The translations under genes and the position numbers were made by a program. Positions 1 to 64,000 of a stretch of DNA of 64,000 nucleotides are shown here, piece by piece (positions within the stretch are counted from its first letter, which is position 1; every line of letters begins with the position of its first letter). The DNA lies in the NCBI GenBank assembly GCA_944381825.1, contig CALWMK010000001.1, forward strand, positions 13,598 through 77,597. Reading direction: 5' to 3'. The DNA is from an uncultured Clostridia bacterium (GTDB lineage Bacteria; Bacillota; Clostridia; Christensenellales; UBA1242). The notes under the pieces were generated by a model. That model searched no databases, was not told the origin of the DNA, and worked only from the letters and a program-made list of their open reading frames with translations.

Positions 1-3000
1 TCAAATGCCTCAACAACAAATTCAATCACATCGCCATTAAAGCAATTTGTTCTACTAGCATCATATTTTATTAAAATTTCATTATTTTGTTCTAAAATTT
101 GGTTTTTTGAAAGTCTTATGCCATTAGAAAGCATTGTTGCTCCTGCTTTTACATTCCCCATTTCGTCTATCCACGAAACAATAGCATTTAATTGACTATT
201 AGAACTATTCCATTTTATTTCTGCATAATCAAACTCAGAATTCAAAGGGAAAAATTCAATTTTTAAATAATTAGGTTCATTAGGAGATAAATAGTTAGTT
301 GTTGAGCCTCCACTTCCAATTTGAAGGTTACCATTATTGTCAAATAAAGGAAATGAATTTACTAAAATAGTTTTTAGTGTTTGATTTATCACATTTACTT
401 CTAGTCCATATTCACATTCGTTTTTTGCTTTAAAATTAATAAAATATTGACCTTGATAATTTTCATTGAAGCCTTCATTGAATTTGGATTCAAAAAAATA
501 ATTAATTTTATTTAATTTTAATATTTTATTTAAAGTTATTTCATCTCCTTCATCATTTTTTAAAGCAAACTCAATTTCTTGACCAATTGCTTGTTGCAAA
601 AGCATTGAAACATCAAGATTTTGTGATTCATAATAATTAATTGAAGAGATATCTGAAATATTATGTTCGCTTACAAACAACAGTCCGTTTAAAATATATA
701 AATACAAATCTTTTGAATTATCTTCATATTTTAAAGTTAAAATAAATTTTCCATTATCTTTAAAATTGCTTGCAACAGAAATCTCGTAAACCCTATTTTT
801 TTCCTTTACATCAAAATAATTGTCTTTTTTGTAATTTTCATTAACTTTTACACTTGAAATCTCAAGCTTTTCATTAAAATCATCTGTAATAACTTCTAAA
901 TTTAATAAAAATCTATCATTTGGCTCAATATTATTATACATTTCAGTTTCACTTGAAATTTTTTCAGCACCCTTTTTATGTTCAACATTAAAAAGCAGAT
1001 TATTATTATATAAATTATCTGAAACATAGTAATTATTACCATAATAAATTGAATATTTTGCGTTGATTGAGAGACTTTGCATGCCCGCATCTCCCACTGC
1101 TTCTAACAAATAAAGTTTTCCAACTTTGTTAAAATTCACATGCTTTTCAGAAGTTATCTCATCTTCAAATAAAACAATTTCATCACCTGAAATAATTTCA
1201 ATTGTATATCCATTAATTACAATATCATTGGCAAAAGTTTCAATTTTAATTGGAATATTTTGTCCTTCATATATTGTTATTGTTTTTCCAATTGTAATAA
1301 GGTTTTCTTGTGTTGTTAATGAATTTAAATACAAATTATAACCATCGACAGCTCCAACCACATAGACAAGAACATCAACGCTATATTTTTGATTCAAATT
1401 AGATATTACCTTTATTCTTGCAATCCCTCGTCCATTTACAAATAATTTTCCGTCATTTGTAATACTTATAATATTATTATCAAAAGAAATTAAACTAACT
1501 TCACCATCAACTTCAAAAGGTAATTCTTGAAGATTAAAAGAATTCAGTTTGTCTTGTTCAACACTGTTTTTTGCCTCATAAAAATATGTATAGGCCATGA
1601 TAGTTGTCGAATTATTACAATTTAAAGCATAAGGAGTTTTGCCATCAATTTCAATTTGACTTATTAACACTTGTGAATCTTTTATTTCAAATTGATTTTG
1701 ATAAAATCCATTTGAGCCTCCTAACAATATATCACCAAAATAATTATCATAATTTGCAATTTGATTAGGCTCAACAAAAGTTCTCGAAATAAAGGTTTGA
1801 GCTTTCAAGCTATCATTGGAAATCTCTCCATCATTTTCTGTTGCACCAAAGATTTGCACCTTGGCATTTTTAGTGTAAACATAAGGGTCATCATCTGTGC
1901 CTGTACCATTAACATTCAAACCAAAATTTTTGGAATAAATCAAACTTAAATCAACTCCCAAAGATGAAGCATCTTCAATATTTTGCAAAACACTATTTGT
2001 AAAAATTGCAGATTTTTCACTGAAAGCAACCAAACCTGCTAAATATGCTTCCTTTGCAAAATCGGTAATTTCACCCAAACTTCTGACTTTTACTCTGCTT
2101 ACAATTCTATCGGCAAAACCACTATTTATTCCCAAAACTCCACCCAAGTAATTGTAAGCTTGATTAGCCAACTCAATTTTACCAAAGGCTTTTAAATAAT
2201 TTGAGTAATTATTTTCATCAAAGTTTATTGCGCTAGCAAAAATTCTTCCATTAGTGGTATTTTTACCAGCAATAGCACCAACAGCAAAATTGGTATTTTC
2301 GGCTGAATTTGGAACATTTTTTTCACCATTAATGCTAAGATTGGAAATTACATAATAATTTTCATCATTATAAAGCTTTATCCTTGCATTTTCAATCCTT
2401 TCAATACTACCATTATTGATTCCAACTACCCCTCCAAAATAGCTTTGATTTTGTTTGCCTTGCATTGCATAAAAAGTTTGGAAAACCGAATCTTTTAAGG
2501 TTATTAAATTAAAATTATTGTAGGAATAAATTTTTTCCAAAAATTCATAATTTCCACCAATATTGGTAGCAATCTTACCATTATTTTCTCCCACAACTCC
2601 ACCAACAGAAATCATTTCAGTTGTGAGAACTTTAATCATACTATTTTCTAAATTGACATGAACATTTTGTAAAGTGCCAAAATTTTCGCCAGCTATAAGT
2701 CCAACTTTTGCATTTTTATTAAGTTCTAACTCAATTTTTCCACTTATTTGTAGATTGGAAATTACACCAGTGTTTTTAGTAAATAGTCCACCATATAAAA
2801 TTCCATCAATTTCTTTTGTGCTTTTAATATTCAATCCTACAATTGAGCCTTGTCCAACACCATTAATTGAACCACTAAATTCACCTAAAGGTGAAAAATC
2901 AATTGCACTTAAATCAATTTTAGAGGTAATCATATAATGTTTGTCAAGACCAGACTCAGCTATGTTTATCAGTTCATCAGCTGTTGAAATCATAAAAGGC

Positions 3001-5828
3001 GAATTTTGGTTCCCATCTCCAACTATTACAGGAATTTTTAAAGAATTATTTGGATTTTCAATAGTATTTGAAATACTACTCTTTGGAATAATAATTAAAT
3101 TACCAGTTCCACCACCATTATTTGCATATGTAAGTCTAACACCATTATTATTTATTGATTGCAACGAAACAATATTCCCAAAAGAATTAGAGCTTGGCTC
3201 AAATAAAAATATTAAGTCTTTATGAATAGCATCTTGAGGTAGAATATAGGTATATAAGTCAACAAATTGATGTGTAGGAGATAAATAAATTTGAGGGATA
3301 TAATTAGAAGTTCTAACTTCGCTAACTTGTACATATTTTTGCGGAATAACTTTAAACGAAGCTACATAAATTTCATTAAAATATTTAACACTTGCATAAA
3401 TATAGAATTCTTCAGGCAAATCCTTTCCAGAATAATCTAATTCAAACTCTCCAGTAATTAAGTTATAAGAGCCTAAATTTGTAACATATAATATTTTTTC
3501 ACCTGCAATGTAAGTATGCGGTTCAGAAGCTGATAATGAAATATAAACATTGGTATCTGTCAACAAATCTATATTACTATTAATAGAACCAAGTAAATTA
3601 GATTCTTTTGACAAATTTTTATAATAATAGCCTAGGTCACCATAGTTATAAAGTGAAATACTGCTTTTTTCAAATTCCACTCCTTCAAATGGTATATAAG
3701 CTCTTACATCAAGTGAACCTGTAAAGTGGTTTTTATCAAATTGTTCATCACCTTGCTGAGGTGTGATTAATTGAAAATCGTCTACAACTTTTACAACAAT
3801 TGAGTAGTCCAACACCTTTCCATCAAATCCAGCTTTGTCACATCTAAGATTAAGCATTAAATTATCAAGCCTTACATTTTCATTGTCCACTGCTTGAATA
3901 TCTAAATTGTATAGTTGTGTATTTAAAATATTATAATCTTTTGGTTCTGTTTTTAAAACAAGTTGCAAATTAGATGTGTAATTGTCGTTTTCTAATACTA
4001 ATCTTGTATCTAAAGCTGTTAAATTGCCATTATAATATGTTTTATCCGAAATATATGTTGAATTTTCTTCATCTACATCTAGATTTAATGACTGTAATTT
4101 TTCTATAACAGTTATTTTAAAATCTCTAAAAACACCATTTGGAAGTACAATTCTCCATGTACTTTCACCAGCTTTTTGTGGCATTAAATCTAAAATCAAA
4201 TGTTTTTTTGAATCAATTATTTCGGTTTGAATTGGATTAATTTTAATATCTATTGTATTGATTCCATTGGAAGAAATACAATAGATTGATGAGTCTTCTA
4301 TAAAAGCATTCACATCATTAACATAGAAACCCTTAAATTGTTTAGTTCCTTCTTCTAAACTTATAAATAATCCATCATTTGAGTTGTATTTATCTAAAAT
4401 TGCCAAAGAATTTGCACCAGTTTTTACAACATATGAAATGCTAATAGAAATATCTTCATTGTTGTCAATGCCTTGCGCTTCTCCCCAAATCAATTTGAAT
4501 TTTAATGTTATTTTTTTCCCGTCAGTTTGATTTATTCCTCTTGCAATAATAGGAAGATTGGTATTTGTAATTTCAGTTGAATTACCATTTTCAAAAATCG
4601 ACAAACCTCCTATTGTAAAATTAATATAATCAGTCACATTTCCAGCAAGTCCATCTTCTAAAACTGCCGTAACTTCAATCTTGTCAAAAATTGAGTTATA
4701 AGGAAGAATTGACAAATTTTGCACTGATTTAATAGTAGAATAAGCTCCATCAAACAAGGTTTGAATTTCTGGAGATTCAGAGTCATTTAATAGAATTTGG
4801 TTAGGAGCCTCATCAACAATTAATGAAAATGTCCTATAAATTGCATACTCTTCGTAGCCATAATAATATACCTTAAAAACAATCGTAGTTGTACCACTAT
4901 TTAAACTTTGAAGTTCGAAATCAAAAATGATATTGTCATTTTCAAAATACGACTTTGAAATGTCGAACTCGGAACATTGCACAATTGAATTAGAGAGAAC
5001 CATTCTTTCAATTCTTATTTTTGAGTTGTCGCCACTTTTTATAACATTTTTAAGTATTTTTCTAGCAAAATCTTTTCTGTTTGAAATAAAATGTAAGTCT
5101 TTGTAACTTGTTTGAAGTGAATCTTGTTCTTTTGAATAAACATGTTCTGGCTCATCTTTCACATCATAAATTTCAACGCTGGATATTTCGTCGATGATTT
5201 GAACTTCAAATTCTATTGTTTTTGATAGAAATGGAGATTTCGCTGTCACCTTAACCTTATTTGTATCAAAATTTTTAGGGTCAATTTCAGTTATTAAGTT
5301 TCCTTCTATATCAAAAAACTCAATTTGTGTTTGTGAAGTGTTTTGTGGTGTAAATTTAAAGAAACTTGATGATAGCATAAGTTTTTTTGGATTGTTTTCG
5401 CCCTTTACTGCAAAAAGATTTACATCATCTTTAAGAACAAAATCTTCAATTGCCAAAGATACATTAATTTCAATTTCAATGCTTTTATTTCCCTCTTTTG
5501 TTGTTGCTTTTAAAAAACAAGTTCCAAAAGCCAAAGCATTAATTTGAACTGATGCGGTCGAATTATTTTTATCATAATCGGTTACTTGAGCAGTAATTAT
5601 ATTTGCGCTTGGACTTAATACAATTTCTCCGCTTGCACCTTTAGGCATGTCAGAAACTGAAAATTCAATTAAAGCAGACTCACCAACAGCTAATGATATC
5701 GAGTTATTAACAAGATTATTTCCACTTGCTGATATTTTCATATTCTCATATGTTTTAGTACAAGCAGAGAAAAACAAGCTTGTAAAAGCTAAAATCATTC
5801 CCATTAAACAAATATACACTTTTTTCAT
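1..5828 (-). CDS. Giant surface lipoprotein, paralog of the adjacent 6,042-aa protein. The window holds the N-terminal 1,942 codons; the 3' end lies beyond the left edge.
   Basis: ATG at 5826-5828 with a GGGAGA RBS 5 nt upstream. Hand translation of both ends is in one frame that stays open to position 3. The ORF is absent from the track only because no stop falls in the window, and no competing long ORF is listed here. The N-terminus MKKVYICLMGMILAFTSLFFSAC is a signal peptide plus lipobox Cys. GLUG-like turns are GGVVGINNG (about 2410-2436) and GGVLGINSG (about 2110-2140). Confidence 0.8.
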   Translation of the reverse strand, partial: MKKVYICLMGMILAFTSLFFSACTKTYENMKISASGNNLVNNSISLAVGESALIEFSVSDMPKGASGEIVLSPSANIITAQVTDYDKNNSTASVQINALAFGTCFLKATTKEGNKSIEIEINVSLAIEDFVLKDDVNLFAVKGENNPKKLMLSSSFFKFTPQNTSQTQIEFFDIEGNLITEIDPKNFDTNKVKVTAKSPFLSKTIEFEVQIIDEISSVEIYDVKDEPEHVYSKEQDSLQTSYKDLHFISNRKDFARKILKNVIKSGDNSKIRIERMVLSNSIVQCSEFDISKSYFENDNIIFDFELQSLNSGTTTIVFKVYYYGYEEYAIYRTFSLIVDEAPNQILLNDSESPEIQTLFDGAYSTIKSVQNLSILPYNSIFDKIEVTAVLEDGLAGNVTDYINFTIGGLSIFENGNSTEITNTNLPIIARGINQTDGKKITLKFKLIWGEAQGIDNNEDISISISYVVKTGANSLAILDKYNSNDGLFISLEEGTKQFKGFYVNDVNAFIEDSSIYCISSNGINTIDIKINPIQTEIIDSKKHLILDLMPQKAGESTWRIVLPNGVFRDFKITVIEKLQSLNLDVDEENSTYISDKTYYNGNLTALDTRLVLENDNYTSNLQLVLKTEPKDYNILNTQLYNLDIQAVDNENVRLDNLMLNLRCDKAGFDGKVLDYSIVVKVVDDFQLITPQQGDEQFDKNHFTGSLDVRAYIPFEGVEFEKSSISLYNYGDLGYYYKNLSKESNLLGSINSNIDLLTDTNVYISLSASEPHTYIAGEKILYVTNLGSYNLITGEFELDYSGKDLPEEFYIYASVKYFNEIYVASFKVIPQKYVQVSEVRTSNYIPQIYLSPTHQFVDLYTYILPQDAIHKDLIFLFEPSSNSFGNIVSLQSINNNGVRLTYANNGGGTGNLIIIPKSSISNTIENPNNSLKIPVIVGDGNQNSPFMISTADELINIAESGLDKHYMITSKIDLSAIDFSPLGEFSGSINGVGQGSIVGLNIKSTKEIDGILYGGLFTKNTGVISNLQISGKIELELNKNAKVGLIAGENFGTLQNVHVNLENSMIKVLTTEMISVGGVVGENNGKIATNIGGNYEFLEKIYSYNNFNLITLKDSVFQTFYAMQGKQNQSYFGGVVGINNGSIERIENARIKLYNDENYYVISNLSINGEKNVPNSAENTNFAVGAIAGKNTTNGRIFASAINFDENNYSNYLKAFGKIELANQAYNYLGGVLGINSGFADRIVSRVKVRSLGEITDFAKEAYLAGLVAFSEKSAIFTNSVLQNIEDASSLGVDLSLIYSKNFGLNVNGTGTDDDPYVYTKNAKVQIFGATENDGEISNDSLKAQTFISRTFVEPNQIANYDNYFGDILLGGSNGFYQNQFEIKDSQVLISQIEIDGKTPYALNCNNSTTIMAYTYFYEAKNSVEQDKLNSFNLQELPFEVDGEVSLISFDNNIISITNDGKLFVNGRGIARIKVISNLNQKYSVDVLVYVVGAVDGYNLYLNSLTTQENLITIGKTITIYEGQNIPIKIETFANDIVINGYTIEIISGDEIVLFEDEITSEKHVNFNKVGKLYLLEAVGDAGMQSLSINAKYSIYYGNNYYVSDNLYNNNLLFNVEHKKGAEKISSETEMYNNIEPNDRFLLNLEVITDDFNEKLEISSVKVNENYKKDNYFDVKEKNRVYEISVASNFKDNGKFILTLKYEDNSKDLYLYILNGLLFVSEHNISDISSINYYESQNLDVSMLLQQAIGQEIEFALKNDEGDEITLNKILKLNKINYFFESKFNEGFNENYQGQYFINFKAKNECEYGLEVNVINQTLKTILVNSFPLFDNNGNLQIGSGGSTTNYLSPNEPNYLKIEFFPLNSEFDYAEIKWNSSNSQLNAIVSWIDEMGNVKAGATMLSNGIRLSKNQILEQNNEILIKYDASRTNCFNGDVIEFVVEAF

Positions 5829-5899
5829 ATTTTTCTCCCATTTATGCAACCGAATAATTATTATAAAGCATTAAAGTTTTGTCGCAATTTATGTATTTA

Positions 5900-8800
5900 T
5901 TAAAGCAGTGAAACTCCCGAAAATGAACCGTCAAAACTAATAATCATATCTTGGTTTACTGGAACTTGTTTTAATTTATTGTCATAAAAATTTAAGAGCA
6001 TATTTTCTGTTGAAAGAGAGTCACCAATAGCATAAGGTTTTTTGTAGTCACCATTTAAAATTGCAGTTTTTACACTATAAGCAAATTTTTGTGAATATGT
6101 TTTTCCATCTATTTCACTAATTACCCAAGCAGTATAATTTCCCTCACTTGCTGTTGAAAATTGAACAATTTGATATTGTACTGGATTCAACTCTGTTGCG
6201 TAACCGTTTTCATCTACAAATGAAACCGTAGCCATTAATTCTTCACCAACGAGATATTCAGATTTTCCAAGTTCAATTATGATTGTGTTTATATAAATCA
6301 TATTCTCACCATCTGTAGGGATTTTAAAGATTATAATGTTACCAACAATATTTCCATTTCCAGCATTAACTTGTCCACCTTGATTGTAGGTAAATATGTT
6401 TTCGTTTTCTTTATACAAAATATTATTTAAAGTATTACTGCTTATTGCTCCAGCATTTCCTCCAAAACCACCAGCATTTATATTTTTATCCATTCCGCCA
6501 TTACCTGCGATAATTATTCCAGTGTTGCTAGCGGTTTTAACTTTACCATAATTTGTTAAAACACTTAAATTCGTTTGTCCATTTTCATAAATATATCCTG
6601 ACATATAATTGAAACAAACAATTCCTGAAGCATCACCACCATTTCCTACAATGATTCTATCATCGTCTGAGTCACCTCCAAATCCACCAATAACCTTTCC
6701 AGTGTTTTGACAGCCATTTAAAACTGCTTGTGAATCAATGTTAACATCGATGAAGTTCAAATTATCATCAACATCATAAACCATCGAATTGTAAACACAG
6801 ATTCCAGCAGCTTCTCCACCGTCTTGTGAATTATAAACTAAGGTTTTATTAGGAGAATTGTCTATTATTATGCCAGAAATAATATTGCCCTTTCCTCCAT
6901 TTCCAGCCTTTATTTCTCCAGTATTGATGGCATTGCTAATTGAACCCGCATTATAAACTGCAATACCAGCCGCATTCCCGCCTTTTCCTGCTGAATAAGC
7001 TTCTTTTAATTTTAATGTGTTATCTTCCAAAACGAAATAACTGTCACGACCATTTCCAGCGCTGACTTTTCCTCTATTATAAGTTTCCTTTGCATTACCA
7101 TCGTCTTTGATATCGCCAAAATTATAAACACAAATTCCACCAGCATCAGCACAAGCTGTTATTGTCGCTTGATTTGTACAATTTATAATTTCACCTCTAT
7201 TAGCTAAACAAATTCCACCAGCCAAACCAGTTTCATTATTAATGATGGCGGTATCTTTTGTAACACAATTTTTTATTATTCCATAATTTACTTGTGCAAA
7301 AGAGGTTTGAGTTAAAGTGCCATCAATTTTAAGGTCAGTCAAAGTCCCATAATTATTTTTAACAAAAGCATAATATGCATTTTGAAGTCCCAAATCATTA
7401 ATTGAAACTGCAAATTTTATACTACTGTCAAGACCCATTTTTGACCCATCAAGAGTTCCATAGAAATTGTTTATTACAAATTCATTTTCATTTTTTTCTA
7501 TAGAAACATTTTCCGTCAATTCAAAAACAAAGTTAATTGATTCATCACATTCATTAACCAAACTAACAAAATCATCGAAATTGTTGCGATTAATTTCAAA
7601 TGGTGCATTATTAGTTCCAGCACCTTCAAATGGTGTTTGTCTTTTAAAATTAATTAAGTTGTTTGAAAGTGCTTTAACTTTAAATTTTGCCATGTAAAAT
7701 TCTTTATAAAAATCACTTTGAATATTAGAACGATTATCCAAAACACAATTATTAATCTTTCCTCTTTCTCCCAAATCATTTGTTAACAAATCAGAACCTT
7801 GTGTAATTTTATCCTCTAAATTGTTAATTTCACAATATATTTTTAAGTTATTAACAGTGCCATTAACTCTTTCAAATAAGAATATGTTTCTTCCACTACC
7901 ACTATAGTAAATCGTTTTTCCATTTCCATCAATAGTGCAACCTTCTGGAACTTCCATTGCTTCTTTCAATGTTAAAATATCATCTGTAGTGCCAAAATCA
8001 TTTTGCAACTGTATTGTTGTGAAATCTTGATAAATATCATCTGGGTTTGCATTATATGCTTCAAACAAACTCAATGCCAATGAAAGTTCACTTAAGCTTT
8101 CAACTTTGCAAATTTTATTCTCAATTCTAAGTGGAGATGTGCTATATCCAATCATATTAGAACCATCAATATCTAATCTTAATGAGTTAAGTTCAGAAGG
8201 TTCACCTGCCAAACCAAATGATTCATATTGTCTGAAATTAAAATCAAATGAGCAATTAATAATCCAATCTATAAGGCTTTGTCCTATCGAATCTCCAATA
8301 TACCAAGAAATATTTTGCTTAAAGTTTCTAGAGTTTTGTCCATTTTGTCCATTTGATGAGCCTGTTCCACCTTTTCCACCAGAAGCCCAAATTTGTCCAT
8401 TATAATCTTTATCAAGCATTCTTCTATCATTTACGCTTTGTCCAATTTCACCACTAGTTGCAACAAAATTTTCTTTATTTGTTGAAGTTAAATATGAGAA
8501 AGCCAATGCTTGAGATGTATTTCCATTGTATCCATTTCCACCAGCGCCACCGCCACCGCCAGCATAACCAACATCACAGGTGCCAATAAATTGTCCCCAT
8601 AATTGACTATTTATATAAAGTTTGCCTGCTATAGAGGCTCCAGTGCCCAAATTTATGATTCCATTGCCTCCTCTTCCACCAGCACCACCTTGACCAGCCA
8701 AGCCAGGTAGTTGATAACTTTCAAATAGGTAATTCCCATCGTTGTAAGGAATATTAATATTAGATACACCAGCAACTCTTCCAACAATAACTGAACCACC

Positions 8801-11800
8801 ATTTCCTCCAGCGCCTCCGGCGCCACCAGCTCCTGCTGGTAAAATTTCGTAATTGAAAGTATGCATTAAGAAATCTGCATCTCCGCCAGATCCACCATTT
8901 CCTCCATTTCCTCCAGCACCGCCTTGACCAGAAATGACAATTCCAAAGTTATCTCCCGAAACATTAATATTTTTTTCTTCTACATTAATTAGCCCAACGA
9001 CACCACCTATTACACTTGCGTTTCCACCATGACCGCCATTACCACCGTTTGTTCCGTTTTCTGCACTCCTATTATTTTCTATATTTGCATATTTTCCAGA
9101 TTCTCCATCTTTTCCATATCTACCATTTCCACCATTTCCACCAACAAAACTACCAAAACTATAGCAATTTAAAATATTTCCAGTTGTTTCTCCTGCAATT
9201 CCAGCCAAAAAGTTTGCTGAAATACCATTTTCACCTAAATTATTACCATTTTTTCCACTAGTTCCAAACAATAGCATATAATTGTTTGAACTATTTATAA
9301 CTCCATTATTTGTTTGAACTAAACCTGATACAAAATGCTGGTTTTCATCTGATAATTTTTCCTCAACAACTTTTCCATTGGAAATTGTCTTTTTATAGCC
9401 AATAGTACCAAATGTAGTTACATCTTTAATGCTTCCATAGTTAAAATTGCTAAGTGGTGAAGCATCACTAGCGCCATAATTTAAATATAATATTTTTAAA
9501 TTTTCTATTTCACCCGTTTTATCAATATTATTAAATAATGACACTTGTCCTTGAGTTTCAAAGCTTACTAAGGAATCATTACCAAATAATAATCCAGCAA
9601 ATTTTTCATTAACTTTAACAGCTGTTCCAAGCGATAGATAATTTTTATCTAAAATCATAGAATTAGCATATTTAAGCGCATACAAAAATTGTTTTTCATT
9701 TTGAACTAAAAATGGGTTTTCTTTACTTCCATCGCCAATATTAGAAGGATTTTCATCTTCAATTTCAATGCTTTCAAATTCTTTATAATCAAAACTAATG
9801 GTGTTAGAATTTAAATTATGTTCTTTTTGCAAATATGAAATTGCATCGTCTGTCAAAAATTCTTTTAGCCTTTCTAAATCTATGCCAGTGTTTCCATCAC
9901 CTAATGAAAAATTGGCAGAATCCTCAAAAATAGGCATTCCATTGTTAAATGCTTTTTTATAACTCAAAACAAAATCTTCTCTTGGTTCATATCCATATAT
10001 ATCAACTTGATTAGACGCAATACCTTTTAAAGGTGTTCTTTCAGTTTTGTCCATTGTATATCTGAAATTTTGACTCAAGGCATGAACTTGTGTTCTATTT
10101 TCATAATCTTCACTTAGGTAAGAATTCATTGCCGTTGCATCCATAATTGACCATTGCTTGTAAGGTTGAATTTGAAGATATATGAATCCTGTTTGATCTG
10201 GAATAATTTGTTGATTATAAACCTCAAATTTTACAATCTTCTGACCCTCAGTTGATTCAACTTTTCCATTATTAAAGCAGTTATTTGCATTATAATTATT
10301 AGAAATAGCATTAGAAAATCCATAGTTATCGGTTTTTGCAAAAGTGATAGCCACCTTTCTTTGCATTTGTTCTAAAGTTTGTAAAGGTTCTGTTGCATTT
10401 TCATATGCCGAACCAATATTTTTTAAGCTTGTGAACCCTTTATCACTACCAGCTGAAATGTCTAATCCAGTATAATATAAAGCATATTCATCTTGAACAT
10501 AAATCTCAATATTTTTAGAAAATTCTATAATTCCACCATTTAAATCCAAATCGGTATATTCATTTGTAATTTCTTCAAAATCTTGAACTAGAGAGGTAAC
10601 CAAACCAAAATTTATGCAGTTTTCAATGTTAGAGGTTCTTCTGTTATCTTTAACATCGGCAGTAATTCCAGCTGAAAAAGCATTTGTTGCACTATTTGAA
10701 CCAGCAATAATTGCGCCTTGATTGTCACATTTTGTAACAAAAGTATCTTCTTGCAAACCAAACAAACCACCAGCATAACAAATGTTTTCACTTTTTTCGA
10801 GAGTTGTTGAAACTACTGAAGCGCTGTTTGTAACATCCTGTATAGTTGAACTTGAAACATAACCAGAAATTCCGCCAACATAGATGGTTCTTGAACTTTG
10901 TGCCTTAACATTCATTCCAAGATTTTTTACATTATTCAAAACAACACCGTCTAATCTTCCAGCTAAAGTTCCAACATAATAATTGTTCGCCTCTTCTGTG
11001 TTAACAATAACATTTCCTTCACTTAAAATTAGATTTGCGATATCGCAATTTCTTATAGTTGTAAATATTCCAAAGTATTGTTTGTCAATCTCAAAAGGTA
11101 TAGAATTTGAACCTATTTTTATTCCAGAAATAGATTGGTTGTTTCCATCTATATTTACATTTGTTATTTCTTCTATCACATCAAAGTTATAAACATCTGT
11201 AGGTTTAAATTCAATATCGTTTACACAACCCATGTCACTTGTAACTTTAATATTATTTATTAAAACAATATTTTTACGATTATTTGATGGATTATTTAAA
11301 TTATTTAATGCAGAAATTGCAGCAAGTCTTAAAACACCAATATTGCCAACTAAAATTTGTTGGTTTGCATTTATTCCCTCTATTTTTAAATAATTGTATT
11401 CTTCAGATATATAACTATTTCCAAAACTTGGGTATCCATAATTGTTCAAACCTTCAAATACAAAATTATCTGTAATATAGCTTGCGAAATTAATTTTACT
11501 TAATTCATTTTTAAAAGAATTTAAATTTTGCAAATCATTTTTTACTAAATCGTTTTCATTTATTTCAAAACCATTGTTCATTTGCGAGGTTATGAGCTTA
11601 ATTGCCTGACTTCCATCAGAAACTCCAGTTGCATAAACATCATAAAAACATGTTTTATCGGCACCAGCTCCAAATACAAATGAATTATATTTAATAGTTG
11701 AAGATTCAAGTTTCTCACTACTTGAATTGCAAGCTTGAGCAATTGAAAAACAAGATCGGACATCACCAAAAACTTTTTCGTTTTCTCCATCTAGTTTAAT

Positions 11801-14800
11801 CGCATCATAATTAAACGCATAAATAGTACCGTTTGGAGCATTTATTGTACCGCCTGAATAACTGTTTGCAATAAATCCATAATTAACAGCAACAAAACCC
11901 GAGGTAATAGATTCATTAATTTCTAGTTTACCATTCTCTTCAACTTTGGTTGTTTTTGCAATATTGACTAATTCAATTTCGGTAAGACAATCACTTATCA
12001 AGCCAGTATTTATACCTACAAGTCCTCCAAAATATTGTGAATTTGCAAAAATTTTTGCTCTTGAATCAAGTTTTGCATCTATATCTGAAAATTCATTAGG
12101 TTGTCCTTTAATGGCACAAGCGAAAACAATTCCATTGTTAACAGCTGAAAGAGGAGCATAAATGTTTTTATATTCAGCAATAAGAACCTCTTTTTCATCT
12201 CTAACTTGAAATTTTTCATAAGAATCTGGCATGTAAATTTGAGAAGGAACAAGAATTGAAATTCCAGAAACAAAACTATTTTGCGGTATTTCATCAAAAA
12301 TTCTTCCTTCCTTGTTTGATATGGCAATTGTTTTTCCATCACCAATTAAGGCAAAATTTTTATTGTTAATATTTAAACTATTATCTACATAATTTATATC
12401 TTCCACCAATCTATAGTAAATTTTCTTACCTGAAGCCAATGAATTTGATTCGTCTTTTATATCAGTTAAATCAATGAAATTAGTTAGTTCAAAAGGTTTA
12501 AGTTTGTGTCCAAATTTATCTGATCCATTATTGATTTCGCCATTGATTAGTTCTTCTGCATTTAATATTCTTTCTAAAATGCTACTATAGCTCAAATTGG
12601 TAGATAATTTAGTATTCCCATTTTCAAAATGTTCATTTAAATAAGAATCTGTGCAAAGGGTAATTTGAGAACAATAAAAATTTTCAAAAGAATTAATTCC
12701 ATAAGCACCATTTGCGACCAATGCTTTAACATGATTTTTTGTTGTTGTAGGAATCTGAAGTTGTTCAATTGTTGTTAAAACAATGTTATTCTGCAAGTTG
12801 GTGTTTGCTGTACCCTGTCCAACAAGCCCTCCAGCATATACTTCTACATTTTCAATAGAATTTACTTTTTGAATTATATTTCCATATGCAATATTATTAT
12901 TTAAAGAAATGCTTTTTCCTGAAACAGTATCTGATTCTCCAATAAAACCAAAACAATATCCTAAAATTCCACCAAGATTGTATTCCATATTTTTGAAAGT
13001 ATTAAATTCTAAGTCATTGCCAAAATATGATTCGCTTATTTCTAAAATATTCAAATCTGTTTTTCTAGATTGAACATTAGCTATAGCACCACCAAAATTA
13101 ACATTTCCATTAAAATTTGTTAAATCAAAATTTAAATAAGAATAACTTTTAGTGATTTTTGACCTAGAAGAGGTTTGTTCTTCAATATAATCAAATTTGC
13201 CAATAAATCCACCAAAATTTCCCCCAACTAAATTTGTTGATTTTATTTCAAACTTTAAGTTTTTAGAAATAATTACGCCATCAATATTTAAATTTTTTCT
13301 TGCATATCCAATCACACCACCAACATTTGTTTCTTTTATAGAAGAAATTTGACAAGCATTATCTGCCGACACTTGAACATTTGATGCTGTGAAACTACCT
13401 TCTGTAGAAGCAATTATTCCACCCAAGTTACTGATTCCTGTTGTTCCTGTATCAGAATAAATTATGTTATTATATATATTAAAATTATAATTTTTATTAT
13501 TATTTTTAATTGAAAAAGAATTTTTAGCCAAACCGACTATTCCACCTATGTTGCTATTTTTAAATGCACCAGCAACATTTAAACTGCATTTTCCTATGTC
13601 AGTAAAACCATTAATATTAAAACTTGTAGCAGAAATAATACCTGCCAAACTACCAATATTAATATTTTGCTCAATTTTATCATTTAAGGCATTATTAGCC
13701 ACAAAAATCATAACCTCGCCATTTATAATAAAATTGCTATCTTTTTCATTGTCTTTGATTTCATAGTCAAATTTAACAATTCCACCTTCTGCACAACCAA
13801 CAATAAGCCCACTATTTACTGTAGTGTTGTTTGATTGTAAATTTGTAGGATTAACATTTATGCCGTAATTTTTAAAGTCATTTGTAATAATTACATTTTT
13901 AATATTAGTTGTTCTAAATCCACTCACTTTTGCAACTACAAGAGCCGAATTTAAGTTTTCCACATTTGAGTCTTTGAAAGAACTTTGGGAAACCATATCT
14001 CTTCCCAAAAAATTATTGATGTCAATTGTGTCAAACAAACTATTTTCAGCATCACCAACAACTAGTGCTGCATTAGAATTAATGGTGTTAATATAACAAT
14101 TTTCTATGATTAAGTTCCTAAATACCACACCTTGTGCTGAGTTAACAAGAATTGCAGATGCCTTTGTAGAAGTTGTGTCGTCGTAGTTATTTACATGACA
14201 ATCAAGCAAAATAAAGTCACTAAATACAGCTCCATTTGATGCATTTGTTATTAAAGCATCTGATAAATTTAAATTTTTAAGTCCAAACAGAGGTTTTCCG
14301 TCTTGAGGATATGTTGTGCTACTTCTATCTGGCATATATCCCTTTAAAACACCTCTAAAATTTTTGATATCGAGTTGTTCTATATCACTACAATCCACAT
14401 AAACTTTTTCTCCATTTTCAGAAAGTCCAGTTCCTATAATGATAAATGTTTTATCAGGATATTTTTCCATAAGATATAAATCACTTGATGTTCTAATATA
14501 GTAAACCGAACTAGAAACTGTGAATACAATTTTAGGCAATAACCAATTTGTTTTTCTCTCCCATTTTTCTAAATCCCAATTATTATTTCTAAAAGCAACA
14601 TCAATATAATTTCCATCTACTGAAGGATTGGTTATGCTATTAAATGATTCCAATTTGCTATTAATAGTTTTTATGTTATTGTTATTTGTTTTTAAATAAA
14701 CCGAGCGCTTTGGCTCATAAGTTTTTTGGTCTACTGTAAAGCTACTAATAACATAGTTTAATATTTTATTTCTTTCACTTTCGTTGGCATTATCTTCAGT

Positions 14801-17800
14801 TAAAGACATTAAAGCCACCGATTTATCGTATTCATCAGCTCTAACAATAGTACCATTATAAAATGTTGAAGCATAAAAATCATAGATATTTTTTAAGTTA
14901 TAAATGTTACCGTTTAATTCAAAATCATTATCTTCATATTCTCTATTAAAGAAATTAACAGCATTTGCTCCATTGATAATAATTGTTGCTATTGAATTTT
15001 CTTCATTTATTGACTCTCCAATATACTCAACAAAACCAAAAAGTCCACCTACTAAACCATCTGCCTTAGTTGAATAAACATCACCAAAAGCATAAACTTG
15101 ATCAAAATAGTTCCTTCCTAAATTTTTAGGTGAATTTGTTGAATAGAAATAGTCACCTATACCTCCAATAAGTCCGCCAACAAAAGCCGCATTAGAATAG
15201 ACATTAATTTTACTATAAGAATTAGAAATATTTCCACTAAATGTTTGTCCAATTAAACCACCTACAAAAATAGGAGAATAATTTTCATTAGCAGAAGTAG
15301 AAAACAAATCCATGTAGCCCTTATTATCAGAAACTTTGTTGTAATAAGCAGAAACATTGTTTTCAATTAAATCTTGAATTTCTGAACTGTGTTCAATTTT
15401 AGATTGTGTCACATCACCATAATTTTCACCAATCAAACCACCAGCTGCAAATTTGTAGGCAGTAATTTTTTGATTAAAATTATTCCCAGTTCTTGAAACT
15501 TCAACAGACAAATCTCTACACGCACTATTTAATCCCAAATAACCAAGCACTCCGCCAGCTGTTGCTCCTTTAACTTGGAAACTGCCCAATGTTTTCAAAG
15601 AAGCAATATTAGAAAAACTCATAATTCTATCGGCAGAATAAACTATGTCAGCAAAAAAGTCTGGTGTATAAATGTCTACTATTCCAGCAATTCCTCCAGC
15701 ATAACTAAGAGCATTATTGTCAATTTGTGAATTTTCAGCAAATCTTATATATGGTTGTCTTTCTATATTCTCGTTATAAAAATCTGCAGTAACTACAATG
15801 TCTGAAACAGATAAATTTATTAATGAGGAATTTCCTTTAACAAAACCTACTATTCCACCAACGACATTTTGTCCAAGTACATTTCCAGTTGTTCCATAAA
15901 CCGCTGAAAGTTTAATATTTACAATTTTACTATCACTAAGAATACCAGCAACAGCACCAACATTTTGAATGTTCCCAGCATTTATTCCTATTAAAGTTAT
16001 ATTCGTATTCTTGAAAATCGCATTATTTTCAATTTTTGAAAACAATCCAAAACTTTGTTGTTGTAAATTCGCTGGAGCAGCCAATTCTAAGTTATCAATG
16101 GTCATATTGTTTCCTTCAAAAACCCCACCATATAAGGACATATTTGAAGAAGAAAGTTTATATTCTTCTTGCTCCTCAACAAGTTCTGAAAGGTCAATAT
16201 CATTTATCATTCTATAGTTGCCAAAAACGGTGTTATTTGACAAATTATAATATTCTTTTATTGCAGAAGAATTACTCTTGCCAAAGACTTCATTAAACTC
16301 ACTAGCATTTCTAATTAGAATTGGATTTTTAGAAGAACCATATTCATATCCCTCTTCATAAACAAACATAAAATCATTGCCATCATCAGCAGTTAAAATA
16401 TATCTAGATGAAACTGCGATTTCATTTGCTGAAATAAGCTCTGGTCCTCTTGAAGAAGTCATAGTCCAAACACCATCTTGAGAGTTGACCGACGCAAAGG
16501 AAAAACCATAAAAAATATCTGACGAAACAAGTGTGTCTACTCTTAGAACACCGGAAGAATAGGTTTCCTCCATATCTGAAGTAATTGAATCTGAAGATTT
16601 TGGATTGTAATAATAACTGTTAGTAATTGTGCCAGTGTTCAATAAATTACCATAGTCATCAACACCATTGAAATCCATTTGAGTTGTTTTACTGTTTTCA
16701 ATTAGTGAGGAAGAATAGCATTGTTCTATATTTCCGCTATTAACATAAACAAATCCAGCACTATTTCTTCCACTAGTATTTGAAACATCTTTAAGCATTA
16801 TATTGCTGTAGCAATTTGAAATTTTTGAATTGTTATTATAAACAAAGCCTGCACCAATGCTGTTTGTCGAAATTGCTGTTCCCGTCGTTTTTAACTCTTG
16901 ATAATCTGCATATGCTCCTTTTGAGTAGGAAAGTGAAATTTCCCCGCTAGTATTAAATCCAACAAATCCTGCTGAAATAGTGTTTAAGCCTGCCGCTGAA
17001 TCATTTTTTATGTCAATTTTATTAGTAAATGAACTTGATATTTTACCATTATTTGAATAAACAAAACCTACAATATTACCTTGCGCACTTAAAGTAAAAT
17101 TATTAAGTTCGTGCATGCCTTGTGAAAGTGAACTAACTGATGTGGCACGAGCCACCTCGAACTCTTCGCCTCCAACTCTACTGTTTGTTATAACACCATT
17201 ATTGTTTATAACAAATCCAGCAAGAGTACTAGAAACCTCACCTCCAATTTGCCCTATGTTATAGGCTAAACTCAAACCAACAGCACCTATTGGGCTTGGC
17301 AAATTTGAATTTGTTTCAATCGCCAAAACATGACAATTTGTAATAATTCCCGCATTAGAAATTGCAAAACCTGCAAGTTCAACAGTTTTAAACACTGATG
17401 TGTCGACAACTAAATTATTTAAATGATAATAATTTACTGTAATATTTTTAAGGATAGAATTTGATGTCACAGAAGAAAACAATGCAAGTTGAATAGAACT
17501 TCCCTGTCTTTGAGTTAAATCAAAGCTTCTTATTGTTATTACTCGGTTATTTCCATCAAAACTATTGATTTTGCTTGTATCAAAAGGAGTATGTAATGTG
17601 AGTTCAAGATCATTCATTAAAATATAGTCTTGAGCTTGTGCCTCGTTTGCTATTGCATAAAAATCTTCTGCTGTGCTAATTTGTACTGGTTTGTCTTCAT
17701 CTGTATAAGTTGTTATGCTAATTGTAAAATTGTATGTAATTTCATGTTTGTTTCCGTCTGGTGTCAAATATGCAAATACAAATTTCATATTTTGTTCACC

Positions 17801-20800
17801 TGTAGAGAAAGCTTTAATTTTTAAATTAGTTCCAAAAATTGTATCACTTGAAACACCATTTCCAGAAAAAATGAAGTTAAAATATGGATTTGCAATAATA
17901 CTTCCGTCCGAACTTAAAACCTTTGTTGAAGAGCCATCAGCATTGACATAATATAAATTATTTAAAAAGTTTTTATAATTAATATTTGCATCATCCTCAT
18001 GATAATTTAAAATATAATATTTATTAGAATAAGGAATTTCCTCTCTTAATAAATAATTATGTTCTTTAAAAGTTGCAACTAATCTATTTAAAGAATCAAT
18101 AGATTCAAGAATATTGTCATCCACAATGTTTTGCCCATTCCACATTGTGGTTTCAAAATTGAAGTCTAAGCCTTTTTCTATTCCAACATAGGCAGATAAA
18201 ACATCTGAATTATTATCAAGTGTTATGTTTTCAATCAAAAAATCCACCACAACAATTTTAACACTTGTAGAAACTTCAACCAATGTTCCATCAACCACTT
18301 TTGAAGCGACAGCTTTTACATAGAAAATTGGTTCCTGCATATTTATGAATCTTACATCTTCAGAAACAAATAATTTGCATGTATAAACTTTGACATTTCT
18401 ACTATCGTCAATGATGCTTGTCATTTCTCCTAATGAAATGCCATAAAGTTCTCCTTCCCCTTCCACAAATGTAGTTAAACTCGAGATTTCTTGGTCTTTT
18501 TGAACGATAGCTTGAAGAGTTGCACTTGTGCCTTTTGCCATTACAATTTGTTCTTCATCATTTATTGTTAGTTTAGCTTCAATAATTGGTCTACAAACAA
18601 CATTAAATGTAGATTCTTTTACAATATCACCAGAAGATTTTACAACTTTAGCAGTAATTGTAAAGATTGTATCAATGTTTATCATTGAAGGAATTGTCAT
18701 TAAAACAAAATATTCTCCTATGCTCGAATAGCCAAAATTTTGTTTTAAAATTCTAATTCCATTATCAATTCTTACAAACCCAATAGTATCTCTTAGATAT
18801 CCTTCATTATTGGCTTTCAAAAGTTGCAAATATATATTATTAGAATCAACAGAATTGCTTGTAATTTCAATATATTCGAAGTTGGCTTGATGTGGGTAAA
18901 TGTTTATTTTTAATAGATTACTCTGTCCTGGAGAAACCACATTATTTGGTTCTTGATTAAAAATATAACCACTCTCTTTTTCCCAATTTTTGTAAGTATG
19001 ACTAGAAAAGCTTATTTTTTCTACAAAAAGCGAATCTAAAATAAGTTTTACATCGTCACATACTTCTTTTACACTGCTTGCAGAAACATTTATGTTGAGT
19101 TCCAAACTGCCAAAGTCTAAAGACCAAAATTCTTGTAACATTTTTAATCTTGTCTGTAAAGTAATTTTATAATATTGGTAATTGTCTAGTTCATTATAAT
19201 TCTTGACAACCCAAATTCCATTTTCTAAAACTTCGTATTTTTTTACTACAGAAGAGATTTCACCATTTTGTCCTTCAAACATTGCATTATAGGAGGTGTC
19301 ATAGTTAAGCATAGAAGAGTTGTATTTATCGGTAATTAAAATATTTAAAAAGTCATCTTTATCATCGGTATAAAGCACACTTTCAAAAATTATTTCATCT
19401 TTTGGTGTAAAATGACTAAAATCACTATAGTTTATGTCAATTGAATCGGCACCTTTGAAAGTCGAAACTGTAAAATAATGTGAAAAGTTTTGCGTTAACA
19501 AATCATTAACAGAGTCTTCTTTGTCCTCACACAAAATATTGACATCGAATCTAATAGAAGATTTTTCAAAACTAGTTGTATCAATAACATGTTGATTTGC
19601 ATTTGAAATAACATATTTTTTAACATTATCGTCAAATTTTATTTGTAATGACTTGTTTTGTTTTAGTTTAATAACTTTACCAAGAGCAATTTTTTGGTCA
19701 TCTAAACTTGTAAGAATATAATCTGTTGAATTCTTTTTAATTCTCAATGTGGAATTATCGTTAAGTTTTTCGCCATTATAAATAATTTCAAAATTTGAAA
19801 TGTTATAAATTACCTCAATTTCATATTCGGTTTTCAAACTAAAGTCGTATTTAGAAAAGACCGAAATTTTAACCTTACCAACTTTTTCTAAAATTAAGGA
19901 GTTATTTGTAATTGTTAAAACATTTGCATCACCACTTGTAACAGAAACTCTTATTCCATTAGCATTTTCAACTCCAAATAATTTTGTAAATGGAATTGTA
20001 TTCCAGCTTCTAATCACCGCATCTTCACTTGCAGTTGTTGTAATATTATCCTCTTTTTCAAAGAACATAAAAATTGCCAATTTGTTATTTTCATCAACTA
20101 GCACTTGTCCCGATTTAGATAATTTTAACGAAACCAACTCGTTTGCATCATTTTGTGAAATAGTTGAAAGATAAGGATATCCATCATTTTTATTTGCACT
20201 TACTTTCCAAATAGAATTAGAACCAATATTAATTTTGCCATTATAGAAACTTGCGAAATCGCTTTGGAAAATATTTCTTCCTTCACTATAATATTTTTTT
20301 TCATTATTGATAAACTTGTAGTTTTGAGTGTCTATTTTCACTTCAAAAATATAACAATTTTGGATATTCTGTGCTGAAACCGAACCATCATTGCCCCATG
20401 ATTCATCTGTTAAATTTCCAACATTGGTTTTGGCAAAACAATTGAAGATTTTACCCTTATTTTCTCCAGTTAAAGCACCAACCTCTGTTCCAACTAAACA
20501 ATCTTGATCATGATAATTATAACAATAAGAATTTGATAAAGTGGCTTTTTCACCATTTATTCCGACTAACCCTCCAACAATTTCACCTTTAATAGATGAA
20601 GCTAAGGTGTCATTAAATTTATAAAATTCTACCTGACATAAATTTATTACTCCATTATTTTCACCAGCAATTCCACCTACAATTCCAGAAGAATCTATTT
20701 GACCAAAAAAACAACTCTGAACAATGGTTCCATTATTTTTTGCAACCAAACCACCAACTAGAACATCAACATTATTGGAAATTTTGCTTGGCTCAAACTC

Positions 20801-23800
20801 ATTATTTTTTAAAAAGGTATCAACAATAACATTGTTAATTTCTCCATAGTTTGAATTTGCGACAAATGCTTGTCCGCTGATTTGCCCCATGACGATTAAG
20901 TCTTGAATAATCGCATTAGAAGCCAAAATATCAAATATTGTTTTTGTTGTTGTTATAGTTTTTGGAGATTGTCCTTCTAAACAGCCATAAAGTCCTCCAC
21001 TAAAAGCCCTGGTTTGCCATGTCGCAGGAATTTCTACATCTTGCATTAAAGTATAATGTAGTGTGGTATCCTTAATTTCATTTAGGTCATTAATTCTAAT
21101 AGAAGTAGTCCTTGATTTTCCATCTGCAACAACTATTCTTATTTTTTTAGACACACCCAATTTATCTTCTAAAACTGGTTGACCTTTTTCGTCAGATACA
21201 TAAGCATCTTGAGGCGCAACAATAATATATCCCGCCCCTCCATGATTTGCCTTAATTAATCCAGTAAAACTGTCAATTGTAATAAAATCAGAAGATGTAG
21301 AAAGATCGGAAACAAAACCAAACATTAAATTTTTATTAAAAGCAGATAGATTTTCTATACTTGCGTCAATCTTAAAAGTAGAGTTTTGAGTTAATTCTAA
21401 ATAAATTCCCTCTTCCTCGTTGACATTGTTTAAATTTATCCCATTAACCCTTTCTGCACTTTTTAAAAAAACTCTTACAGTCACATATTTTTTAACACCA
21501 AATTCATCTACGATAAAGGTAAAATGACCATCATTGCCATAAGTTCTTGTTTCATCTTTCTTACTAATCATAGAATTGGCTACAACTGAAAGAATTCCAC
21601 TATTTTGATCAAAATTCCAAGAAAAATAATCGCCATTATCACCAAGATCACCATCTTTACATTCAATGGTGTTATAAGTTGCTGGTAATTTATTTTCATT
21701 TACAGAAATTTTAACAGAAGCTTTTGCCAAGTTCTGATTATAATAACCAACAGAGTCTAAGGCAAATAAATCGATAGATGAAACTGATGATGTGAATGAA
21801 ATAACTGGGTTGTATATTTCTACAAAGAAATATTTTTTAACAACCTTATCTTGTAAAGAAGTGTATTGATATAAACCATCTTGTTTTACTAACTCTTTCC
21901 CCTTTAAATTAACCTCAACCCAAATCTTTCCTTCATGCAATGCTGAAAGTTGAGAAAAGATTTGTAAATTGGTTAAATTTAAAAATGAACAATTTTCGCT
22001 ATAATTACCCAAAGCAATTTCATCACCAAAAGTTGAATAGTTTGCATCATCTTTTTCACTTTCTAAAAATCTATAAAAAACTTCAAAGGTTGCATTTTGA
22101 GTGTCAAATGCTATTTCAGATGAATTGCCATTTGTTATTGCTACAGCAAAATCTGAACCAGCAACATTATCATACTTTAAATATCCAATATTATCATTAT
22201 TTTGAGGAGATTGAGTTGTTATTCTAGCATTGTCAGTTATTGGAACTATTAAATTTACTGGTGCATAAATTCTTCTGCCATTTCCGCAAGAAATTTCAAT
22301 AAAACCTACTTGATTTTGTTTTGTTGCTTTTGAAGTTAAATTGACTGCAAAAATCTTTCCAATTATGACATTCTCAGAATCGAGCACTTCTGAAACTGAA
22401 AAAATGTCACTTGTAGTAAAATCACCTTCACTTTCAACAGTAAAGTTTTCTAATTTTACATTTGCAGGCGCAACATAAAAGTAAATGGTTTCAGTGGATT
22501 GTTTTGAATTGTCAATGTAAAATTTTGGCTCAATAATTTCATTATTTTCACCAGCATAAAATTTTAATTCATTTGCTCCTTCATATAAATTTAAAAGAAT
22601 TGAACACTCTATAACTCTTTCAGTCCCAGAATAAAAGTCTGCAGAAAAAGAGGAAGTTATCAAAATCTCTGCTTGTTCTGTTGAAGATTGTTTTGCTCTA
22701 ACATAAAAACCTTGACCATCTTTAATTTCATAGTGTCCGTTTTCATTTTTATTAAATGGCTTACCCTCTTCGTTTAATATTTCTATTTTATCTAGGTCTT
22801 GAGAACTTAAATATAAAGTTTTATATTTTTCTAAAACAGTTGTAGGAAAAGTTTGCACTTCGATAAATCTGCCATAACTATTAGCATAACTAGAATAAAT
22901 ATCCATTTCTATAGATTGGTTATTTGTAACAGATGTACCATCTACAACTATACTTTTTACAATATCATAGGAAAAGAGTTTAGTTTTAAATTCTTGTGTA
23001 GAATAAAGATAATTATAGCCATCATACTTTAAATCAAAATATAGATAACAATCATCTCCGACTCTATTACCAGAAGCAATTAAAACATCTAGTCTTAAGG
23101 AATTATTTGTTTTTGTATATGTTTTTTTAACTATAGTTGCAAGAGTATCATTAGTAATTTTCGGTTCGATTATGATTTCTTTGTCAGTATATGGAACCTC
23201 CAAACTTACAATCGCTTGTGCAAAATCTTCGTCATTGTGAGCAAGATAAATTGATGGAGTTTCACCTTGTGTCGGCTTTAAATTAATCTCACCTTGGGTT
23301 TGTTCATATGTAAGTTTAAAGTTATCACTTTCAAAATTAAAAGGAGATAAAATATCAAAATCAAGGTTTAAAGGAGCAATGTTTCTGTTTGTAGAAGAAA
23401 CCGAAATTGTGATTGTTTTCAAAGAATTAGCGCTTTCATCATCAACATTTAAATAATAATTTCCATCTACAAATGATAAAGATATGCCTTCGTAATTATT
23501 TAACAAAGCTAACTCCACATCTTTTTGCAAAGTATTTGAGGGATTAAAATTGACATATTTAGAAACATCAATTAAATTATTTTCACCTCTTAAAACATAA
23601 GGTTGAATTGAAAGTTTTTGAGTTAGGCTTGTTATTGGTTGAACAACATCAACATGTATTTTTGTTGAAACATTATTTTCAAGAGTTTGAACTTTAACAT
23701 CTAAAGAACAAGGAACAAGGCCCTTAATTTTTACTTCTGTTTTTCCTTCGCCCAAATAATTCGTTTCAACAATGCTAACCTTATTTGAATCTGGAGAGAA

Positions 23801-24028
23801 AAAAACTGATGACAAAACCTTTTTGCTACCAGAAACAGTTGCAATCACAGACACGGTGTCATCTTGGGTTACGCCAAGATAAATAGTAACATTTGACTTG
23901 TCAACTGTAAGTTTCATGTTTTTATATGGGTCAGTACAAGCAACCAGCAAACTTGAAAAAGCAAAAAACATAGCAAAAAGAATTACTACTAATATTTTCG
24001 GTCTCACTCTCTCAATTTTATATTTCAT
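5900..24028 (-). CDS. Giant (about 6,042 aa) N-terminally lipidated surface protein with Ig-like arrays, repeated GLUG/beta-helix cassettes, a glycine-rich block and C-terminal Ig-like domains.
   Basis: The track shows one uninterrupted ORF at 5900-24052, starting from a GTG. I prefer the ATG at 24026-24028, which lies 5 nt after GGAGG. The N-terminus MKYKIERVRPKILVVILFAMFFAFSSLLVAC is a signal peptide plus lipobox. Recurrent GLUG-type turns include VGGLVAKNNG, AGFVINNNG, VGGIVGFVKG, IGGIVGLAKN, FGGLVGINTG, YAGGLFGLQ and AGGICVYNFG. There is no LPXTG tail. Confidence 0.85.
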   Translation of the reverse strand: MKYKIERVRPKILVVILFAMFFAFSSLLVACTDPYKNMKLTVDKSNVTIYLGVTQDDTVSVIATVSGSKKVLSSVFFSPDSNKVSIVETNYLGEGKTEVKIKGLVPCSLDVKVQTLENNVSTKIHVDVVQPITSLTQKLSIQPYVLRGENNLIDVSKYVNFNPSNTLQKDVELALLNNYEGISLSFVDGNYYLNVDDESANSLKTITISVSSTNRNIAPLNLDFDILSPFNFESDNFKLTYEQTQGEINLKPTQGETPSIYLAHNDEDFAQAIVSLEVPYTDKEIIIEPKITNDTLATIVKKTYTKTNNSLRLDVLIASGNRVGDDCYLYFDLKYDGYNYLYSTQEFKTKLFSYDIVKSIVVDGTSVTNNQSIEMDIYSSYANSYGRFIEVQTFPTTVLEKYKTLYLSSQDLDKIEILNEEGKPFNKNENGHYEIKDGQGFYVRAKQSSTEQAEILITSSFSADFYSGTERVIECSILLNLYEGANELKFYAGENNEIIEPKFYIDNSKQSTETIYFYVAPANVKLENFTVESEGDFTTSDIFSVSEVLDSENVIIGKIFAVNLTSKATKQNQVGFIEISCGNGRRIYAPVNLIVPITDNARITTQSPQNNDNIGYLKYDNVAGSDFAVAITNGNSSEIAFDTQNATFEVFYRFLESEKDDANYSTFGDEIALGNYSENCSFLNLTNLQIFSQLSALHEGKIWVEVNLKGKELVKQDGLYQYTSLQDKVVKKYFFVEIYNPVISFTSSVSSIDLFALDSVGYYNQNLAKASVKISVNENKLPATYNTIECKDGDLGDNGDYFSWNFDQNSGILSVVANSMISKKDETRTYGNDGHFTFIVDEFGVKKYVTVRVFLKSAERVNGINLNNVNEEEGIYLELTQNSTFKIDASIENLSAFNKNLMFGFVSDLSTSSDFITIDSFTGLIKANHGGAGYIIVAPQDAYVSDEKGQPVLEDKLGVSKKIRIVVADGKSRTTSIRINDLNEIKDTTLHYTLMQDVEIPATWQTRAFSGGLYGCLEGQSPKTITTTKTIFDILASNAIIQDLIVMGQISGQAFVANSNYGEINNVIVDTFLKNNEFEPSKISNNVDVLVGGLVAKNNGTIVQSCFFGQIDSSGIVGGIAGENNGVINLCQVEFYKFNDTLASSIKGEIVGGLVGINGEKATLSNSYCYNYHDQDCLVGTEVGALTGENKGKIFNCFAKTNVGNLTDESWGNDGSVSAQNIQNCYIFEVKIDTQNYKFINNEKKYYSEGRNIFQSDFASFYNGKINIGSNSIWKVSANKNDGYPYLSTISQNDANELVSLKLSKSGQVLVDENNKLAIFMFFEKEDNITTTASEDAVIRSWNTIPFTKLFGVENANGIRVSVTSGDANVLTITNNSLILEKVGKVKISVFSKYDFSLKTEYEIEVIYNISNFEIIYNGEKLNDNSTLRIKKNSTDYILTSLDDQKIALGKVIKLKQNKSLQIKFDDNVKKYVISNANQHVIDTTSFEKSSIRFDVNILCEDKEDSVNDLLTQNFSHYFTVSTFKGADSIDINYSDFSHFTPKDEIIFESVLYTDDKDDFLNILITDKYNSSMLNYDTSYNAMFEGQNGEISSVVKKYEVLENGIWVVKNYNELDNYQYYKITLQTRLKMLQEFWSLDFGSLELNINVSASSVKEVCDDVKLILDSLFVEKISFSSHTYKNWEKESGYIFNQEPNNVVSPGQSNLLKINIYPHQANFEYIEITSNSVDSNNIYLQLLKANNEGYLRDTIGFVRIDNGIRILKQNFGYSSIGEYFVLMTIPSMINIDTIFTITAKVVKSSGDIVKESTFNVVCRPIIEAKLTINDEEQIVMAKGTSATLQAIVQKDQEISSLTTFVEGEGELYGISLGEMTSIIDDSRNVKVYTCKLFVSEDVRFINMQEPIFYVKAVASKVVDGTLVEVSTSVKIVVVDFLIENITLDNNSDVLSAYVGIEKGLDFNFETTMWNGQNIVDDNILESIDSLNRLVATFKEHNYLLREEIPYSNKYYILNYHEDDANINYKNFLNNLYYVNADGSSTKVLSSDGSIIANPYFNFIFSGNGVSSDTIFGTNLKIKAFSTGEQNMKFVFAYLTPDGNKHEITYNFTISITTYTDEDKPVQISTAEDFYAIANEAQAQDYILMNDLELTLHTPFDTSKINSFDGNNRVITIRSFDLTQRQGSSIQLALFSSVTSNSILKNITVNYYHLNNLVVDTSVFKTVELAGFAISNAGIITNCHVLAIETNSNLPSPIGAVGLSLAYNIGQIGGEVSSTLAGFVINNNGVITNSRVGGEEFEVARATSVSSLSQGMHELNNFTLSAQGNIVGFVYSNNGKISSSFTNKIDIKNDSAAGLNTISAGFVGFNTSGEISLSYSKGAYADYQELKTTGTAISTNSIGAGFVYNNNSKISNCYSNIMLKDVSNTSGRNSAGFVYVNSGNIEQCYSSSLIENSKTTQMDFNGVDDYGNLLNTGTITNSYYYNPKSSDSITSDMEETYSSGVLRVDTLVSSDIFYGFSFASVNSQDGVWTMTSSRGPELISANEIAVSSRYILTADDGNDFMFVYEEGYEYGSSKNPILIRNASEFNEVFGKSNSSAIKEYYNLSNNTVFGNYRMINDIDLSELVEEQEEYKLSSSNMSLYGGVFEGNNMTIDNLELAAPANLQQQSFGLFSKIENNAIFKNTNITLIGINAGNIQNVGAVAGILSDSKIVNIKLSAVYGTTGNVLGQNVVGGIVGFVKGNSSLINLSVSDIVVTADFYNENIERQPYIRFAENSQIDNNALSYAGGIAGIVDIYTPDFFADIVYSADRIMSFSNIASLKTLGSFQVKGATAGGVLGYLGLNSACRDLSVEVSRTGNNFNQKITAYKFAAGGLIGENYGDVTQSKIEHSSEIQDLIENNVSAYYNKVSDNKGYMDLFSTSANENYSPIFVGGLIGQTFSGNISNSYSKINVYSNAAFVGGLIGGIGDYFYSTNSPKNLGRNYFDQVYAFGDVYSTKADGLVGGLFGFVEYIGESINEENSIATIIINGANAVNFFNREYEDNDFELNGNIYNLKNIYDFYASTFYNGTIVRADEYDKSVALMSLTEDNANESERNKILNYVISSFTVDQKTYEPKRSVYLKTNNNNIKTINSKLESFNSITNPSVDGNYIDVAFRNNNWDLEKWERKTNWLLPKIVFTVSSSVYYIRTSSDLYLMEKYPDKTFIIIGTGLSENGEKVYVDCSDIEQLDIKNFRGVLKGYMPDRSSTTYPQDGKPLFGLKNLNLSDALITNASNGAVFSDFILLDCHVNNYDDTTSTKASAILVNSAQGVVFRNLIIENCYINTINSNAALVVGDAENSLFDTIDINNFLGRDMVSQSSFKDSNVENLNSALVVAKVSGFRTTNIKNVIITNDFKNYGINVNPTNLQSNNTTVNSGLIVGCAEGGIVKFDYEIKDNEKDSNFIINGEVMIFVANNALNDKIEQNINIGSLAGIISATSFNINGFTDIGKCSLNVAGAFKNSNIGGIVGLAKNSFSIKNNNKNYNFNIYNNIIYSDTGTTGISNLGGIIASTEGSFTASNVQVSADNACQISSIKETNVGGVIGYARKNLNIDGVIISKNLKFEIKSTNLVGGNFGGFIGKFDYIEEQTSSRSKITKSYSYLNFDLTNFNGNVNFGGAIANVQSRKTDLNILEISESYFGNDLEFNTFKNMEYNLGGILGYCFGFIGESDTVSGKSISLNNNIAYGNIIQKVNSIENVEVYAGGLVGQGTANTNLQNNIVLTTIEQLQIPTTTKNHVKALVANGAYGINSFENFYCSQITLCTDSYLNEHFENGNTKLSTNLSYSSILERILNAEELINGEINNGSDKFGHKLKPFELTNFIDLTDIKDESNSLASGKKIYYRLVEDINYVDNSLNINNKNFALIGDGKTIAISNKEGRIFDEIPQNSFVSGISILVPSQIYMPDSYEKFQVRDEKEVLIAEYKNIYAPLSAVNNGIVFACAIKGQPNEFSDIDAKLDSRAKIFANSQYFGGLVGINTGLISDCLTEIELVNIAKTTKVEENGKLEINESITSGFVAVNYGFIANSYSGGTINAPNGTIYAFNYDAIKLDGENEKVFGDVRSCFSIAQACNSSSEKLESSTIKYNSFVFGAGADKTCFYDVYATGVSDGSQAIKLITSQMNNGFEINENDLVKNDLQNLNSFKNELSKINFASYITDNFVFEGLNNYGYPSFGNSYISEEYNYLKIEGINANQQILVGNIGVLRLAAISALNNLNNPSNNRKNIVLINNIKVTSDMGCVNDIEFKPTDVYNFDVIEEITNVNIDGNNQSISGIKIGSNSIPFEIDKQYFGIFTTIRNCDIANLILSEGNVIVNTEEANNYYVGTLAGRLDGVVLNNVKNLGMNVKAQSSRTIYVGGISGYVSSSTIQDVTNSASVVSTTLEKSENICYAGGLFGLQEDTFVTKCDNQGAIIAGSNSATNAFSAGITADVKDNRRTSNIENCINFGLVTSLVQDFEEITNEYTDLDLNGGIIEFSKNIEIYVQDEYALYYTGLDISAGSDKGFTSLKNIGSAYENATEPLQTLEQMQRKVAITFAKTDNYGFSNAISNNYNANNCFNNGKVESTEGQKIVKFEVYNQQIIPDQTGFIYLQIQPYKQWSIMDATAMNSYLSEDYENRTQVHALSQNFRYTMDKTERTPLKGIASNQVDIYGYEPREDFVLSYKKAFNNGMPIFEDSANFSLGDGNTGIDLERLKEFLTDDAISYLQKEHNLNSNTISFDYKEFESIEIEDENPSNIGDGSKENPFLVQNEKQFLYALKYANSMILDKNYLSLGTAVKVNEKFAGLLFGNDSLVSFETQGQVSLFNNIDKTGEIENLKILYLNYGASDASPLSNFNYGSIKDVTTFGTIGYKKTISNGKVVEEKLSDENQHFVSGLVQTNNGVINSSNNYMLLFGTSGKNGNNLGENGISANFLAGIAGETTGNILNCYSFGSFVGGNGGNGRYGKDGESGKYANIENNRSAENGTNGGNGGHGGNASVIGGVVGLINVEEKNINVSGDNFGIVISGQGGAGGNGGNGGSGGDADFLMHTFNYEILPAGAGGAGGAGGNGGSVIVGRVAGVSNINIPYNDGNYLFESYQLPGLAGQGGAGGRGGNGIINLGTGASIAGKLYINSQLWGQFIGTCDVGYAGGGGGAGGNGYNGNTSQALAFSYLTSTNKENFVATSGEIGQSVNDRRMLDKDYNGQIWASGGKGGTGSSNGQNGQNSRNFKQNISWYIGDSIGQSLIDWIINCSFDFNFRQYESFGLAGEPSELNSLRLDIDGSNMIGYSTSPLRIENKICKVESLSELSLALSLFEAYNANPDDIYQDFTTIQLQNDFGTTDDILTLKEAMEVPEGCTIDGNGKTIYYSGSGRNIFLFERVNGTVNNLKIYCEINNLEDKITQGSDLLTNDLGERGKINNCVLDNRSNIQSDFYKEFYMAKFKVKALSNNLINFKRQTPFEGAGTNNAPFEINRNNFDDFVSLVNECDESINFVFELTENVSIEKNENEFVINNFYGTLDGSKMGLDSSIKFAVSINDLGLQNAYYAFVKNNYGTLTDLKIDGTLTQTSFAQVNYGIIKNCVTKDTAIINNETGLAGGICLANRGEIINCTNQATITACADAGGICVYNFGDIKDDGNAKETYNRGKVSAGNGRDSYFVLEDNTLKLKEAYSAGKGGNAAGIAVYNAGSISNAINTGEIKAGNGGKGNIISGIIIDNSPNKTLVYNSQDGGEAAGICVYNSMVYDVDDNLNFIDVNIDSQAVLNGCQNTGKVIGGFGGDSDDDRIIVGNGGDASGIVCFNYMSGYIYENGQTNLSVLTNYGKVKTASNTGIIIAGNGGMDKNINAGGFGGNAGAISSNTLNNILYKENENIFTYNQGGQVNAGNGNIVGNIIIFKIPTDGENMIYINTIIIELGKSEYLVGEELMATVSFVDENGYATELNPVQYQIVQFSTASEGNYTAWVISEIDGKTYSQKFAYSVKTAILNGDYKKPYAIGDSLSTENMLLNFYDNKLKQVPVNQDMIISFDGSFSGVSLL

Positions 24029-24084
24029 CAATTCCTCCGAATTCAAATACACCGTTAATTTAGTGTAAAGAATATTTAAAAATA

Positions 24085-24106
24085 TATACTCTCTAAAGAG
24101 AGTATA
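24085..24106. promoter_or_regulatory. Perfect 22-bp palindrome (10-bp arms, 2-nt centre) overlapping the -10 and start region of the giant-gene promoter; candidate operator.
   Basis: TATACTCTCT-AA-AGAGAGTATA read directly from the sequence. Confidence 0.5.
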
Positions 24107-24129
24107 AATAAAATAATTAATTAAGTCAA
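24101..24129 (-). promoter_or_regulatory. Putative sigma-A promoter of the giant gene: TTGACT, 17 nt spacer, TATACT.
   Basis: On the minus strand the -35 TTGACT is at 24124-24129 and the -10 TATACT at 24101-24106. The -10 lies about 73 nt upstream of the ATG. Confidence 0.45.
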
Positions 24130-24231
24130 ATTATTTGTGTATAAATTCTATAAATTAATTTTTAATAATATTTTTAATTAATATTTGACTTTTTTTTATT
24201 TTCTTGATATTTTCAAAAAAAAGGTTAAAAA

Positions 24232-24921
24232 ATGAGAAAAATAGAGAGCAAAACACAAAAGGCAATAAATGATTTTAATTTAATTGAAAATAACGATAAA
24301 ATTGCTGTTGGCTTATCTGGAGGAAAAGATAGTTTAATACTATTAAAGGCTCTTGCAAAAATTAAAAAATATTATAAAAAATCTTTTGAATTAATTGCAA
24401 TTGCTGTTGATATTTCAAACGGAAAAATAAACTTTTCTAAAATAAAAAAATTTTGTCAGCAATTGAATGTTGATTTTTATGTTGCAAATTCAGATATCCA
24501 AAATATAGTATTTAACATAAGAAAAGAAAAAAATCCTTGTTCACTTTGCGCCAATTTGCGCCGTGGAATTTTAAATAGTAAAGCCAAAGAACTTGGATGC
24601 AACAAAGTTGCATTAGCTCATCACAACGATGATTTAATTGAAACATTTTTGTTAAATATGTTGTTTGAAGGAAGATTGTCTTGCTTTAAGCCAAAAACAT
24701 TTCTTTCTAGACTTGAAATTGAAGTAATAAGACCATTAATTTATGTTTCTGAAAAAGAAATACTTGACTTATCCAAAGATTTGCCAATAGTTAAGAATCC
24801 TTGTCCTGCAAATCATAAAACCCAAAGAGAAAATATGAAAAAAATGATTTTAAAAATTGAAAAATTTCAACCAGAATTTAAAAAAAGAATTTTTAATATT
24901 ATTTTAAATAATATTTTTTAA
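24232..24921 (+). CDS. ttcA: tRNA 2-thiocytidine synthetase TtcA (PP-loop ATPase).
   Basis: SGGKDS PP-loop and the PCSLCANLRRGIL motif, close to the remembered E. coli TtcA PCSLCSRLRRGIL. Possible TTGACT-17-TATTTT promoter at 24185-24213. Confidence 0.8.
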   Translation: MRKIESKTQKAINDFNLIENNDKIAVGLSGGKDSLILLKALAKIKKYYKKSFELIAIAVDISNGKINFSKIKKFCQQLNVDFYVANSDIQNIVFNIRKEKNPCSLCANLRRGILNSKAKELGCNKVALAHHNDDLIETFLLNMLFEGRLSCFKPKTFLSRLEIEVIRPLIYVSEKEILDLSKDLPIVKNPCPANHKTQRENMKKMILKIEKFQPEFKKRIFNIILNNIF

Positions 24922-25166
24922 TTTTTTTTATATTTTTCTGCCGTAAATTTTCCACCTCTTAAATGTTTTTGTGAAAAATTATATTTTAAAATTTTTTTCA
25001 CTTTTAAATACATAAAAAAATTTATTTTTTTTAATCTTTTAGACAAATCATTGTGTACTGTACTTTTTGAAACATCAAAAATTTGAGCACATTTTCTAAC
25101 AGTGTCATGTGTTTTCATAACATGTCTAGCCAGTGTAAGAGTGCGTTTTTTTATGTAATCTTCCAT
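24918..25166 (-). CDS. spoIIID: Stage III sporulation DNA-binding regulator SpoIIID homolog.
   Basis: The 82-aa product MEDYIKKRT...VSKSTVHNDLSKRL...KHLRGG...KYKK closely follows the remembered B. subtilis SpoIIID (MHDYIKERT...VSKSTVHKDL...RHLRGG). GAGG RBS. Confidence 0.85.
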   Translation of the reverse strand: MEDYIKKRTLTLARHVMKTHDTVRKCAQIFDVSKSTVHNDLSKRLKKINFFMYLKVKKILKYNFSQKHLRGGKFTAEKYKKN

Positions 25167-25214
25167 TGTTTACCTCTTGCTAAACTATATGTCGGAAACT
25201 GACAAAATATGTCT

Positions 25215-25242
25215 AAAAAAAACAGACGGACAATCCGTCTGT
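25215..25242 (-). terminator. Intrinsic terminator of aspS.
   Basis: 9-bp stem ACAGACGGA/TCCGTCTGT with a 3-nt loop, followed on the minus strand by a T-run. Confidence 0.75.
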
Positions 25243-25271
25243 ATATTATAATTTTTATAAACACAATAATT

Positions 25272-27032
25272 TTATTTTTTTTCTTTTAAACAAAGTCCAA
25301 GTTCATCAAGTTGTTTTTGATCAACTTTGTTAGGTGCACCCATCATGAGGTCTTGCGCATTTTTATTAAGCGGAAAGGCAATGACATCTCTAATGACATT
25401 TGTGTCTAAAAGTAGCATAACAACTCTGTCAAATCCAAAAGCAAGCCCAGCATGAGGTGGTGCCCCAAAGGAAAAAGCATCGTACAGTGCTGGAAACTTG
25501 CTTTCAACTACTTCTTTTTCATAGCCTGCCATTTCAAAAACTTTTAACATTATGTCTGGCTCGTGATTTCTAACCGCGCCGCTGGCAAGTTCAATTCCAT
25601 TAAGCACCAAATCGTATTGATATGCGACAATATCAAGAGGATTTTTTGTTAAAATTGCATTCATTCCACCTTGTGGCATCGAAAAAGGATTATGTGAAAA
25701 ATCTAGTTTATTTTCATCTTCATTCCATTCAAAAAAAGGAAAATCAACAATCCAGCAAAAATGAAACTTGTTTTTATCAATTAATTCAAGTCTTTCACCA
25801 AGTTCATTTCTCAGTGCGCCTGTTAATTTAATGGCTTTTTGTTTGTTTTGGTCAGCAACTAAGAAAATCACATCACCCTTTTTAGCTTTTAAAAGCTTAA
25901 TTAAATCTGACTTTTCTTGTTCTGAGAGAAATTTTACAATAGAACCCGAAAGTTCTTCGTCCACCTTGACATAGGCCAAACCTTTGCCTTCATTTTTTAT
26001 AATAAATTTTGTTAAATCATCAAAAAAACTTCTAGGTTTGTCAAAAGCATTTGCACATATAGCAAAAATACTTGAATTTTTAAAAGCATTAAATTCAGTA
26101 TTTAAAAAAACATTTGTCACATCATGACACAATAATGGATTTCTTAAATCAGGTTTATCAGTGCAATATTTTAGCATTGATTCTTTATATGTTATTCTTT
26201 CAAAAGGTGCAGCTGTAATTTCTTTATTAGAATTGTTTTTCATAATACTAAAAAGAACAGATTCAATAACTTTAAACACATCTTCTTGAGTTGCAAAAGC
26301 CATTTCCATATCCATTTGATAAAATTCACCTGGACTTCTATCTGCTCTGGCATCTTCATCTCTAAAACAAGGGGCAATTTGAAAATACTTATCAAAACCA
26401 CTAATCATTAAAAGCTGTTTAAACTGTTGTGGAGCTTGTGGTAATGCAAAAAAATTTCCCTTATTAAGCCTGCTTGGCACAAGAAAATCTCTAGCACCTT
26501 CTGGCGATGATGAAGTCAATATAGGGGTCTGAATCTCTGTGAAACCTTTATCATGCATCATACATCTGATTTGATGCAAAATATTTGAGCGCACTACAAT
26601 TCTTTCATGATTTTCTTGGTTTCTTAAATCTAAAAATCTATATTTAAGTCTTAATTCTTCTTTTGTCAATTGACTTTCATCAATTTCAAAAGGCAAAACA
26701 CTTTTACAAAGAGAAAGTACTTTAATTTTTTTTGCATCAATTTCTATATCGCCCGTTTTCATTTTTGGGTTTTTGCTTTGTCTTTCGACAACGACACCTT
26801 CAATGCAAACAACACTTTCGCGAGTTATTCCATCAATCATATTTTCATCTTTAAAAAGCGCTTGAGTTACACCATAATGATCTCTAATTGTAACAAAAGC
26901 AATACCCCCCAACTTTCTAATGGCTCCAACCCAACCAGATAAAAACACATGTTCTCCAACATCGTTAATAGAAAGTTCACCACATGTATGAGTCCTATAA
27001 CAATTTTTATGAGCCAACTTAAATTCTTCCAT
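25272..27032 (-). CDS. aspS: Aspartyl-tRNA synthetase (class IIb), 586 aa.
   Basis: Bacterial AspRS-like sequence with FRDED..RADR and GLAFGFDR motifs. The start is moved to MEEFKLAH (ATG 27030-27032), which has a GGAGAA RBS. The track's N-terminal extension to 27113 has none. Confidence 0.9.
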   Translation of the reverse strand: MEEFKLAHKNCYRTHTCGELSINDVGEHVFLSGWVGAIRKLGGIAFVTIRDHYGVTQALFKDENMIDGITRESVVCIEGVVVERQSKNPKMKTGDIEIDAKKIKVLSLCKSVLPFEIDESQLTKEELRLKYRFLDLRNQENHERIVVRSNILHQIRCMMHDKGFTEIQTPILTSSSPEGARDFLVPSRLNKGNFFALPQAPQQFKQLLMISGFDKYFQIAPCFRDEDARADRSPGEFYQMDMEMAFATQEDVFKVIESVLFSIMKNNSNKEITAAPFERITYKESMLKYCTDKPDLRNPLLCHDVTNVFLNTEFNAFKNSSIFAICANAFDKPRSFFDDLTKFIIKNEGKGLAYVKVDEELSGSIVKFLSEQEKSDLIKLLKAKKGDVIFLVADQNKQKAIKLTGALRNELGERLELIDKNKFHFCWIVDFPFFEWNEDENKLDFSHNPFSMPQGGMNAILTKNPLDIVAYQYDLVLNGIELASGAVRNHEPDIMLKVFEMAGYEKEVVESKFPALYDAFSFGAPPHAGLAFGFDRVVMLLLDTNVIRDVIAFPLNKNAQDLMMGAPNKVDQKQLDELGLCLKEKK

Positions 27033-27180
27033 ATTTTCTCCTAATAATCTTACAATAAAAGGATAGTATTTTATGGTTAAAAAGTCAAGTAATAATGAAT
27101 TTTGTGATAACAAGGTTTTTTGTTGTGTTTTTTTAATAAGAAAGCTAAAATATATTTAATAAAATACAAGGAGACATTTG

Positions 27181-28422
27181 ATGAATAATTTAGAAAATTT
27201 AAAAAATGAAGATATTGAGGTTTATAACGCAATAAAACAAGAACTTTTAAGACAACAAAATACAATAGAATTAATTGCAAGCGAAAATTTTGTTTCAGAA
27301 GCTGTTTTAGAAACAGCAGGCTGTGTTTTTACAAACAAATATGCAGAAGGTTATAGTGGAAAAAGATACTATGGAGGTTGCAAAAATATAGACACTGTTG
27401 AAACTCTTGCAATTGAAAGATTAAAAAAATTATTTGAAGCCGAACATGCAAATGTTCAGCCCCATAGCGGTGCAAACGCAAATTTAGCTGTCTACTTTGC
27501 CCTTTTAAATGTTGGCGACACAATTATGGGTATGAGCCTGTCTTGTGGAGGACATTTAACTCATGGAAGTCCTGTAAACATCAGTGGTAAATATTTCAAT
27601 ATAATTCCTTATGGTGTTGATAAAAATGGCTATATAGATTATGACGAAGTAAGAAAATTGGCTTTAGAACATAAACCAAAATTAATTGTTGCTGGCGCAA
27701 GTGCCTATCCAAGAGAGATAGATTTTAAAAAATTTAGAGAAATTGCAGATGAAATTGGTGCCTATCTTATGGTTGACATGGCTCACATTGCTGGATTAGT
27801 TGCCGCTGGTTTACATCAAAGTCCTGTTCCCTACGCAGATGTAGTTACAAGCACAACGCATAAGACTCTTCGTGGTCCAAGAGGCGGAATTATTTTGTGT
27901 AAGGAAAAATATGCAAAACAAATTGATAAAGCAGTCTTTCCAGGAACACAAGGCGGACCACTTGAACATATTATAGCGGCAAAAGCGGTTTCATTTAAAG
28001 AGGCTTTATCAAAAGACTTTAAAGAATATCAAATGCAAATTGTTAAAAACGCAAAAGCTCTTTCTTTATCACTTTTGAATAAAGGTTTTAAACTTGTTTC
28101 TGGCGGAACAGATAACCACCTCATCTTGATTGACCTTTCAGACACTGAAATAACTGGAAAAGAATTTGAACACATGCTTGAAGAGGTTGGAATTACAACT
28201 AATAAAAATTCTGTTCCTAACGAAAAACGAAGTCCATTCATTACGAGTGGAATAAGAATTGGAACACCAAATATCACCACTCGTGGCATGAAAGAAACTG
28301 ATATGGAAGAAATTGCAGACATAATTTATGATGTTTTTAAAAATAATAAAGACAAAGAGGAATTAAAAGAAAGAGTAAAAATTCTTTGTAGCAAATATCC
28401 AATTTATGAAAAATTATGTTAG
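27181..28422 (+). CDS. glyA: Serine hydroxymethyltransferase.
   Basis: Conserved SHMT motifs [15 protein letters not shown] (PLP lysine) and YYGGC. AAGGAG RBS. The ATG at 27181 sits immediately after the track's TTG at 27178. Confidence 0.93.
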
Positions 28423-28471
28423 AAATTTTTAAATTTGTCGTCTAATTTTAATGTTAAATTTTAAAGTAATC

Positions 28472-28507
28472 AAAAAAAACAAATCAATTTAATTGATTTG
28501 TTTTTTT
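28472..28507. terminator. Bidirectional intrinsic terminator between the convergent glyA and GT2 genes.
   Basis: A8, stem CAAATCAATT/AATTGATTTG, then T7. Confidence 0.7.
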
Positions 28508-28543
28508 ATATTTAATTTAAATTTAACTAAACTAAAGCAAAAT

Positions 28544-29860
28544 TTATGTCAACTTCAAATCATTTTCTGTTTCGCTTTCAAAGTCTTGCACAATATCGTT
28601 TGAACTCACATTATCTACAACCCCATGTTCAATAGGCGCCCAAGTTGCATCTTTACAAAAAACCGCCTTAATTGCATGAGAAATATATAACAAAGCAAAA
28701 TATGGGTTAAGTAGTACAATTTTTATTGAATTCAAAAAACCAAACTTCATCTTCTTCTTTTCTGCCAAAATTTGCAAAAAGGTATAAAAACTTAAGAATA
28801 AATAAGTAATTAATAAAGCAATTAGCAAACATTTAAAAGCATAATTTACATAAGATGCCTGAGAAAATAGACCGTAAACGAAAATCGAAAGCATTGCAAT
28901 GCTATAACAAATTATTGAAGCTATAGCAATTATATTAGGAATAACTCCCAAAGCAATATCCATTTTACCAGCTTTATTTTTTTCTTTTGAAAACAATTTT
29001 TTTCTAATTTTGCCAGCATAAAGATTTCTGCTTTGCATAAAGCCTTTTATCCACCTGACCCTTTGTTTGTTCAAAGTTTTTAGGTTTGTAGGTTGTTCAT
29101 CATAAAACATTGCAGTTGGAACATATTCAGAACGAATATTATTCAAACAACAATATAATGAAAGTTCATAATCTTCTGTGAGGGTATGAAATGGCCATCC
29201 TTTAAAATTTTCAATTATTTTTCCATCTAAAAAAAGTCCAGTTCCACTTACAATAATGTTTTTTGTCAGTTTTGTTCTCGCCTTGTTTTGAAAAGTGTTT
29301 ATTCCTGAAAAGGTAAGAGCAGAACAATCAGCAACCCAATTTCCAGGTTGATTTAAAGAGTTTCTATATCCCATTCCAAGACACACTCCATTTTGGAAAG
29401 CCTTGTTCATTTCTTCAACAAAATTATCACAAATCACATTATCAGCATCTAAAATCATATAGGCATCAAAAGTTTTGCCTTGATTAATAATATCTTTCAC
29501 TGCTTCATCTAAAGCATAACCCTTTCCAATATTTTCTAAATGTTTTCTAATAAAAATATTATAGCCAAATTCTTTTACAATTTGAATTGTTTTATCTTTT
29601 TTATCCTCTACAATAACAAAAGTTTCAATTAATTCGGAAGGATAATTTTGAGTCTTTATAGAAGATAACAGCCTTCTAATAACCTTACTTTCATTTTTAG
29701 CTGCGATTAAAATTGCAAACTTTGCCTTTTTATTTGTTTCAGGCTGAATAACATCTTTGGTAAAACCAAAAAAAACATAAATTATCCTATAAAATCCAAC
29801 TAAAAACAACAGTAAAAGTGCACCCAGCATAATTTTGTTTACAATGTCAATTGCGACCAT
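28544..29860 (-). CDS. Membrane-embedded processive family-2 glycosyltransferase (synthase type), 438 aa.
   Basis: N-terminal TM segment, a GT-A core with ILDADN, the QRVRW (QxxRW) processivity motif, and C-terminal TM helices. The start is moved to ATG 29858-29860 behind GGAG. Confidence 0.75.
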   Translation of the reverse strand: MVAIDIVNKIMLGALLLLFLVGFYRIIYVFFGFTKDVIQPETNKKAKFAILIAAKNESKVIRRLLSSIKTQNYPSELIETFVIVEDKKDKTIQIVKEFGYNIFIRKHLENIGKGYALDEAVKDIINQGKTFDAYMILDADNVICDNFVEEMNKAFQNGVCLGMGYRNSLNQPGNWVADCSALTFSGINTFQNKARTKLTKNIIVSGTGLFLDGKIIENFKGWPFHTLTEDYELSLYCCLNNIRSEYVPTAMFYDEQPTNLKTLNKQRVRWIKGFMQSRNLYAGKIRKKLFSKEKNKAGKMDIALGVIPNIIAIASIICYSIAMLSIFVYGLFSQASYVNYAFKCLLIALLITYLFLSFYTFLQILAEKKKMKFGFLNSIKIVLLNPYFALLYISHAIKAVFCKDATWAPIEHGVVDNVSSNDIVQDFESETENDLKLT

Positions 29861-29974
29861 TTTTATCTCCAAATTGTATTTATAATTAAATTATTTTCAA
29901 TTTAAGTATAAATTATAATAAATTTTAAGTCAACGACATTTATCGACAAAAAAATATTATTAAATTTTTAGATA

Positions 29975-30006
29975 TAAAAAACTTCAAAATAAATTTTATT
30001 TTGAAG
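29975..30006 (-). terminator. Intrinsic terminator of asnS.
   Basis: 10-bp stem CTTCAAAATA/TATTTTGAAG followed by a T-run on the minus strand. Confidence 0.6.
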
Positions 30007-30066
30007 TCAAACTATTTGAATTTTTTTTATATTTACAATTTTCCTGCGATATTATCTCTTCGTCAC

Positions 30067-31431
30067 CTAAAAATCACAATTACCCGGAGTTCTGAAATAA
30101 GGTAAAACATCTCGAATATTATCAACACCTGTAACAAGCATGATAAGTCTTTCAAAACCCATACCAAACCCGGAATGAAAACATCCGCCATATCTTCTTA
30201 AGTCTTTATACCAATTAATTGTTTGAGGAATGTGACAAGCCCTCATCCTTTCTTCAAGCAGTTCCAACCTAACCTCTCTTTCACTTCCGCCCATAAGTTC
30301 CCCACTATTAGGGACTATCAAATCTACTGCAGCCACTGTTTTGTTATCGTCATTAAGCTTCATATAAAAAGCCTTAGCTTCTTTTGGCCAATCTTTAATA
30401 AATACTGGAGATTTAAAATGCTTTTCTGTTAAGAATTTTTCGTGTTCCCTTCCTATATCTTCTCCATATGCCGCCTTCAATTTAAATTCATCGTTATGTT
30501 TTTCTAAAATTTCTACCGCTTGTTTATAACTCACAACTGGAAAATTCCCTTTTTCTATATTACTTAATCTTTCCAAAAGCCCGTTACTAACAAATTTATC
30601 AAAAAATTCAAGTTCCTCTTTGGCTGTGTTTTTTATCTCTTTAATTACATTAACTAAAAAGTCTTCTTCAATTTTAATCAACTCATCTAAATGACAAAAC
30701 GCAATTTCAGGTTCAATCATCCAAAACTCTGCCGCATGAGTTTTTGTATTTGAATTTTCGGCTCTAAAAGTAGGACCAAAAGTGTAAATCTTTTTAAAAG
30801 CCATTGCAAAAGTCTCACCTTCAAGTTGACCAGTTACCGCTAAAAATGCTTTTTTACCAAAAAAATCTTCTTTAAAATTGAGTTCTTTACAGTTTTTTTC
30901 ATTATTAAGTAAGGTTGTAACTTGAAAAGTATTACCAGCACCTTCACCATCGTTTGCTGTAAGAATTGGAGTGTGAACATAAGTGTAGCCTCTAGTATTA
31001 AAATAATTATGAATTGCATAAGCAAGCTTGCTTCTTACCTTAAAAATGGCTTGATATAAATTTGTTCTCATTCTAAGATGGGCAACTTCTCTTAAAAATT
31101 CGGTAGTATGTCTTTTGGGCTGTATAGGAAAGTCCTCATCACAATCTGCAATCAACTCCACATCATTTGCCAAAAGTTCAAACTTGTTTTTATCGTTAAA
31201 CGCATGCTCAAGCTTACCACTCACGCAAATGGCACTTCCAATCTTGATGTTTTGGACTTTATCAAAATTTTTTGTGTTCATATCGTAAACAACTTGTAAA
31301 ACACCAAATTTTGTTCCGTCATATAAATCAATAAACCCCATTTCTTTTTGCTTTCTGTGGTTTCTTACCCAACCACAAACAGAAATTTGACTATCAATAA
31401 ACTTTTCTGAAATATCTTTTAAGTCTAACAT
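30067..31431 (-). CDS. asnS: Asparaginyl-tRNA synthetase (class IIb).
   Basis: 454 aa with AsnRS-like motifs FRAENSNT..HAAEFWMIEPE and GFGMGFERL. AGGAG RBS. Confidence 0.9.
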   Translation of the reverse strand: MLDLKDISEKFIDSQISVCGWVRNHRKQKEMGFIDLYDGTKFGVLQVVYDMNTKNFDKVQNIKIGSAICVSGKLEHAFNDKNKFELLANDVELIADCDEDFPIQPKRHTTEFLREVAHLRMRTNLYQAIFKVRSKLAYAIHNYFNTRGYTYVHTPILTANDGEGAGNTFQVTTLLNNEKNCKELNFKEDFFGKKAFLAVTGQLEGETFAMAFKKIYTFGPTFRAENSNTKTHAAEFWMIEPEIAFCHLDELIKIEEDFLVNVIKEIKNTAKEELEFFDKFVSNGLLERLSNIEKGNFPVVSYKQAVEILEKHNDEFKLKAAYGEDIGREHEKFLTEKHFKSPVFIKDWPKEAKAFYMKLNDDNKTVAAVDLIVPNSGELMGGSEREVRLELLEERMRACHIPQTINWYKDLRRYGGCFHSGFGMGFERLIMLVTGVDNIRDVLPYFRTPGNCDF

Positions 31432-31716
31432 TTTAGCTCCTTTAAATTTAAATTTGTCAAAACCATTTCATTAATAACCATAACAAACTATTAATCAGTC
31501 ACAAAAATCATATTTATTTTTGAAAATTTTTTCTTATAGTGAACCTGACAAGCTTATCATTTTAATTGTTTAAACATTTACAGTTGACAAACTTTGTACT
31601 ATAAGACACTTCTCGTAAAATAACTCTTAAAATGGCACATAAACATAATAATTAATAACTAATATAAGATATTTAATCACTTTAAAATAAATTTGTCAAT
31701 AATTTGTTATAAACAC

Positions 31717-31745
31717 TTGCAAATCAACTTAAGTTATGCTACTAT
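31717..31745 (+). promoter_or_regulatory. Sigma-A promoter of tRNA-Leu: TTGCAA, 17 nt spacer, TACTAT.
   Basis: The hexamers were read directly. The -10 ends 15 nt before the tRNA 5' end. Confidence 0.55.
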
Positions 31746-31760
31746 TTAAAAGCACAAAAT

Positions 31761-31846
31761 GCCGAAGTGGTGGAATGGCAGACGCGTCGGACTCAAAATC
31801 CGATGTTGGCAACAACGTGCGGGTTCAAGTCCCGCCTTCGGCACCA
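31761..31846 (+). tRNA. tRNA-Leu(CAA), class II with a long variable arm and encoded CCA.
   Basis: Acceptor stem GCCGAAG/CTTCGGC. Anticodon stem TCGGA/TCCGA with loop CTCAAAA. T-arm GGGTTCAAGTCCC. 3' terminal ACCA. Confidence 0.92.
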
Positions 31847-31858
31847 TGAATATATTAT

Positions 31859-31890
31859 ACGAACCCAAGTTTTTGTGAGTTCGTTTTTTT
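31859..31890 (+). terminator. Intrinsic terminator after tRNA-Leu.
   Basis: Stem ACGAAC...GTTCGT followed by T7. Confidence 0.65.
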
Positions 31891-32006
31891 ATAAATTTGG
31901 AGTTAAAGATAATAAACATAAAATTCTTTTAGCCATATTCAAAACCCATTTGACTTTTACTTTTAAGTTTGAGTTTTTATCAAAAGAGATTTTTTATGGT
32001 GATGTT

Positions 32007-32192
32007 GAAGATGATACAAAAAAAGTTGCAGCAGGTTTAAAAAAATATAAAAATAAGAAAGTAACACTTCTTGTTAAACAAAAAAATTCAAATATATTAG
32101 AAGATGACACAAATAAAGTCGCTAAAGGTTTGAAAAAATATAAAGATGAAGAAGTAACACTTCTTGTTAATGACAACACTCTTACAATGTAA
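32007..32192 (+). repeat. Two imperfect tandem copies of a 93-bp (31-codon) unit inside an ORF that has no credible start.
   Basis: Copies at 32007-32099 and 32100-32192 encode EDDTKKVAAGLKKYKNKKVTLLVKQKNSNIL and EDDTNKVAKGLKKYKDEEVTLLVNDNTLTM*. Confidence 0.7.
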
Positions 32193-32200
32193 TTGTTCAA

Positions 32201-32229
32201 CACTTGCAAAATTTTGCAAGTGTTTTTTT
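32201..32229 (+). terminator. Intrinsic terminator.
   Basis: Stem CACTTGCAAA/TTTGCAAGTG followed by T7. Confidence 0.7.
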
Positions 32230-32276
32230 GTTTGAGAAAACCACCGGACTATCCGGTGGTTTTCTCAAACAAAAAA
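32224..32276. repeat. 53-nt perfect inverted repeat (24-bp stem, 5-nt loop) with a GC-rich core. Its T-run-first, A-run-last layout is not that of a canonical terminator.
   Basis: TTTTTTGTTTGAGAAAACCACCGG-ACTAT-CCGGTGGTTTTCTCAAACAAAAAA, paired base by base by hand. Confidence 0.8.
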
Positions 32277-32375
32277 TCGCCCTATTTATTTGGAGTGCAC
32301 CCTAAAAGTTAGACTTTTTTGGGTGCATTTCAATTTGAATGGTGATTTTTTATAGTACTTCCACACAAGTTCGCA

Positions 32376-32759
32376 TTACTTTTCTCTTATATTCAAGACA
32401 GTTGCTTTTTCATGGTTAAACTTAGTTAACTTTTTAGCCTTTAAAACAAGTGCATTAATATCAATAAATTTTTCTGGGACTTGTGAAATCTTTTTATCAA
32501 ATTCATTAATTGAAATATTAAAATGCTCATCTTCATATTCATAAGTTTTCAAAACACATTTTTTATCCACCTCATTACACCAAGCATAAACTCTATTTCC
32601 GGCATCCACACCTGTTATGAAATATAATTCATAACCAAAATCTTCTCTTTTTCTTATAATAGCAAAGTCAATTTGATAATAGAACACACCTTTATTATCA
32701 CAAGCTAAACTACTCAATTTTATAATTTTATTGGCTGGAATTTTTGTTATAAAGTTCAT
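32376..32759 (-). CDS. Hypothetical protein, 127 aa.
   Basis: ORF in the track. No motif recognised. Confidence 0.5.
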   Translation of the reverse strand: MNFITKIPANKIIKLSSLACDNKGVFYYQIDFAIIRKREDFGYELYFITGVDAGNRVYAWCNEVDKKCVLKTYEYEDEHFNISINEFDKKISQVPEKFIDINALVLKAKKLTKFNHEKATVLNIREK

Positions 32760-33049
32760 GTTAACTCCTTTTAGTTAAACTTCGTTTTTTTGAAATATTT
32801 TTAAATCTTGTTTTAAAAATCTAAAATTACCATTCAATTATAAATTATATCTTTCCACTTCCACACTTTTATAAATCCCAAAAATCAATCATCAATTTAA
32901 AGCAATTAAAATTAATTAAAGATTCTTTTAATATTATTGAAAAATACGCATTAAACAATGCTTTAATGATGTCAGAATACAAAAACTCTCTTAAATATTG
33001 TAAAAACTAAAAGAAAAAAACTTAAAATCATCAATATAAATCAAACACA

Positions 33050-33418
33050 TTATAATGTTTGTTCAGAATCTTCTTTATTTAATGCCTTATTTAAGCTAGA
33101 ATTCAAATATGATTCATAATTACCCAGCCAAATCATGCAAGCTTTTTTGTTTTCATCTGATTTGTTTTTCTTGTAATTTGAACATGCTTCATCAATTTTA
33201 CTTTCAAAGAAAGCTATGGTGTTATTGGCATTTTTCTTTGTAGATTTATTCAAACCATATACCTTGGTTTTATCTCCATATAAATAATTATATAATTTTT
33301 TTCTATACTTTGCAATATCTTTAGAGTCAGTTAGCATTTCTTCAACCAATTCTTTAGTTTCGCCTATTTCTTTTAAATCTTTTTTACTAAGCTTTTTAAC
33401 ATTAGAAATTTTTTTCAT
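33050..33418 (-). CDS. Hypothetical Lys-rich protein, 122 aa.
   Basis: ORF in the track. The start is moved to MKKISNVKK (ATG 33416-33418), which has a GGGG-type RBS. Confidence 0.5.
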   Translation of the reverse strand: MKKISNVKKLSKKDLKEIGETKELVEEMLTDSKDIAKYRKKLYNYLYGDKTKVYGLNKSTKKNANNTIAFFESKIDEACSNYKKNKSDENKKACMIWLGNYESYLNSSLNKALNKEDSEQTL

Positions 33419-33569
33419 AATAACCCCTTTTATATAATATATGATATCACAAAAAAATTTTGTAGTCAATATTTGTTCTAATATCAATTTTAATAATTAA
33501 TAATTTGACAATAAGTTACAAACTTATGATGTTAAAAAAATCTTTTATTTTTCAATCTATTGTTCTATA

Positions 33570-34499
33570 TCATTTTTGTTTTGTGTGCTGTGTTTTTTTA
33601 AAGTATAAAAATCTAAAAAACAAATAACAAAAAATTGTTATAAATCCTCCAAAAACCACATCACTAAAATAATGTGCGCCCATAACAATTCTGCTTAAAG
33701 CTACTAGAATAATCCACAAGATAATAGTTGTGTTTAAAATAATTTCATTTCTTTTTAATTTTAAGTTTGGAAACAAATCAAATAAAAATAACAAACAAAC
33801 AAGGCTTGCTCCAGAAGTGGTGTGACCAGACGGAAAAGATTTAAAAGCATCACTTCCTATACCCACAACATCAATAATGTTCTTGTTTGGTAAATACCAA
33901 GGAGTGTACCCCGAAAATGAGGTGTCGTTCAAAAGCTTTATGGTTCGGAATCTTTCACGGGTAAAAATTGGCTTTAAACCTTGGGTTATAGCATTTGATA
34001 GAGCAATTACTAAAATGGAAAGAATGGCAAAATTTAATAATTTTTGAAGCACAGTTGCATTTAAGTTTTTAAATATTAAAAAAATCAAAAATGTAATTAC
34101 AAAAGAAAAAACAATAAAAATTGTCAAAATATAGGGCTCATAGATAAAATTTTTAATATTTATATGTTTAAAAACATAACCAAAAGCCTTAAAAAATAAA
34201 AGAAACATAGCGCCACAAGCCAAAATATAAAAAATTAATTTTACAAAAAAATTAATCTTTTTATTTTTATAATTAACATTAAGCATAATAATTAAAGCAC
34301 AACAACAAGCTAATATATAAACAGGCAATTCGCCTATCACTTCAAAAACTAATCCGAAATAATTTTTACTATAGTATTCACCAAATTGTAAATCTGCCAA
34401 ACTCTTGCTAATTTGCAAATCAAAAAAAGTGCCTATCAAGACTAAGATAATAAACACTAAAAACATAACAAGGGGAAAAATCCATCTTTTTGTTTTCAT
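33570..34499 (-). CDS. PAP2-family membrane phosphatase.
   Basis: Polytopic membrane protein with the PAP2 signature PSGHT ... SRIVMGAHYFSDV. Confidence 0.8.
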   Translation of the reverse strand: MKTKRWIFPLVMFLVFIILVLIGTFFDLQISKSLADLQFGEYYSKNYFGLVFEVIGELPVYILACCCALIIMLNVNYKNKKINFFVKLIFYILACGAMFLLFFKAFGYVFKHINIKNFIYEPYILTIFIVFSFVITFLIFLIFKNLNATVLQKLLNFAILSILVIALSNAITQGLKPIFTRERFRTIKLLNDTSFSGYTPWYLPNKNIIDVVGIGSDAFKSFPSGHTTSGASLVCLLFLFDLFPNLKLKRNEIILNTTIILWIILVALSRIVMGAHYFSDVVFGGFITIFCYLFFRFLYFKKTQHTKQK

Positions 34500-34658
34500 A
34501 ACTACCTCTTTTGTATAAATTTTTGAGTCTTTTTAACATTTTTATCATGTCTATTTAGCATTAGTTTATGTTCACTTTTTATGCAATATATTTTTTAAAA
34601 ATTTTAAAAATCATATTAAAAAATAAACAATTTTATAATAAAATTGTTTATTTAAATT

Positions 34659-36128
34659 TTACTTCATTAAAGGGAACAAAACAACATCACGAATAGAAGG
34701 TTGGTCGAATAAAATTGTCATAAGCCTATCAACTCCGAATCCCAATCCACTAATTGGTGGCATTCCATGTTCCATAGCAAGCAAGAAATCTTCATCAACT
34801 TCCATTGCTTCATCATCACCAAGTTTTTTTGCAAGTGCTTGTTCATTTAAAGTTTCTCTTTGAACAATTGGATCAACAAGTTCGGAATAAGCTTTACAAA
34901 TTTCATTTCCACAAACTAAAACTTGGAACATATCAATCAATTTGCCATTTTTGTCATTTCGTCTTGCAAGAGGCACAAGACAAGCTGGATAATTGTACAA
35001 AATTGTTGGATTTATAATGTTTTCTCTAACTTTGCGTTTGTAAACAAAATCAATTACACCACCCATGGTTTTAATGCCGTTAAAATCATTTTCATTAAAC
35101 AACTTAGTTTGAACAACTTTTTCAACAAGTTCATCGCGTGAGTTACACTCTAAAAAGTCAAAACCTAGAATTTCTTTTAAACGTTCGGTATAATTTATCC
35201 TTTCCCATTCTCCAGAAAAATCTAAGGTATGACCCTGAAATTCAATTATTTCACTACCTCTAATTTTGTTAAGTAAATTTTTAATAAATTTTTTAAAAAA
35301 ACAAATGTTATCTTCAAAATTCCAATATGAAGCATACCATTCAACCATGGTGAATTCTTGAAGATGTTGAGTATCCATACCCTCATTTCTAAAGCATTTT
35401 GCAACCTCAAAAACCCTATCGAAGCCCCCAGCAATCACCTGTTTTAAATAAGTTTCTGGAGCTATTCTCAAATTACAAATTTTATCTAGAGCATTATGTT
35501 TTGTAAAAAATGGTTTTGCACTTGCCCCGCAAACTGCGCTTTGTAAAATAGGTGTTTCAACCTCCATAAATCCATTATCATATAAAAAGTTTCTTAGTTC
35601 TCTTAAAAGAATGCTTCTTCCAACAAAAACCTCTCGAGCCTGTTGGTTTGAAATTAAGTCAAGATATCTTTGACGATACCTAAGTTCGGTATTAGAAAGC
35701 CCATGAAATTTTTCTGGCAAGGGTCTTAATGCTTTAGCTAATAAAATAACTTTTTCTGCCCTCACCGTAATTTCGCCTGTTTGAGTTTGATAAAGTTCAC
35801 CTTCAACACCAACAAAGTCGGCAATATCAATCATTTTTTTATAAAATTCATAATCCTCTTCTTTAAGTTCGTTTACACCAACACTAACTTGAATTTTATC
35901 TTCCACATCTCTAATTTGCATAAAGCCAAATTTGCCCATAATTCTTCTAAAAACAATTCTGCCACAAATTTTAACTTTTGTGCCCATTTCCAAATTTCTC
36001 GCCTCGTTAATTTTATGGGTTCTTTCAAATCTTTCCTTGTAAACAACAATATCCTTGTTTTTTAACAATCTGATTTTTTCGATTCTAATATCAATTTCAT
36101 TAGAAAGATTTTCGTTATTATTTTCCAT
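34659..36128 (-). CDS. lysS: Lysyl-tRNA synthetase, class II (IIb).
   Basis: LysRS-II-like with FRNEG and GLGFGVDRL motifs. The second ATG (36126-36128) has a GGAGA RBS. The track ORF begins at 36140. Confidence 0.9.
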   Translation of the reverse strand: MENNNENLSNEIDIRIEKIRLLKNKDIVVYKERFERTHKINEARNLEMGTKVKICGRIVFRRIMGKFGFMQIRDVEDKIQVSVGVNELKEEDYEFYKKMIDIADFVGVEGELYQTQTGEITVRAEKVILLAKALRPLPEKFHGLSNTELRYRQRYLDLISNQQAREVFVGRSILLRELRNFLYDNGFMEVETPILQSAVCGASAKPFFTKHNALDKICNLRIAPETYLKQVIAGGFDRVFEVAKCFRNEGMDTQHLQEFTMVEWYASYWNFEDNICFFKKFIKNLLNKIRGSEIIEFQGHTLDFSGEWERINYTERLKEILGFDFLECNSRDELVEKVVQTKLFNENDFNGIKTMGGVIDFVYKRKVRENIINPTILYNYPACLVPLARRNDKNGKLIDMFQVLVCGNEICKAYSELVDPIVQRETLNEQALAKKLGDDEAMEVDEDFLLAMEHGMPPISGLGFGVDRLMTILFDQPSIRDVVLFPLMK

Positions 36129-36241
36129 TAGTTTCTCCATGAAAAATAATTTAACATATTGTTAATGCTTTGTCAAATGATGTTTTCAACTATAATAAAA
36201 CGATATATAAATTTAAGACATTTATGAATTTTAAATTATTA

Positions 36242-36787
36242 TTACACTTTTAATTTGTAAAAATTAAAATTTTTTTGAAGTTTTTCTATATATAAATTAG
36301 TTTCTTTATATGGAATTTTAATTAGTGTTTTACCATCTTGACTATAATTTTTATCAGATAACCAATTTGAAACCACTCCTTCACCAGCATTATAAGCACA
36401 AAGTGCAGTGTTTAAATTCGAAAATTTATCTAATAAATATTTTAAATAAAAAGTTCCAATTTCAATGTTAAGAGCTGGGTCATATAACATTTGAGTTGAA
36501 AAATTATCAATGCTAATTTTTTTTGCCAACCACTCTCCGGTGCTAGGCAAAATTTGCATAAGACCAATTGCTCCTTTGTTTGAGAGGGCTTTTTCATTAT
36601 ATGAACTTTCAACATTAATTACACTTGCTACAATATAAGACGAAACTGAATATTTATCTGAAAATTTTTTTATTTCATTTTTAAATTTTATAGGATAATT
36701 CCAAGTCAAATAAATTAAAAATATAAAAATGCTAATAAAAATACTTAAAAAAATTAATCCTGTAATTTTAAAAACTTTTGCTTTCAT
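36242..36787 (-). CDS. Membrane-anchored lytic transglycosylase (SLT domain).
   Basis: N-terminal TM segment, then ESSYNEKALSNKGAIGLMQILPSTGEW and AYNAGEG motifs typical of the SLT family. Confidence 0.8.
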   Translation of the reverse strand: MKAKVFKITGLIFLSIFISIFIFLIYLTWNYPIKFKNEIKKFSDKYSVSSYIVASVINVESSYNEKALSNKGAIGLMQILPSTGEWLAKKISIDNFSTQMLYDPALNIEIGTFYLKYLLDKFSNLNTALCAYNAGEGVVSNWLSDKNYSQDGKTLIKIPYKETNLYIEKLQKNFNFYKLKV

Positions 36788-36885
36788 ATAATATATTTTT
36801 ATCTTTTTTTTTATATTTTATCACTAAAAAATTATAAAAATATTTTATAATATAATATTATATTTAAATTTATAATTAAAACAAA

Positions 36886-39384
36886 TTATTTACAATCATA
36901 TAATGTTCTTCCAAAATTAATTTCAACAGGTAAAGGGATTTCTAATTTCACAACATTTTCCATACAATTTTTCACAATTTCTTTGACAATTTCAACCTCT
37001 TCTTTAACGCAATCTAAAATTAGTTCATCATGAATTTGCAAAATTAATTTAGTTTTCAATTTTTTTTCTTCCAAACTTTTTTTAACCTTTATCATTGCAA
37101 GTTTAATAATATCTGAAGCAGAGCCTTGAAGTGGCATATTCATTGCAACTCTTTCACCAAATTGTTTAACTTGGTATTGCGATGAAAATAATTCTTCAAT
37201 ATTTCTTCTTCTGCCAAATAAGGTAGAAACATAACCATTCTTTTTCGCAAGTTCAATTTGATTATCTAAATATTGCTTTACTTCTGGAAAAGAATCAAAA
37301 TAATTTTGGATATACTCTTTTGCTCTTGCCCTTGAAATTCCAAGACTAGTTGCCAAACCATAATCAGAAATACCATAAACAATTCCAAAATTAACAGCTT
37401 TTGCATTTCTTCGCATTTTTGCGGTAACCTCATTAAGTGGAACCCTAAATATTTTAGATGCAGTTATCGCATGAAAGTCATTTCCACTTAAAAAACTTTC
37501 AATCATATTCATATCTTGAGAAAAGCATGCTAAAAGTCTAAGTTCAATTTGATTGTAGTCTGCAGATAAAAGAAGACCATCTTCATGCTTTGAAACAAAA
37601 AATTTCCTTAAATTTTTTCCCTCATCTGTTCTTACTGGAATATTTTGAAGATTTGGTTCAGAAGATGATAATCGTCCAGTTGCCGTTTGAACTTGATTAA
37701 AAACAGTATGGATAATACAACCATTTTCTTCAGTGATTTTTTTATATGGTTCAAGATAGGTATTCAAAAGTTTTGCAGTGGAACGATACTCTATTACAAG
37801 AGGTATAACTTCGTGCTGGGAAGATAATTCATTTAATATTTCAATATTGGTTGAAAGTTTTTTATTATAATAACTTTTTAATCCCAATTTCTTAAAAAGT
37901 ACTTCCGCAAGTTGTTTGGGTGAATTGATATTAAATTCTAATCCAACACTTTCATAAATTTTTGCCTTTAAAATGTTCAATTTTTCTCTAAAATTTTCAA
38001 GTTGAACATCTAATTCTTTTATATCAATTTTAAATCCTTCATTCTCCATTTGGTGTAGTACAAAACTTAGCGGAAGTTCTATTTCTTCATAAAGCTCCGT
38101 TAAATTTAGTTTTTTAAGAAGAATTTGTTGAGAATAACACATTGAAAGCAAATTAGTTTCAATTTTTGCTAGTTTTTTCCCAGCATTGATTAAATAATTA
38201 GAAATTGAAACATCAAAAATTTTTCCAGAAATAGATATGCCAAATTTATCAAAAATTTTTAAGTGAGATTTTAAATCATTGGTCACTTTATAAATTACTT
38301 CGCTTTCTAAAAGTTTTTTAAAACACTGAAGACAAAATTCTTGCGACAGTTCATCAAAAAAAGTTAAATTATCGTTCAATTTAATAACGATATCTTGGCT
38401 ATAAGAAAATTCGAATTTTCCTATAAAATCAAAAGCAAAGGTTTTGTTTTTAAATGCTAATTCAACAAATTCATATAATTCTTGCTTTGTTGAAATGGTT
38501 TTATAAGAAACCTCGCTACTTGGCAATTCAAAATTATATAGTTCTTTTCTTTTAATTAAAGAAACAAATTCCAAGTCTTCAAAAAAAGCAAAAAGTTTTT
38601 CAGAAAAAGGAAAATGAAAACTAAAGTCATCGAGAGAAAAATTAAAATCACAATCACACTTTATTGTTGCAAGTAGCTTTGATATTTTTGCAATATTAAC
38701 ATTGTTTTTTATTTTTAAACTAAGTGAGGGAGCCAGTTCATCCGATTTTAAAATAATATTTTCTAAATTATTATATTTTTCCAGCAAGTTTAATGCTGTT
38801 TTTGGACCTATGCCAGCAATACCAGGTATATTATCAGAACTATCACCCATCAAAGCTTTAAGGTCTGGAACCTGCTTTGGAGAATAACCATAAAGTGTTT
38901 CAAGATTGGTTTGGCTTAGCATTTCAATTTCTGTTATGCCTTTTTTAGTGAATAATACTTTTGTTTTATTATCAATTAATTGGAATAAATCACGGTCACC
39001 CGACAGAATATAAGTGTTAATTAAAGTTTTTTTTGAAATTGTGCCAATGATATCATCAGCCTCAATTCCTTCAATTTCTATTCTTTTAATTCCCATTAAA
39101 TCCAACATCTGTTTTAAAGGGTCTAATTGAATGCGAAGTTCGTCTGGCATGGGCTTTCTTGTACCCTTATATTCTGGATAAATCTCATTTCTGAAGGTTT
39201 TACGAGCATGGTCAAAAGCAACTACCATGTGAGTTGGTTTTTGCTCTTGAATAATTTTTATAAGCATATTGGCAAAACCAAAAACCGCACCTGTGAACTG
39301 ACCCTTTGAGTTAGATAAAAGGGGCAAAGCATAAAAGGCACGGTTAAATAATGAATTACCATCAATAATAATTAATTTTTCCAC
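36886..39384 (-). CDS. polA: DNA polymerase I.
   Basis: 5' nuclease N-terminus (IIDGNSL..), motif B RRNAKAVNFGIVYG and motif C QIHDEL. The probable start is a GTG at 39384 behind AAAGGAAA. The track ORF extends to 39426. Confidence 0.9.
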   Translation of the reverse strand: MEKLIIIDGNSLFNRAFYALPLLSNSKGQFTGAVFGFANMLIKIIQEQKPTHMVVAFDHARKTFRNEIYPEYKGTRKPMPDELRIQLDPLKQMLDLMGIKRIEIEGIEADDIIGTISKKTLINTYILSGDRDLFQLIDNKTKVLFTKKGITEIEMLSQTNLETLYGYSPKQVPDLKALMGDSSDNIPGIAGIGPKTALNLLEKYNNLENIILKSDELAPSLSLKIKNNVNIAKISKLLATIKCDCDFNFSLDDFSFHFPFSEKLFAFFEDLEFVSLIKRKELYNFELPSSEVSYKTISTKQELYEFVELAFKNKTFAFDFIGKFEFSYSQDIVIKLNDNLTFFDELSQEFCLQCFKKLLESEVIYKVTNDLKSHLKIFDKFGISISGKIFDVSISNYLINAGKKLAKIETNLLSMCYSQQILLKKLNLTELYEEIELPLSFVLHQMENEGFKIDIKELDVQLENFREKLNILKAKIYESVGLEFNINSPKQLAEVLFKKLGLKSYYNKKLSTNIEILNELSSQHEVIPLVIEYRSTAKLLNTYLEPYKKITEENGCIIHTVFNQVQTATGRLSSSEPNLQNIPVRTDEGKNLRKFFVSKHEDGLLLSADYNQIELRLLACFSQDMNMIESFLSGNDFHAITASKIFRVPLNEVTAKMRRNAKAVNFGIVYGISDYGLATSLGISRARAKEYIQNYFDSFPEVKQYLDNQIELAKKNGYVSTLFGRRRNIEELFSSQYQVKQFGERVAMNMPLQGSASDIIKLAMIKVKKSLEEKKLKTKLILQIHDELILDCVKEEVEIVKEIVKNCMENVVKLEIPLPVEINFGRTLYDCK

Positions 39385-39456
39385 TACATTTCCTTTCGTT
39401 TGTTTGTATGAAACAATAATACACAAAAATTCAAAAAAGAAAAAGCATTTATTCTT

Positions 39457-39750
39457 TTACTTTATTATTTTTTGAAAAAGTGTTGGATATACCACTGTAA
39501 TTATTCCAATAATAATTAAAAAAACAACCAAAACAAAAAATAAAGTTTTTAAACCTTTTCCATAAAAATATGTAAGCAAAGTTAATCCAATTATAATAGG
39601 CGGACCAAATTTTATAAGAATGGTTAGTATTTTAAAAGTTTCAGCATTTATATTTATAAAAGGCTTAATTATATATATTTCATATCCTACAAAGAAAGCA
39701 AGATAGCCAATTGCAATAATAGATAATATTAGAAAAATAAATTTTTTCAT
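39457..39750 (-). CDS. Small membrane protein, 97 aa, about 3 TM helices.
   Basis: Hydrophobic ORF. Its ATG overlaps the acpP TGA (ATGA), implying translational coupling. Confidence 0.6.
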   Translation of the reverse strand: MKKFIFLILSIIAIGYLAFFVGYEIYIIKPFININAETFKILTILIKFGPPIIIGLTLLTYFYGKGLKTLFFVLVVFLIIIGIITVVYPTLFQKIIK

Positions 39751-39971
39751 TTTAATTTATTAATAATGTTATAAATATCTTTAACTGTTTTCATTTGAGT
39801 TGCTTGTTCATCTGAAAGAGAAATACCAAATTCCTCTTCAAGTGTCATTAACATTTCTACAATGTCTAATGAATCAGCTCCTAAATCTTCTATTATTTTA
39901 GAATCTTCCTGTACCTTTTCTAATGGAAGATTTAATTGATTTGCAATTAGTGTTCTAATTTGTTCTAACAT
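39747..39971 (-). CDS. acpP: Acyl carrier protein, 74 aa.
   Basis: LGADSLDIVEMLMTLEEEFG phosphopantetheine-attachment motif. The start is at MLEQIR (ATG 39969-39971) with an AGAGG RBS. The upstream part of the track ORF is spurious. Confidence 0.88.
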   Translation of the reverse strand: MLEQIRTLIANQLNLPLEKVQEDSKIIEDLGADSLDIVEMLMTLEEEFGISLSDEQATQMKTVKDIYNIINKLK

Positions 39972-40030
39972 AAAATTACCTCTTTTAAAATTAAGTTTAA
40001 ATATAAAAGCATTTAATTTAGCTTTATAAA

Positions 40031-40059
40031 ATAATAGCATAAATTTTATTACAACGCAA
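40031..40059 (-). promoter_or_regulatory. Putative acpP promoter: TTGCGT, 17 nt spacer, TGc-TATTAT (extended -10).
   Basis: Hexamers read on the minus strand. Confidence 0.45.
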
Positions 40060-40324
40060 ATTTTTAATAGTATAAACATTTTACTTATTAATTTTTAACA
40101 AGAAGTTTGAAAACTCTGTATGGAACTAATAATGATTGTTTATTAAAAATGATATTTTATAATGTTTCCGCACAACATTTGTAGTTTAGTTGCAAAAACA
40201 TTTTTATTTAAATACATTTTAGTATATTACAGAAAATTTTTAATAGTGAAAAAAATTAAAGCTTTTAACAAATTTTGTTGCCTTTCAAAGAAAAATTTTG
40301 TCCTGCAAAATTTAAACCAAAAAT

Positions 40325-40356
40325 AAAAAAAACAAAAGGTTTCCAAAGAAACCTTT
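40325..40356 (-). terminator. Intrinsic terminator of the 53-aa gene.
   Basis: 9-bp stem AAAGGTTTC/GAAACCTTT followed on the minus strand by TG plus T8. A second small hairpin, CCCTCA/TGAGGG, sits at about 40369-40384. Confidence 0.75.
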
Positions 40357-40401
40357 AAAAGGAAAGACCCTCAATATGAGGGATAATGAAAAGAAAGATT
40401 A

Positions 40402-40563
40402 TTAGAGAGTATGGTCTTCTTTACCTATATTTTTTTCAACACATATACAGTGTTTTTTTGCGAATTTGCTAACATTTGCTACTTTATACATTCCAACAGA
40501 AAGTGGACTAGCACAAGTATATTCAACATTGTCCGCAGAAATACCATAAGTTATTTTAGCCAT
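40402..40563 (-). CDS. Unannotated small protein, 53 aa (MAKITYGISADNVEYTCASPLSVGMYKVANVSKFAKKHCICVEKNIGKEDHTL).
   Basis: Below the ORF-track length cut-off. Translated by hand. GGAGG sits 5 nt before the ATG, and the gene has its own promoter and terminator. Confidence 0.6.
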   Translation of the reverse strand: MAKITYGISADNVEYTCASPLSVGMYKVANVSKFAKKHCICVEKNIGKEDHTL

Positions 40564-40590
40564 ATTTTCCTCCGCTTATAATCTACAGGT

Positions 40591-40619
40591 ATAATAGCAC
40601 ATAATTTTGCTTTTGTAAA
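40591..40619 (-). promoter_or_regulatory. Promoter of the 53-aa gene: TTTACA, 17 nt spacer, TGc-TATTAT (extended -10).
   Basis: Hexamers read on the minus strand, with the -10 ending about 27 nt upstream of the ATG. Confidence 0.5.
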
Positions 40620-40695
40620 TACCTTTTTTAAAATTTTTTATTAACCTTGCATAAAAAAGTTATATTTTTTCAATGTAATCAAATTTTCGACAAAA

Positions 40696-41286
40696 TTATA
40701 TTTCGCTTCTTGCTTCAAGTGCCTTTGTAAGAGTTACTTCATCTGCATATTCTATATCGCTTCCTATTGATATTCCTTGTGCCAACCTAGTTACTTTTAC
40801 ATTAAGCGGTTTCAAAAGCTTTGCAATATAATGTGCCGTAACATCACCTTCAACATCTGGATTCGTCGCCATTATAACTTCAATCACATTATTTTTTGTT
40901 ACTCTTTCAATTAATTCTTTAATTCGAATATCATTTGGTCCTCTATTTTCTAATGGACTAATAGTGCCATGTAACACATGATACACACCTTCATAATTTT
41001 TTACCTTTTCTAAAGCAACCACATCTTTTGGTTCTTTTACGACACAAATAATTTTTTGATTTCTTTTTTGACAAATAGGACAAATTTCATCATCGGTAAA
41101 GTTTCCACATTCTTTACAATAAGAAATTTTTTCTTTCGCATTTAAGATTGCATTTGCAAACTCAATCGCATTTTGCTTGTCTTGTGAAATAATATAATAT
41201 GCATAGCGTTGTGCAGTTTTATAACCCACACCTGGCAAAGATTTAAAGGCACAAACCAACCTTTCCATGCTATTTTCTAATTCCAT
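40696..41286 (-). CDS. recR: Recombination protein RecR.
   Basis: HhH N-terminus (LPGVGYKTAQR), a C4 zinc finger (CKECGN..CPIC) and a Toprim region. Confidence 0.92.
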   Translation of the reverse strand: MELENSMERLVCAFKSLPGVGYKTAQRYAYYIISQDKQNAIEFANAILNAKEKISYCKECGNFTDDEICPICQKRNQKIICVVKEPKDVVALEKVKNYEGVYHVLHGTISPLENRGPNDIRIKELIERVTKNNVIEVIMATNPDVEGDVTAHYIAKLLKPLNVKVTRLAQGISIGSDIEYADEVTLTKALEARSEI

Positions 41287-41289
41287 AAA

Positions 41290-41613
41290 CTACATCCCCG
41301 GAAGATTTGGAAGCTTTTCATTTTCCATTTTAACAATCTGATCAAGAGCATCATTTAAACTAGCCATAACCAAGTCTTCAAGCATTTCTTTGTCATCAAC
41401 ATCAATCACTTCTGGCTTAATCGAAACAGAAAGCACCTTTCTTTCCCCATTCATTTTTATTTCTACCATTCCGCCGCCTGCGCTTCCAACAAACTCTGTA
41501 TTTGCAATTTCCTCTTTAGCTTCTTGCATTTCTTGTTGCATTTTTTGGGCTTGTTTCATAAGTTGTTGCAAATTTCCACCGCCAAATCCACCTTTAAAAC
41601 CACCATTATACAT
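41290..41613 (-). CDS. ybaB: Nucleoid-associated protein YbaB/EbfC.
   Basis: 107 aa with the typical QQEMQ...GGGMVEIKMNG...I.PEV..DDKEMLEDL pattern, within the conserved dnaX-ybaB-recR order. Confidence 0.9.
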   Translation of the reverse strand: MYNGGFKGGFGGGNLQQLMKQAQKMQQEMQEAKEEIANTEFVGSAGGGMVEIKMNGERKVLSVSIKPEVIDVDDKEMLEDLVMASLNDALDQIVKMENEKLPNLPGM

Positions 41614-41615
41614 AA

Positions 41616-41993
41616 TTATTCTCCTTTTATAATTAAACTATTTCCAATAAATTTTTTTAATTTTTGAATATCTTGTTCAGCTTCATTCACATATTTTTGT
41701 TTTTTTTCAATTAAGAGTTCTAAATGTGAATCTTGAGAATTCAATGCTCTTTTAATAACATTAAAGTTTTGAATTTCTGTTAATAAATTGAAAACATATT
41801 CATCTTCAATTTTCACCTTCAAAAATCCGCTTTCAATTGAAACATCACTTTGCGAGCCACAGATAACATGAAGTGCTGGATATGAATTTTGTCTAAGATA
41901 ATATATTATTTTTCCCCAAACATTGCGCGCATTGTATTCAATATTTGGGATTATTCGTTTTTTTTTAATTCTCCTGCAATTGCTTCCAAACAT
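41616..41993 (-). CDS. dnaX: C-terminal (tau-type) segment of DnaX in the -1 frame relative to dnaX. Probably expressed only as a fusion.
   Basis: This ORF overlaps the dnaX 3' end. The sequence after the A9 run (NVWGKIIYYLRQN..L.VKIEDEYVFNLL..) resembles the remembered Firmicute DnaX C-terminal domain. Its own ATG has only a weak RBS. Confidence 0.55.
   Translation of the reverse strand: MFGSNCRRIKKKRIIPNIEYNARNVWGKIIYYLRQNSYPALHVICGSQSDVSIESGFLKVKIEDEYVFNLLTEIQNFNVIKRALNSQDSHLELLIEKKQKYVNEAEQDIQKLKKFIGNSLIIKGE
41915..41975 (-). promoter_or_regulatory. Putative -1 recoding cassette in dnaX: SD-like AGGAG, an A9 slippery run, a near zero-frame stop and a downstream 11-bp stem-loop.
   Basis: On the minus strand: AGGAG (41971-41975), A9 (41958-41966, A AAA AAA in the zero frame), TAA (41951-41953), and stem CCCAAAUAUUG/CAAUGUUUGGG with a 13-nt loop (41915-41949). 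Confidence 0.5.
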
Positions 41994-43051
41994 GCATTTT
42001 CCAATAGTACCCTTGGAGAAATAGCGAATTTCAGTTGCATCTCCACTTCGGAGAAAATGGACAAGTATTTTATAAGTTCTTCTTCTATCATATCTTCAGC
42101 AATAATTTTTAGTTTGTTTATCGATTCGATTGAAAGAGTTAAAATGTCCTGAGGTCTATTGCAAGTTTTACAAATTAAAAGTTCTCTAAACAACTCGCCA
42201 ATTTCTCTAGCAAAAACAACAAGATTTTTGCCACTGTTATAAACATCATTAATTTGTTCTAAACAACTGCCTATTTTTTTCTCCGAAATTGCTTTGGCAA
42301 AATTTAAAAGAATGTCAATGTTGCTTTTGCCAAGAACTTTAAGAACATTATTTTCATCTAGATTTTTACTATAAGAACAACAACAATCTGCAATAGACAA
42401 CATATCTCTAACACTGCCCTCTCCGCTTGATGCCAAAATTCTTATTGCCTCATTTGTATAAGAAATATTTTCTTGTTCAAAAATTTTTTTAAGCAAATTT
42501 TCCAAAGTTTCAAGAGGCACCAATCTAAAATCAAATTCCAAACATCTTGAAACTATTGTTGCTGGAAGCTTTTGCACCTCTGTTGTTCCCAAAATGAACA
42601 CAACATGAGGAGGTGGTTCCTCTAATGTTTTTAACAAGGCATTAAATGCGCTATCCGTTAGCATGTGAACTTCATCAATTATATACACTTTGTATTTTGC
42701 TAAAGCAGGAGAAAATTTAACATTTTCTCGAAGTTGCCTTATCTCATCTACTCTATTATTTGATGCAGCATCAATTTCAATTATATCAACACTAGATGGA
42801 TTTGATAAATTTTTACACGCATCGCAGTTATAACATGGTGAACCATTTTGAGGATTCAAACAATTAATAGCTTTTGCAAAAATTCGAGCAGTACTGGTTT
42901 TCCCAGTTCCACGACTTCCTGTAAAAAGATATGCATGCGAAATTTCACCAGACTTAATCTGATTTGCAAGTGTACGAGTGATATGTTCTTGTCCAACAAC
43001 CTCTTCAAATGTTGAAGGTCGATATTTTCTATATAAAGCTTGTTTTGCCAT
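41951..43051 (-). CDS. dnaX: DNA polymerase III clamp-loader subunit DnaX; the zero-frame product is a 366-aa gamma-like form.
   Basis: ALYRKYRP, Walker A GSRGTGKTS, a Cys-rich zinc module, DEVHML and SRC motifs. The start is at MAKQALY (ATG 43049-43051). Confidence 0.9.
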   Translation of the reverse strand: MAKQALYRKYRPSTFEEVVGQEHITRTLANQIKSGEISHAYLFTGSRGTGKTSTARIFAKAINCLNPQNGSPCYNCDACKNLSNPSSVDIIEIDAASNNRVDEIRQLRENVKFSPALAKYKVYIIDEVHMLTDSAFNALLKTLEEPPPHVVFILGTTEVQKLPATIVSRCLEFDFRLVPLETLENLLKKIFEQENISYTNEAIRILASSGEGSVRDMLSIADCCCSYSKNLDENNVLKVLGKSNIDILLNFAKAISEKKIGSCLEQINDVYNSGKNLVVFAREIGELFRELLICKTCNRPQDILTLSIESINKLKIIAEDMIEEELIKYLSIFSEVEMQLKFAISPRVLLENACLEAIAGELKKNE

Positions 43052-43155
43052 AATTATCAAAACAATTTTACTACATAACAGAAAAAAAGCAAAATGTTTT
43101 TTTACAATCCTCTATTAAATAGTTAAAGCAATTAAAAACATTAGCATTAAATACC

Positions 43156-43737
43156 TCATTTTTTTAATTTTGAAATACTAATACCATCGCCAATATCATA
43201 AATCTGAGTCATAAGCATTTCATCATTCTCTATTGCGTCAATAAATTTTCTAAGATTGACAACTATTGTTCTATGTTTATGTGGAACAAAACCTTCTGCT
43301 CTTACCTTGCCATGAAAAAAAATATTGTCAGCAATTAAAAAGCCGTTTTTATCCAAAAGCAATTTTAATTGAGGTAAATACTTTATGTATTGTCCTTTCG
43401 GACCGTCTAAAAAAATTAAATCAAATTTTTGATTGAAACTAGAAAGCACATCTTTTGCATCACCTTTTATAAGTTTCACCCTTTTTTCAACATTAAATTT
43501 CTTAAAATTTTGTTTTGCTATGTTTTGCATTTTTTCATTTATATCTATCGTTGTTAAAAATGCTCTAGGCTGATTTTGCAAAAATAATATTCCACTGTAA
43601 CCAACTGCAGTGCCAATTTCTAAAATATTTTTGAAATTTTTATCTTTTAAAAAATTTAACAAAAACTCCGCTGTTTCATCTAGAAGTAGCGGAATATGTT
43701 CTTGCCTTGCATCTTCAACAATTTGTTTTAAATCCAT
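43156..43737 (-). CDS. Class I SAM-dependent O-methyltransferase (YrrM/TrmR-like).
   Basis: ILEIGTAVGYSG motif I and the later DLIFLDG motif, in a product of about 190 aa. Confidence 0.7.
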   Translation of the reverse strand: MDLKQIVEDARQEHIPLLLDETAEFLLNFLKDKNFKNILEIGTAVGYSGILFLQNQPRAFLTTIDINEKMQNIAKQNFKKFNVEKRVKLIKGDAKDVLSSFNQKFDLIFLDGPKGQYIKYLPQLKLLLDKNGFLIADNIFFHGKVRAEGFVPHKHRTIVVNLRKFIDAIENDEMLMTQIYDIGDGISISKLKK

Positions 43738-43739
43738 AA

Positions 43740-45401
43740 TTAATCGAACATAACAATGACTAATATCATTGGACGCCTTTTTGTTGATTTATATATAAAG
43801 TTTGAAAGATTTTTTCTTACATTGTTTCTAATAAGATTTGTGTCCATTCCTCTTAAGTCTTGTTCCTTCAACAATGCAATCAAATGCGATTTAACATCGG
43901 CATTAAACTTTTCTGCTTCGTCATTATAAACAACTCCTCTTGTAATCATAAAAGGATCTGAACTCATTTCACCAGAAATAGAAGATAAATTTAATACCGC
44001 AACACAAATTCCATCTTCAGAAAGTTGTTTTCTATCTCTTAAAACAGTGCTGTCCATGTCACCAATGCCAAGACCATCAATTAACCTTTGACCTGCTTGA
44101 ACAAAACCAATTGTTTTGATTGAATTTGGCGACATTTCAACCTGCATACCCATATCTGGAATTAAAATATTTCTTGCCTGCATTCCCATTGAAATAGCGA
44201 GTTCTTTATGTTGTTTTAAATGTCTATATTCTCCATGTACTGGCATAAAGAATTTTGGTTTTACTAGTGCATGTATGGTTTTTATTTCTTCTTGACAAGC
44301 ATGCCCTGATGCATGAACATCGGCAAGTTCATCATAAATAACATCTGCACCTTTTTTAAAGAGCGAATTAATAACATTGTAAACACTTTTTTCATTTCCA
44401 GGAATTGGAGAAGATGAAAAAATAATTGTATCCCCTTCGCCTATTTTAATTTTATTAAATTCACCTGCAGCCATTCTAGTTAAGGCACTCATTGCCTCAC
44501 CTTGACTTCCAGTCGTGATTATTAAAATTTCTTTATTAGCATACCTATCAATTTTATCTATGTCAATAACATTGTTTCGATCAAATTTCAATTCACCCAA
44601 CTTCATCGCAACTTCAGAAACATTTATCATGCTTCTGCCTGTAAAAGCGACCTTTCTTTTAAACTTTTCTGCCAAATCCATTATTTGTTGAAGCCTATGA
44701 ATGTTAGAAGCAAATGTTGCAATGAATAGTCTGTCATCCGAATGTTTTTCAAAAATTTCTTCAAGAGCCTTTCCCACACAAGATTCACTTAAAGAATAAC
44801 CTTTTCTGCAAACGTTTGTGCTTTCGCAAAGAAGTAAGTTGACACCTTTTTTACCAAGTTCTCCAAACCTTGTCAAATCGGTCATTTGATTATCTATTGG
44901 AGAAAAGTCAATTTTAAAATCACCTGTGTGAATAATATTGCCACAAGGAGTTGAAATGCAAAGTGCCAATGCGCCAGCAATTGAATGGCTAACTTTAATA
45001 AACTCTATAGTAAAAACACCAATTTTTAACACATTTTTTGGTTTAACAGCAACAGCTTTATGTTTTATTTTTGGAAATTCTCTTAATTTATTTTCCACAA
45101 GAGCAAGTGTCAAACTAGAGCCGTAGATAGGCACATTTATTTCTGACAGAAAAAAGGGCACACCACCAATGTGGTCTTCATGTCCATGTGTTAAAATCAA
45201 GCCTTTCACTTTATCTCTATTGTTTTGTAAATACGATATGTCTGGAACAACCAAATCAACTCCTGGCAAATCATCTCCTGGAAAGGTAAGTCCTGCATCC
45301 ACGACAATGATATCATTTTCATACTCTATTGCGGTCATATTCTTGCCGATTTCTCCCACACCACCTAAAAAAGTTATTTTAACTTTAGAATTGTTATTCA
45401 T
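43740..45401 (-). CDS. rnj: Ribonuclease J (metallo-beta-lactamase/beta-CASP).
   Basis: HGHEDHIGG motif, beta-CASP region and RNase J-type length (553 aa). Confidence 0.9.
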   Translation of the reverse strand: MNNNSKVKITFLGGVGEIGKNMTAIEYENDIIVVDAGLTFPGDDLPGVDLVVPDISYLQNNRDKVKGLILTHGHEDHIGGVPFFLSEINVPIYGSSLTLALVENKLREFPKIKHKAVAVKPKNVLKIGVFTIEFIKVSHSIAGALALCISTPCGNIIHTGDFKIDFSPIDNQMTDLTRFGELGKKGVNLLLCESTNVCRKGYSLSESCVGKALEEIFEKHSDDRLFIATFASNIHRLQQIMDLAEKFKRKVAFTGRSMINVSEVAMKLGELKFDRNNVIDIDKIDRYANKEILIITTGSQGEAMSALTRMAAGEFNKIKIGEGDTIIFSSSPIPGNEKSVYNVINSLFKKGADVIYDELADVHASGHACQEEIKTIHALVKPKFFMPVHGEYRHLKQHKELAISMGMQARNILIPDMGMQVEMSPNSIKTIGFVQAGQRLIDGLGIGDMDSTVLRDRKQLSEDGICVAVLNLSSISGEMSSDPFMITRGVVYNDEAEKFNADVKSHLIALLKEQDLRGMDTNLIRNNVRKNLSNFIYKSTKRRPMILVIVMFD

Positions 45402-45530
45402 TTTTATCTCCTTTAAAGTTTAATTTTAGTTTAATATAGTTATTTTTTAAACATAATTATCAATTTAAAACAAACTAAAAAATTGCAATTTAAATTCATT
45501 GCTCAAATTATTTATCTTAAGTTTAAAAAT

Positions 45531-46502
45531 TTAAATTAAATCGATTGCTTTTTTCAGTTTGTCAGTTTCTTCTAATTTTTTTGGCTTTAAAATTGTATCC
45601 AAATCAACATAATAGTTCATTCCTTGACTTCCAAAGAACATAACCATTTTAAATATTAAAATTAACATATAGCCAAGTGGCAAAAGTAAAAGAGTGGAAA
45701 GCACACCAAAAAGCAAACCTATTGAAAGTAATAATAATAGTAACATAGAAATTGTAGATAGGCATCTGAAAAATCTTCTGCCCACTGCCTTAATTCCCTT
45801 TGAAAAACCAACTTTCATATTACAATTATAAACAACAAGCGCTGGCATAAAACCACTTGTTAAGCAAATATTAAGACCCATTATAATGACAAATGAAACA
45901 ATCATCAGCAATGGCGCGAATATTAGCCAAATATCATTTAGCATGGCAAGATATAGAAAACCATATAAAGAGAATAACATTAAAACAATAAATGGCAATG
46001 ATACTAATGTTTTAATTAATGAATACAAAACACTTTTTCCAATTTTTCTAACATACATTCCAGTATAACTAACTTTTGAAAGACTAGACATACTACAATA
46101 AAGCACTTCGCCCACAGCTATATCACCCATAGAAATTAAAAATGGTTGAACAAAAAATAATATAAAAAAGATGTAAAACACTCCAAAACTGTTATTAACA
46201 AACAATTCACTTATGCAAGCAAACAAACTTTGCAAAGCTTGCCAAACATAAACAAAATAATCTTTTAATGAGTAAAAAGGAAAGTGCAAAAACAAATTTT
46301 TAATATTTTCAAAAAACAAGGGTGTCGACTCAAGTGATAAAAAATTATTTAAAGTTGGCAAAAGCAACAATGAACATACGCCTAAAATAATAATTCTATA
46401 TAAAAGCTCTTTCCAAAAAAGAGAAAAATTTGCAAAAAGCAATCTAAAGCTATTTCTAAACATCATAATAAAATAAAAGCTCCTAAAATAGTATATTAAC
46501 AA
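45531..46502 (-). CDS. Polytopic membrane protein of unknown function (about 310-323 aa).
   Basis: Hydrophobic ORF in the track. The true start may be an internal MMFRNS. Confidence 0.6.
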   Translation of the reverse strand: MLIYYFRSFYFIMMFRNSFRLLFANFSLFWKELLYRIIILGVCSLLLLPTLNNFLSLESTPLFFENIKNLFLHFPFYSLKDYFVYVWQALQSLFACISELFVNNSFGVFYIFFILFFVQPFLISMGDIAVGEVLYCSMSSLSKVSYTGMYVRKIGKSVLYSLIKTLVSLPFIVLMLFSLYGFLYLAMLNDIWLIFAPLLMIVSFVIIMGLNICLTSGFMPALVVYNCNMKVGFSKGIKAVGRRFFRCLSTISMLLLLLLSIGLLFGVLSTLLLLPLGYMLILIFKMVMFFGSQGMNYYVDLDTILKPKKLEETDKLKKAIDLI

Positions 46503-46645
46503 AAATATTATTAAATCATTAAATAAATTTAATGTTTGAAACTAAAATCTTGTTTTAATTATAAGACATAATTTAAAAAAAATCAAGAAAAATTTAAATT
46601 CTATTTCACGAATTAAAACTCAAAGATTTTCCTTTATTTATCAAC

Positions 46646-46682
46646 AAAAAAACATATTAAATACTAAAATATCTAATATGTT
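46646..46682 (-). terminator. Intrinsic terminator after the 730-aa lipoprotein gene.
   Basis: Stem AACATATTA/TAATATGTT flanked by A- and T-runs. Confidence 0.55.
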
Positions 46683-46718
46683 TTTTAAAAAATTTATTTA
46701 ATGCAATTTTTTTAAATT

Positions 46719-48911
46719 TTATTGTGCATCATAAAGTCCAATGATTGCTCCCATTCCATTATAGAGATATAAGTTAATATAATCACCCTCGGAATAAGAT
46801 TTGCCGGTCGTAATTGAAGAATCTGTATTAGCGGTTCCAAATCCACTATTTATATATCCTCCATTTCCATTAGATTCAAGATATATTAATGAACTTCCAT
46901 AAGCCTTATTCATAAGAGAGTCATTTTTGTCCATATCAAGACCAAAGGTTGTATATTCTTGAGTTTGTCCATTTAAAGCATAATATTTTTCGTATTCCCC
47001 CATGTTTTTAAACATACGAATATGTCCACCTATTCTTTCACCTGTCAAACTAGGTGAACCACCTTTTTTCATTGCGGCAACAATATTTAAAAGAGGTATT
47101 TGAACTCCATTGTCATCAACGTAACCAGCATAAATGGTTTTTCCTGTTGGAGCAAGTCCATTAGGTTGACCTTCAGCCGTCATACCAGAATAAAGTTGTT
47201 CTGCAGTTGTTAATTGACCTACAAGTTCTCCAGCACCATAATAGGTAAACCATGGTTCTTTACCAGTTACTTTTGACCTTATAATAGTGTTGACAAAATC
47301 AGTTCTTGCCGCATAACCTGTTTTATAGTCAGTTCCCGAATACTCATGGTCGGTAATTATAGCTGGACCACCAGCAGATATAAATTCGCTGTCTTTAACC
47401 AACATATTTTCGCCACCATATGAATATAGTAAACATTGATATGAATTATATCCCTTACATTTTTCAATAATAAAATTGCCATCAAATTCGTTATTATCAT
47501 CACCATATATCACAAAATATCCAATGTAAAAATTATTATTAAAAGTGTTATATGCGTGTAAATTTACATATCTTTGTTTCATCAAAAGAATTGCTCCAGA
47601 ATTTTTTGGATCATTATTTTTTTCACCATTGCCTATAAAAGAAATATTTTTCCAATTTACTAAAGTTGGTTTTGAAATTTCTGAAGTTTGCTTGTCGTTG
47701 TAAAAAACACACATATGAGCAGTCATAATTTCATTTTTTCCATCTTTTGCAAATACCCCTTCATTGTCACTGCCGTCATGACCTTGAATAACCATTTTTG
47801 GGAACTCTTTTAAACTTACTGAAAAATAGTTTCCAATAAAATTAAATGTTTCTCCATTTGTGACTACTCGCTTATAAATGCCAGTATTATAATAGTCAAT
47901 AGGTGTTCCAACTATTGTTTGGTCGGTTTGAGATTTAACACTTGGATAAGAATCAACTCTCTCTTGTGTCCAAAAAACATCTTCACGCACATCGTCTTTT
48001 TTAATATTGATATCATCTTGCAAAATTATTCCGTTTGTCACAAAATCTGAACCTTCTAACTTACTTTTAATATCATTCCAACCAGACTGAGAATTGTCAT
48101 AGTAAGCAAGCTGTTTTGCATTATAAACATTGTAACCATCTACAACTTCTAATTCTGCAACAAATTTTGTCGCAGCTTCTTCATAGTCTTGGTCCCTATT
48201 TGCGGCTTCAACAGTTACTCTAAACCTTTTTCCAACCGCATCTTGTGAAAAATCTAATGTTGAATATTCGGTGTCTATTTGAACAAGAGCATCTAGCTCT
48301 GCGCCTGTAAGTTTTTCGTAAACACCTTGATTGTCAATTTCAACCATAATGTTTGTTCTAACTTTAGTAAGTCCTGAAACCAAATTTCCAGTAGCATCTA
48401 CTCCACTAGCAATAATCCTAAAATTAAAAACATTATCATCACCTACAAATAAAGGTTGATTCGAATCATAAAACTCTGACTTTTCAACAGCTTGTCCACC
48501 CTCATCTTCAACAAAGTTAAATTTTCCATTTTTAGCACTATTAAAGTCTGTTAAAAGTTGGCTTTCAAGTTGATTGATTGAAACAACATCGGCATCTGAA
48601 GCAACAACTTTTATTTTTACCTTAAAACTAAAATCTTTATAAGTAATCATTAAATCTTGTTCGCCTAAAACTGAGGAATCAAAAGCACTGAAAGTAAGAT
48701 TATCAGAAGAAATTTCTTCCAATGTATTGTCTGAATATTTAAAAACAGCAATAACATTAGAAGTGTCAAGAACAGAATCTTTGATTATACTTGTTGCTAA
48801 TGTTCCAGCTTTAACATAGCCAGATGTAATTTTTGTACCAAAGCATGCGACACAAAAAACAGAGCAAAGCATTAGTACCATGGTTAATAAAAAGTGTTTT
48901 ATTTTTTTCAT
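46719..48911 (-). CDS. Surface lipoprotein, 730 aa, with an N-terminal Ig-like domain and a large uncharacterised domain.
   Basis: MKKIKHFLLTMVLMLCSVFCVAC signal peptide plus lipobox. A Big_3-like segment (DLMITYKDFSFKVKIKVV). The rest is unrecognised. Confidence 0.7.
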   Translation of the reverse strand: MKKIKHFLLTMVLMLCSVFCVACFGTKITSGYVKAGTLATSIIKDSVLDTSNVIAVFKYSDNTLEEISSDNLTFSAFDSSVLGEQDLMITYKDFSFKVKIKVVASDADVVSINQLESQLLTDFNSAKNGKFNFVEDEGGQAVEKSEFYDSNQPLFVGDDNVFNFRIIASGVDATGNLVSGLTKVRTNIMVEIDNQGVYEKLTGAELDALVQIDTEYSTLDFSQDAVGKRFRVTVEAANRDQDYEEAATKFVAELEVVDGYNVYNAKQLAYYDNSQSGWNDIKSKLEGSDFVTNGIILQDDINIKKDDVREDVFWTQERVDSYPSVKSQTDQTIVGTPIDYYNTGIYKRVVTNGETFNFIGNYFSVSLKEFPKMVIQGHDGSDNEGVFAKDGKNEIMTAHMCVFYNDKQTSEISKPTLVNWKNISFIGNGEKNNDPKNSGAILLMKQRYVNLHAYNTFNNNFYIGYFVIYGDDNNEFDGNFIIEKCKGYNSYQCLLYSYGGENMLVKDSEFISAGGPAIITDHEYSGTDYKTGYAARTDFVNTIIRSKVTGKEPWFTYYGAGELVGQLTTAEQLYSGMTAEGQPNGLAPTGKTIYAGYVDDNGVQIPLLNIVAAMKKGGSPSLTGERIGGHIRMFKNMGEYEKYYALNGQTQEYTTFGLDMDKNDSLMNKAYGSSLIYLESNGNGGYINSGFGTANTDSSITTGKSYSEGDYINLYLYNGMGAIIGLYDAQ

Positions 48912-49007
48912 ATTTTCTCCTTTTATTTATTTTTTGTTTGAAACGTGCTTCAAACTCTTTGGAATTAGTCTTCCATTTATATAAAGCGTTATACGCAATA
49001 TATCAAT

Positions 49008-49454
49008 TTAATAAACCCAAATTTTAACTTCATCAAAAACACGGGTTCCATCGGTAGACATAATTTTTAAATTAAATACCACCTTTCCTGAAAAAAGTAT
49101 CAGTCCCAGTTCATTATCATTTTCATCTTTTACAAAGTTTACACGAGTTAAACTTTCATTGTAGATAAATTTAACAGTCTTAGAAGTGGCATTATCTGGT
49201 AAAACTCTCCATGAAAGTTGCAACATTGTTCCAGTCAAATTTTCAGCATCTCCGGGTGTTGTGAATTTAAGTTTTATAAGTTTCATTCCATTGTCCTGTG
49301 TAACCTCGGTTTTTGAATCTGTTTCATTCAAACAAATGATTTTATTAACAGGAATAATTTCATTGTAAACAACAGATTTCATACCAAATACAGAAATCAC
49401 TACTACAGAAGCCACATAAACTATTGCAATTAAAATTAATGTAGACTTTTTCAT
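49008..49454 (-). CDS. TM-anchored Big_2-domain protein, 148 aa.
   Basis: N-terminal TM segment, then the LSWRVLPDNATSKTVKF pattern typical of Big_2 domains. Confidence 0.65.
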   Translation of the reverse strand: MKKSTLILIAIVYVASVVVISVFGMKSVVYNEIIPVNKIICLNETDSKTEVTQDNGMKLIKLKFTTPGDAENLTGTMLQLSWRVLPDNATSKTVKFIYNESLTRVNFVKDENDNELGLILFSGKVVFNLKIMSTDGTRVFDEVKIWVY

Positions 49455-49455
49455 G

Positions 49456-51102
49456 TCACCTCTCCTTATAATAGACCTTTATTTTGTTTATATAAGACCA
49501 AACTCTATAGATTAGAAAAAGTAGAGCAATAAACAAAATTCTATACCAAATATAATATTGATTTTCAGCTATGAAAAAATAAGTTAAAAAGGCAAAGATG
49601 GCAGAAATTAAAAATGAAGACAAAACCGACTTGATATCATTAGGATTATTTACATGTGTGCCAGTGGTTTGATAATGAACATCTTGAGGATTCATAATAT
49701 CTAGTTCTAGGCTATATAGCAAATGTGAAATATAAATAGCCTGTAGCGCAATGAAAATCAAAAATGTACTCCAAACAGAAATTTTCGCAAAAATTGAAAA
49801 AATTATCACTGATGTTAAAATTGACAAACTCATTGAAATAAAATTGATAAAACTCTTACTTAATAAATTTTTAATATAAGAATTTGGAGTAGTTTTAATT
49901 AAATAACTAGAAGCACCTTCCTCACTTATGGCATGTGCCATTGAAGTGTTTGAAGCAAGTGAAATAAGTAAAATCATTAAAATATTAAACGCTATCGTCA
50001 TAAAACCACCGGCAAGTCTTGTGTCCATTGCTGCATAGATTTTGTTGAGCAAAAAAATGGAGATGGGAAGCCCAATTACAACAAACAAAAGCCCATAAAT
50101 CTTTTCGGTCATTCTAAATATTGTGATACACTCCTTTTTAAGAGAAGAAACAAAAGAAGAATGCTTTGAGTTTTGTATGTGTTTTAGAACTTTTTTCTTT
50201 TTGTATTCAAACGGAGTGCTTGCCATTTTGAAAAATAGAGGTTTCACAATTAAATAGGTGATTGTTAAAACTAATACAATGACGCCAATTACACCTAAAA
50301 CACTTAAAATTTGTGTTTTATTAAACAAATTATTTGAAACGCCATATCTTTCACCAATAATGCTATTGGCAACCCATACAAGTGGAATGAAAATTTTGTT
50401 AAAATTTTCTAAAAAACTTTGTATTTTCCAAAAAGTTGTACCCCAAGTTCCAATAAGATCAAAATTTGATGGAATTGCATTTATAATCACTATAATTCCA
50501 ACAATAGTTGCAGAAATAAAGGCAGTGATAAGAATGTATTCAAGCCATCTTTGATGCTTGACAAAACTTGAAATAAACATCATTGGAATAGATAACAAAG
50601 CACCAAGCACAACTGGTAATGCTGTAACAAGTAAAAATGAAACTAAAAGCCAAAAATAAAAATAAAAAGGAAGAGCATTGATAAGACCGTATGCCACAAA
50701 TAATGGCAACATGTATGTTGTATTTCTAATTATTTCATATATATAAAAAACTATTAATTTGGAACTAAAAATGGTTGTTTTGCTTGCTGGTAAGGTTAGC
50801 AAAACTTGATTATCTTTTGCAAAGTACAAATTTTTTATTAAACCAAATGTGCAGACAATTACCGAAAGAATAAACATGATTGAAAAAACCAAAACAAAAA
50901 AATTTTGAGGAATCCCAGGTAAAATGGAAACCAATCTAAGAGAACTTAAAATACTAAATCCGACATAAATCATGGCAGTTATAATAACAAACTTGAGCAA
51001 AGACAAAACCACTTTAAAAATGGTTTGTTTTTTGCTTTTTAAAAACGACAAATTTAATTTGTCTTTTAGTTGCATAGCCACTAATGTTTTTAATTTTTTC
51101 AT
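49456..51102 (-). CDS. Polytopic permease-like protein (putative ABC exporter membrane component), 548 aa.
   Basis: At least 10 hydrophobic segments. It starts 10 nt after the ABC ATPase fusion gene, and the next gene starts 1 nt after it ends. Confidence 0.6.
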   Translation of the reverse strand: MKKLKTLVAMQLKDKLNLSFLKSKKQTIFKVVLSLLKFVIITAMIYVGFSILSSLRLVSILPGIPQNFFVLVFSIMFILSVIVCTFGLIKNLYFAKDNQVLLTLPASKTTIFSSKLIVFYIYEIIRNTTYMLPLFVAYGLINALPFYFYFWLLVSFLLVTALPVVLGALLSIPMMFISSFVKHQRWLEYILITAFISATIVGIIVIINAIPSNFDLIGTWGTTFWKIQSFLENFNKIFIPLVWVANSIIGERYGVSNNLFNKTQILSVLGVIGVIVLVLTITYLIVKPLFFKMASTPFEYKKKKVLKHIQNSKHSSFVSSLKKECITIFRMTEKIYGLLFVVIGLPISIFLLNKIYAAMDTRLAGGFMTIAFNILMILLISLASNTSMAHAISEEGASSYLIKTTPNSYIKNLLSKSFINFISMSLSILTSVIIFSIFAKISVWSTFLIFIALQAIYISHLLYSLELDIMNPQDVHYQTTGTHVNNPNDIKSVLSSFLISAIFAFLTYFFIAENQYYIWYRILFIALLFLIYRVWSYINKIKVYYKER

Positions 51103-51112
51103 TTTCTCACTC

Positions 51113-53347
51113 TTAATTTATAGCATCAGCCAATTTATTTTTTTGTGATTTTTTGTTTTCTACCAAACTTTCTTCCACTTCTTCGCTGGTAATTTTTAAA
51201 TAATATTGTTCCAAAGAACATTCTTTTTCAATATCCTTTACCCTTTGACATGTGAGTATTTTTCCTTTTTTTATTATTGCTATCCTATCGCATAGTTGTT
51301 CAACAATGTCTATTAAATGACTGCTAAAGAACACAATATTACCCTCTTGTGCATGAATTTTCATACATTCTTTAACTTGATAAATACTTTGAGGATCAAG
51401 TCCAGTTAAAGGCTCATCAAGAATCCAAACTTTGGGATTATGCACCAAGGCAGAAATAATTGTAATTTTTTGCTTCATACCATGACTATAAGTTTTTATT
51501 TGATTGTCAAAAGCACTTTCTAATTCAAACAATTCAACAAACTTTTTAATTGCCTTATTTCTATCTTCTAAAGAAACTTCATATAAGTCGGCGATATAGT
51601 TTATATATTCTCTACCTGTGAGTTTCTCATATAGAGCATAATGGTCTGGAACAAAACCAATATTCCTCTTCGCCATCACAGGTTGCTTGTCCACATCATA
51701 ACCACATACCTCAATACTTCCACTCGTGATGGGTTGAATTCCAACAATGCTTTTAATTATTGTGCTCTTTCCAGCACCATTGTGACCTAAAAAACCAAAT
51801 ATTTCTCCACCCTCTATCTCAAGATTTGCATCTTTAACAGCATAAACTTCACTTTTTCCATATCTTTTAGAAAAATTTCTTAAAATCAACTTGTTTTTAC
51901 CATTTTCGTTCATAGGTTCCTCCATACTTCTTCCCCCCAATGCAACTTCTAATGCAATTTGATCAGCTTTAATTTTTTTCTTTCTAGAGGCAATGTCATA
52001 AAGTGTGTCAACAGTAGTGTAAGCCGCCTCATACAAAAACCAAACTCCAGCACCAAGCACGACATAAACAAGAAAAAACAAAACTTGATAAACTGGATAA
52101 AAAGTAAATTTTAAATTTCCCAAATTAAAGCTCCAAATAACATTTCTTAAATTCTCAGCCCATGTTCCTAGTTTTTCAGCAATAAAATCACTATTCAAAA
52201 AAAAGTAATCCACAGAGCCATAATTGCTAAACCAAGCATTTAAAATTAGCACCAATAAAAAATATATCCCAAAGCCTATCATTGAATAAATAAATTCTCG
52301 AAGTTTTGGTCTTTTATAAACTTTTATTGCCACCATCAAAATTGGCATAAAGAAAGCTATAAAATGATTTATATAGAACACAACAAGTTGTGAACTAAAT
52401 AAGTTCAAAGCATCGGAATAATTTGGCATAGCTGTTGCGAGAAAAGCACCCAATACATTGATAAAATAAGTAAAATAGAAAAGCTTGTTCCATTTAAAAA
52501 TTAAGCATAAAGGAATTATATACATTGCAGTATTGCACAAGTGAAATGGCCAATGTGTGATATTTAAAAAACTATAAAATTTATAGTTCACACTAAAAGA
52601 AAGCAATGTTCCAAGACTGATATAAAGTAAAATTCCTCTTACCTCTTCACTATCCTTTTTTCTAAGTAAAAAATATAAACCAATAGGAATTAAAACAGAA
52701 AGATATAAAATTATTCTATGAGGAAAATTAACATCTTTTATAGGCATTGAATATTTAACATAACCAAAAATTGCTTCAAGCATGTATGGTGGCATGGTTG
52801 CAAGAAGCATGAAAAATATGTAAATGAATCCTTTTAAATCACTTTTTGCAATTTTAAATTTATTATTTTCAAAAAAAACAATTAAACAAAATGCTAAAGT
52901 AAGTCCCAATTCAATTCCCAAAAGTAATGTTCTTATTTGAAACCCAACATATGCCTCTTTTCCAACAATGCCAATTGTTAAAAAATAAACAAAAAATATG
53001 CAAAGCAAACTAACTATTGTTCCAAAATACTTTAAAACAAAAGCATAGAGTGTTTTTTTAAAAAATGGATATAAAATCGCAAGAATGATGACTGAGTACA
53101 ATAACCAATTAAACAACAAACTAAAAAAAGTTAAAATTGGGCTAGAAATAGGAGAATTTGAAAGTTTGAAAACATCACTGATTGCATCATCTCCAAGCAT
53201 AAATCTAAAGAAAAAAATTAAAGCCAAAACCAACGAATAAATTTTAAGAATCTTATCCGAAAATTTTTTCTTTCGTTTTATTAAAAAATATCCTAAAATT
53301 GCAAAAAGTGCAAAGTTAAAAATGCTAATTAACTGTCCTACTAACAC
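51113..53347 (-). CDS. Fusion protein: a polytopic membrane domain of about 480 aa (possible YwaF/TMEM164-like segment) joined to a C-terminal ABC ATPase.
   Basis: The C-terminus carries Walker A GHNGAGKST, the signature SHGMKQK, Walker B WILDEPLTGLD and an H-loop SSH. The N-terminal part has many TM helices, including WPFHLCN. Confidence 0.75.
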   Translation of the reverse strand: MLVGQLISIFNFALFAILGYFLIKRKKKFSDKILKIYSLVLALIFFFRFMLGDDAISDVFKLSNSPISSPILTFFSLLFNWLLYSVIILAILYPFFKKTLYAFVLKYFGTIVSLLCIFFVYFLTIGIVGKEAYVGFQIRTLLLGIELGLTLAFCLIVFFENNKFKIAKSDLKGFIYIFFMLLATMPPYMLEAIFGYVKYSMPIKDVNFPHRIILYLSVLIPIGLYFLLRKKDSEEVRGILLYISLGTLLSFSVNYKFYSFLNITHWPFHLCNTAMYIIPLCLIFKWNKLFYFTYFINVLGAFLATAMPNYSDALNLFSSQLVVFYINHFIAFFMPILMVAIKVYKRPKLREFIYSMIGFGIYFLLVLILNAWFSNYGSVDYFFLNSDFIAEKLGTWAENLRNVIWSFNLGNLKFTFYPVYQVLFFLVYVVLGAGVWFLYEAAYTTVDTLYDIASRKKKIKADQIALEVALGGRSMEEPMNENGKNKLILRNFSKRYGKSEVYAVKDANLEIEGGEIFGFLGHNGAGKSTIIKSIVGIQPITSGSIEVCGYDVDKQPVMAKRNIGFVPDHYALYEKLTGREYINYIADLYEVSLEDRNKAIKKFVELFELESAFDNQIKTYSHGMKQKITIISALVHNPKVWILDEPLTGLDPQSIYQVKECMKIHAQEGNIVFFSSHLIDIVEQLCDRIAIIKKGKILTCQRVKDIEKECSLEQYYLKITSEEVEESLVENKKSQKNKLADAIN

Positions 53348-53461
53348 GACTATTCTCCAAATTATTGTATACTTTTATTTTGTAACAAATAAAAGTTTTT
53401 ATTTGTGTATTGATAAAATAAGCAAATTAAAATAAATAGACGCAAAAATTGCATCAAAATT

Positions 53462-53881
53462 TTAACATAATAATTTTGAATTTAAATTTAAAGATTTAAA
53501 ATTCAAACAAAGTTGCCCTTCTTCCAATTTTTTTTTGAATGAAATATTTTTAAAAATATTAAATGACAATAATTCCCTTTGTTTAATGTTGATTATCACA
53601 ACATATAAACAAAATAAAAATAAATCAAAAAATAAAAAATTTAAAATATAAATGAATTCAAAATTAAATATAATTAAATTATTATATAAAAATTGAATAT
53701 TTTGATTGATATAATATTGAAAAGTTTTAATATTTAAATTATAAGACAGCTGTTTAATCTCATAAAAAAAATAATTTGACAAAACTATTAAAACACATAC
53801 TAATAATTTGGCAAAAAACAGCAAATCATGTTTACTTTTTTTTCTATTAAATTCCACCATTATATTATTCATTTGTAACAT
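53462..53881 (-). CDS. Doubtful low-complexity ORF (139 aa) in an extremely AT-rich spacer.
   Basis: Only the ORF-track entry supports it. Its composition matches AT-rich noncoding DNA, and I saw no RBS. Confidence 0.2.
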   Translation of the reverse strand: MLQMNNIMVEFNRKKSKHDLLFFAKLLVCVLIVLSNYFFYEIKQLSYNLNIKTFQYYINQNIQFLYNNLIIFNFEFIYILNFLFFDLFLFCLYVVIINIKQRELLSFNIFKNISFKKKLEEGQLCLNFKSLNLNSKLLC

Positions 53882-54000
53882 TATGGCATAAAAGTAATTT
53901 TTTTGTCAAATGATTATAATAATAATAGAAACAGCCTAAGAATAAAAATAAATGCTTATTGAGTTAATTTATATTGACACTTTTACAAATTCAATTCAAG

Positions 54001-54034
54001 AAAAAAAAACTGCCAAATGTTATGACAGTTTTTT
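54001..54034 (-). terminator. Terminator at the end of the phage-like late operon.
   Basis: Imperfect stem ACTGCC...GACAGT flanked by A9 and T6. Confidence 0.5.
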
Positions 54035-54053
54035 CTTGACAATGATTAATACT

Positions 54054-54338
54054 TTAATTTTTCTTTAAATCTTTTTCACTTGTTTCTTGAACATCATCTT
54101 CAATTTTGACTTCCTCCTCGTTAGCTTCATTTAACTCTTCAGATTCTTTTTCATCTGCTTTTGTAGGAGCGCTTACAACACCAAGAACAACAAGAACTCC
54201 ACAAATTGACATTATTATGTTTGATATGAGTTTATCTTCAATAGAAAAACCAAACATATTACCTATAGAATTAACCAAAAGAATAACTGCCGCCGACAAG
54301 CTTGTCCAAAAACTATAAGATTTAATTCTAGTTTTCAT
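54054..54338 (-). CDS. Holin, phi-LC3-like family.
   Basis: The FWTSLSAAVILLVNSIGNMFG ... VLVVLGVVSAPT pattern with an acidic C-terminal tail. Confidence 0.65.
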   Translation of the reverse strand: MKTRIKSYSFWTSLSAAVILLVNSIGNMFGFSIEDKLISNIIMSICGVLVVLGVVSAPTKADEKESEELNEANEEEVKIEDDVQETSEKDLKKN

Positions 54339-54564
54339 TTTTCTTCTCCTTTCTCTTTGGAAAAACCACTACATTCTTAATTTCTTCAACATTTTTGTCC
54401 ACATCTTCAATAACATTCAAATGTTTTGATAAACATTCAATGGTCTCTTGATATTTCTTTTCTCGTTTTGAACTGTCTTTTAATTGGTAAAACAATAGAA
54501 ATACAAATAATACAGCAAATAGACCATTGCTTATTGCAAGCGACATAATGTCTTCGATAAACAT
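54328..54564 (-). CDS. BhlA/UviB-family holin-like protein.
   Basis: A single N-terminal TM segment (GLFAVLFVFLLFYQLKDSSKREKKYQE) matches the remembered BhlA pattern. Confidence 0.65.
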   Translation of the reverse strand: MFIEDIMSLAISNGLFAVLFVFLLFYQLKDSSKREKKYQETIECLSKHLNVIEDVDKNVEEIKNVVVFPKRKEKKNEN

Positions 54565-54565
54565 A

Positions 54566-55588
54566 TTATCTCCTAGTCAACATTGTTGAATAAAGTTTAT
54601 TATAGTAGGTTTTAAAATTTGTTCTGAAATCGGGATTATTTTCAAGCAAGCTTACAGCCTCATCCTTAGGCAAAGACATTAAATATTCATAGGCAATATC
54701 ATATTTTTCTTTTTCTTTAATCATATCCAATTGATTTGTGCCATACTCGCCGTAATATTTCATGTTGTCAAGTTTTTGCTTGTTCAAATCATTTTGATAA
54801 TCTTGCAATTTTTCATTTCTTTCAAGTTCAAACTCTTTCTCTAACTGTTCCATTTTATTATTATATTCAATAACTTCTTGTTCTTTTTGATCTAACTTTT
54901 CATTCAAAGCAGAAATTTTTTCGGAAAGTTTAACTGCATAAGCAATATCAAATGCATCAAGAGCATTTTGTCTTTGAACTTCAAGCATACTTTTTTGATT
55001 ATTGAGTTTGTTAAAAGTGTCGTTATAATCTTTTTCTATTTTAGAAAATTCGGTAAGCATGTTTTTATCATATTCTGCAAGTTTATTAACAATAATTGAG
55101 GAACGAGCAAGCCCTCTTTTAATGGCATCATTAGATGCGTTGGTTTTTGCACTTTGGTAAGCTTCCTCTAATTGTGATTTAGATTGTTTTGTCGAAGAGT
55201 CTAAAGTTTCAAGCTGCTGGTCGATAGCAGTTTTGTTTGTTTTATAATCGTTCTCTATTTGATTTAAAGAAGCGTTTTTATATTCGCTTAGTCCTTCTTG
55301 AGCTTGTTTTTCGACCTCTTTTTCATCTGGTCTTTCAAATTGCTTTCTTTCCAGCTCAAGACTTTGATTAAATGAATCACTCTTGTCTTCTAAGTTAATT
55401 TCATATTTTTTATCAATATCCTTAAAAGCTTTGAAAACATCATCAACGCTTTTTGTTTTGTTTTCAATTTCTTTTGATTCTTTATCGGAAAATGAGTATT
55501 GATACATCTGTTCCTCCTTTGGATTTATGATTTTTTTGTAATATTTTTTTCTACGCAAAATTTTAAATTGATGTTTCAAATAACTCAC
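54566..55588 (-). CDS. Coiled-coil phage structural protein, 340 aa (position equivalent to the P22 gp26 needle).
   Basis: Long heptad-like, charged sequence. Its GTG start overlaps the upstream TGA (GTGA). Confidence 0.5.
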   Translation of the reverse strand: MSYLKHQFKILRRKKYYKKIINPKEEQMYQYSFSDKESKEIENKTKSVDDVFKAFKDIDKKYEINLEDKSDSFNQSLELERKQFERPDEKEVEKQAQEGLSEYKNASLNQIENDYKTNKTAIDQQLETLDSSTKQSKSQLEEAYQSAKTNASNDAIKRGLARSSIIVNKLAEYDKNMLTEFSKIEKDYNDTFNKLNNQKSMLEVQRQNALDAFDIAYAVKLSEKISALNEKLDQKEQEVIEYNNKMEQLEKEFELERNEKLQDYQNDLNKQKLDNMKYYGEYGTNQLDMIKEKEKYDIAYEYLMSLPKDEAVSLLENNPDFRTNFKTYYNKLYSTMLTRR

Positions 55589-57111
55589 GCAACAACTCCA
55601 ATAACCAGTTGCGGAGCCGAAATTTCAACATCACCTTCTGTTTCAGTTATAAAAGAAATTTGAACCATTTCTCCTCTAACATTTGTTTTAACACGCTGAG
55701 TTGTTTCACTTCCGCGTACTAAATACTGTTTTTCTTCCTTATCAGTTTTTATTTTTATAATACAATCACTTTTTGTTTTTATTAAAACCTCTTTAACAAT
55801 TTTAACTTGATTTGGATATCCCAAATTACTAAAAGGTGAAATCCATTCTTTTTTGAGTATCTGACCAAAAATTTTACCATCATGCGTTAGTTGTCCAAAT
55901 TTGTTCCCATGTTCACCATTGAAACATGCAATAAGTTTAGAAAATTTATCTTCTTCAACTGCAATCATACTAAGGATGTCAACACCTCTAAGCAAATTAA
56001 TTTCACCAGTGTTAAGGTCTAACTCAATAAGTGCATTGTTTGTATAACCCTCTTCATAGGCTTCACATCCAATTAATTGGTCGTCTCCAAAATCTAATCT
56101 ACATGCAAGATAATACTTGTTGTTGTAAAACACACTGCAACACTTTTCGTTATTAATGTTTTCAAACATACTTTCAATATTGAGAGTAATTCTGTTTGTT
56201 GAATAGCCATCAAAAGAATGCAATCCATCTCTTGCTAAAAAAATTATTCTATCTCCACAACTAGTTACTGAATTCCCATAAATTTTTGAAGATGAAATAA
56301 ACAATTGGCTGACTGAAAATTCACTTTGATCTCCATAAGCTGAAACCTTTGACACCCCATAATCTCTAAAGACATAAACATAATCATTGAATGAAACAAT
56401 TTTATTAATGCTTCCTCTTTCATCATGCATTTCAATAAATCCGCCCGCATCAAGGCTTACATCCCAATCCGTTGGATCAAGATTAGCACTAAACATAAGA
56501 GTTTTTCGATCTCCTTCTAAAATTGCAAAAAGTCTTTCATAATGTAAACAAATACTAACCAGCTGTGGTGCATTTTCAATGATTTCAGTGCCATCATAAC
56601 TGTGAAAAACAATTATTTTCTGTTCGTTAGGGACAATAATAATCAAGCAATCATCTCCATTTAAATGATAATTGATTCCCAACAAATCGCCGTCAAAAGT
56701 TTTTTCATCGAAAAACATATCAAAAAATGCAGTTCCTTGTGCCACTGTTTGAAAAAAATAAATATGTTTTGATTTGGTCGAAAAAACAATTTTGTGTCTT
56801 GTTTCTTTTGCACTCAAATCATAATATTTAAAATGCCATAAAGCTTTAATTCCTTCCCCATTTGGAAGGGTTAATATTGTCCTTTCAGTGCCATCATTGT
56901 ATTTTTTTGGAAATGTCGCAAGTTCAAAACCAAGACCATTTTTTAAAGCACCATTTTTAACTGTGTAATTGTAGACAACTTTTCCATATTTAAGCGGAAG
57001 CAAATTATCATCTATTTCACAATTCATTCCGTTTGCAAAAGCAGTATAGGAGAGCTTATAGTTGTTCATTTTTTTGAGCAAAAGCTTTTTGGGATAAAAC
57101 ATTAAATCCAC
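55585..57111 (-). CDS. Phage structural protein, 508 aa, beta-rich (position equivalent to a podoviral tail hub such as P22 gp10).
   Basis: Repeated beta-strand blades (YVYVFRDYGVSKV, DRIIFLARDGLHSFDG, KYYLACRL). No Walker A motif. Confidence 0.45.
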   Translation of the reverse strand: MDLMFYPKKLLLKKMNNYKLSYTAFANGMNCEIDDNLLPLKYGKVVYNYTVKNGALKNGLGFELATFPKKYNDGTERTILTLPNGEGIKALWHFKYYDLSAKETRHKIVFSTKSKHIYFFQTVAQGTAFFDMFFDEKTFDGDLLGINYHLNGDDCLIIIVPNEQKIIVFHSYDGTEIIENAPQLVSICLHYERLFAILEGDRKTLMFSANLDPTDWDVSLDAGGFIEMHDERGSINKIVSFNDYVYVFRDYGVSKVSAYGDQSEFSVSQLFISSSKIYGNSVTSCGDRIIFLARDGLHSFDGYSTNRITLNIESMFENINNEKCCSVFYNNKYYLACRLDFGDDQLIGCEAYEEGYTNNALIELDLNTGEINLLRGVDILSMIAVEEDKFSKLIACFNGEHGNKFGQLTHDGKIFGQILKKEWISPFSNLGYPNQVKIVKEVLIKTKSDCIIKIKTDKEEKQYLVRGSETTQRVKTNVRGEMVQISFITETEGDVEISAPQLVIGVVA

Positions 57112-57686
57112 CTCCTAGACGGAAGTTTAATCTCATATTTTTTTCTCACAATGTTTTTAAGCGAATCTTTATATCTAGCCTCCCAAATATATGCCTCATC
57201 ACTAAGACTTGAAATGAAACTATACTCCATTGCCACTCCATAAGCAAGTACTCTTTTTGGCAATTTACCACCATAATTAAAAATTGTAGAAGTTTTCGAT
57301 AAAACATCTGGTTCATATGTATATCTTATTTTAACCTTTTCATGATTTGCGTTTAAAAGAATATAATCTGGAAACAGCTTAAATCCTATTCTATTCCCAT
57401 CAACAGACATGATTTTTTGAACTTCTTGAATGCTTTTAGAAAGTTTTACTAACATTATCTTTCCTTCGTTTGGTGTCACTTCTTCTTCAAAAACAAGAGG
57501 CAAATATTCAGCAGAAATTTCTTGATAAACCAAATTTAAACATTGAAGAAGCTTTTCAATTTCCTGTTCTCTATCCGAACTTGCCACGTAATCTTCACCA
57601 ACCTCATCTAAAAAATAAGCATCTTCTAAAAGTTCTTCCTTATTCAAAAATAAAATTGCTGTTTTTAAAATATCTTTTACATCCAT
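57102..57686 (-). CDS. Putative head-to-tail adaptor, 194 aa.
   Basis: Called on position after the coat gene and on size only. Confidence 0.4.
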   Translation of the reverse strand: MDVKDILKTAILFLNKEELLEDAYFLDEVGEDYVASSDREQEIEKLLQCLNLVYQEISAEYLPLVFEEEVTPNEGKIMLVKLSKSIQEVQKIMSVDGNRIGFKLFPDYILLNANHEKVKIRYTYEPDVLSKTSTIFNYGGKLPKRVLAYGVAMEYSFISSLSDEAYIWEARYKDSLKNIVRKKYEIKLPSRRWI

Positions 57687-57931
57687 TTATTTTCTCCTTT
57701 CAATTCTTCAAAGAGTTTATCTTTATTTTGTTTTCTAGTTTTTAATGTTTTTTCTATTGCTCTATAGTCAAGCCTATCTTCAAAAGACAAACAATAGCTA
57801 GTGTGCGCTTGATTTTTACAATGAAGCTCAAAACGACCACTGTCTAAGTTATATAAAACAAAATAATCCGAATCAATTTGTTTCAGTCTTGAAACAATGT
57901 CAAAAACATCGTCTTTAATTTCAATTTTCAT
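57677..57931 (-). CDS. Small phage protein, 84 aa.
   Basis: The start is moved to MKIEIKDD (ATG 57929-57931), which has a GGAG RBS. Confidence 0.5.
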   Translation of the reverse strand: MKIEIKDDVFDIVSRLKQIDSDYFVLYNLDSGRFELHCKNQAHTSYCLSFEDRLDYRAIEKTLKTRKQNKDKLFEELKGENKWM

Positions 57932-58002
57932 ACTCTTCTCCGAATTATTTAAAATCAAAGATAGGATGAAGAATCCTATCTTTAATTTTAGATTTAATAA
58001 TG

Positions 58003-59244
58003 TTAATTAGATTCATTTGTGCTAATGTTGTTTTCAACAGTTACATTTGGAATAAATGGATTTGTAACAGTAGAAGAAATGTTCTTAATAAGCGCTTGAC
58101 CACAAGGTCTGTCACAAATTAAGTCAGCATATTTCACTAAAGTAGCACTATAGGTTGGAAACCCAGCATTTTGTTTTATAACTCTGCCATCTTCACCTTC
58201 AAGCCATTTCCAATCACAAAGTTGATGCATGGTAAAGTCATTTGTGTTAAGCAAGTACATGCTACCCTCTGGAGCAAATCTATCAGCAACAACTGGAATG
58301 CCATTATAAGTTATTGCTTTATATCCACCAGCTAATTCCATTATGTCAATATTTCTTCTGTATGCACCAAGATATTCTTGATATGCTCTTCTTACCGCAC
58401 TTGAACATGCAATATAATTAATTTGACTTCCACATGCCTCCTCAATATAGTCAACAGCACCTTGGATTAGTTGGTCAGAAATTTCAGTTGTAGTATCACT
58501 AACATAAGGCTTTAGCCATTTATATGTAGATTTTGACAATCCATAAATGGTTCCAGTTGTAGAAAAAATACTTCCCAAACCTGTTATTTCATGATCTTTA
58601 GAACCTTGAACATAAACAGCATCTCCACTTTTTAATGTTGATGCTTGGAAGGATGTTGGGAAATTAACAAAAAATTCTTTTGCACTTCTGTCAACATAAG
58701 AAATTCTAAGTCCTGTTGCTCCAGTAACAGGTGTATCACCACTGTAAAAATCAACAACCATTCCTTCAATTAAATTTCTAACACTATCTACTTTAACAGC
58801 CAAAGTGCCACTTGTAACTGATGCAATAGTTGCAAGTTTACCTGTTCCATCGCCATAAAGCATTCTTCCAAAATTAAAGCTACTAGCTTTTATAAGTCCT
58901 TCCATTTCATCATTTAATAGATTAACAAAAGCACCAGCATTATTTTGAGAAGCTCTTATTGCTTTATCAGAAATTTCAAGTCTTCCATAAAGGTTTTTTA
59001 AAGTTGTTTTAAATTGAACATAATTGTTCGCTGCGGCTGTTGGAAGGGCATCTGTTTCACCACCAGCTCCAATACCACCATTAATTCCATATGGAGCAAG
59101 TTTAATTATTTCTTTTCCCCATACATCTTGAGTTGTGTGTTTTATCTTGGCAAGAAGTGGATTTGCATTTATATTAAGTTGATTTGCAACCACGCCAAGA
59201 TAAACCGATTTTAATGCATTGTCTGCACTTGTCAAAGTTACCAT
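58003..59244 (-). CDS. Putative major capsid protein, 413 aa.
   Basis: It follows the portal and scaffold genes, has a coat-typical size, and is Gly/Ala/Thr-rich in composition. Confidence 0.6.
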   Translation of the reverse strand: MVTLTSADNALKSVYLGVVANQLNINANPLLAKIKHTTQDVWGKEIIKLAPYGINGGIGAGGETDALPTAAANNYVQFKTTLKNLYGRLEISDKAIRASQNNAGAFVNLLNDEMEGLIKASSFNFGRMLYGDGTGKLATIASVTSGTLAVKVDSVRNLIEGMVVDFYSGDTPVTGATGLRISYVDRSAKEFFVNFPTSFQASTLKSGDAVYVQGSKDHEITGLGSIFSTTGTIYGLSKSTYKWLKPYVSDTTTEISDQLIQGAVDYIEEACGSQINYIACSSAVRRAYQEYLGAYRRNIDIMELAGGYKAITYNGIPVVADRFAPEGSMYLLNTNDFTMHQLCDWKWLEGEDGRVIKQNAGFPTYSATLVKYADLICDRPCGQALIKNISSTVTNPFIPNVTVENNISTNESN

Positions 59245-59258
59245 TTTAAAATCTCCTT

Positions 59259-59897
59259 CTAGTTAAATAATTTTCTAACAATTTCTTTAGCTTCCGAAAG
59301 AGTTTTTGCAGCTTGAGGTTTATATAGCCCTGTCATTCCGCCTTTCATTGAAGAGCTCAAAACTGTAGGGGCCTGTTGAATTTGATTTGCAACATTTTTT
59401 AAAACGGCATTTTTTACTTTTTCGTTATTTAAAACATATTGTTGTAAAAAATCATCATTTTCAACAAGTTTCTCAGGCGCAATATAATTCTTTGAAGCCA
59501 CCTTTGCCCAAGCAAGTTCAAGGGCATTATCTTTTTTAGCCAAAGCGTCATCTTCTATGAGTTTGTTTGCAATTTGCGAAGAAAATGCCTTTGCATCTTC
59601 GTTTTTTTCAAAAAAATCACTTACTTTGCTTTCCCAATCATCTCTAGTATATATTGGTGCCTTTTCTTCCTCAGCGCAAATCTCACTTTTGAGTTTGCTT
59701 AGACTTTGACACTTCTTAGTAAACTCAGCCTGCAAATTGTTATAGGCCTTTAGTAAACTTTCCGCATCTTTAAATTTTCCTAGGGAGCCTTCCAAAGCTT
59801 TCTCATCAACTTCATTCACTAGCTCATGCTCTTCCATATTTATGGATGGTGATGGCTCAGCATTGGAAAGTTGTTCCCTATCTTCTTGTAAATCCAT
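59259..59897 (-). CDS. Putative scaffolding protein, 212 aa.
   Basis: Acidic, helical, low-complexity protein between the portal and coat genes. Confidence 0.55.
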   Translation of the reverse strand: MDLQEDREQLSNAEPSPSINMEEHELVNEVDEKALEGSLGKFKDAESLLKAYNNLQAEFTKKCQSLSKLKSEICAEEEKAPIYTRDDWESKVSDFFEKNEDAKAFSSQIANKLIEDDALAKKDNALELAWAKVASKNYIAPEKLVENDDFLQQYVLNNEKVKNAVLKNVANQIQQAPTVLSSSMKGGMTGLYKPQAAKTLSEAKEIVRKLFN

Positions 59898-59899
59898 TA

Positions 59900-61804
59900 T
59901 TATTCTCCTTTTTGTTCAATATCTTGTTCTATTTTTCTCATCTTTTTATGAGTTCTAATATGTTCAAGCATTTTTTCAGTCATACTCTTGTCTGCTCTTT
60001 CACCAAATTCTTTAGAAAGCATAAATGCAATATGTTCGGCAATATGAAGGTCATGTGCATCAATTTCCAAAACCTCAAGTTTTTTACCCTCTAAAAAAGC
60101 CAAATTTTCACTTGATGCTTTTTTAGTATGAAGTTCATTTAAATCTTGAGAATTTTCCCAAATTCCAAAACCTAAAAGATCTAATGCTTTAACACGCATA
60201 CGATTTGATAATTTTCCATTTTCATCATATAACAAACCCGCATTCAAAAGATCGAAAACCATTGTTCTTCTTTGTGCCAATGTTTCGGTTATATCATTTT
60301 GTGTTTCAAAAATTACATCATCACTAGTAATATCACTTGAATTGAAATAAAAAACTTCAATATCACCATTATCACCAACAACTTTGCAAAGTCTTGGTGC
60401 ACTTGCAAATTGTTTATATAATCTTAAAATGTGTTGAGCTAACGATTTTATGGCATCACGAATTTGCTCTGCAGTAGTAGAAAGCCTTGTTTCGTCCTGT
60501 TCGATTAAAAGTTGTAGCGCAACACCACTAATGTTTGAACTAAAAGCAGACTGATCACGAATTAAATCGCTTACTCCACTAATTAACATGATTTCATTTA
60601 AAAGTTTATCTTCTTCATAAGAAAAATCAAGTGGCACTGATGTGTTAGCCATATATTTTGGCGCTTGTGAACCTTGTCTGTAAACCAAAACCTTACCAGG
60701 ACTAAGGCCATCTTCCTCCAAATTATCTATGTCCACTGACCCATCTTCAACAGTTAATATTCCCATTGACAATCTATTCAAATATTCATGTTTTCTATTT
60801 TTAATTGTGTTATAAGCTCTTTGCACAGGGATAATTCTATCTATAACACTATTGCCCCAAAAACAACCCAAGTTTTCACAAGATACTTGTTTAATAAAAG
60901 GATATCCTCTTTCGCCATCAACTCCATTTTTAAACGGAAGTTCATCGACATGCAAAAGTTTGTCCCCCGCAATTATAATAAGTCTTCCATTTGGAAATTC
61001 CAAACTAGGCAGTTCATATTTTTCTATTACAATCGCATGATTTTCCCTTGTTGTTTTCATGATTTTGTTTGTGTAACCATTATAATCTAAGCCATATATG
61101 GTTTTATTTGTGGCATCTAAAGTAAATACATTGACCTCTTCACCCTCAACCTCAATTCCCCAAATATTTTTTATAACATCCACATGATAAGCTTTTGCAT
61201 GAATAATACTTCTATTATCTTCCAAGTTCTCACAATTTGACGACTCAGGATAAATTTCAAAAGGAGATAAGACATCAATTTCCACATCACCAATTTTTTT
61301 ATTAGTGTCACCAAGTTCATTCCCTAAATTATTATTCCAAATAACTTTATAAAAACTTGTTCCACAAATTTCACTCCATCTTGTCGCCTCATTGATTTTA
61401 CTGCTTATAAGTGCCTTACTATAAACAGAACTCACAATTTTTTTGGAAAGTTTTGCAGTTTTTAAATCTTTTTCATCATTTGAAGCAGGAGCAATAGCCA
61501 TAGAAGGTCTAACTCTTTGAAGCTTCGCAAGTCTGATTTCCACAATAGGCGCAATTTGATTGTAAACCTCGCGTTCCTGCCAAAAAAATTGTTTTTCAAA
61601 CTCTTCAATTTCTCCTGTGTTTCCTATGGAGCAATATTGATTACCCATTAAGAAATTCATATTTAATTGCCATTGTGATTCAAAACTACGCCTTTCAAAT
61701 TGTCTTCTTTCAAAGTCCTTTTTAACTTCATCAACAAGTTTTTTTTCAAAATCTCCCTCATCTATTACACTCAAAATATGATTATTCGACTTCATCTTTT
61801 GCAT
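59900..61804 (-). CDS. Phage portal protein, 634 aa.
   Basis: ESQWQLNMNFLMGNQY near the N-terminus and a GVALQLLIEQDETRL stem-like segment, both typical of portal proteins. Confidence 0.7.
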   Translation of the reverse strand: MQKMKSNNHILSVIDEGDFEKKLVDEVKKDFERRQFERRSFESQWQLNMNFLMGNQYCSIGNTGEIEEFEKQFFWQEREVYNQIAPIVEIRLAKLQRVRPSMAIAPASNDEKDLKTAKLSKKIVSSVYSKALISSKINEATRWSEICGTSFYKVIWNNNLGNELGDTNKKIGDVEIDVLSPFEIYPESSNCENLEDNRSIIHAKAYHVDVIKNIWGIEVEGEEVNVFTLDATNKTIYGLDYNGYTNKIMKTTRENHAIVIEKYELPSLEFPNGRLIIIAGDKLLHVDELPFKNGVDGERGYPFIKQVSCENLGCFWGNSVIDRIIPVQRAYNTIKNRKHEYLNRLSMGILTVEDGSVDIDNLEEDGLSPGKVLVYRQGSQAPKYMANTSVPLDFSYEEDKLLNEIMLISGVSDLIRDQSAFSSNISGVALQLLIEQDETRLSTTAEQIRDAIKSLAQHILRLYKQFASAPRLCKVVGDNGDIEVFYFNSSDITSDDVIFETQNDITETLAQRRTMVFDLLNAGLLYDENGKLSNRMRVKALDLLGFGIWENSQDLNELHTKKASSENLAFLEGKKLEVLEIDAHDLHIAEHIAFMLSKEFGERADKSMTEKMLEHIRTHKKMRKIEQDIEQKGE

Positions 61805-62019
61805 TATAATTTATCTCCTTTTTTAAACGGGGTTTTTATTGCCTTTGGAACAAGATTTTTTCCTATTTCTAGATAAAGTCCATTTAGGCATTCTTTGCAA
61901 AAATGCATCTTGTTTGCAAAAAATTTGTTTGTTTGAACACTAAATTCAGCATAATTTTTACATCCATAAAAATCACACTTAATCTTTTTTTCACATTTTT
62001 CAATCTTCATCTTCTTCAA
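61804..62019 (-). CDS. Zinc-ribbon protein, 71 aa, sitting where a large terminase would be expected.
   Basis: C..C.....C pairs (CDFYGC ... CKEC). Its TAA overlaps the portal ATG. Confidence 0.55.
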   Translation of the reverse strand: MKKMKIEKCEKKIKCDFYGCKNYAEFSVQTNKFFANKMHFCKECLNGLYLEIGKNLVPKAIKTPFKKGDKL

Positions 62020-62290
62020 ACTCCTTTAGCTGTTTTAGTAATCTTTGTCTTTCTCTTAAAAGTTCTTCTTTAGTCATAGTAGAAATTTCATTTCCCTTAT
62101 ATTTTTCTAATAAAACCTTTGCAGAAGACAAATCGGGTGGAACAAATTTTTTTGTAACCTTTTTTTTTATTAATTTTTCTTCACCCGCCTCATCAACGGT
62201 ATATTCTTCAACAACTTCGTCAAGATTATATCCCATTGCTTTTTTTGCTAATGCCTTTTCAATTTCCACATCAAGTTTATTTTTTTTCAT
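62000..62290 (-). CDS. Small terminase-like / DNA-binding protein, 96 aa.
   Basis: It is the first gene of the late operon. KKFVPPDLSSAKVLLEKYKG resembles the remembered small-terminase motif (..PPD..A..fwLkn). Confidence 0.4.
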   Translation of the reverse strand: MKKNKLDVEIEKALAKKAMGYNLDEVVEEYTVDEAGEEKLIKKKVTKKFVPPDLSSAKVLLEKYKGNEISTMTKEELLRERQRLLKQLKEFEEDED

Positions 62291-62327
62291 GTTGTCACCC
62301 TTTCAAGAAATTGTTTTCAAGCCAAAC

Positions 62328-62363
62328 AAAAAGAGCCACAGCTTAAAGCAATGCCTCTTTTTT
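62328..62363 (-). terminator. Terminator-like hairpin in the leader of the late operon.
   Basis: On the minus strand: AAAAAGAG...CTCTTTTT stem followed by GTTT, located between the putative promoter and the first ATG (62290). Confidence 0.45.
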
Positions 62364-62411
62364 ATAAAAATACTAAATAACTTTTGCTAGCACTTTATTT
62401 AATACGCATTC

Positions 62412-62441
62412 ATTGTACATATGACAATTTGACAATTTCAA
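62412..62441 (-). promoter_or_regulatory. Putative late-operon promoter (TTGAAA, 18 nt spacer, TACAAT) with a tandem AATTGTCA AATTGTCA repeat (62422-62437) in the spacer.
   Basis: The hexamers and the direct repeat were read directly. Confidence 0.4.
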
Positions 62442-62466
62442 GTTTTTATGCCAACTTTTTTTAATT

Positions 62467-62494
62467 TTTACAAAAAAATTTTGAGATTTATAAT
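62467..62494 (+). promoter_or_regulatory. Putative rightward promoter: TTTACA, 16 nt spacer, TATAAT.
   Basis: Consensus -10 at 62489-62494, about 80 nt upstream of the 62573 ATG. Confidence 0.5.
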
Positions 62495-62572
62495 ATTTTT
62501 TTAATTTTGGCTATTGAAATTAAAAAATATTAATGATAATATATATTAAATAAATTATATGTGAGGTGAATT

Positions 62573-64000
62573 ATGATTAATAAAATGGATTATTGGTGGT
62601 ATAAAAACAAACAAAACAGAATTTCAAATAGTGAACAATCTTTTCCAAATTACACCAAATTTGAAAAAGAAATTTTAGACAAATATATTTATAATTATTA
62701 CAGCAACACAAATTTTTTAGGTATAAAAGATTTTGTTCAAGAGGAAAAACAAAAATTTCCACTCAGATTAGATAAAGATGATTCTTTTAAATACTTTAGT
62801 TATACAATGAATGCCACCCCACTTTTTGACAGCGGAATAAAACAAATTAAAAAAATGCGTTCAAAAGATATTGAAGATATAATTTATAAAGTAGCTTTGT
62901 CATATCCAGAAAAAATTTCAAGATATCTAGGAACCGACGGAACCTTTCAATTTGTTTTATTAGATGCTGACATGAATGGAAATACAATCTTAAAAATTGT
63001 TCCTGACAAGTTTATTGAAAGCAGTTACACAGCTTTTAGACCAATTTTTGTAAGAGAACATGTTGAACGAAAAAATGAAAATGGCAAATCAGAATTTGCA
63101 GACGAATATCACTTTATTAGCGAAGATGGACTTTTTTTAATTGACCAAAATAAAGTTAAAGACATTGAAGATATTAAAAAACTTATTTCTCTCAATCCAC
63201 TTTATATTGACCAAATTAATCCATTCTTTTTTTCCAATGAAGAAAATGAAAACATCATTCAACACTCAATAGATGAGTTTTTTCAAAATAAAGAAAAGGT
63301 AAATTCTCTCATCTTCTACTCTAAACCAGCATTTTCAAAAGAAGATTCAACAAAAGAAGAAATTTTAAATGAAATTTACAATCGATTAAACTTAATTATA
63401 AAAGAAAAAAAGCAAAGTATTCCATTTTTAGAAGCTTACGCAGAAAATGATTTGGTCATGACAGAAAAAAGTTATGAAGATTTAAATTTAATACCAACTT
63501 TAAAAGAAGTTGAAGAACGATACAATCCTTCTCCAAAATCCGTTCACAGAAACTATAAACTCAAAACAACTAGTTCCTTAACACGAAAATTTATGCGACT
63601 TAGATATTTAGCAAAACTAAATGAAGACATCGAAAAATATAGAGATTATATTATAAGCTTAAAAGAAGCAGTTCCAGAAGAAAATTCATATATTGCAAAC
63701 AAAAATGAAAAACTGAGAGTGTTAAGTAAAAATAAATTAATTGACAAATATGAAGAAAAAATGCTTTTAAGCGGTTATAAAAAATATAAAGGCAAACAAA
63801 TGGGGCTTTTGTCATATGTAAATGCAATGCATGGTGAACTTGATGAAAAAATAACAAAATATTTCATTCTCCCAACTTCGGCAGTGACAAAATGCATAAT
63901 TGAACATTTCGCCGATCGCAATCAAATACTTGAACAATGTGTTTTATACATTCCATCAAACGAACATTCATCAACCAGGTACGCAGCAAAACCTATGATT
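62573..64000 (+). CDS. Large orphan protein; the first 476 codons are in the window and it continues beyond the right edge.
   Basis: ATG at 62573 behind GAGGTG. I translated it codon by codon to position 64000 with no stop. It is not in the track because no stop falls in the window. I saw no Walker A, PolB or integrase motif. Confidence 0.75.
   Translation, partial: MINKMDYWWYKNKQNRISNSEQSFPNYTKFEKEILDKYIYNYYSNTNFLGIKDFVQEEKQKFPLRLDKDDSFKYFSYTMNATPLFDSGIKQIKKMRSKDIEDIIYKVALSYPEKISRYLGTDGTFQFVLLDADMNGNTILKIVPDKFIESSYTAFRPIFVREHVERKNENGKSEFADEYHFISEDGLFLIDQNKVKDIEDIKKLISLNPLYIDQINPFFFSNEENENIIQHSIDEFFQNKEKVNSLIFYSKPAFSKEDSTKEEILNEIYNRLNLIIKEKKQSIPFLEAYAENDLVMTEKSYEDLNLIPTLKEVEERYNPSPKSVHRNYKLKTTSSLTRKFMRLRYLAKLNEDIEKYRDYIISLKEAVPEENSYIANKNEKLRVLSKNKLIDKYEEKMLLSGYKKYKGKQMGLLSYVNAMHGELDEKITKYFILPTSAVTKCIIEHFADRNQILEQCVLYIPSNEHSSTRYAAKPMI

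Follow-up and report, generated by a model that had tools for sequence, protein, structure and literature searches.

A Tandem Pair of Giant Predicted Lipoproteins Conserved in Uncultured Gut Clostridia

Introduction

Why would an uncultured gut bacterium, from a lineage that is probably genome-reduced, keep two adjoining genes that together encode 9,332 residues? The genes, referred to here as g1 and g2, were found in a stretch of 64,000 nucleotides from an uncultured, low-GC Clostridia bacterium of the UBA1242 group; this whole stretch is called the window. In the present analysis a position in or near that family is probable, based on synteny and on the identity of homologs and not on a phylogeny. 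UBA1242 and related genome-reduced Christensenellales are uncultured bacteria, widespread in the guts of humans and livestock; a dependence on other cells is predicted for them, by a contact mechanism that is unknown (PMC12306168; PMC13155120). The UBA1242 genomes are 0.67-1.6 Mb in size and lack standard transporters, and it has been suggested that these bacteria draw metabolites from partner cells via unknown membrane proteins (PMC12306168). Candidatus Caccopulliclostridium, which has been assigned to UBA1242 (PMC8035907), is one of the 29 species with a giant gene reported below (locus L011).

The databases name the members of this protein family only "hypothetical protein", and no account of this giant family came out of literature searches that covered giant lipoproteins, the GLUG motif and UMGS1429.

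The Two Giant Genes

The g1 gene begins with an ATG at 24028 that closely follows GGAGG, which gives a protein of 6,042 aa. An entry in the list of open reading frames (ORFs) (5900..24052, minus strand, 6,050 aa) is counted from a GTG 5' of this ATG, and gene callers on other assemblies give 6,042 or 6,043 aa. There are no in-frame TGA codons and 20 TGG codons in g1; therefore, genetic code 11 is adequate. The g2 gene begins with an ATG at 5828, with GGGAG on its 5' side, and its frame is open to base 1. Full-length g2 is available from another assembly (P0088; 100% identity, 100% coverage) and has 3,290 aa encoded by 9.87 kb, so that the locus is about 28 kb, of which 24 kb are in the window. 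The features are listed in Table 1.

The original prediction, made from the sequence alone, was of a minus-strand pair running from 24028 to 5900 and from 5828 past the left edge, the second gene being a paralog of at least 5.8 kb. The ORFs and translations bear out the pair, and 5.8 kb holds as a lower bound. The tandem locus of giant predicted lipoproteins is real. The peptides on which paralogy had been based, ACTDPYKNMKL in g1 and ACTKTYENMKI in g2, are both in the translations, and BLASTP now substantiates the relationship with three collinear segments: g2 residues 2-171 match g1 residues 11-173 (30% identity), 708-1208 match 736-1237 (24%) and 1845-3045 match 1696-2955 (24%, E 1e-40). 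Exact g2 peptide patterns had no matches in genome contigs of GTDB representatives or in JGI metagenome contigs, and so, the species in the window is apparently absent from both sets.

Table 1. Positions of the giant genes, their predicted regions and the adjoining control sequences in the window.
Feature	Position	Strand	Basis or remarks
g2, paralogous lipoprotein gene, first 1,942 of 3,290 codons	1..5828	minus	rest is past the left edge
g1-g2 spacer, 71 nt	5829..5899	minus	promoter-like TTGCGA-16-TATAAT (5887 to 5860), RBS GGGAG
g1, giant lipoprotein gene	5900..24028	minus	6,042 aa plus stop, 662.7 kDa, pI 4.6
Variable distal region, aa ~4481-6042	5903..10588	minus	no invariant columns past aa 4500
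Further beta-helix-like modules, aa ~3166-4480	10589..14533	minus	invariant Gly pattern, coil matches, dN/dS
Most conserved core, aa ~2111-3165	14534..17698	minus	AF2, Foldseek, invariant columns, dN/dS
Middle region, aa ~1291-2110, beta-rich, putative Big_2-like patterns	17699..20158	minus	translation reading, conserved columns
Predicted beta-helix module 1, aa ~976-1290	20159..21103	minus	coil-unit HMM matches at 1090-1221
N-terminal stalk, aa ~38-975, predicted tandem Ig-like beta-sandwich domains	21104..23917	minus	AF2, Foldseek
Post-Cys motif T-D-P-Y-K-N-M-K-L	23909..23935	minus	N-termini of representative matches and 29 loci
g1 type II signal peptide and lipobox, aa 1-31 (MKYKIERVRPKILVVILFAMFFAFSSLLVA followed by C), Cys31	23936..24028	minus	PS51257
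Upstream control region, common to divergent ttcA	24029..24231	minus	89% identity to L007

A gene of this length invites the suspicion of an artefact, that is, a misassembly or a decaying pseudogene that stays open by chance. All the sequences come from metagenomes, with neither an isolate nor a long-read genome among them. However, g1 and g2 are uninterrupted and the same (~99.8% identity) in seven independent assemblies from different samples, with none of the stops, frameshifts or chimeric joins that would have refuted the prediction. Random codons at 29% GC would include about 8% stops, so that, by our own arithmetic, a 6,042-codon frame stays open with p ~ e^-510, which excludes a chance origin. 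In addition, g1 has no internal repeats by self-BLAST or TRF that might confuse assembly, 29 species have orthologs of comparable length, and dN/dS is far under 1 over the entire gene (see below). For practical purposes the artefact reading is refuted, and we give it almost no credence. The lack of detectable repeats also means that one suggestion in the original prediction, a comparison of cassette number between genomes, is not applicable.

Export Signals and Anchoring

The PROSITE rule PS51257 describes a lipobox, [LIVMFWSTAG](2)-[LIVMFYSTAGCQ]-[AGS]-C with the Cys at position 15-35, and also wants a positively charged n-region and an uncharged hydrophobic h-region. Both g1 (Cys31) and g2 (signal peptide MKKVYICLMGMILAFTSLFFSA followed by C, with the lipobox Cys at position 23) fit the pattern and have K or R within the first seven residues; thus, the claim that the two proteins start with a signal peptide and a lipobox satisfies the rule. 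AF2 models residues 10-29 of g1 as one helix. A cysteine that was not conserved would have spoken against the claim, but all 13 aligned giants have C31 and the lipobox Cys is present in 29 of 29 species. Twenty of 24 long homologs, counting full-length g2, have a lipobox; the other four consist of one miscalled start, one fragment and two general GLUG proteins whose similarity to g1 is confined to aa ~1090-1200. The family consensus at and after the cysteine is C-[GT]-D-[PK]-Y-x-[ND]-[ML]-K.

The signal peptide is the sole hydrophobic stretch in g1 and g2, so there is no second membrane anchor. Sortase anchoring was rejected on this ground and because neither protein has an LP.TG sequence. An RTX adhesin or toxin was rejected as well, since g1 has just two isolated GG.G.D sequences, g2 has none and there is no Pfam match. 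With no LPXTG, no RTX array and no Pfam match at E <= 0.01, the anchoring is, as had been claimed, unlike that of LPXTG, RTX or autotransporter proteins. Neither lgt nor lspA is within the window. We conclude that g1 and g2 have the N-termini of lipid-anchored proteins; lipidation and surface exposure themselves are only inferred.

Conservation and Selection

An exhaustive search of representative proteins gave 81 matches, which comprise this giant family, its fragments, shorter relatives and general GLUG proteins; 14 of them are giants of 4,198-5,963 aa. Twenty-nine GTDB species, represented by gut MAGs of uncultured Clostridia/Christensenellales, have ORFs of 3,562 to >6,617 aa. The giant pair is conserved across a lineage of probably genome-reduced gut bacteria. 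A word-indexed homolog search with the N-terminal 1,300 aa of g1 had no matches, and one with a profile of the core returned only fragments; the longest protein returned was about 3,300 aa, and so, this type of search may miss giants.

When g1 was compared with 11 of the giants, each gave one collinear HSP over aa ~10-4450 with 28-38% identity. Against the congener L007 (dS ~1.3), dN/dS is 0.05-0.38 in each 300-codon block over all 18 kb, which shows purifying selection across the full length of g1. The ratio falls to 0.05-0.09 in the core, where aa 2101-3000 contain 160 invariant columns. The invariant residues of the alignment are mostly Gly, Asn, Phe and Ile, with few acidic, basic or His residues; the charged ones are E2111, D2158, K2194, R2284, R2542, E2577, R2606, R2762, D2785, D2839, H2880 and E2889. 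The distal third differs among species in both length and sequence.

Domain Architecture

The folds of two g1 segments, an Ig-like array and a beta-helix, come from AF2 models. About six Ig-like domains were modelled in aa 38-600 (all-beta, mean pLDDT 82.6), and Foldseek matches them to multi-Ig arrays, S-layer SbsC and invasin with probability 1.00. Similar domains presumably make up the rest of the stalk to aa ~975, an inference from the sequence only. The next region, module 1, has GLUG-like coils (VGGLVAKNNGTI, VGGIAGENNGVI), ends in a C-terminal cap W...GYPYL and, with 30 invariant columns, is the second conservation peak; it is also the only part of g1 to which the general GLUG proteins are similar. 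The Big_2-like assignment of aa ~1291-2110 is an inference without a fold model.

The core is predicted to consist of two beta-helix modules, aa 2111-2535 and 2566-3165. The AF2 beta-helix model spans aa 2095-2700 and is of moderate confidence (pLDDT 69.8). Its Foldseek matches are the Streptococcus pneumoniae IgA1 protease (6xja_P, probability 1.00), BACOVA_03286 (3n6z, 0.99) and the L. reuteri SRRP adhesin (5nxk, 0.6-0.8), and polysaccharide lyases match too. The TM-scores are low (0.2-0.4, and 0.16-0.18 for the lyases). An M26 IgA1 protease/Zmp reading was rejected, since g1 and full-length g2 have no HExxH motif and no peptidase match. Beyond the core, GG..G coils at intervals of 35-40 residues continue to aa ~4480 with moderate conservation (dN/dS 0.19-0.38; coil-unit HMM matches at 3308, 3960-4041 and 4465). 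The distal region appears to combine beta-helix-like modules rich in Gly with two weak C-terminal domains that are Big_3-like (15.1 bits, under threshold), and its similarity to the homologs P0001-P0004 is only patchy.

Pfam and NCBIfam searches with g1 and g2, whole and as ten 645-aa tiles at E <= 5, found nothing above threshold, and a PDB sequence search with single sequences and a profile had no match. The original prediction had suggested GLUG repeats. The fold bears this out (Foldseek matches the IgA1 protease with probability 1.00), but the sequence does not: the best g1 tile scores 19.4 bits to PF07581 against a gathering threshold of 20.5 and the other tiles score 10-12 bits. A g2 ortholog, P0091, reaches 34.7 bits and is above the Pfam threshold; thus, the wider family touches PF07581 while g1 is below the cut-off.

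Spacer, Upstream Region and Chromosomal Location

The spacer is 71 nt long, as claimed, and no terminator-like hairpin was found in it, again in agreement with the original prediction; its predicted folding is not more stable than that of shuffled versions (z = +1.6). The corresponding spacers in six other species are 26-57 nt. Co-transcription of g1 and g2 is plausible, although it is inferred without transcript data and it is not the only option, because the spacer contains a promoter-like sequence of its own.

The region upstream of g1 contains a promoter-like TTGACT-17-TATACT (24129 to 24101), the RBS GGAGG and a palindrome, TATACTCTCT-TT-AGAGAGTATA, at 24106-24085. The region is as similar to L007 as Table 1 states despite the saturated synonymous sites in g1. 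Phase variation was rejected, since the upstream homopolymer tracts are the same in all six other assemblies that cover the region (L001-L006).

The chromosomal slot is fixed, with ttcA on one side of the giant and its paralog and rpoB on the other. The ttcA gene is 5' of the giant in 18 of the 29 species, and a paralog with the same post-Cys motif is 3' of it in six species, followed by rpoB; at locus L036, for example, the order is g1, g2, rpoB. TtcA itself is only 50-60% identical among these species.

What Might the Giant Proteins Do?

We propose that g1 and g2 are lipid-tethered, wall-spanning attachment fibres, a reading to which we give an even chance; no expression, lipidation or binding data exist. 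Both genes would probably be co-transcribed from the conserved promoter adjoining ttcA, and the type II signal peptide would send each precursor through Sec. Lgt would then add diacylglycerol to the lipobox Cys, LspA would remove the signal peptide, and the mature protein would be left suspended from the cytoplasmic membrane, on its outer leaflet. The window also encodes an SLT transglycosylase and SpoIIID, which point to a walled cell. The string of Ig-like domains, perhaps 30 nm long, would be a stalk through this wall, and the chain of right-handed beta-helices would make up a stiff acidic fibre for binding to the surface of a partner. The ligand would most likely be glycans on another cell, in host mucus or on food particles. 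The conserved core (aa ~2100-3000), which g2 also has, may provide a function common to the lineage, and the poorly conserved distal 1,500 residues of g1 may provide lineage-specific specificity. The fibre geometry and the ligand are inferences only.

Some observations count against attachment. Pfam, NCBIfam and PDB searches found no adhesin family or carbohydrate-binding module by sequence, and conservation peaks in the middle of the protein and not at the distal tip, the opposite of what is expected for an adhesin that tracks variable ligands. Mid-protein conservation would be no less expected of an enzyme or a structural partner. The enzyme alternative would be a surface-tethered machine that degrades polysaccharides, in which the beta-helix module or modules at aa ~2100-3000 are a lyase or hydrolase acting on the wall or capsule of partner or prey cells, or on host or dietary glycans, with the Ig-like domains as spacers. 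The core is indeed much more conserved than a passive spacer requires (160 invariant columns, dN/dS 0.05), and the lowest Foldseek E-values belong to PL6 alginate lyase, fucoidan lyase and pectate lyase/pectin methylesterase folds, yet the TM-scores to lyases are only 0.16-0.18, and the structures of highest probability (the IgA1 protease N-terminal domain and the SRRP binding region) are not catalytic. Nor did Pfam or NCBIfam reveal a CAZyme or other enzyme family even at permissive thresholds, and the invariant residues are those typical of beta-helix stacking. A preprint reportedly connects giant genes of other bacteria, with reduced genomes or a predatory lifestyle, to the degradation of cell walls (bioRxiv 10.1101/2023.11.21.568195). 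We consider this enzymatic role unlikely, though it cannot be dismissed.

The structural alternative, which we regard as rather improbable, is that the cell needs g1 and g2 for itself and not for contact, as a coat, an S-layer substitute or a wall-organizing scaffold. A vertically inherited core gene in a housekeeping slot (ttcA to rpoB, with TtcA so divergent), purifying selection along the whole gene, a highly conserved upstream control region and an N-terminal Ig array that resembles S-layer SbsC would all suit such a part. However, the usual S-layer protein has 40-200 kDa and is made in very large amounts; as the unit of a lattice, a 663-kDa monomer would be expensive. Pfam and NCBIfam found no domains that bind the wall or form lattices, such as SLH or CWB2. 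The variable distal third, too, is more what one would expect of an exposed interaction surface than of a lattice.

Three other candidates were rejected. A polymorphic toxin has a variable C-terminus in its favor, but there is no toxin-domain match, and the next genes are the 3,290-aa paralog and then rpoB. A phage tail fibre or tailspike found no support when aa 1801-4500 were compared by tblastn with 50,697 phage records (no matches), and the locus is chromosomal and syntenic. A serine-rich repeat adhesin is not indicated either: g2 has no run of five or more Ser, and g1 is 9% Ser and has no repeats.

To return to the attachment fibres, a bolder version that we offer only as speculation, and expect to be wrong, is that the pair is the defining cell-contact organ of the genome-reduced, partner-dependent UBA1242-like Christensenellales, a Gram-positive counterpart of the giants of CPR/Omnitrophota episymbionts, with the core gripping or breaching the partner envelope for metabolite uptake. 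The lineage would then keep a ~28-kb locus, perhaps 2-4% of the genome if that genome is within the UBA1242 size range given above, because it could not live without it. The tie to a partner-dependent lifestyle is inferred only.

Significance

The evidence supports the original interpretation of a paralogous, lipobox-bearing giant pair, with lipidation, transcription and surface exposure still untested. The locus is a concrete candidate for the contact interface of UBA1242-like gut bacteria, and g1 and g2, hitherto annotated merely as hypothetical, are core genes under purifying selection. As predicted lipoproteins they would extend the bacterial size range several-fold, and g1 shows that a protein of 6,000 residues needs no internal repetition to evolve and persist. 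Probes to find, sort and image the uncultured cells could be based on the conserved core and on the N-terminal motif, which is invariant.

Comparison with Known Systems

The giants resemble several known surface proteins, each in part. The Staphylococcus aureus protein Ebh, for example, is about 1.1 MDa and consists of many similar repeats with a C-terminal transmembrane anchor. Like the giants, it is a very large, elongated, multi-domain surface protein of the Firmicutes; g1 differs in having no detectable internal repeats and a predicted N-terminal lipid anchor. Mollicute lipoproteins are typically under ~1,500 aa; they are often rich in repeats and subject to phase variation, and the cells that bear them have no wall. 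The Mollicute surface lipoproteins and adhesins share with the giants a reduced genome, dependence on a host or partner and an N-terminal lipobox as the sole anchor. However, the genes in the window point to a walled cell, and no phase-variable tract was seen.

SRRPs are exported via an accessory SecA2/Y2 route, whereas no accessory SecA2/Y2 genes adjoin the giant locus, where the neighbors are ttcA and rpoB. The SRRP adhesins of gut lactobacilli (5NXK) are, like the giants, proteins of a gut Firmicute with a beta-solenoid surface module, which in the giants is a prediction; the giants lack the serine-rich repeats and LPXTG and are 3-6 times larger. Giant genes are also present in Omnitrophota and other small-celled, partner-dependent bacteria, where a role at the cell-cell interface is reported to have been proposed (bioRxiv 10.1101/2023.11.21.568195; 10.64898/2026.06.07.730766). 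They share with g1 and g2 their great length and a host that is believed to need other cells, but they belong to another phylum and no sequence relationship was found among the 81 representative matches.

There is also a likeness to the GLUG beta-helix (PF07581), as in the IgA1 protease (6XJA) and BACOVA_03286 (3N6Z), with which the giants have in common coils of the form GG[ILV][AV]G.N.G.I..S and a predicted right-handed beta-helix that is capped N-terminally by P-x-x-I-x-T-x-x-[EDQ]-[FL] and C-terminally by W...GYP.L. Compared with the IgA1 protease, g1 does without the HExxH/M26 peptidase, the G5 domain and the LPXTG motif; it has instead about nine modules per chain where the protease has one, and a predicted N-terminal lipid anchor.

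Gene Models and Integrity of the Locus

The giant lipoprotein gene (g1) starts at the ATG at position 24028, behind the ribosome-binding site GGAGG, and encodes 6,042 residues, a length with which the gene callers of other assemblies agree. It has 20 TGG codons and no TGA codon, so the standard bacterial code applies. The GC content is about 29% across the entire window, and about 8% of random codons with such a composition would be stops; therefore, 6,042 codons cannot have stayed open by chance. The second gene (g2) runs past the left edge, and a protein search identified its full-length product as P0088, a 3,290-aa protein that is 100% identical over 100% of the window fragment. The contig encoding P0088 has the order giant, 71-nt gap, 3,290-aa gene, 326-nt gap and rpoB. 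The predicted masses are 663 kDa (g1) and 365 kDa (g2), both with a pI of 4.6.

Features of the giant lipoprotein locus and the phage gene block (nucleotides of the window, or residues where marked aa)
Feature	Position	Strand	Remarks
g1, listed ORF	5900..24052	minus	listed as one ORF
g2, reading frame	ATG at 5828; open to base 1	minus	GGGAG before the ATG; 1,942 codons in the window
g1 upstream element	24085-24129	minus	promoter-like TTGACT-17-TATACT, within intergenic 24029-24231
g1 putative lipid anchor	N-terminus
g1 predicted Ig-like stalk	~38-975 aa
g1 predicted beta-helix 1	~976-1290 aa
g1 predicted second beta-rich region	~1291-2110 aa
g1 predicted further beta-helix modules	beyond ~2110 aa		about eight
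g1 predicted small Ig-like domains	C-terminus		two
Collinear segment 1	g2 2-171 aa = g1 11-173 aa		30% identity
Collinear segment 2	g2 708-1208 aa = g1 736-1237 aa		24% identity
Collinear segment 3	g2 1845-3045 aa = g1 1696-2955 aa		24% identity, E 1e-40
DUF7934	54566-55588	minus
Amidase/virion-protein-like ORF	55585-57111	minus
Major head protein	58003-59244	minus
P22-like portal	59900-61804	minus
Small-terminase-like ORF	62000-62290	minus

Mis-assembly had been raised as a possibility together with the original prediction. When the adjoining 229-aa TtcA-like protein was looked up, the locus recurred in many assemblies, among them an NCBI MAG (GCA_964323845.1, 204-kb contig), one from ENA and several from Logan, in which the giant is called at 6,042 or 6,043 aa. 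Over the first 9,797 nt of g1, six assemblies have only 17-19 differences from the window, with no stops or indels, and a seventh (L036), which spans the last 9.9 kb of g1 and all of g2, differs at 30 of 15,828 positions. Self-BLAST detected no internal repeats in g1 at E < 1e-3 and TRF gave nothing relevant, so the usual source of mis-assembly in giant genes is missing. The g1 protein is 74-88% identical to that of a congener (L007), and dN/dS between the two is 0.05-0.38 in each 300-codon block, at a dS of about 1.3. With seven concordant assemblies, no repeats and low dN/dS throughout, an artefact is excluded; g1 is a real gene under purifying selection over its full length.

Lipoprotein Signals and Paralogy

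The original prediction described two lipoprotein paralogs separated by 71 nt, and its testable particulars stood. The spacer length was confirmed from the two frames, the peptides quoted for both N-termini are correct, and both N-termini satisfy the PROSITE PS51257 rule for a signal peptide and lipobox (Cys31 in g1, Cys23 in g2). The signal peptide is the sole hydrophobic segment of each protein, and residues 10-29 of g1 form one helix in the AlphaFold model. A lipobox Cys not conserved in orthologs, named beforehand as grounds for refutation, was not encountered, as the Cys is invariant when g1 is aligned with 12 giant homologs. A canonical n-region, h-region and lipobox are present in all 29 species loci, and the post-Cys consensus C-[GT]-D-[PK]-Y-x-[ND]-[ML]-K is kept far outside the two paralogs. 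By sequence rule, both are putative lipoproteins; acylation itself is inferred and has not been shown. Paralogy is upheld by the three collinear segments in the table, by which g2 is, in effect, the first half of g1 minus the long distal extension.

Architecture and Constraint

No Pfam or NCBIfam family scored above threshold in g1 or g2, whole or tiled, and sequence searches of the PDB gave no match. GLUG and Big_3, both suggested at the outset, were the best matches, yet both fell below their cut-offs (19.4 bits against 20.5 and 15.1 against 21.2, respectively). With AlphaFold2, residues 1-640 of g1 (8 homologs, mean pLDDT 82.6) are predicted to form the signal helix and about six all-beta domains, for which the structural matches are multi-Ig arrays, S-layer SbsC and invasin among them. 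Residues 2095-2700 (6 homologs) gave a pLDDT of 69.8, reaching about 85-95 over the first 380 residues, and the short-strand pattern in this model is that of a right-handed beta-helix. The top Foldseek probabilities for the latter model were to the IgA1 protease of S. pneumoniae (1.00) and a Bacteroides 'putative IgA1 protease' (3N6Z, 0.99), followed by the binding region of an L. reuteri SRRP (0.6-0.8).

An HMM of the coil unit, trained on g1 itself, located GLUG-like coil clusters at residues 1090-1221, 2217-2463, 2679-2922, 3960-4041, 4899-4941 and 5577-5850 of g1 and at 1011-1227, 2336-2534 and 3012-3096 of g2. Module caps are legible in the sequence, with starts of P-x-x-I-x-T...[EDQ][FL] and ends of W...GYP.L. 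The domain boundaries beyond the two modeled segments are inferred.

In a 13-sequence alignment, invariant columns number 160 in residues 2101-3000, 30 in 901-1200 and 0 after 4500. The dN/dS gradient matches: values are 0.05-0.09 in residues 1800-3300 and rise to 0.19-0.38 further on. Gly, Asn, Phe, Ile and Tyr, which stack in beta-helices, account for most of the invariant positions; about a dozen are charged or His.

Family, Taxonomic Range and Chromosomal Position

Residues 1-1200 of g1 were searched exhaustively with HMMER against 1.84 billion representatives. Of the 81 matches, 14 are giants, 4,198-5,963 aa long and 29-37% identical. Eleven of these giants align by BLASTP with g1 in one collinear alignment over residues ~10-4450 (28-38% identity), and only patchily after ~4480. 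Scanning one GTDB genome per species with a profile built on residues 2095-2700 turned up 29 loci, each with an ORF of 3,562 to >6,617 aa and all in MAGs of uncultured Clostridia, Christensenellales or 'Christensenella sp.'. To judge from titles or isolate names, the samples came from chicken, goat, buffalo, yak, rabbit and human (Hadza, UMGS). In one Christensenella-like MAG (L008, 15669-17855) the giant ORF ends at 4,127 aa and a GLUG-like new ORF begins about 500 nt later; a frameshift, an assembly error and a true gene split are all possible explanations.

One of the species, Candidatus Caccopulliclostridium gallistercoris (L011), was placed in GTDB family UBA1242 by its describers (PMC8035907). 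UBA1242 genomes are 0.67-1.6 Mb and lack most biosynthesis and standard transporters, and they unexpectedly retain sporulation genes; dependence on a partner cell has been proposed (PMC12306168). The window (coding density 92%, 37 of 40 genes on one strand, spoIIID and housekeeping neighbours) is consistent with this picture without proving it.

In 18 of the 29 species, a divergent ttcA-like gene (50-82% protein identity) directly adjoins the giant on its upstream side. A second lipoprotein with the same post-Cys motif begins 26-57 nt past the giant in six species, and in three distant species rpoB is directly next, as it is after g2. Because this neighbourhood is fixed across species, the locus is vertically inherited core genome and not an island. 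In a tblastn search of 50,697 phage records with g1 residues 1801-4500, no phage protein resembled it. A SpoIIID-family gene (24918-25166, minus strand) lies between ttcA and aspS. In L007 and seven other related species, too, such a gene is found no more than about 3 kb upstream of the giant, which accords with the unexpected survival of sporulation genes already reported for reduced UBA1242 genomes.

Expression Signals

As had been proposed, the 71-nt spacer lacks a terminator; it also lacks a stable fold, and it bears a promoter-like site matching at 10 of 12 positions. Co-transcription of g1 and g2, possibly with an internal promoter, is favoured because the giant and its paralog are tightly linked in six other species. 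Upstream of g1, the -10 of the promoter-like element overlaps a perfect 10+10 palindrome, TATACTCTCT-TT-AGAGAGTATA, followed by the T-run TATTTTT. This 203-nt intergenic region is 89% identical in L007 even though the synonymous sites of the gene are saturated, which suggests a conserved regulatory element, putatively an operator or attenuator that controls the giant gene, ttcA or both. The upstream homopolymer tracts are invariant among strains, which gives phase variation no support.

Other Features of the Window

Of the 40 predicted genes, 37 lie on the minus strand, and the whole window has a negative GC skew; the coding fraction is 0.87 outside the giant locus and 0.92 overall. Phage head and packaging genes form a block at 54566-62290 (minus strand), a prophage or remnant that extends toward the right edge. 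An 11-kb stretch contains three paralogous class IIb aminoacyl-tRNA synthetases (25272-27113, 30067-31431 and 34659-36140, all minus). NCBIfam identifies one as AspRS; the other two, whose only Pfam domains are tRNA-synt_2 and OB-fold, are tentatively read as AsnRS-like and LysRS-like. A tRNA-Leu(CAA) is at 31761-31846. The gene at 51113-53347 (minus) encodes a 744-aa fusion of a TMEM164-family membrane domain and an ABC-transporter ATPase domain, an unusual transporter architecture, and the adjoining gene (49456-51102) matches 'putative ATP-binding cassette' ABC_tran_2. Two minus-strand products had no match, one of 730 aa (46719-48911) in Pfam or PHROG and one of 323 aa (45531-46502) in Pfam.

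Interpretation

What the two proteins do is a matter of inference. The reading that we prefer, while giving it only an even chance, is that they are attachment fibres, tethered by lipid and spanning the wall, in which a core conserved across the lineage is joined to a variable distal part. The extreme conservation of the core could equally be called on for an enzyme, as could the fold matches to lyases; PL6, pectate and fucoidan lyases did have the lowest Foldseek E-values with the 2095-2700 model, at TM-scores of only 0.16-0.18, and we think an enzyme unlikely. A structural coat would draw support from the core-genome position and seems to us quite improbable. Returning to attachment fibres, it is a tentative and rather doubtful extension that they serve a genome-reduced Firmicute, itself dependent on partner cells, as its contact organ.

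We found no paper on this giant lipoprotein family in the literature. The folds are already known, as are giant bacterial surface proteins. What is new is a family of lipoproteins of 3,300-6,600 residues without internal repeats, which has no database family and is named only 'hypothetical protein', which occupies a fixed slot in the core genome and which is confined to an uncultured gut lineage.
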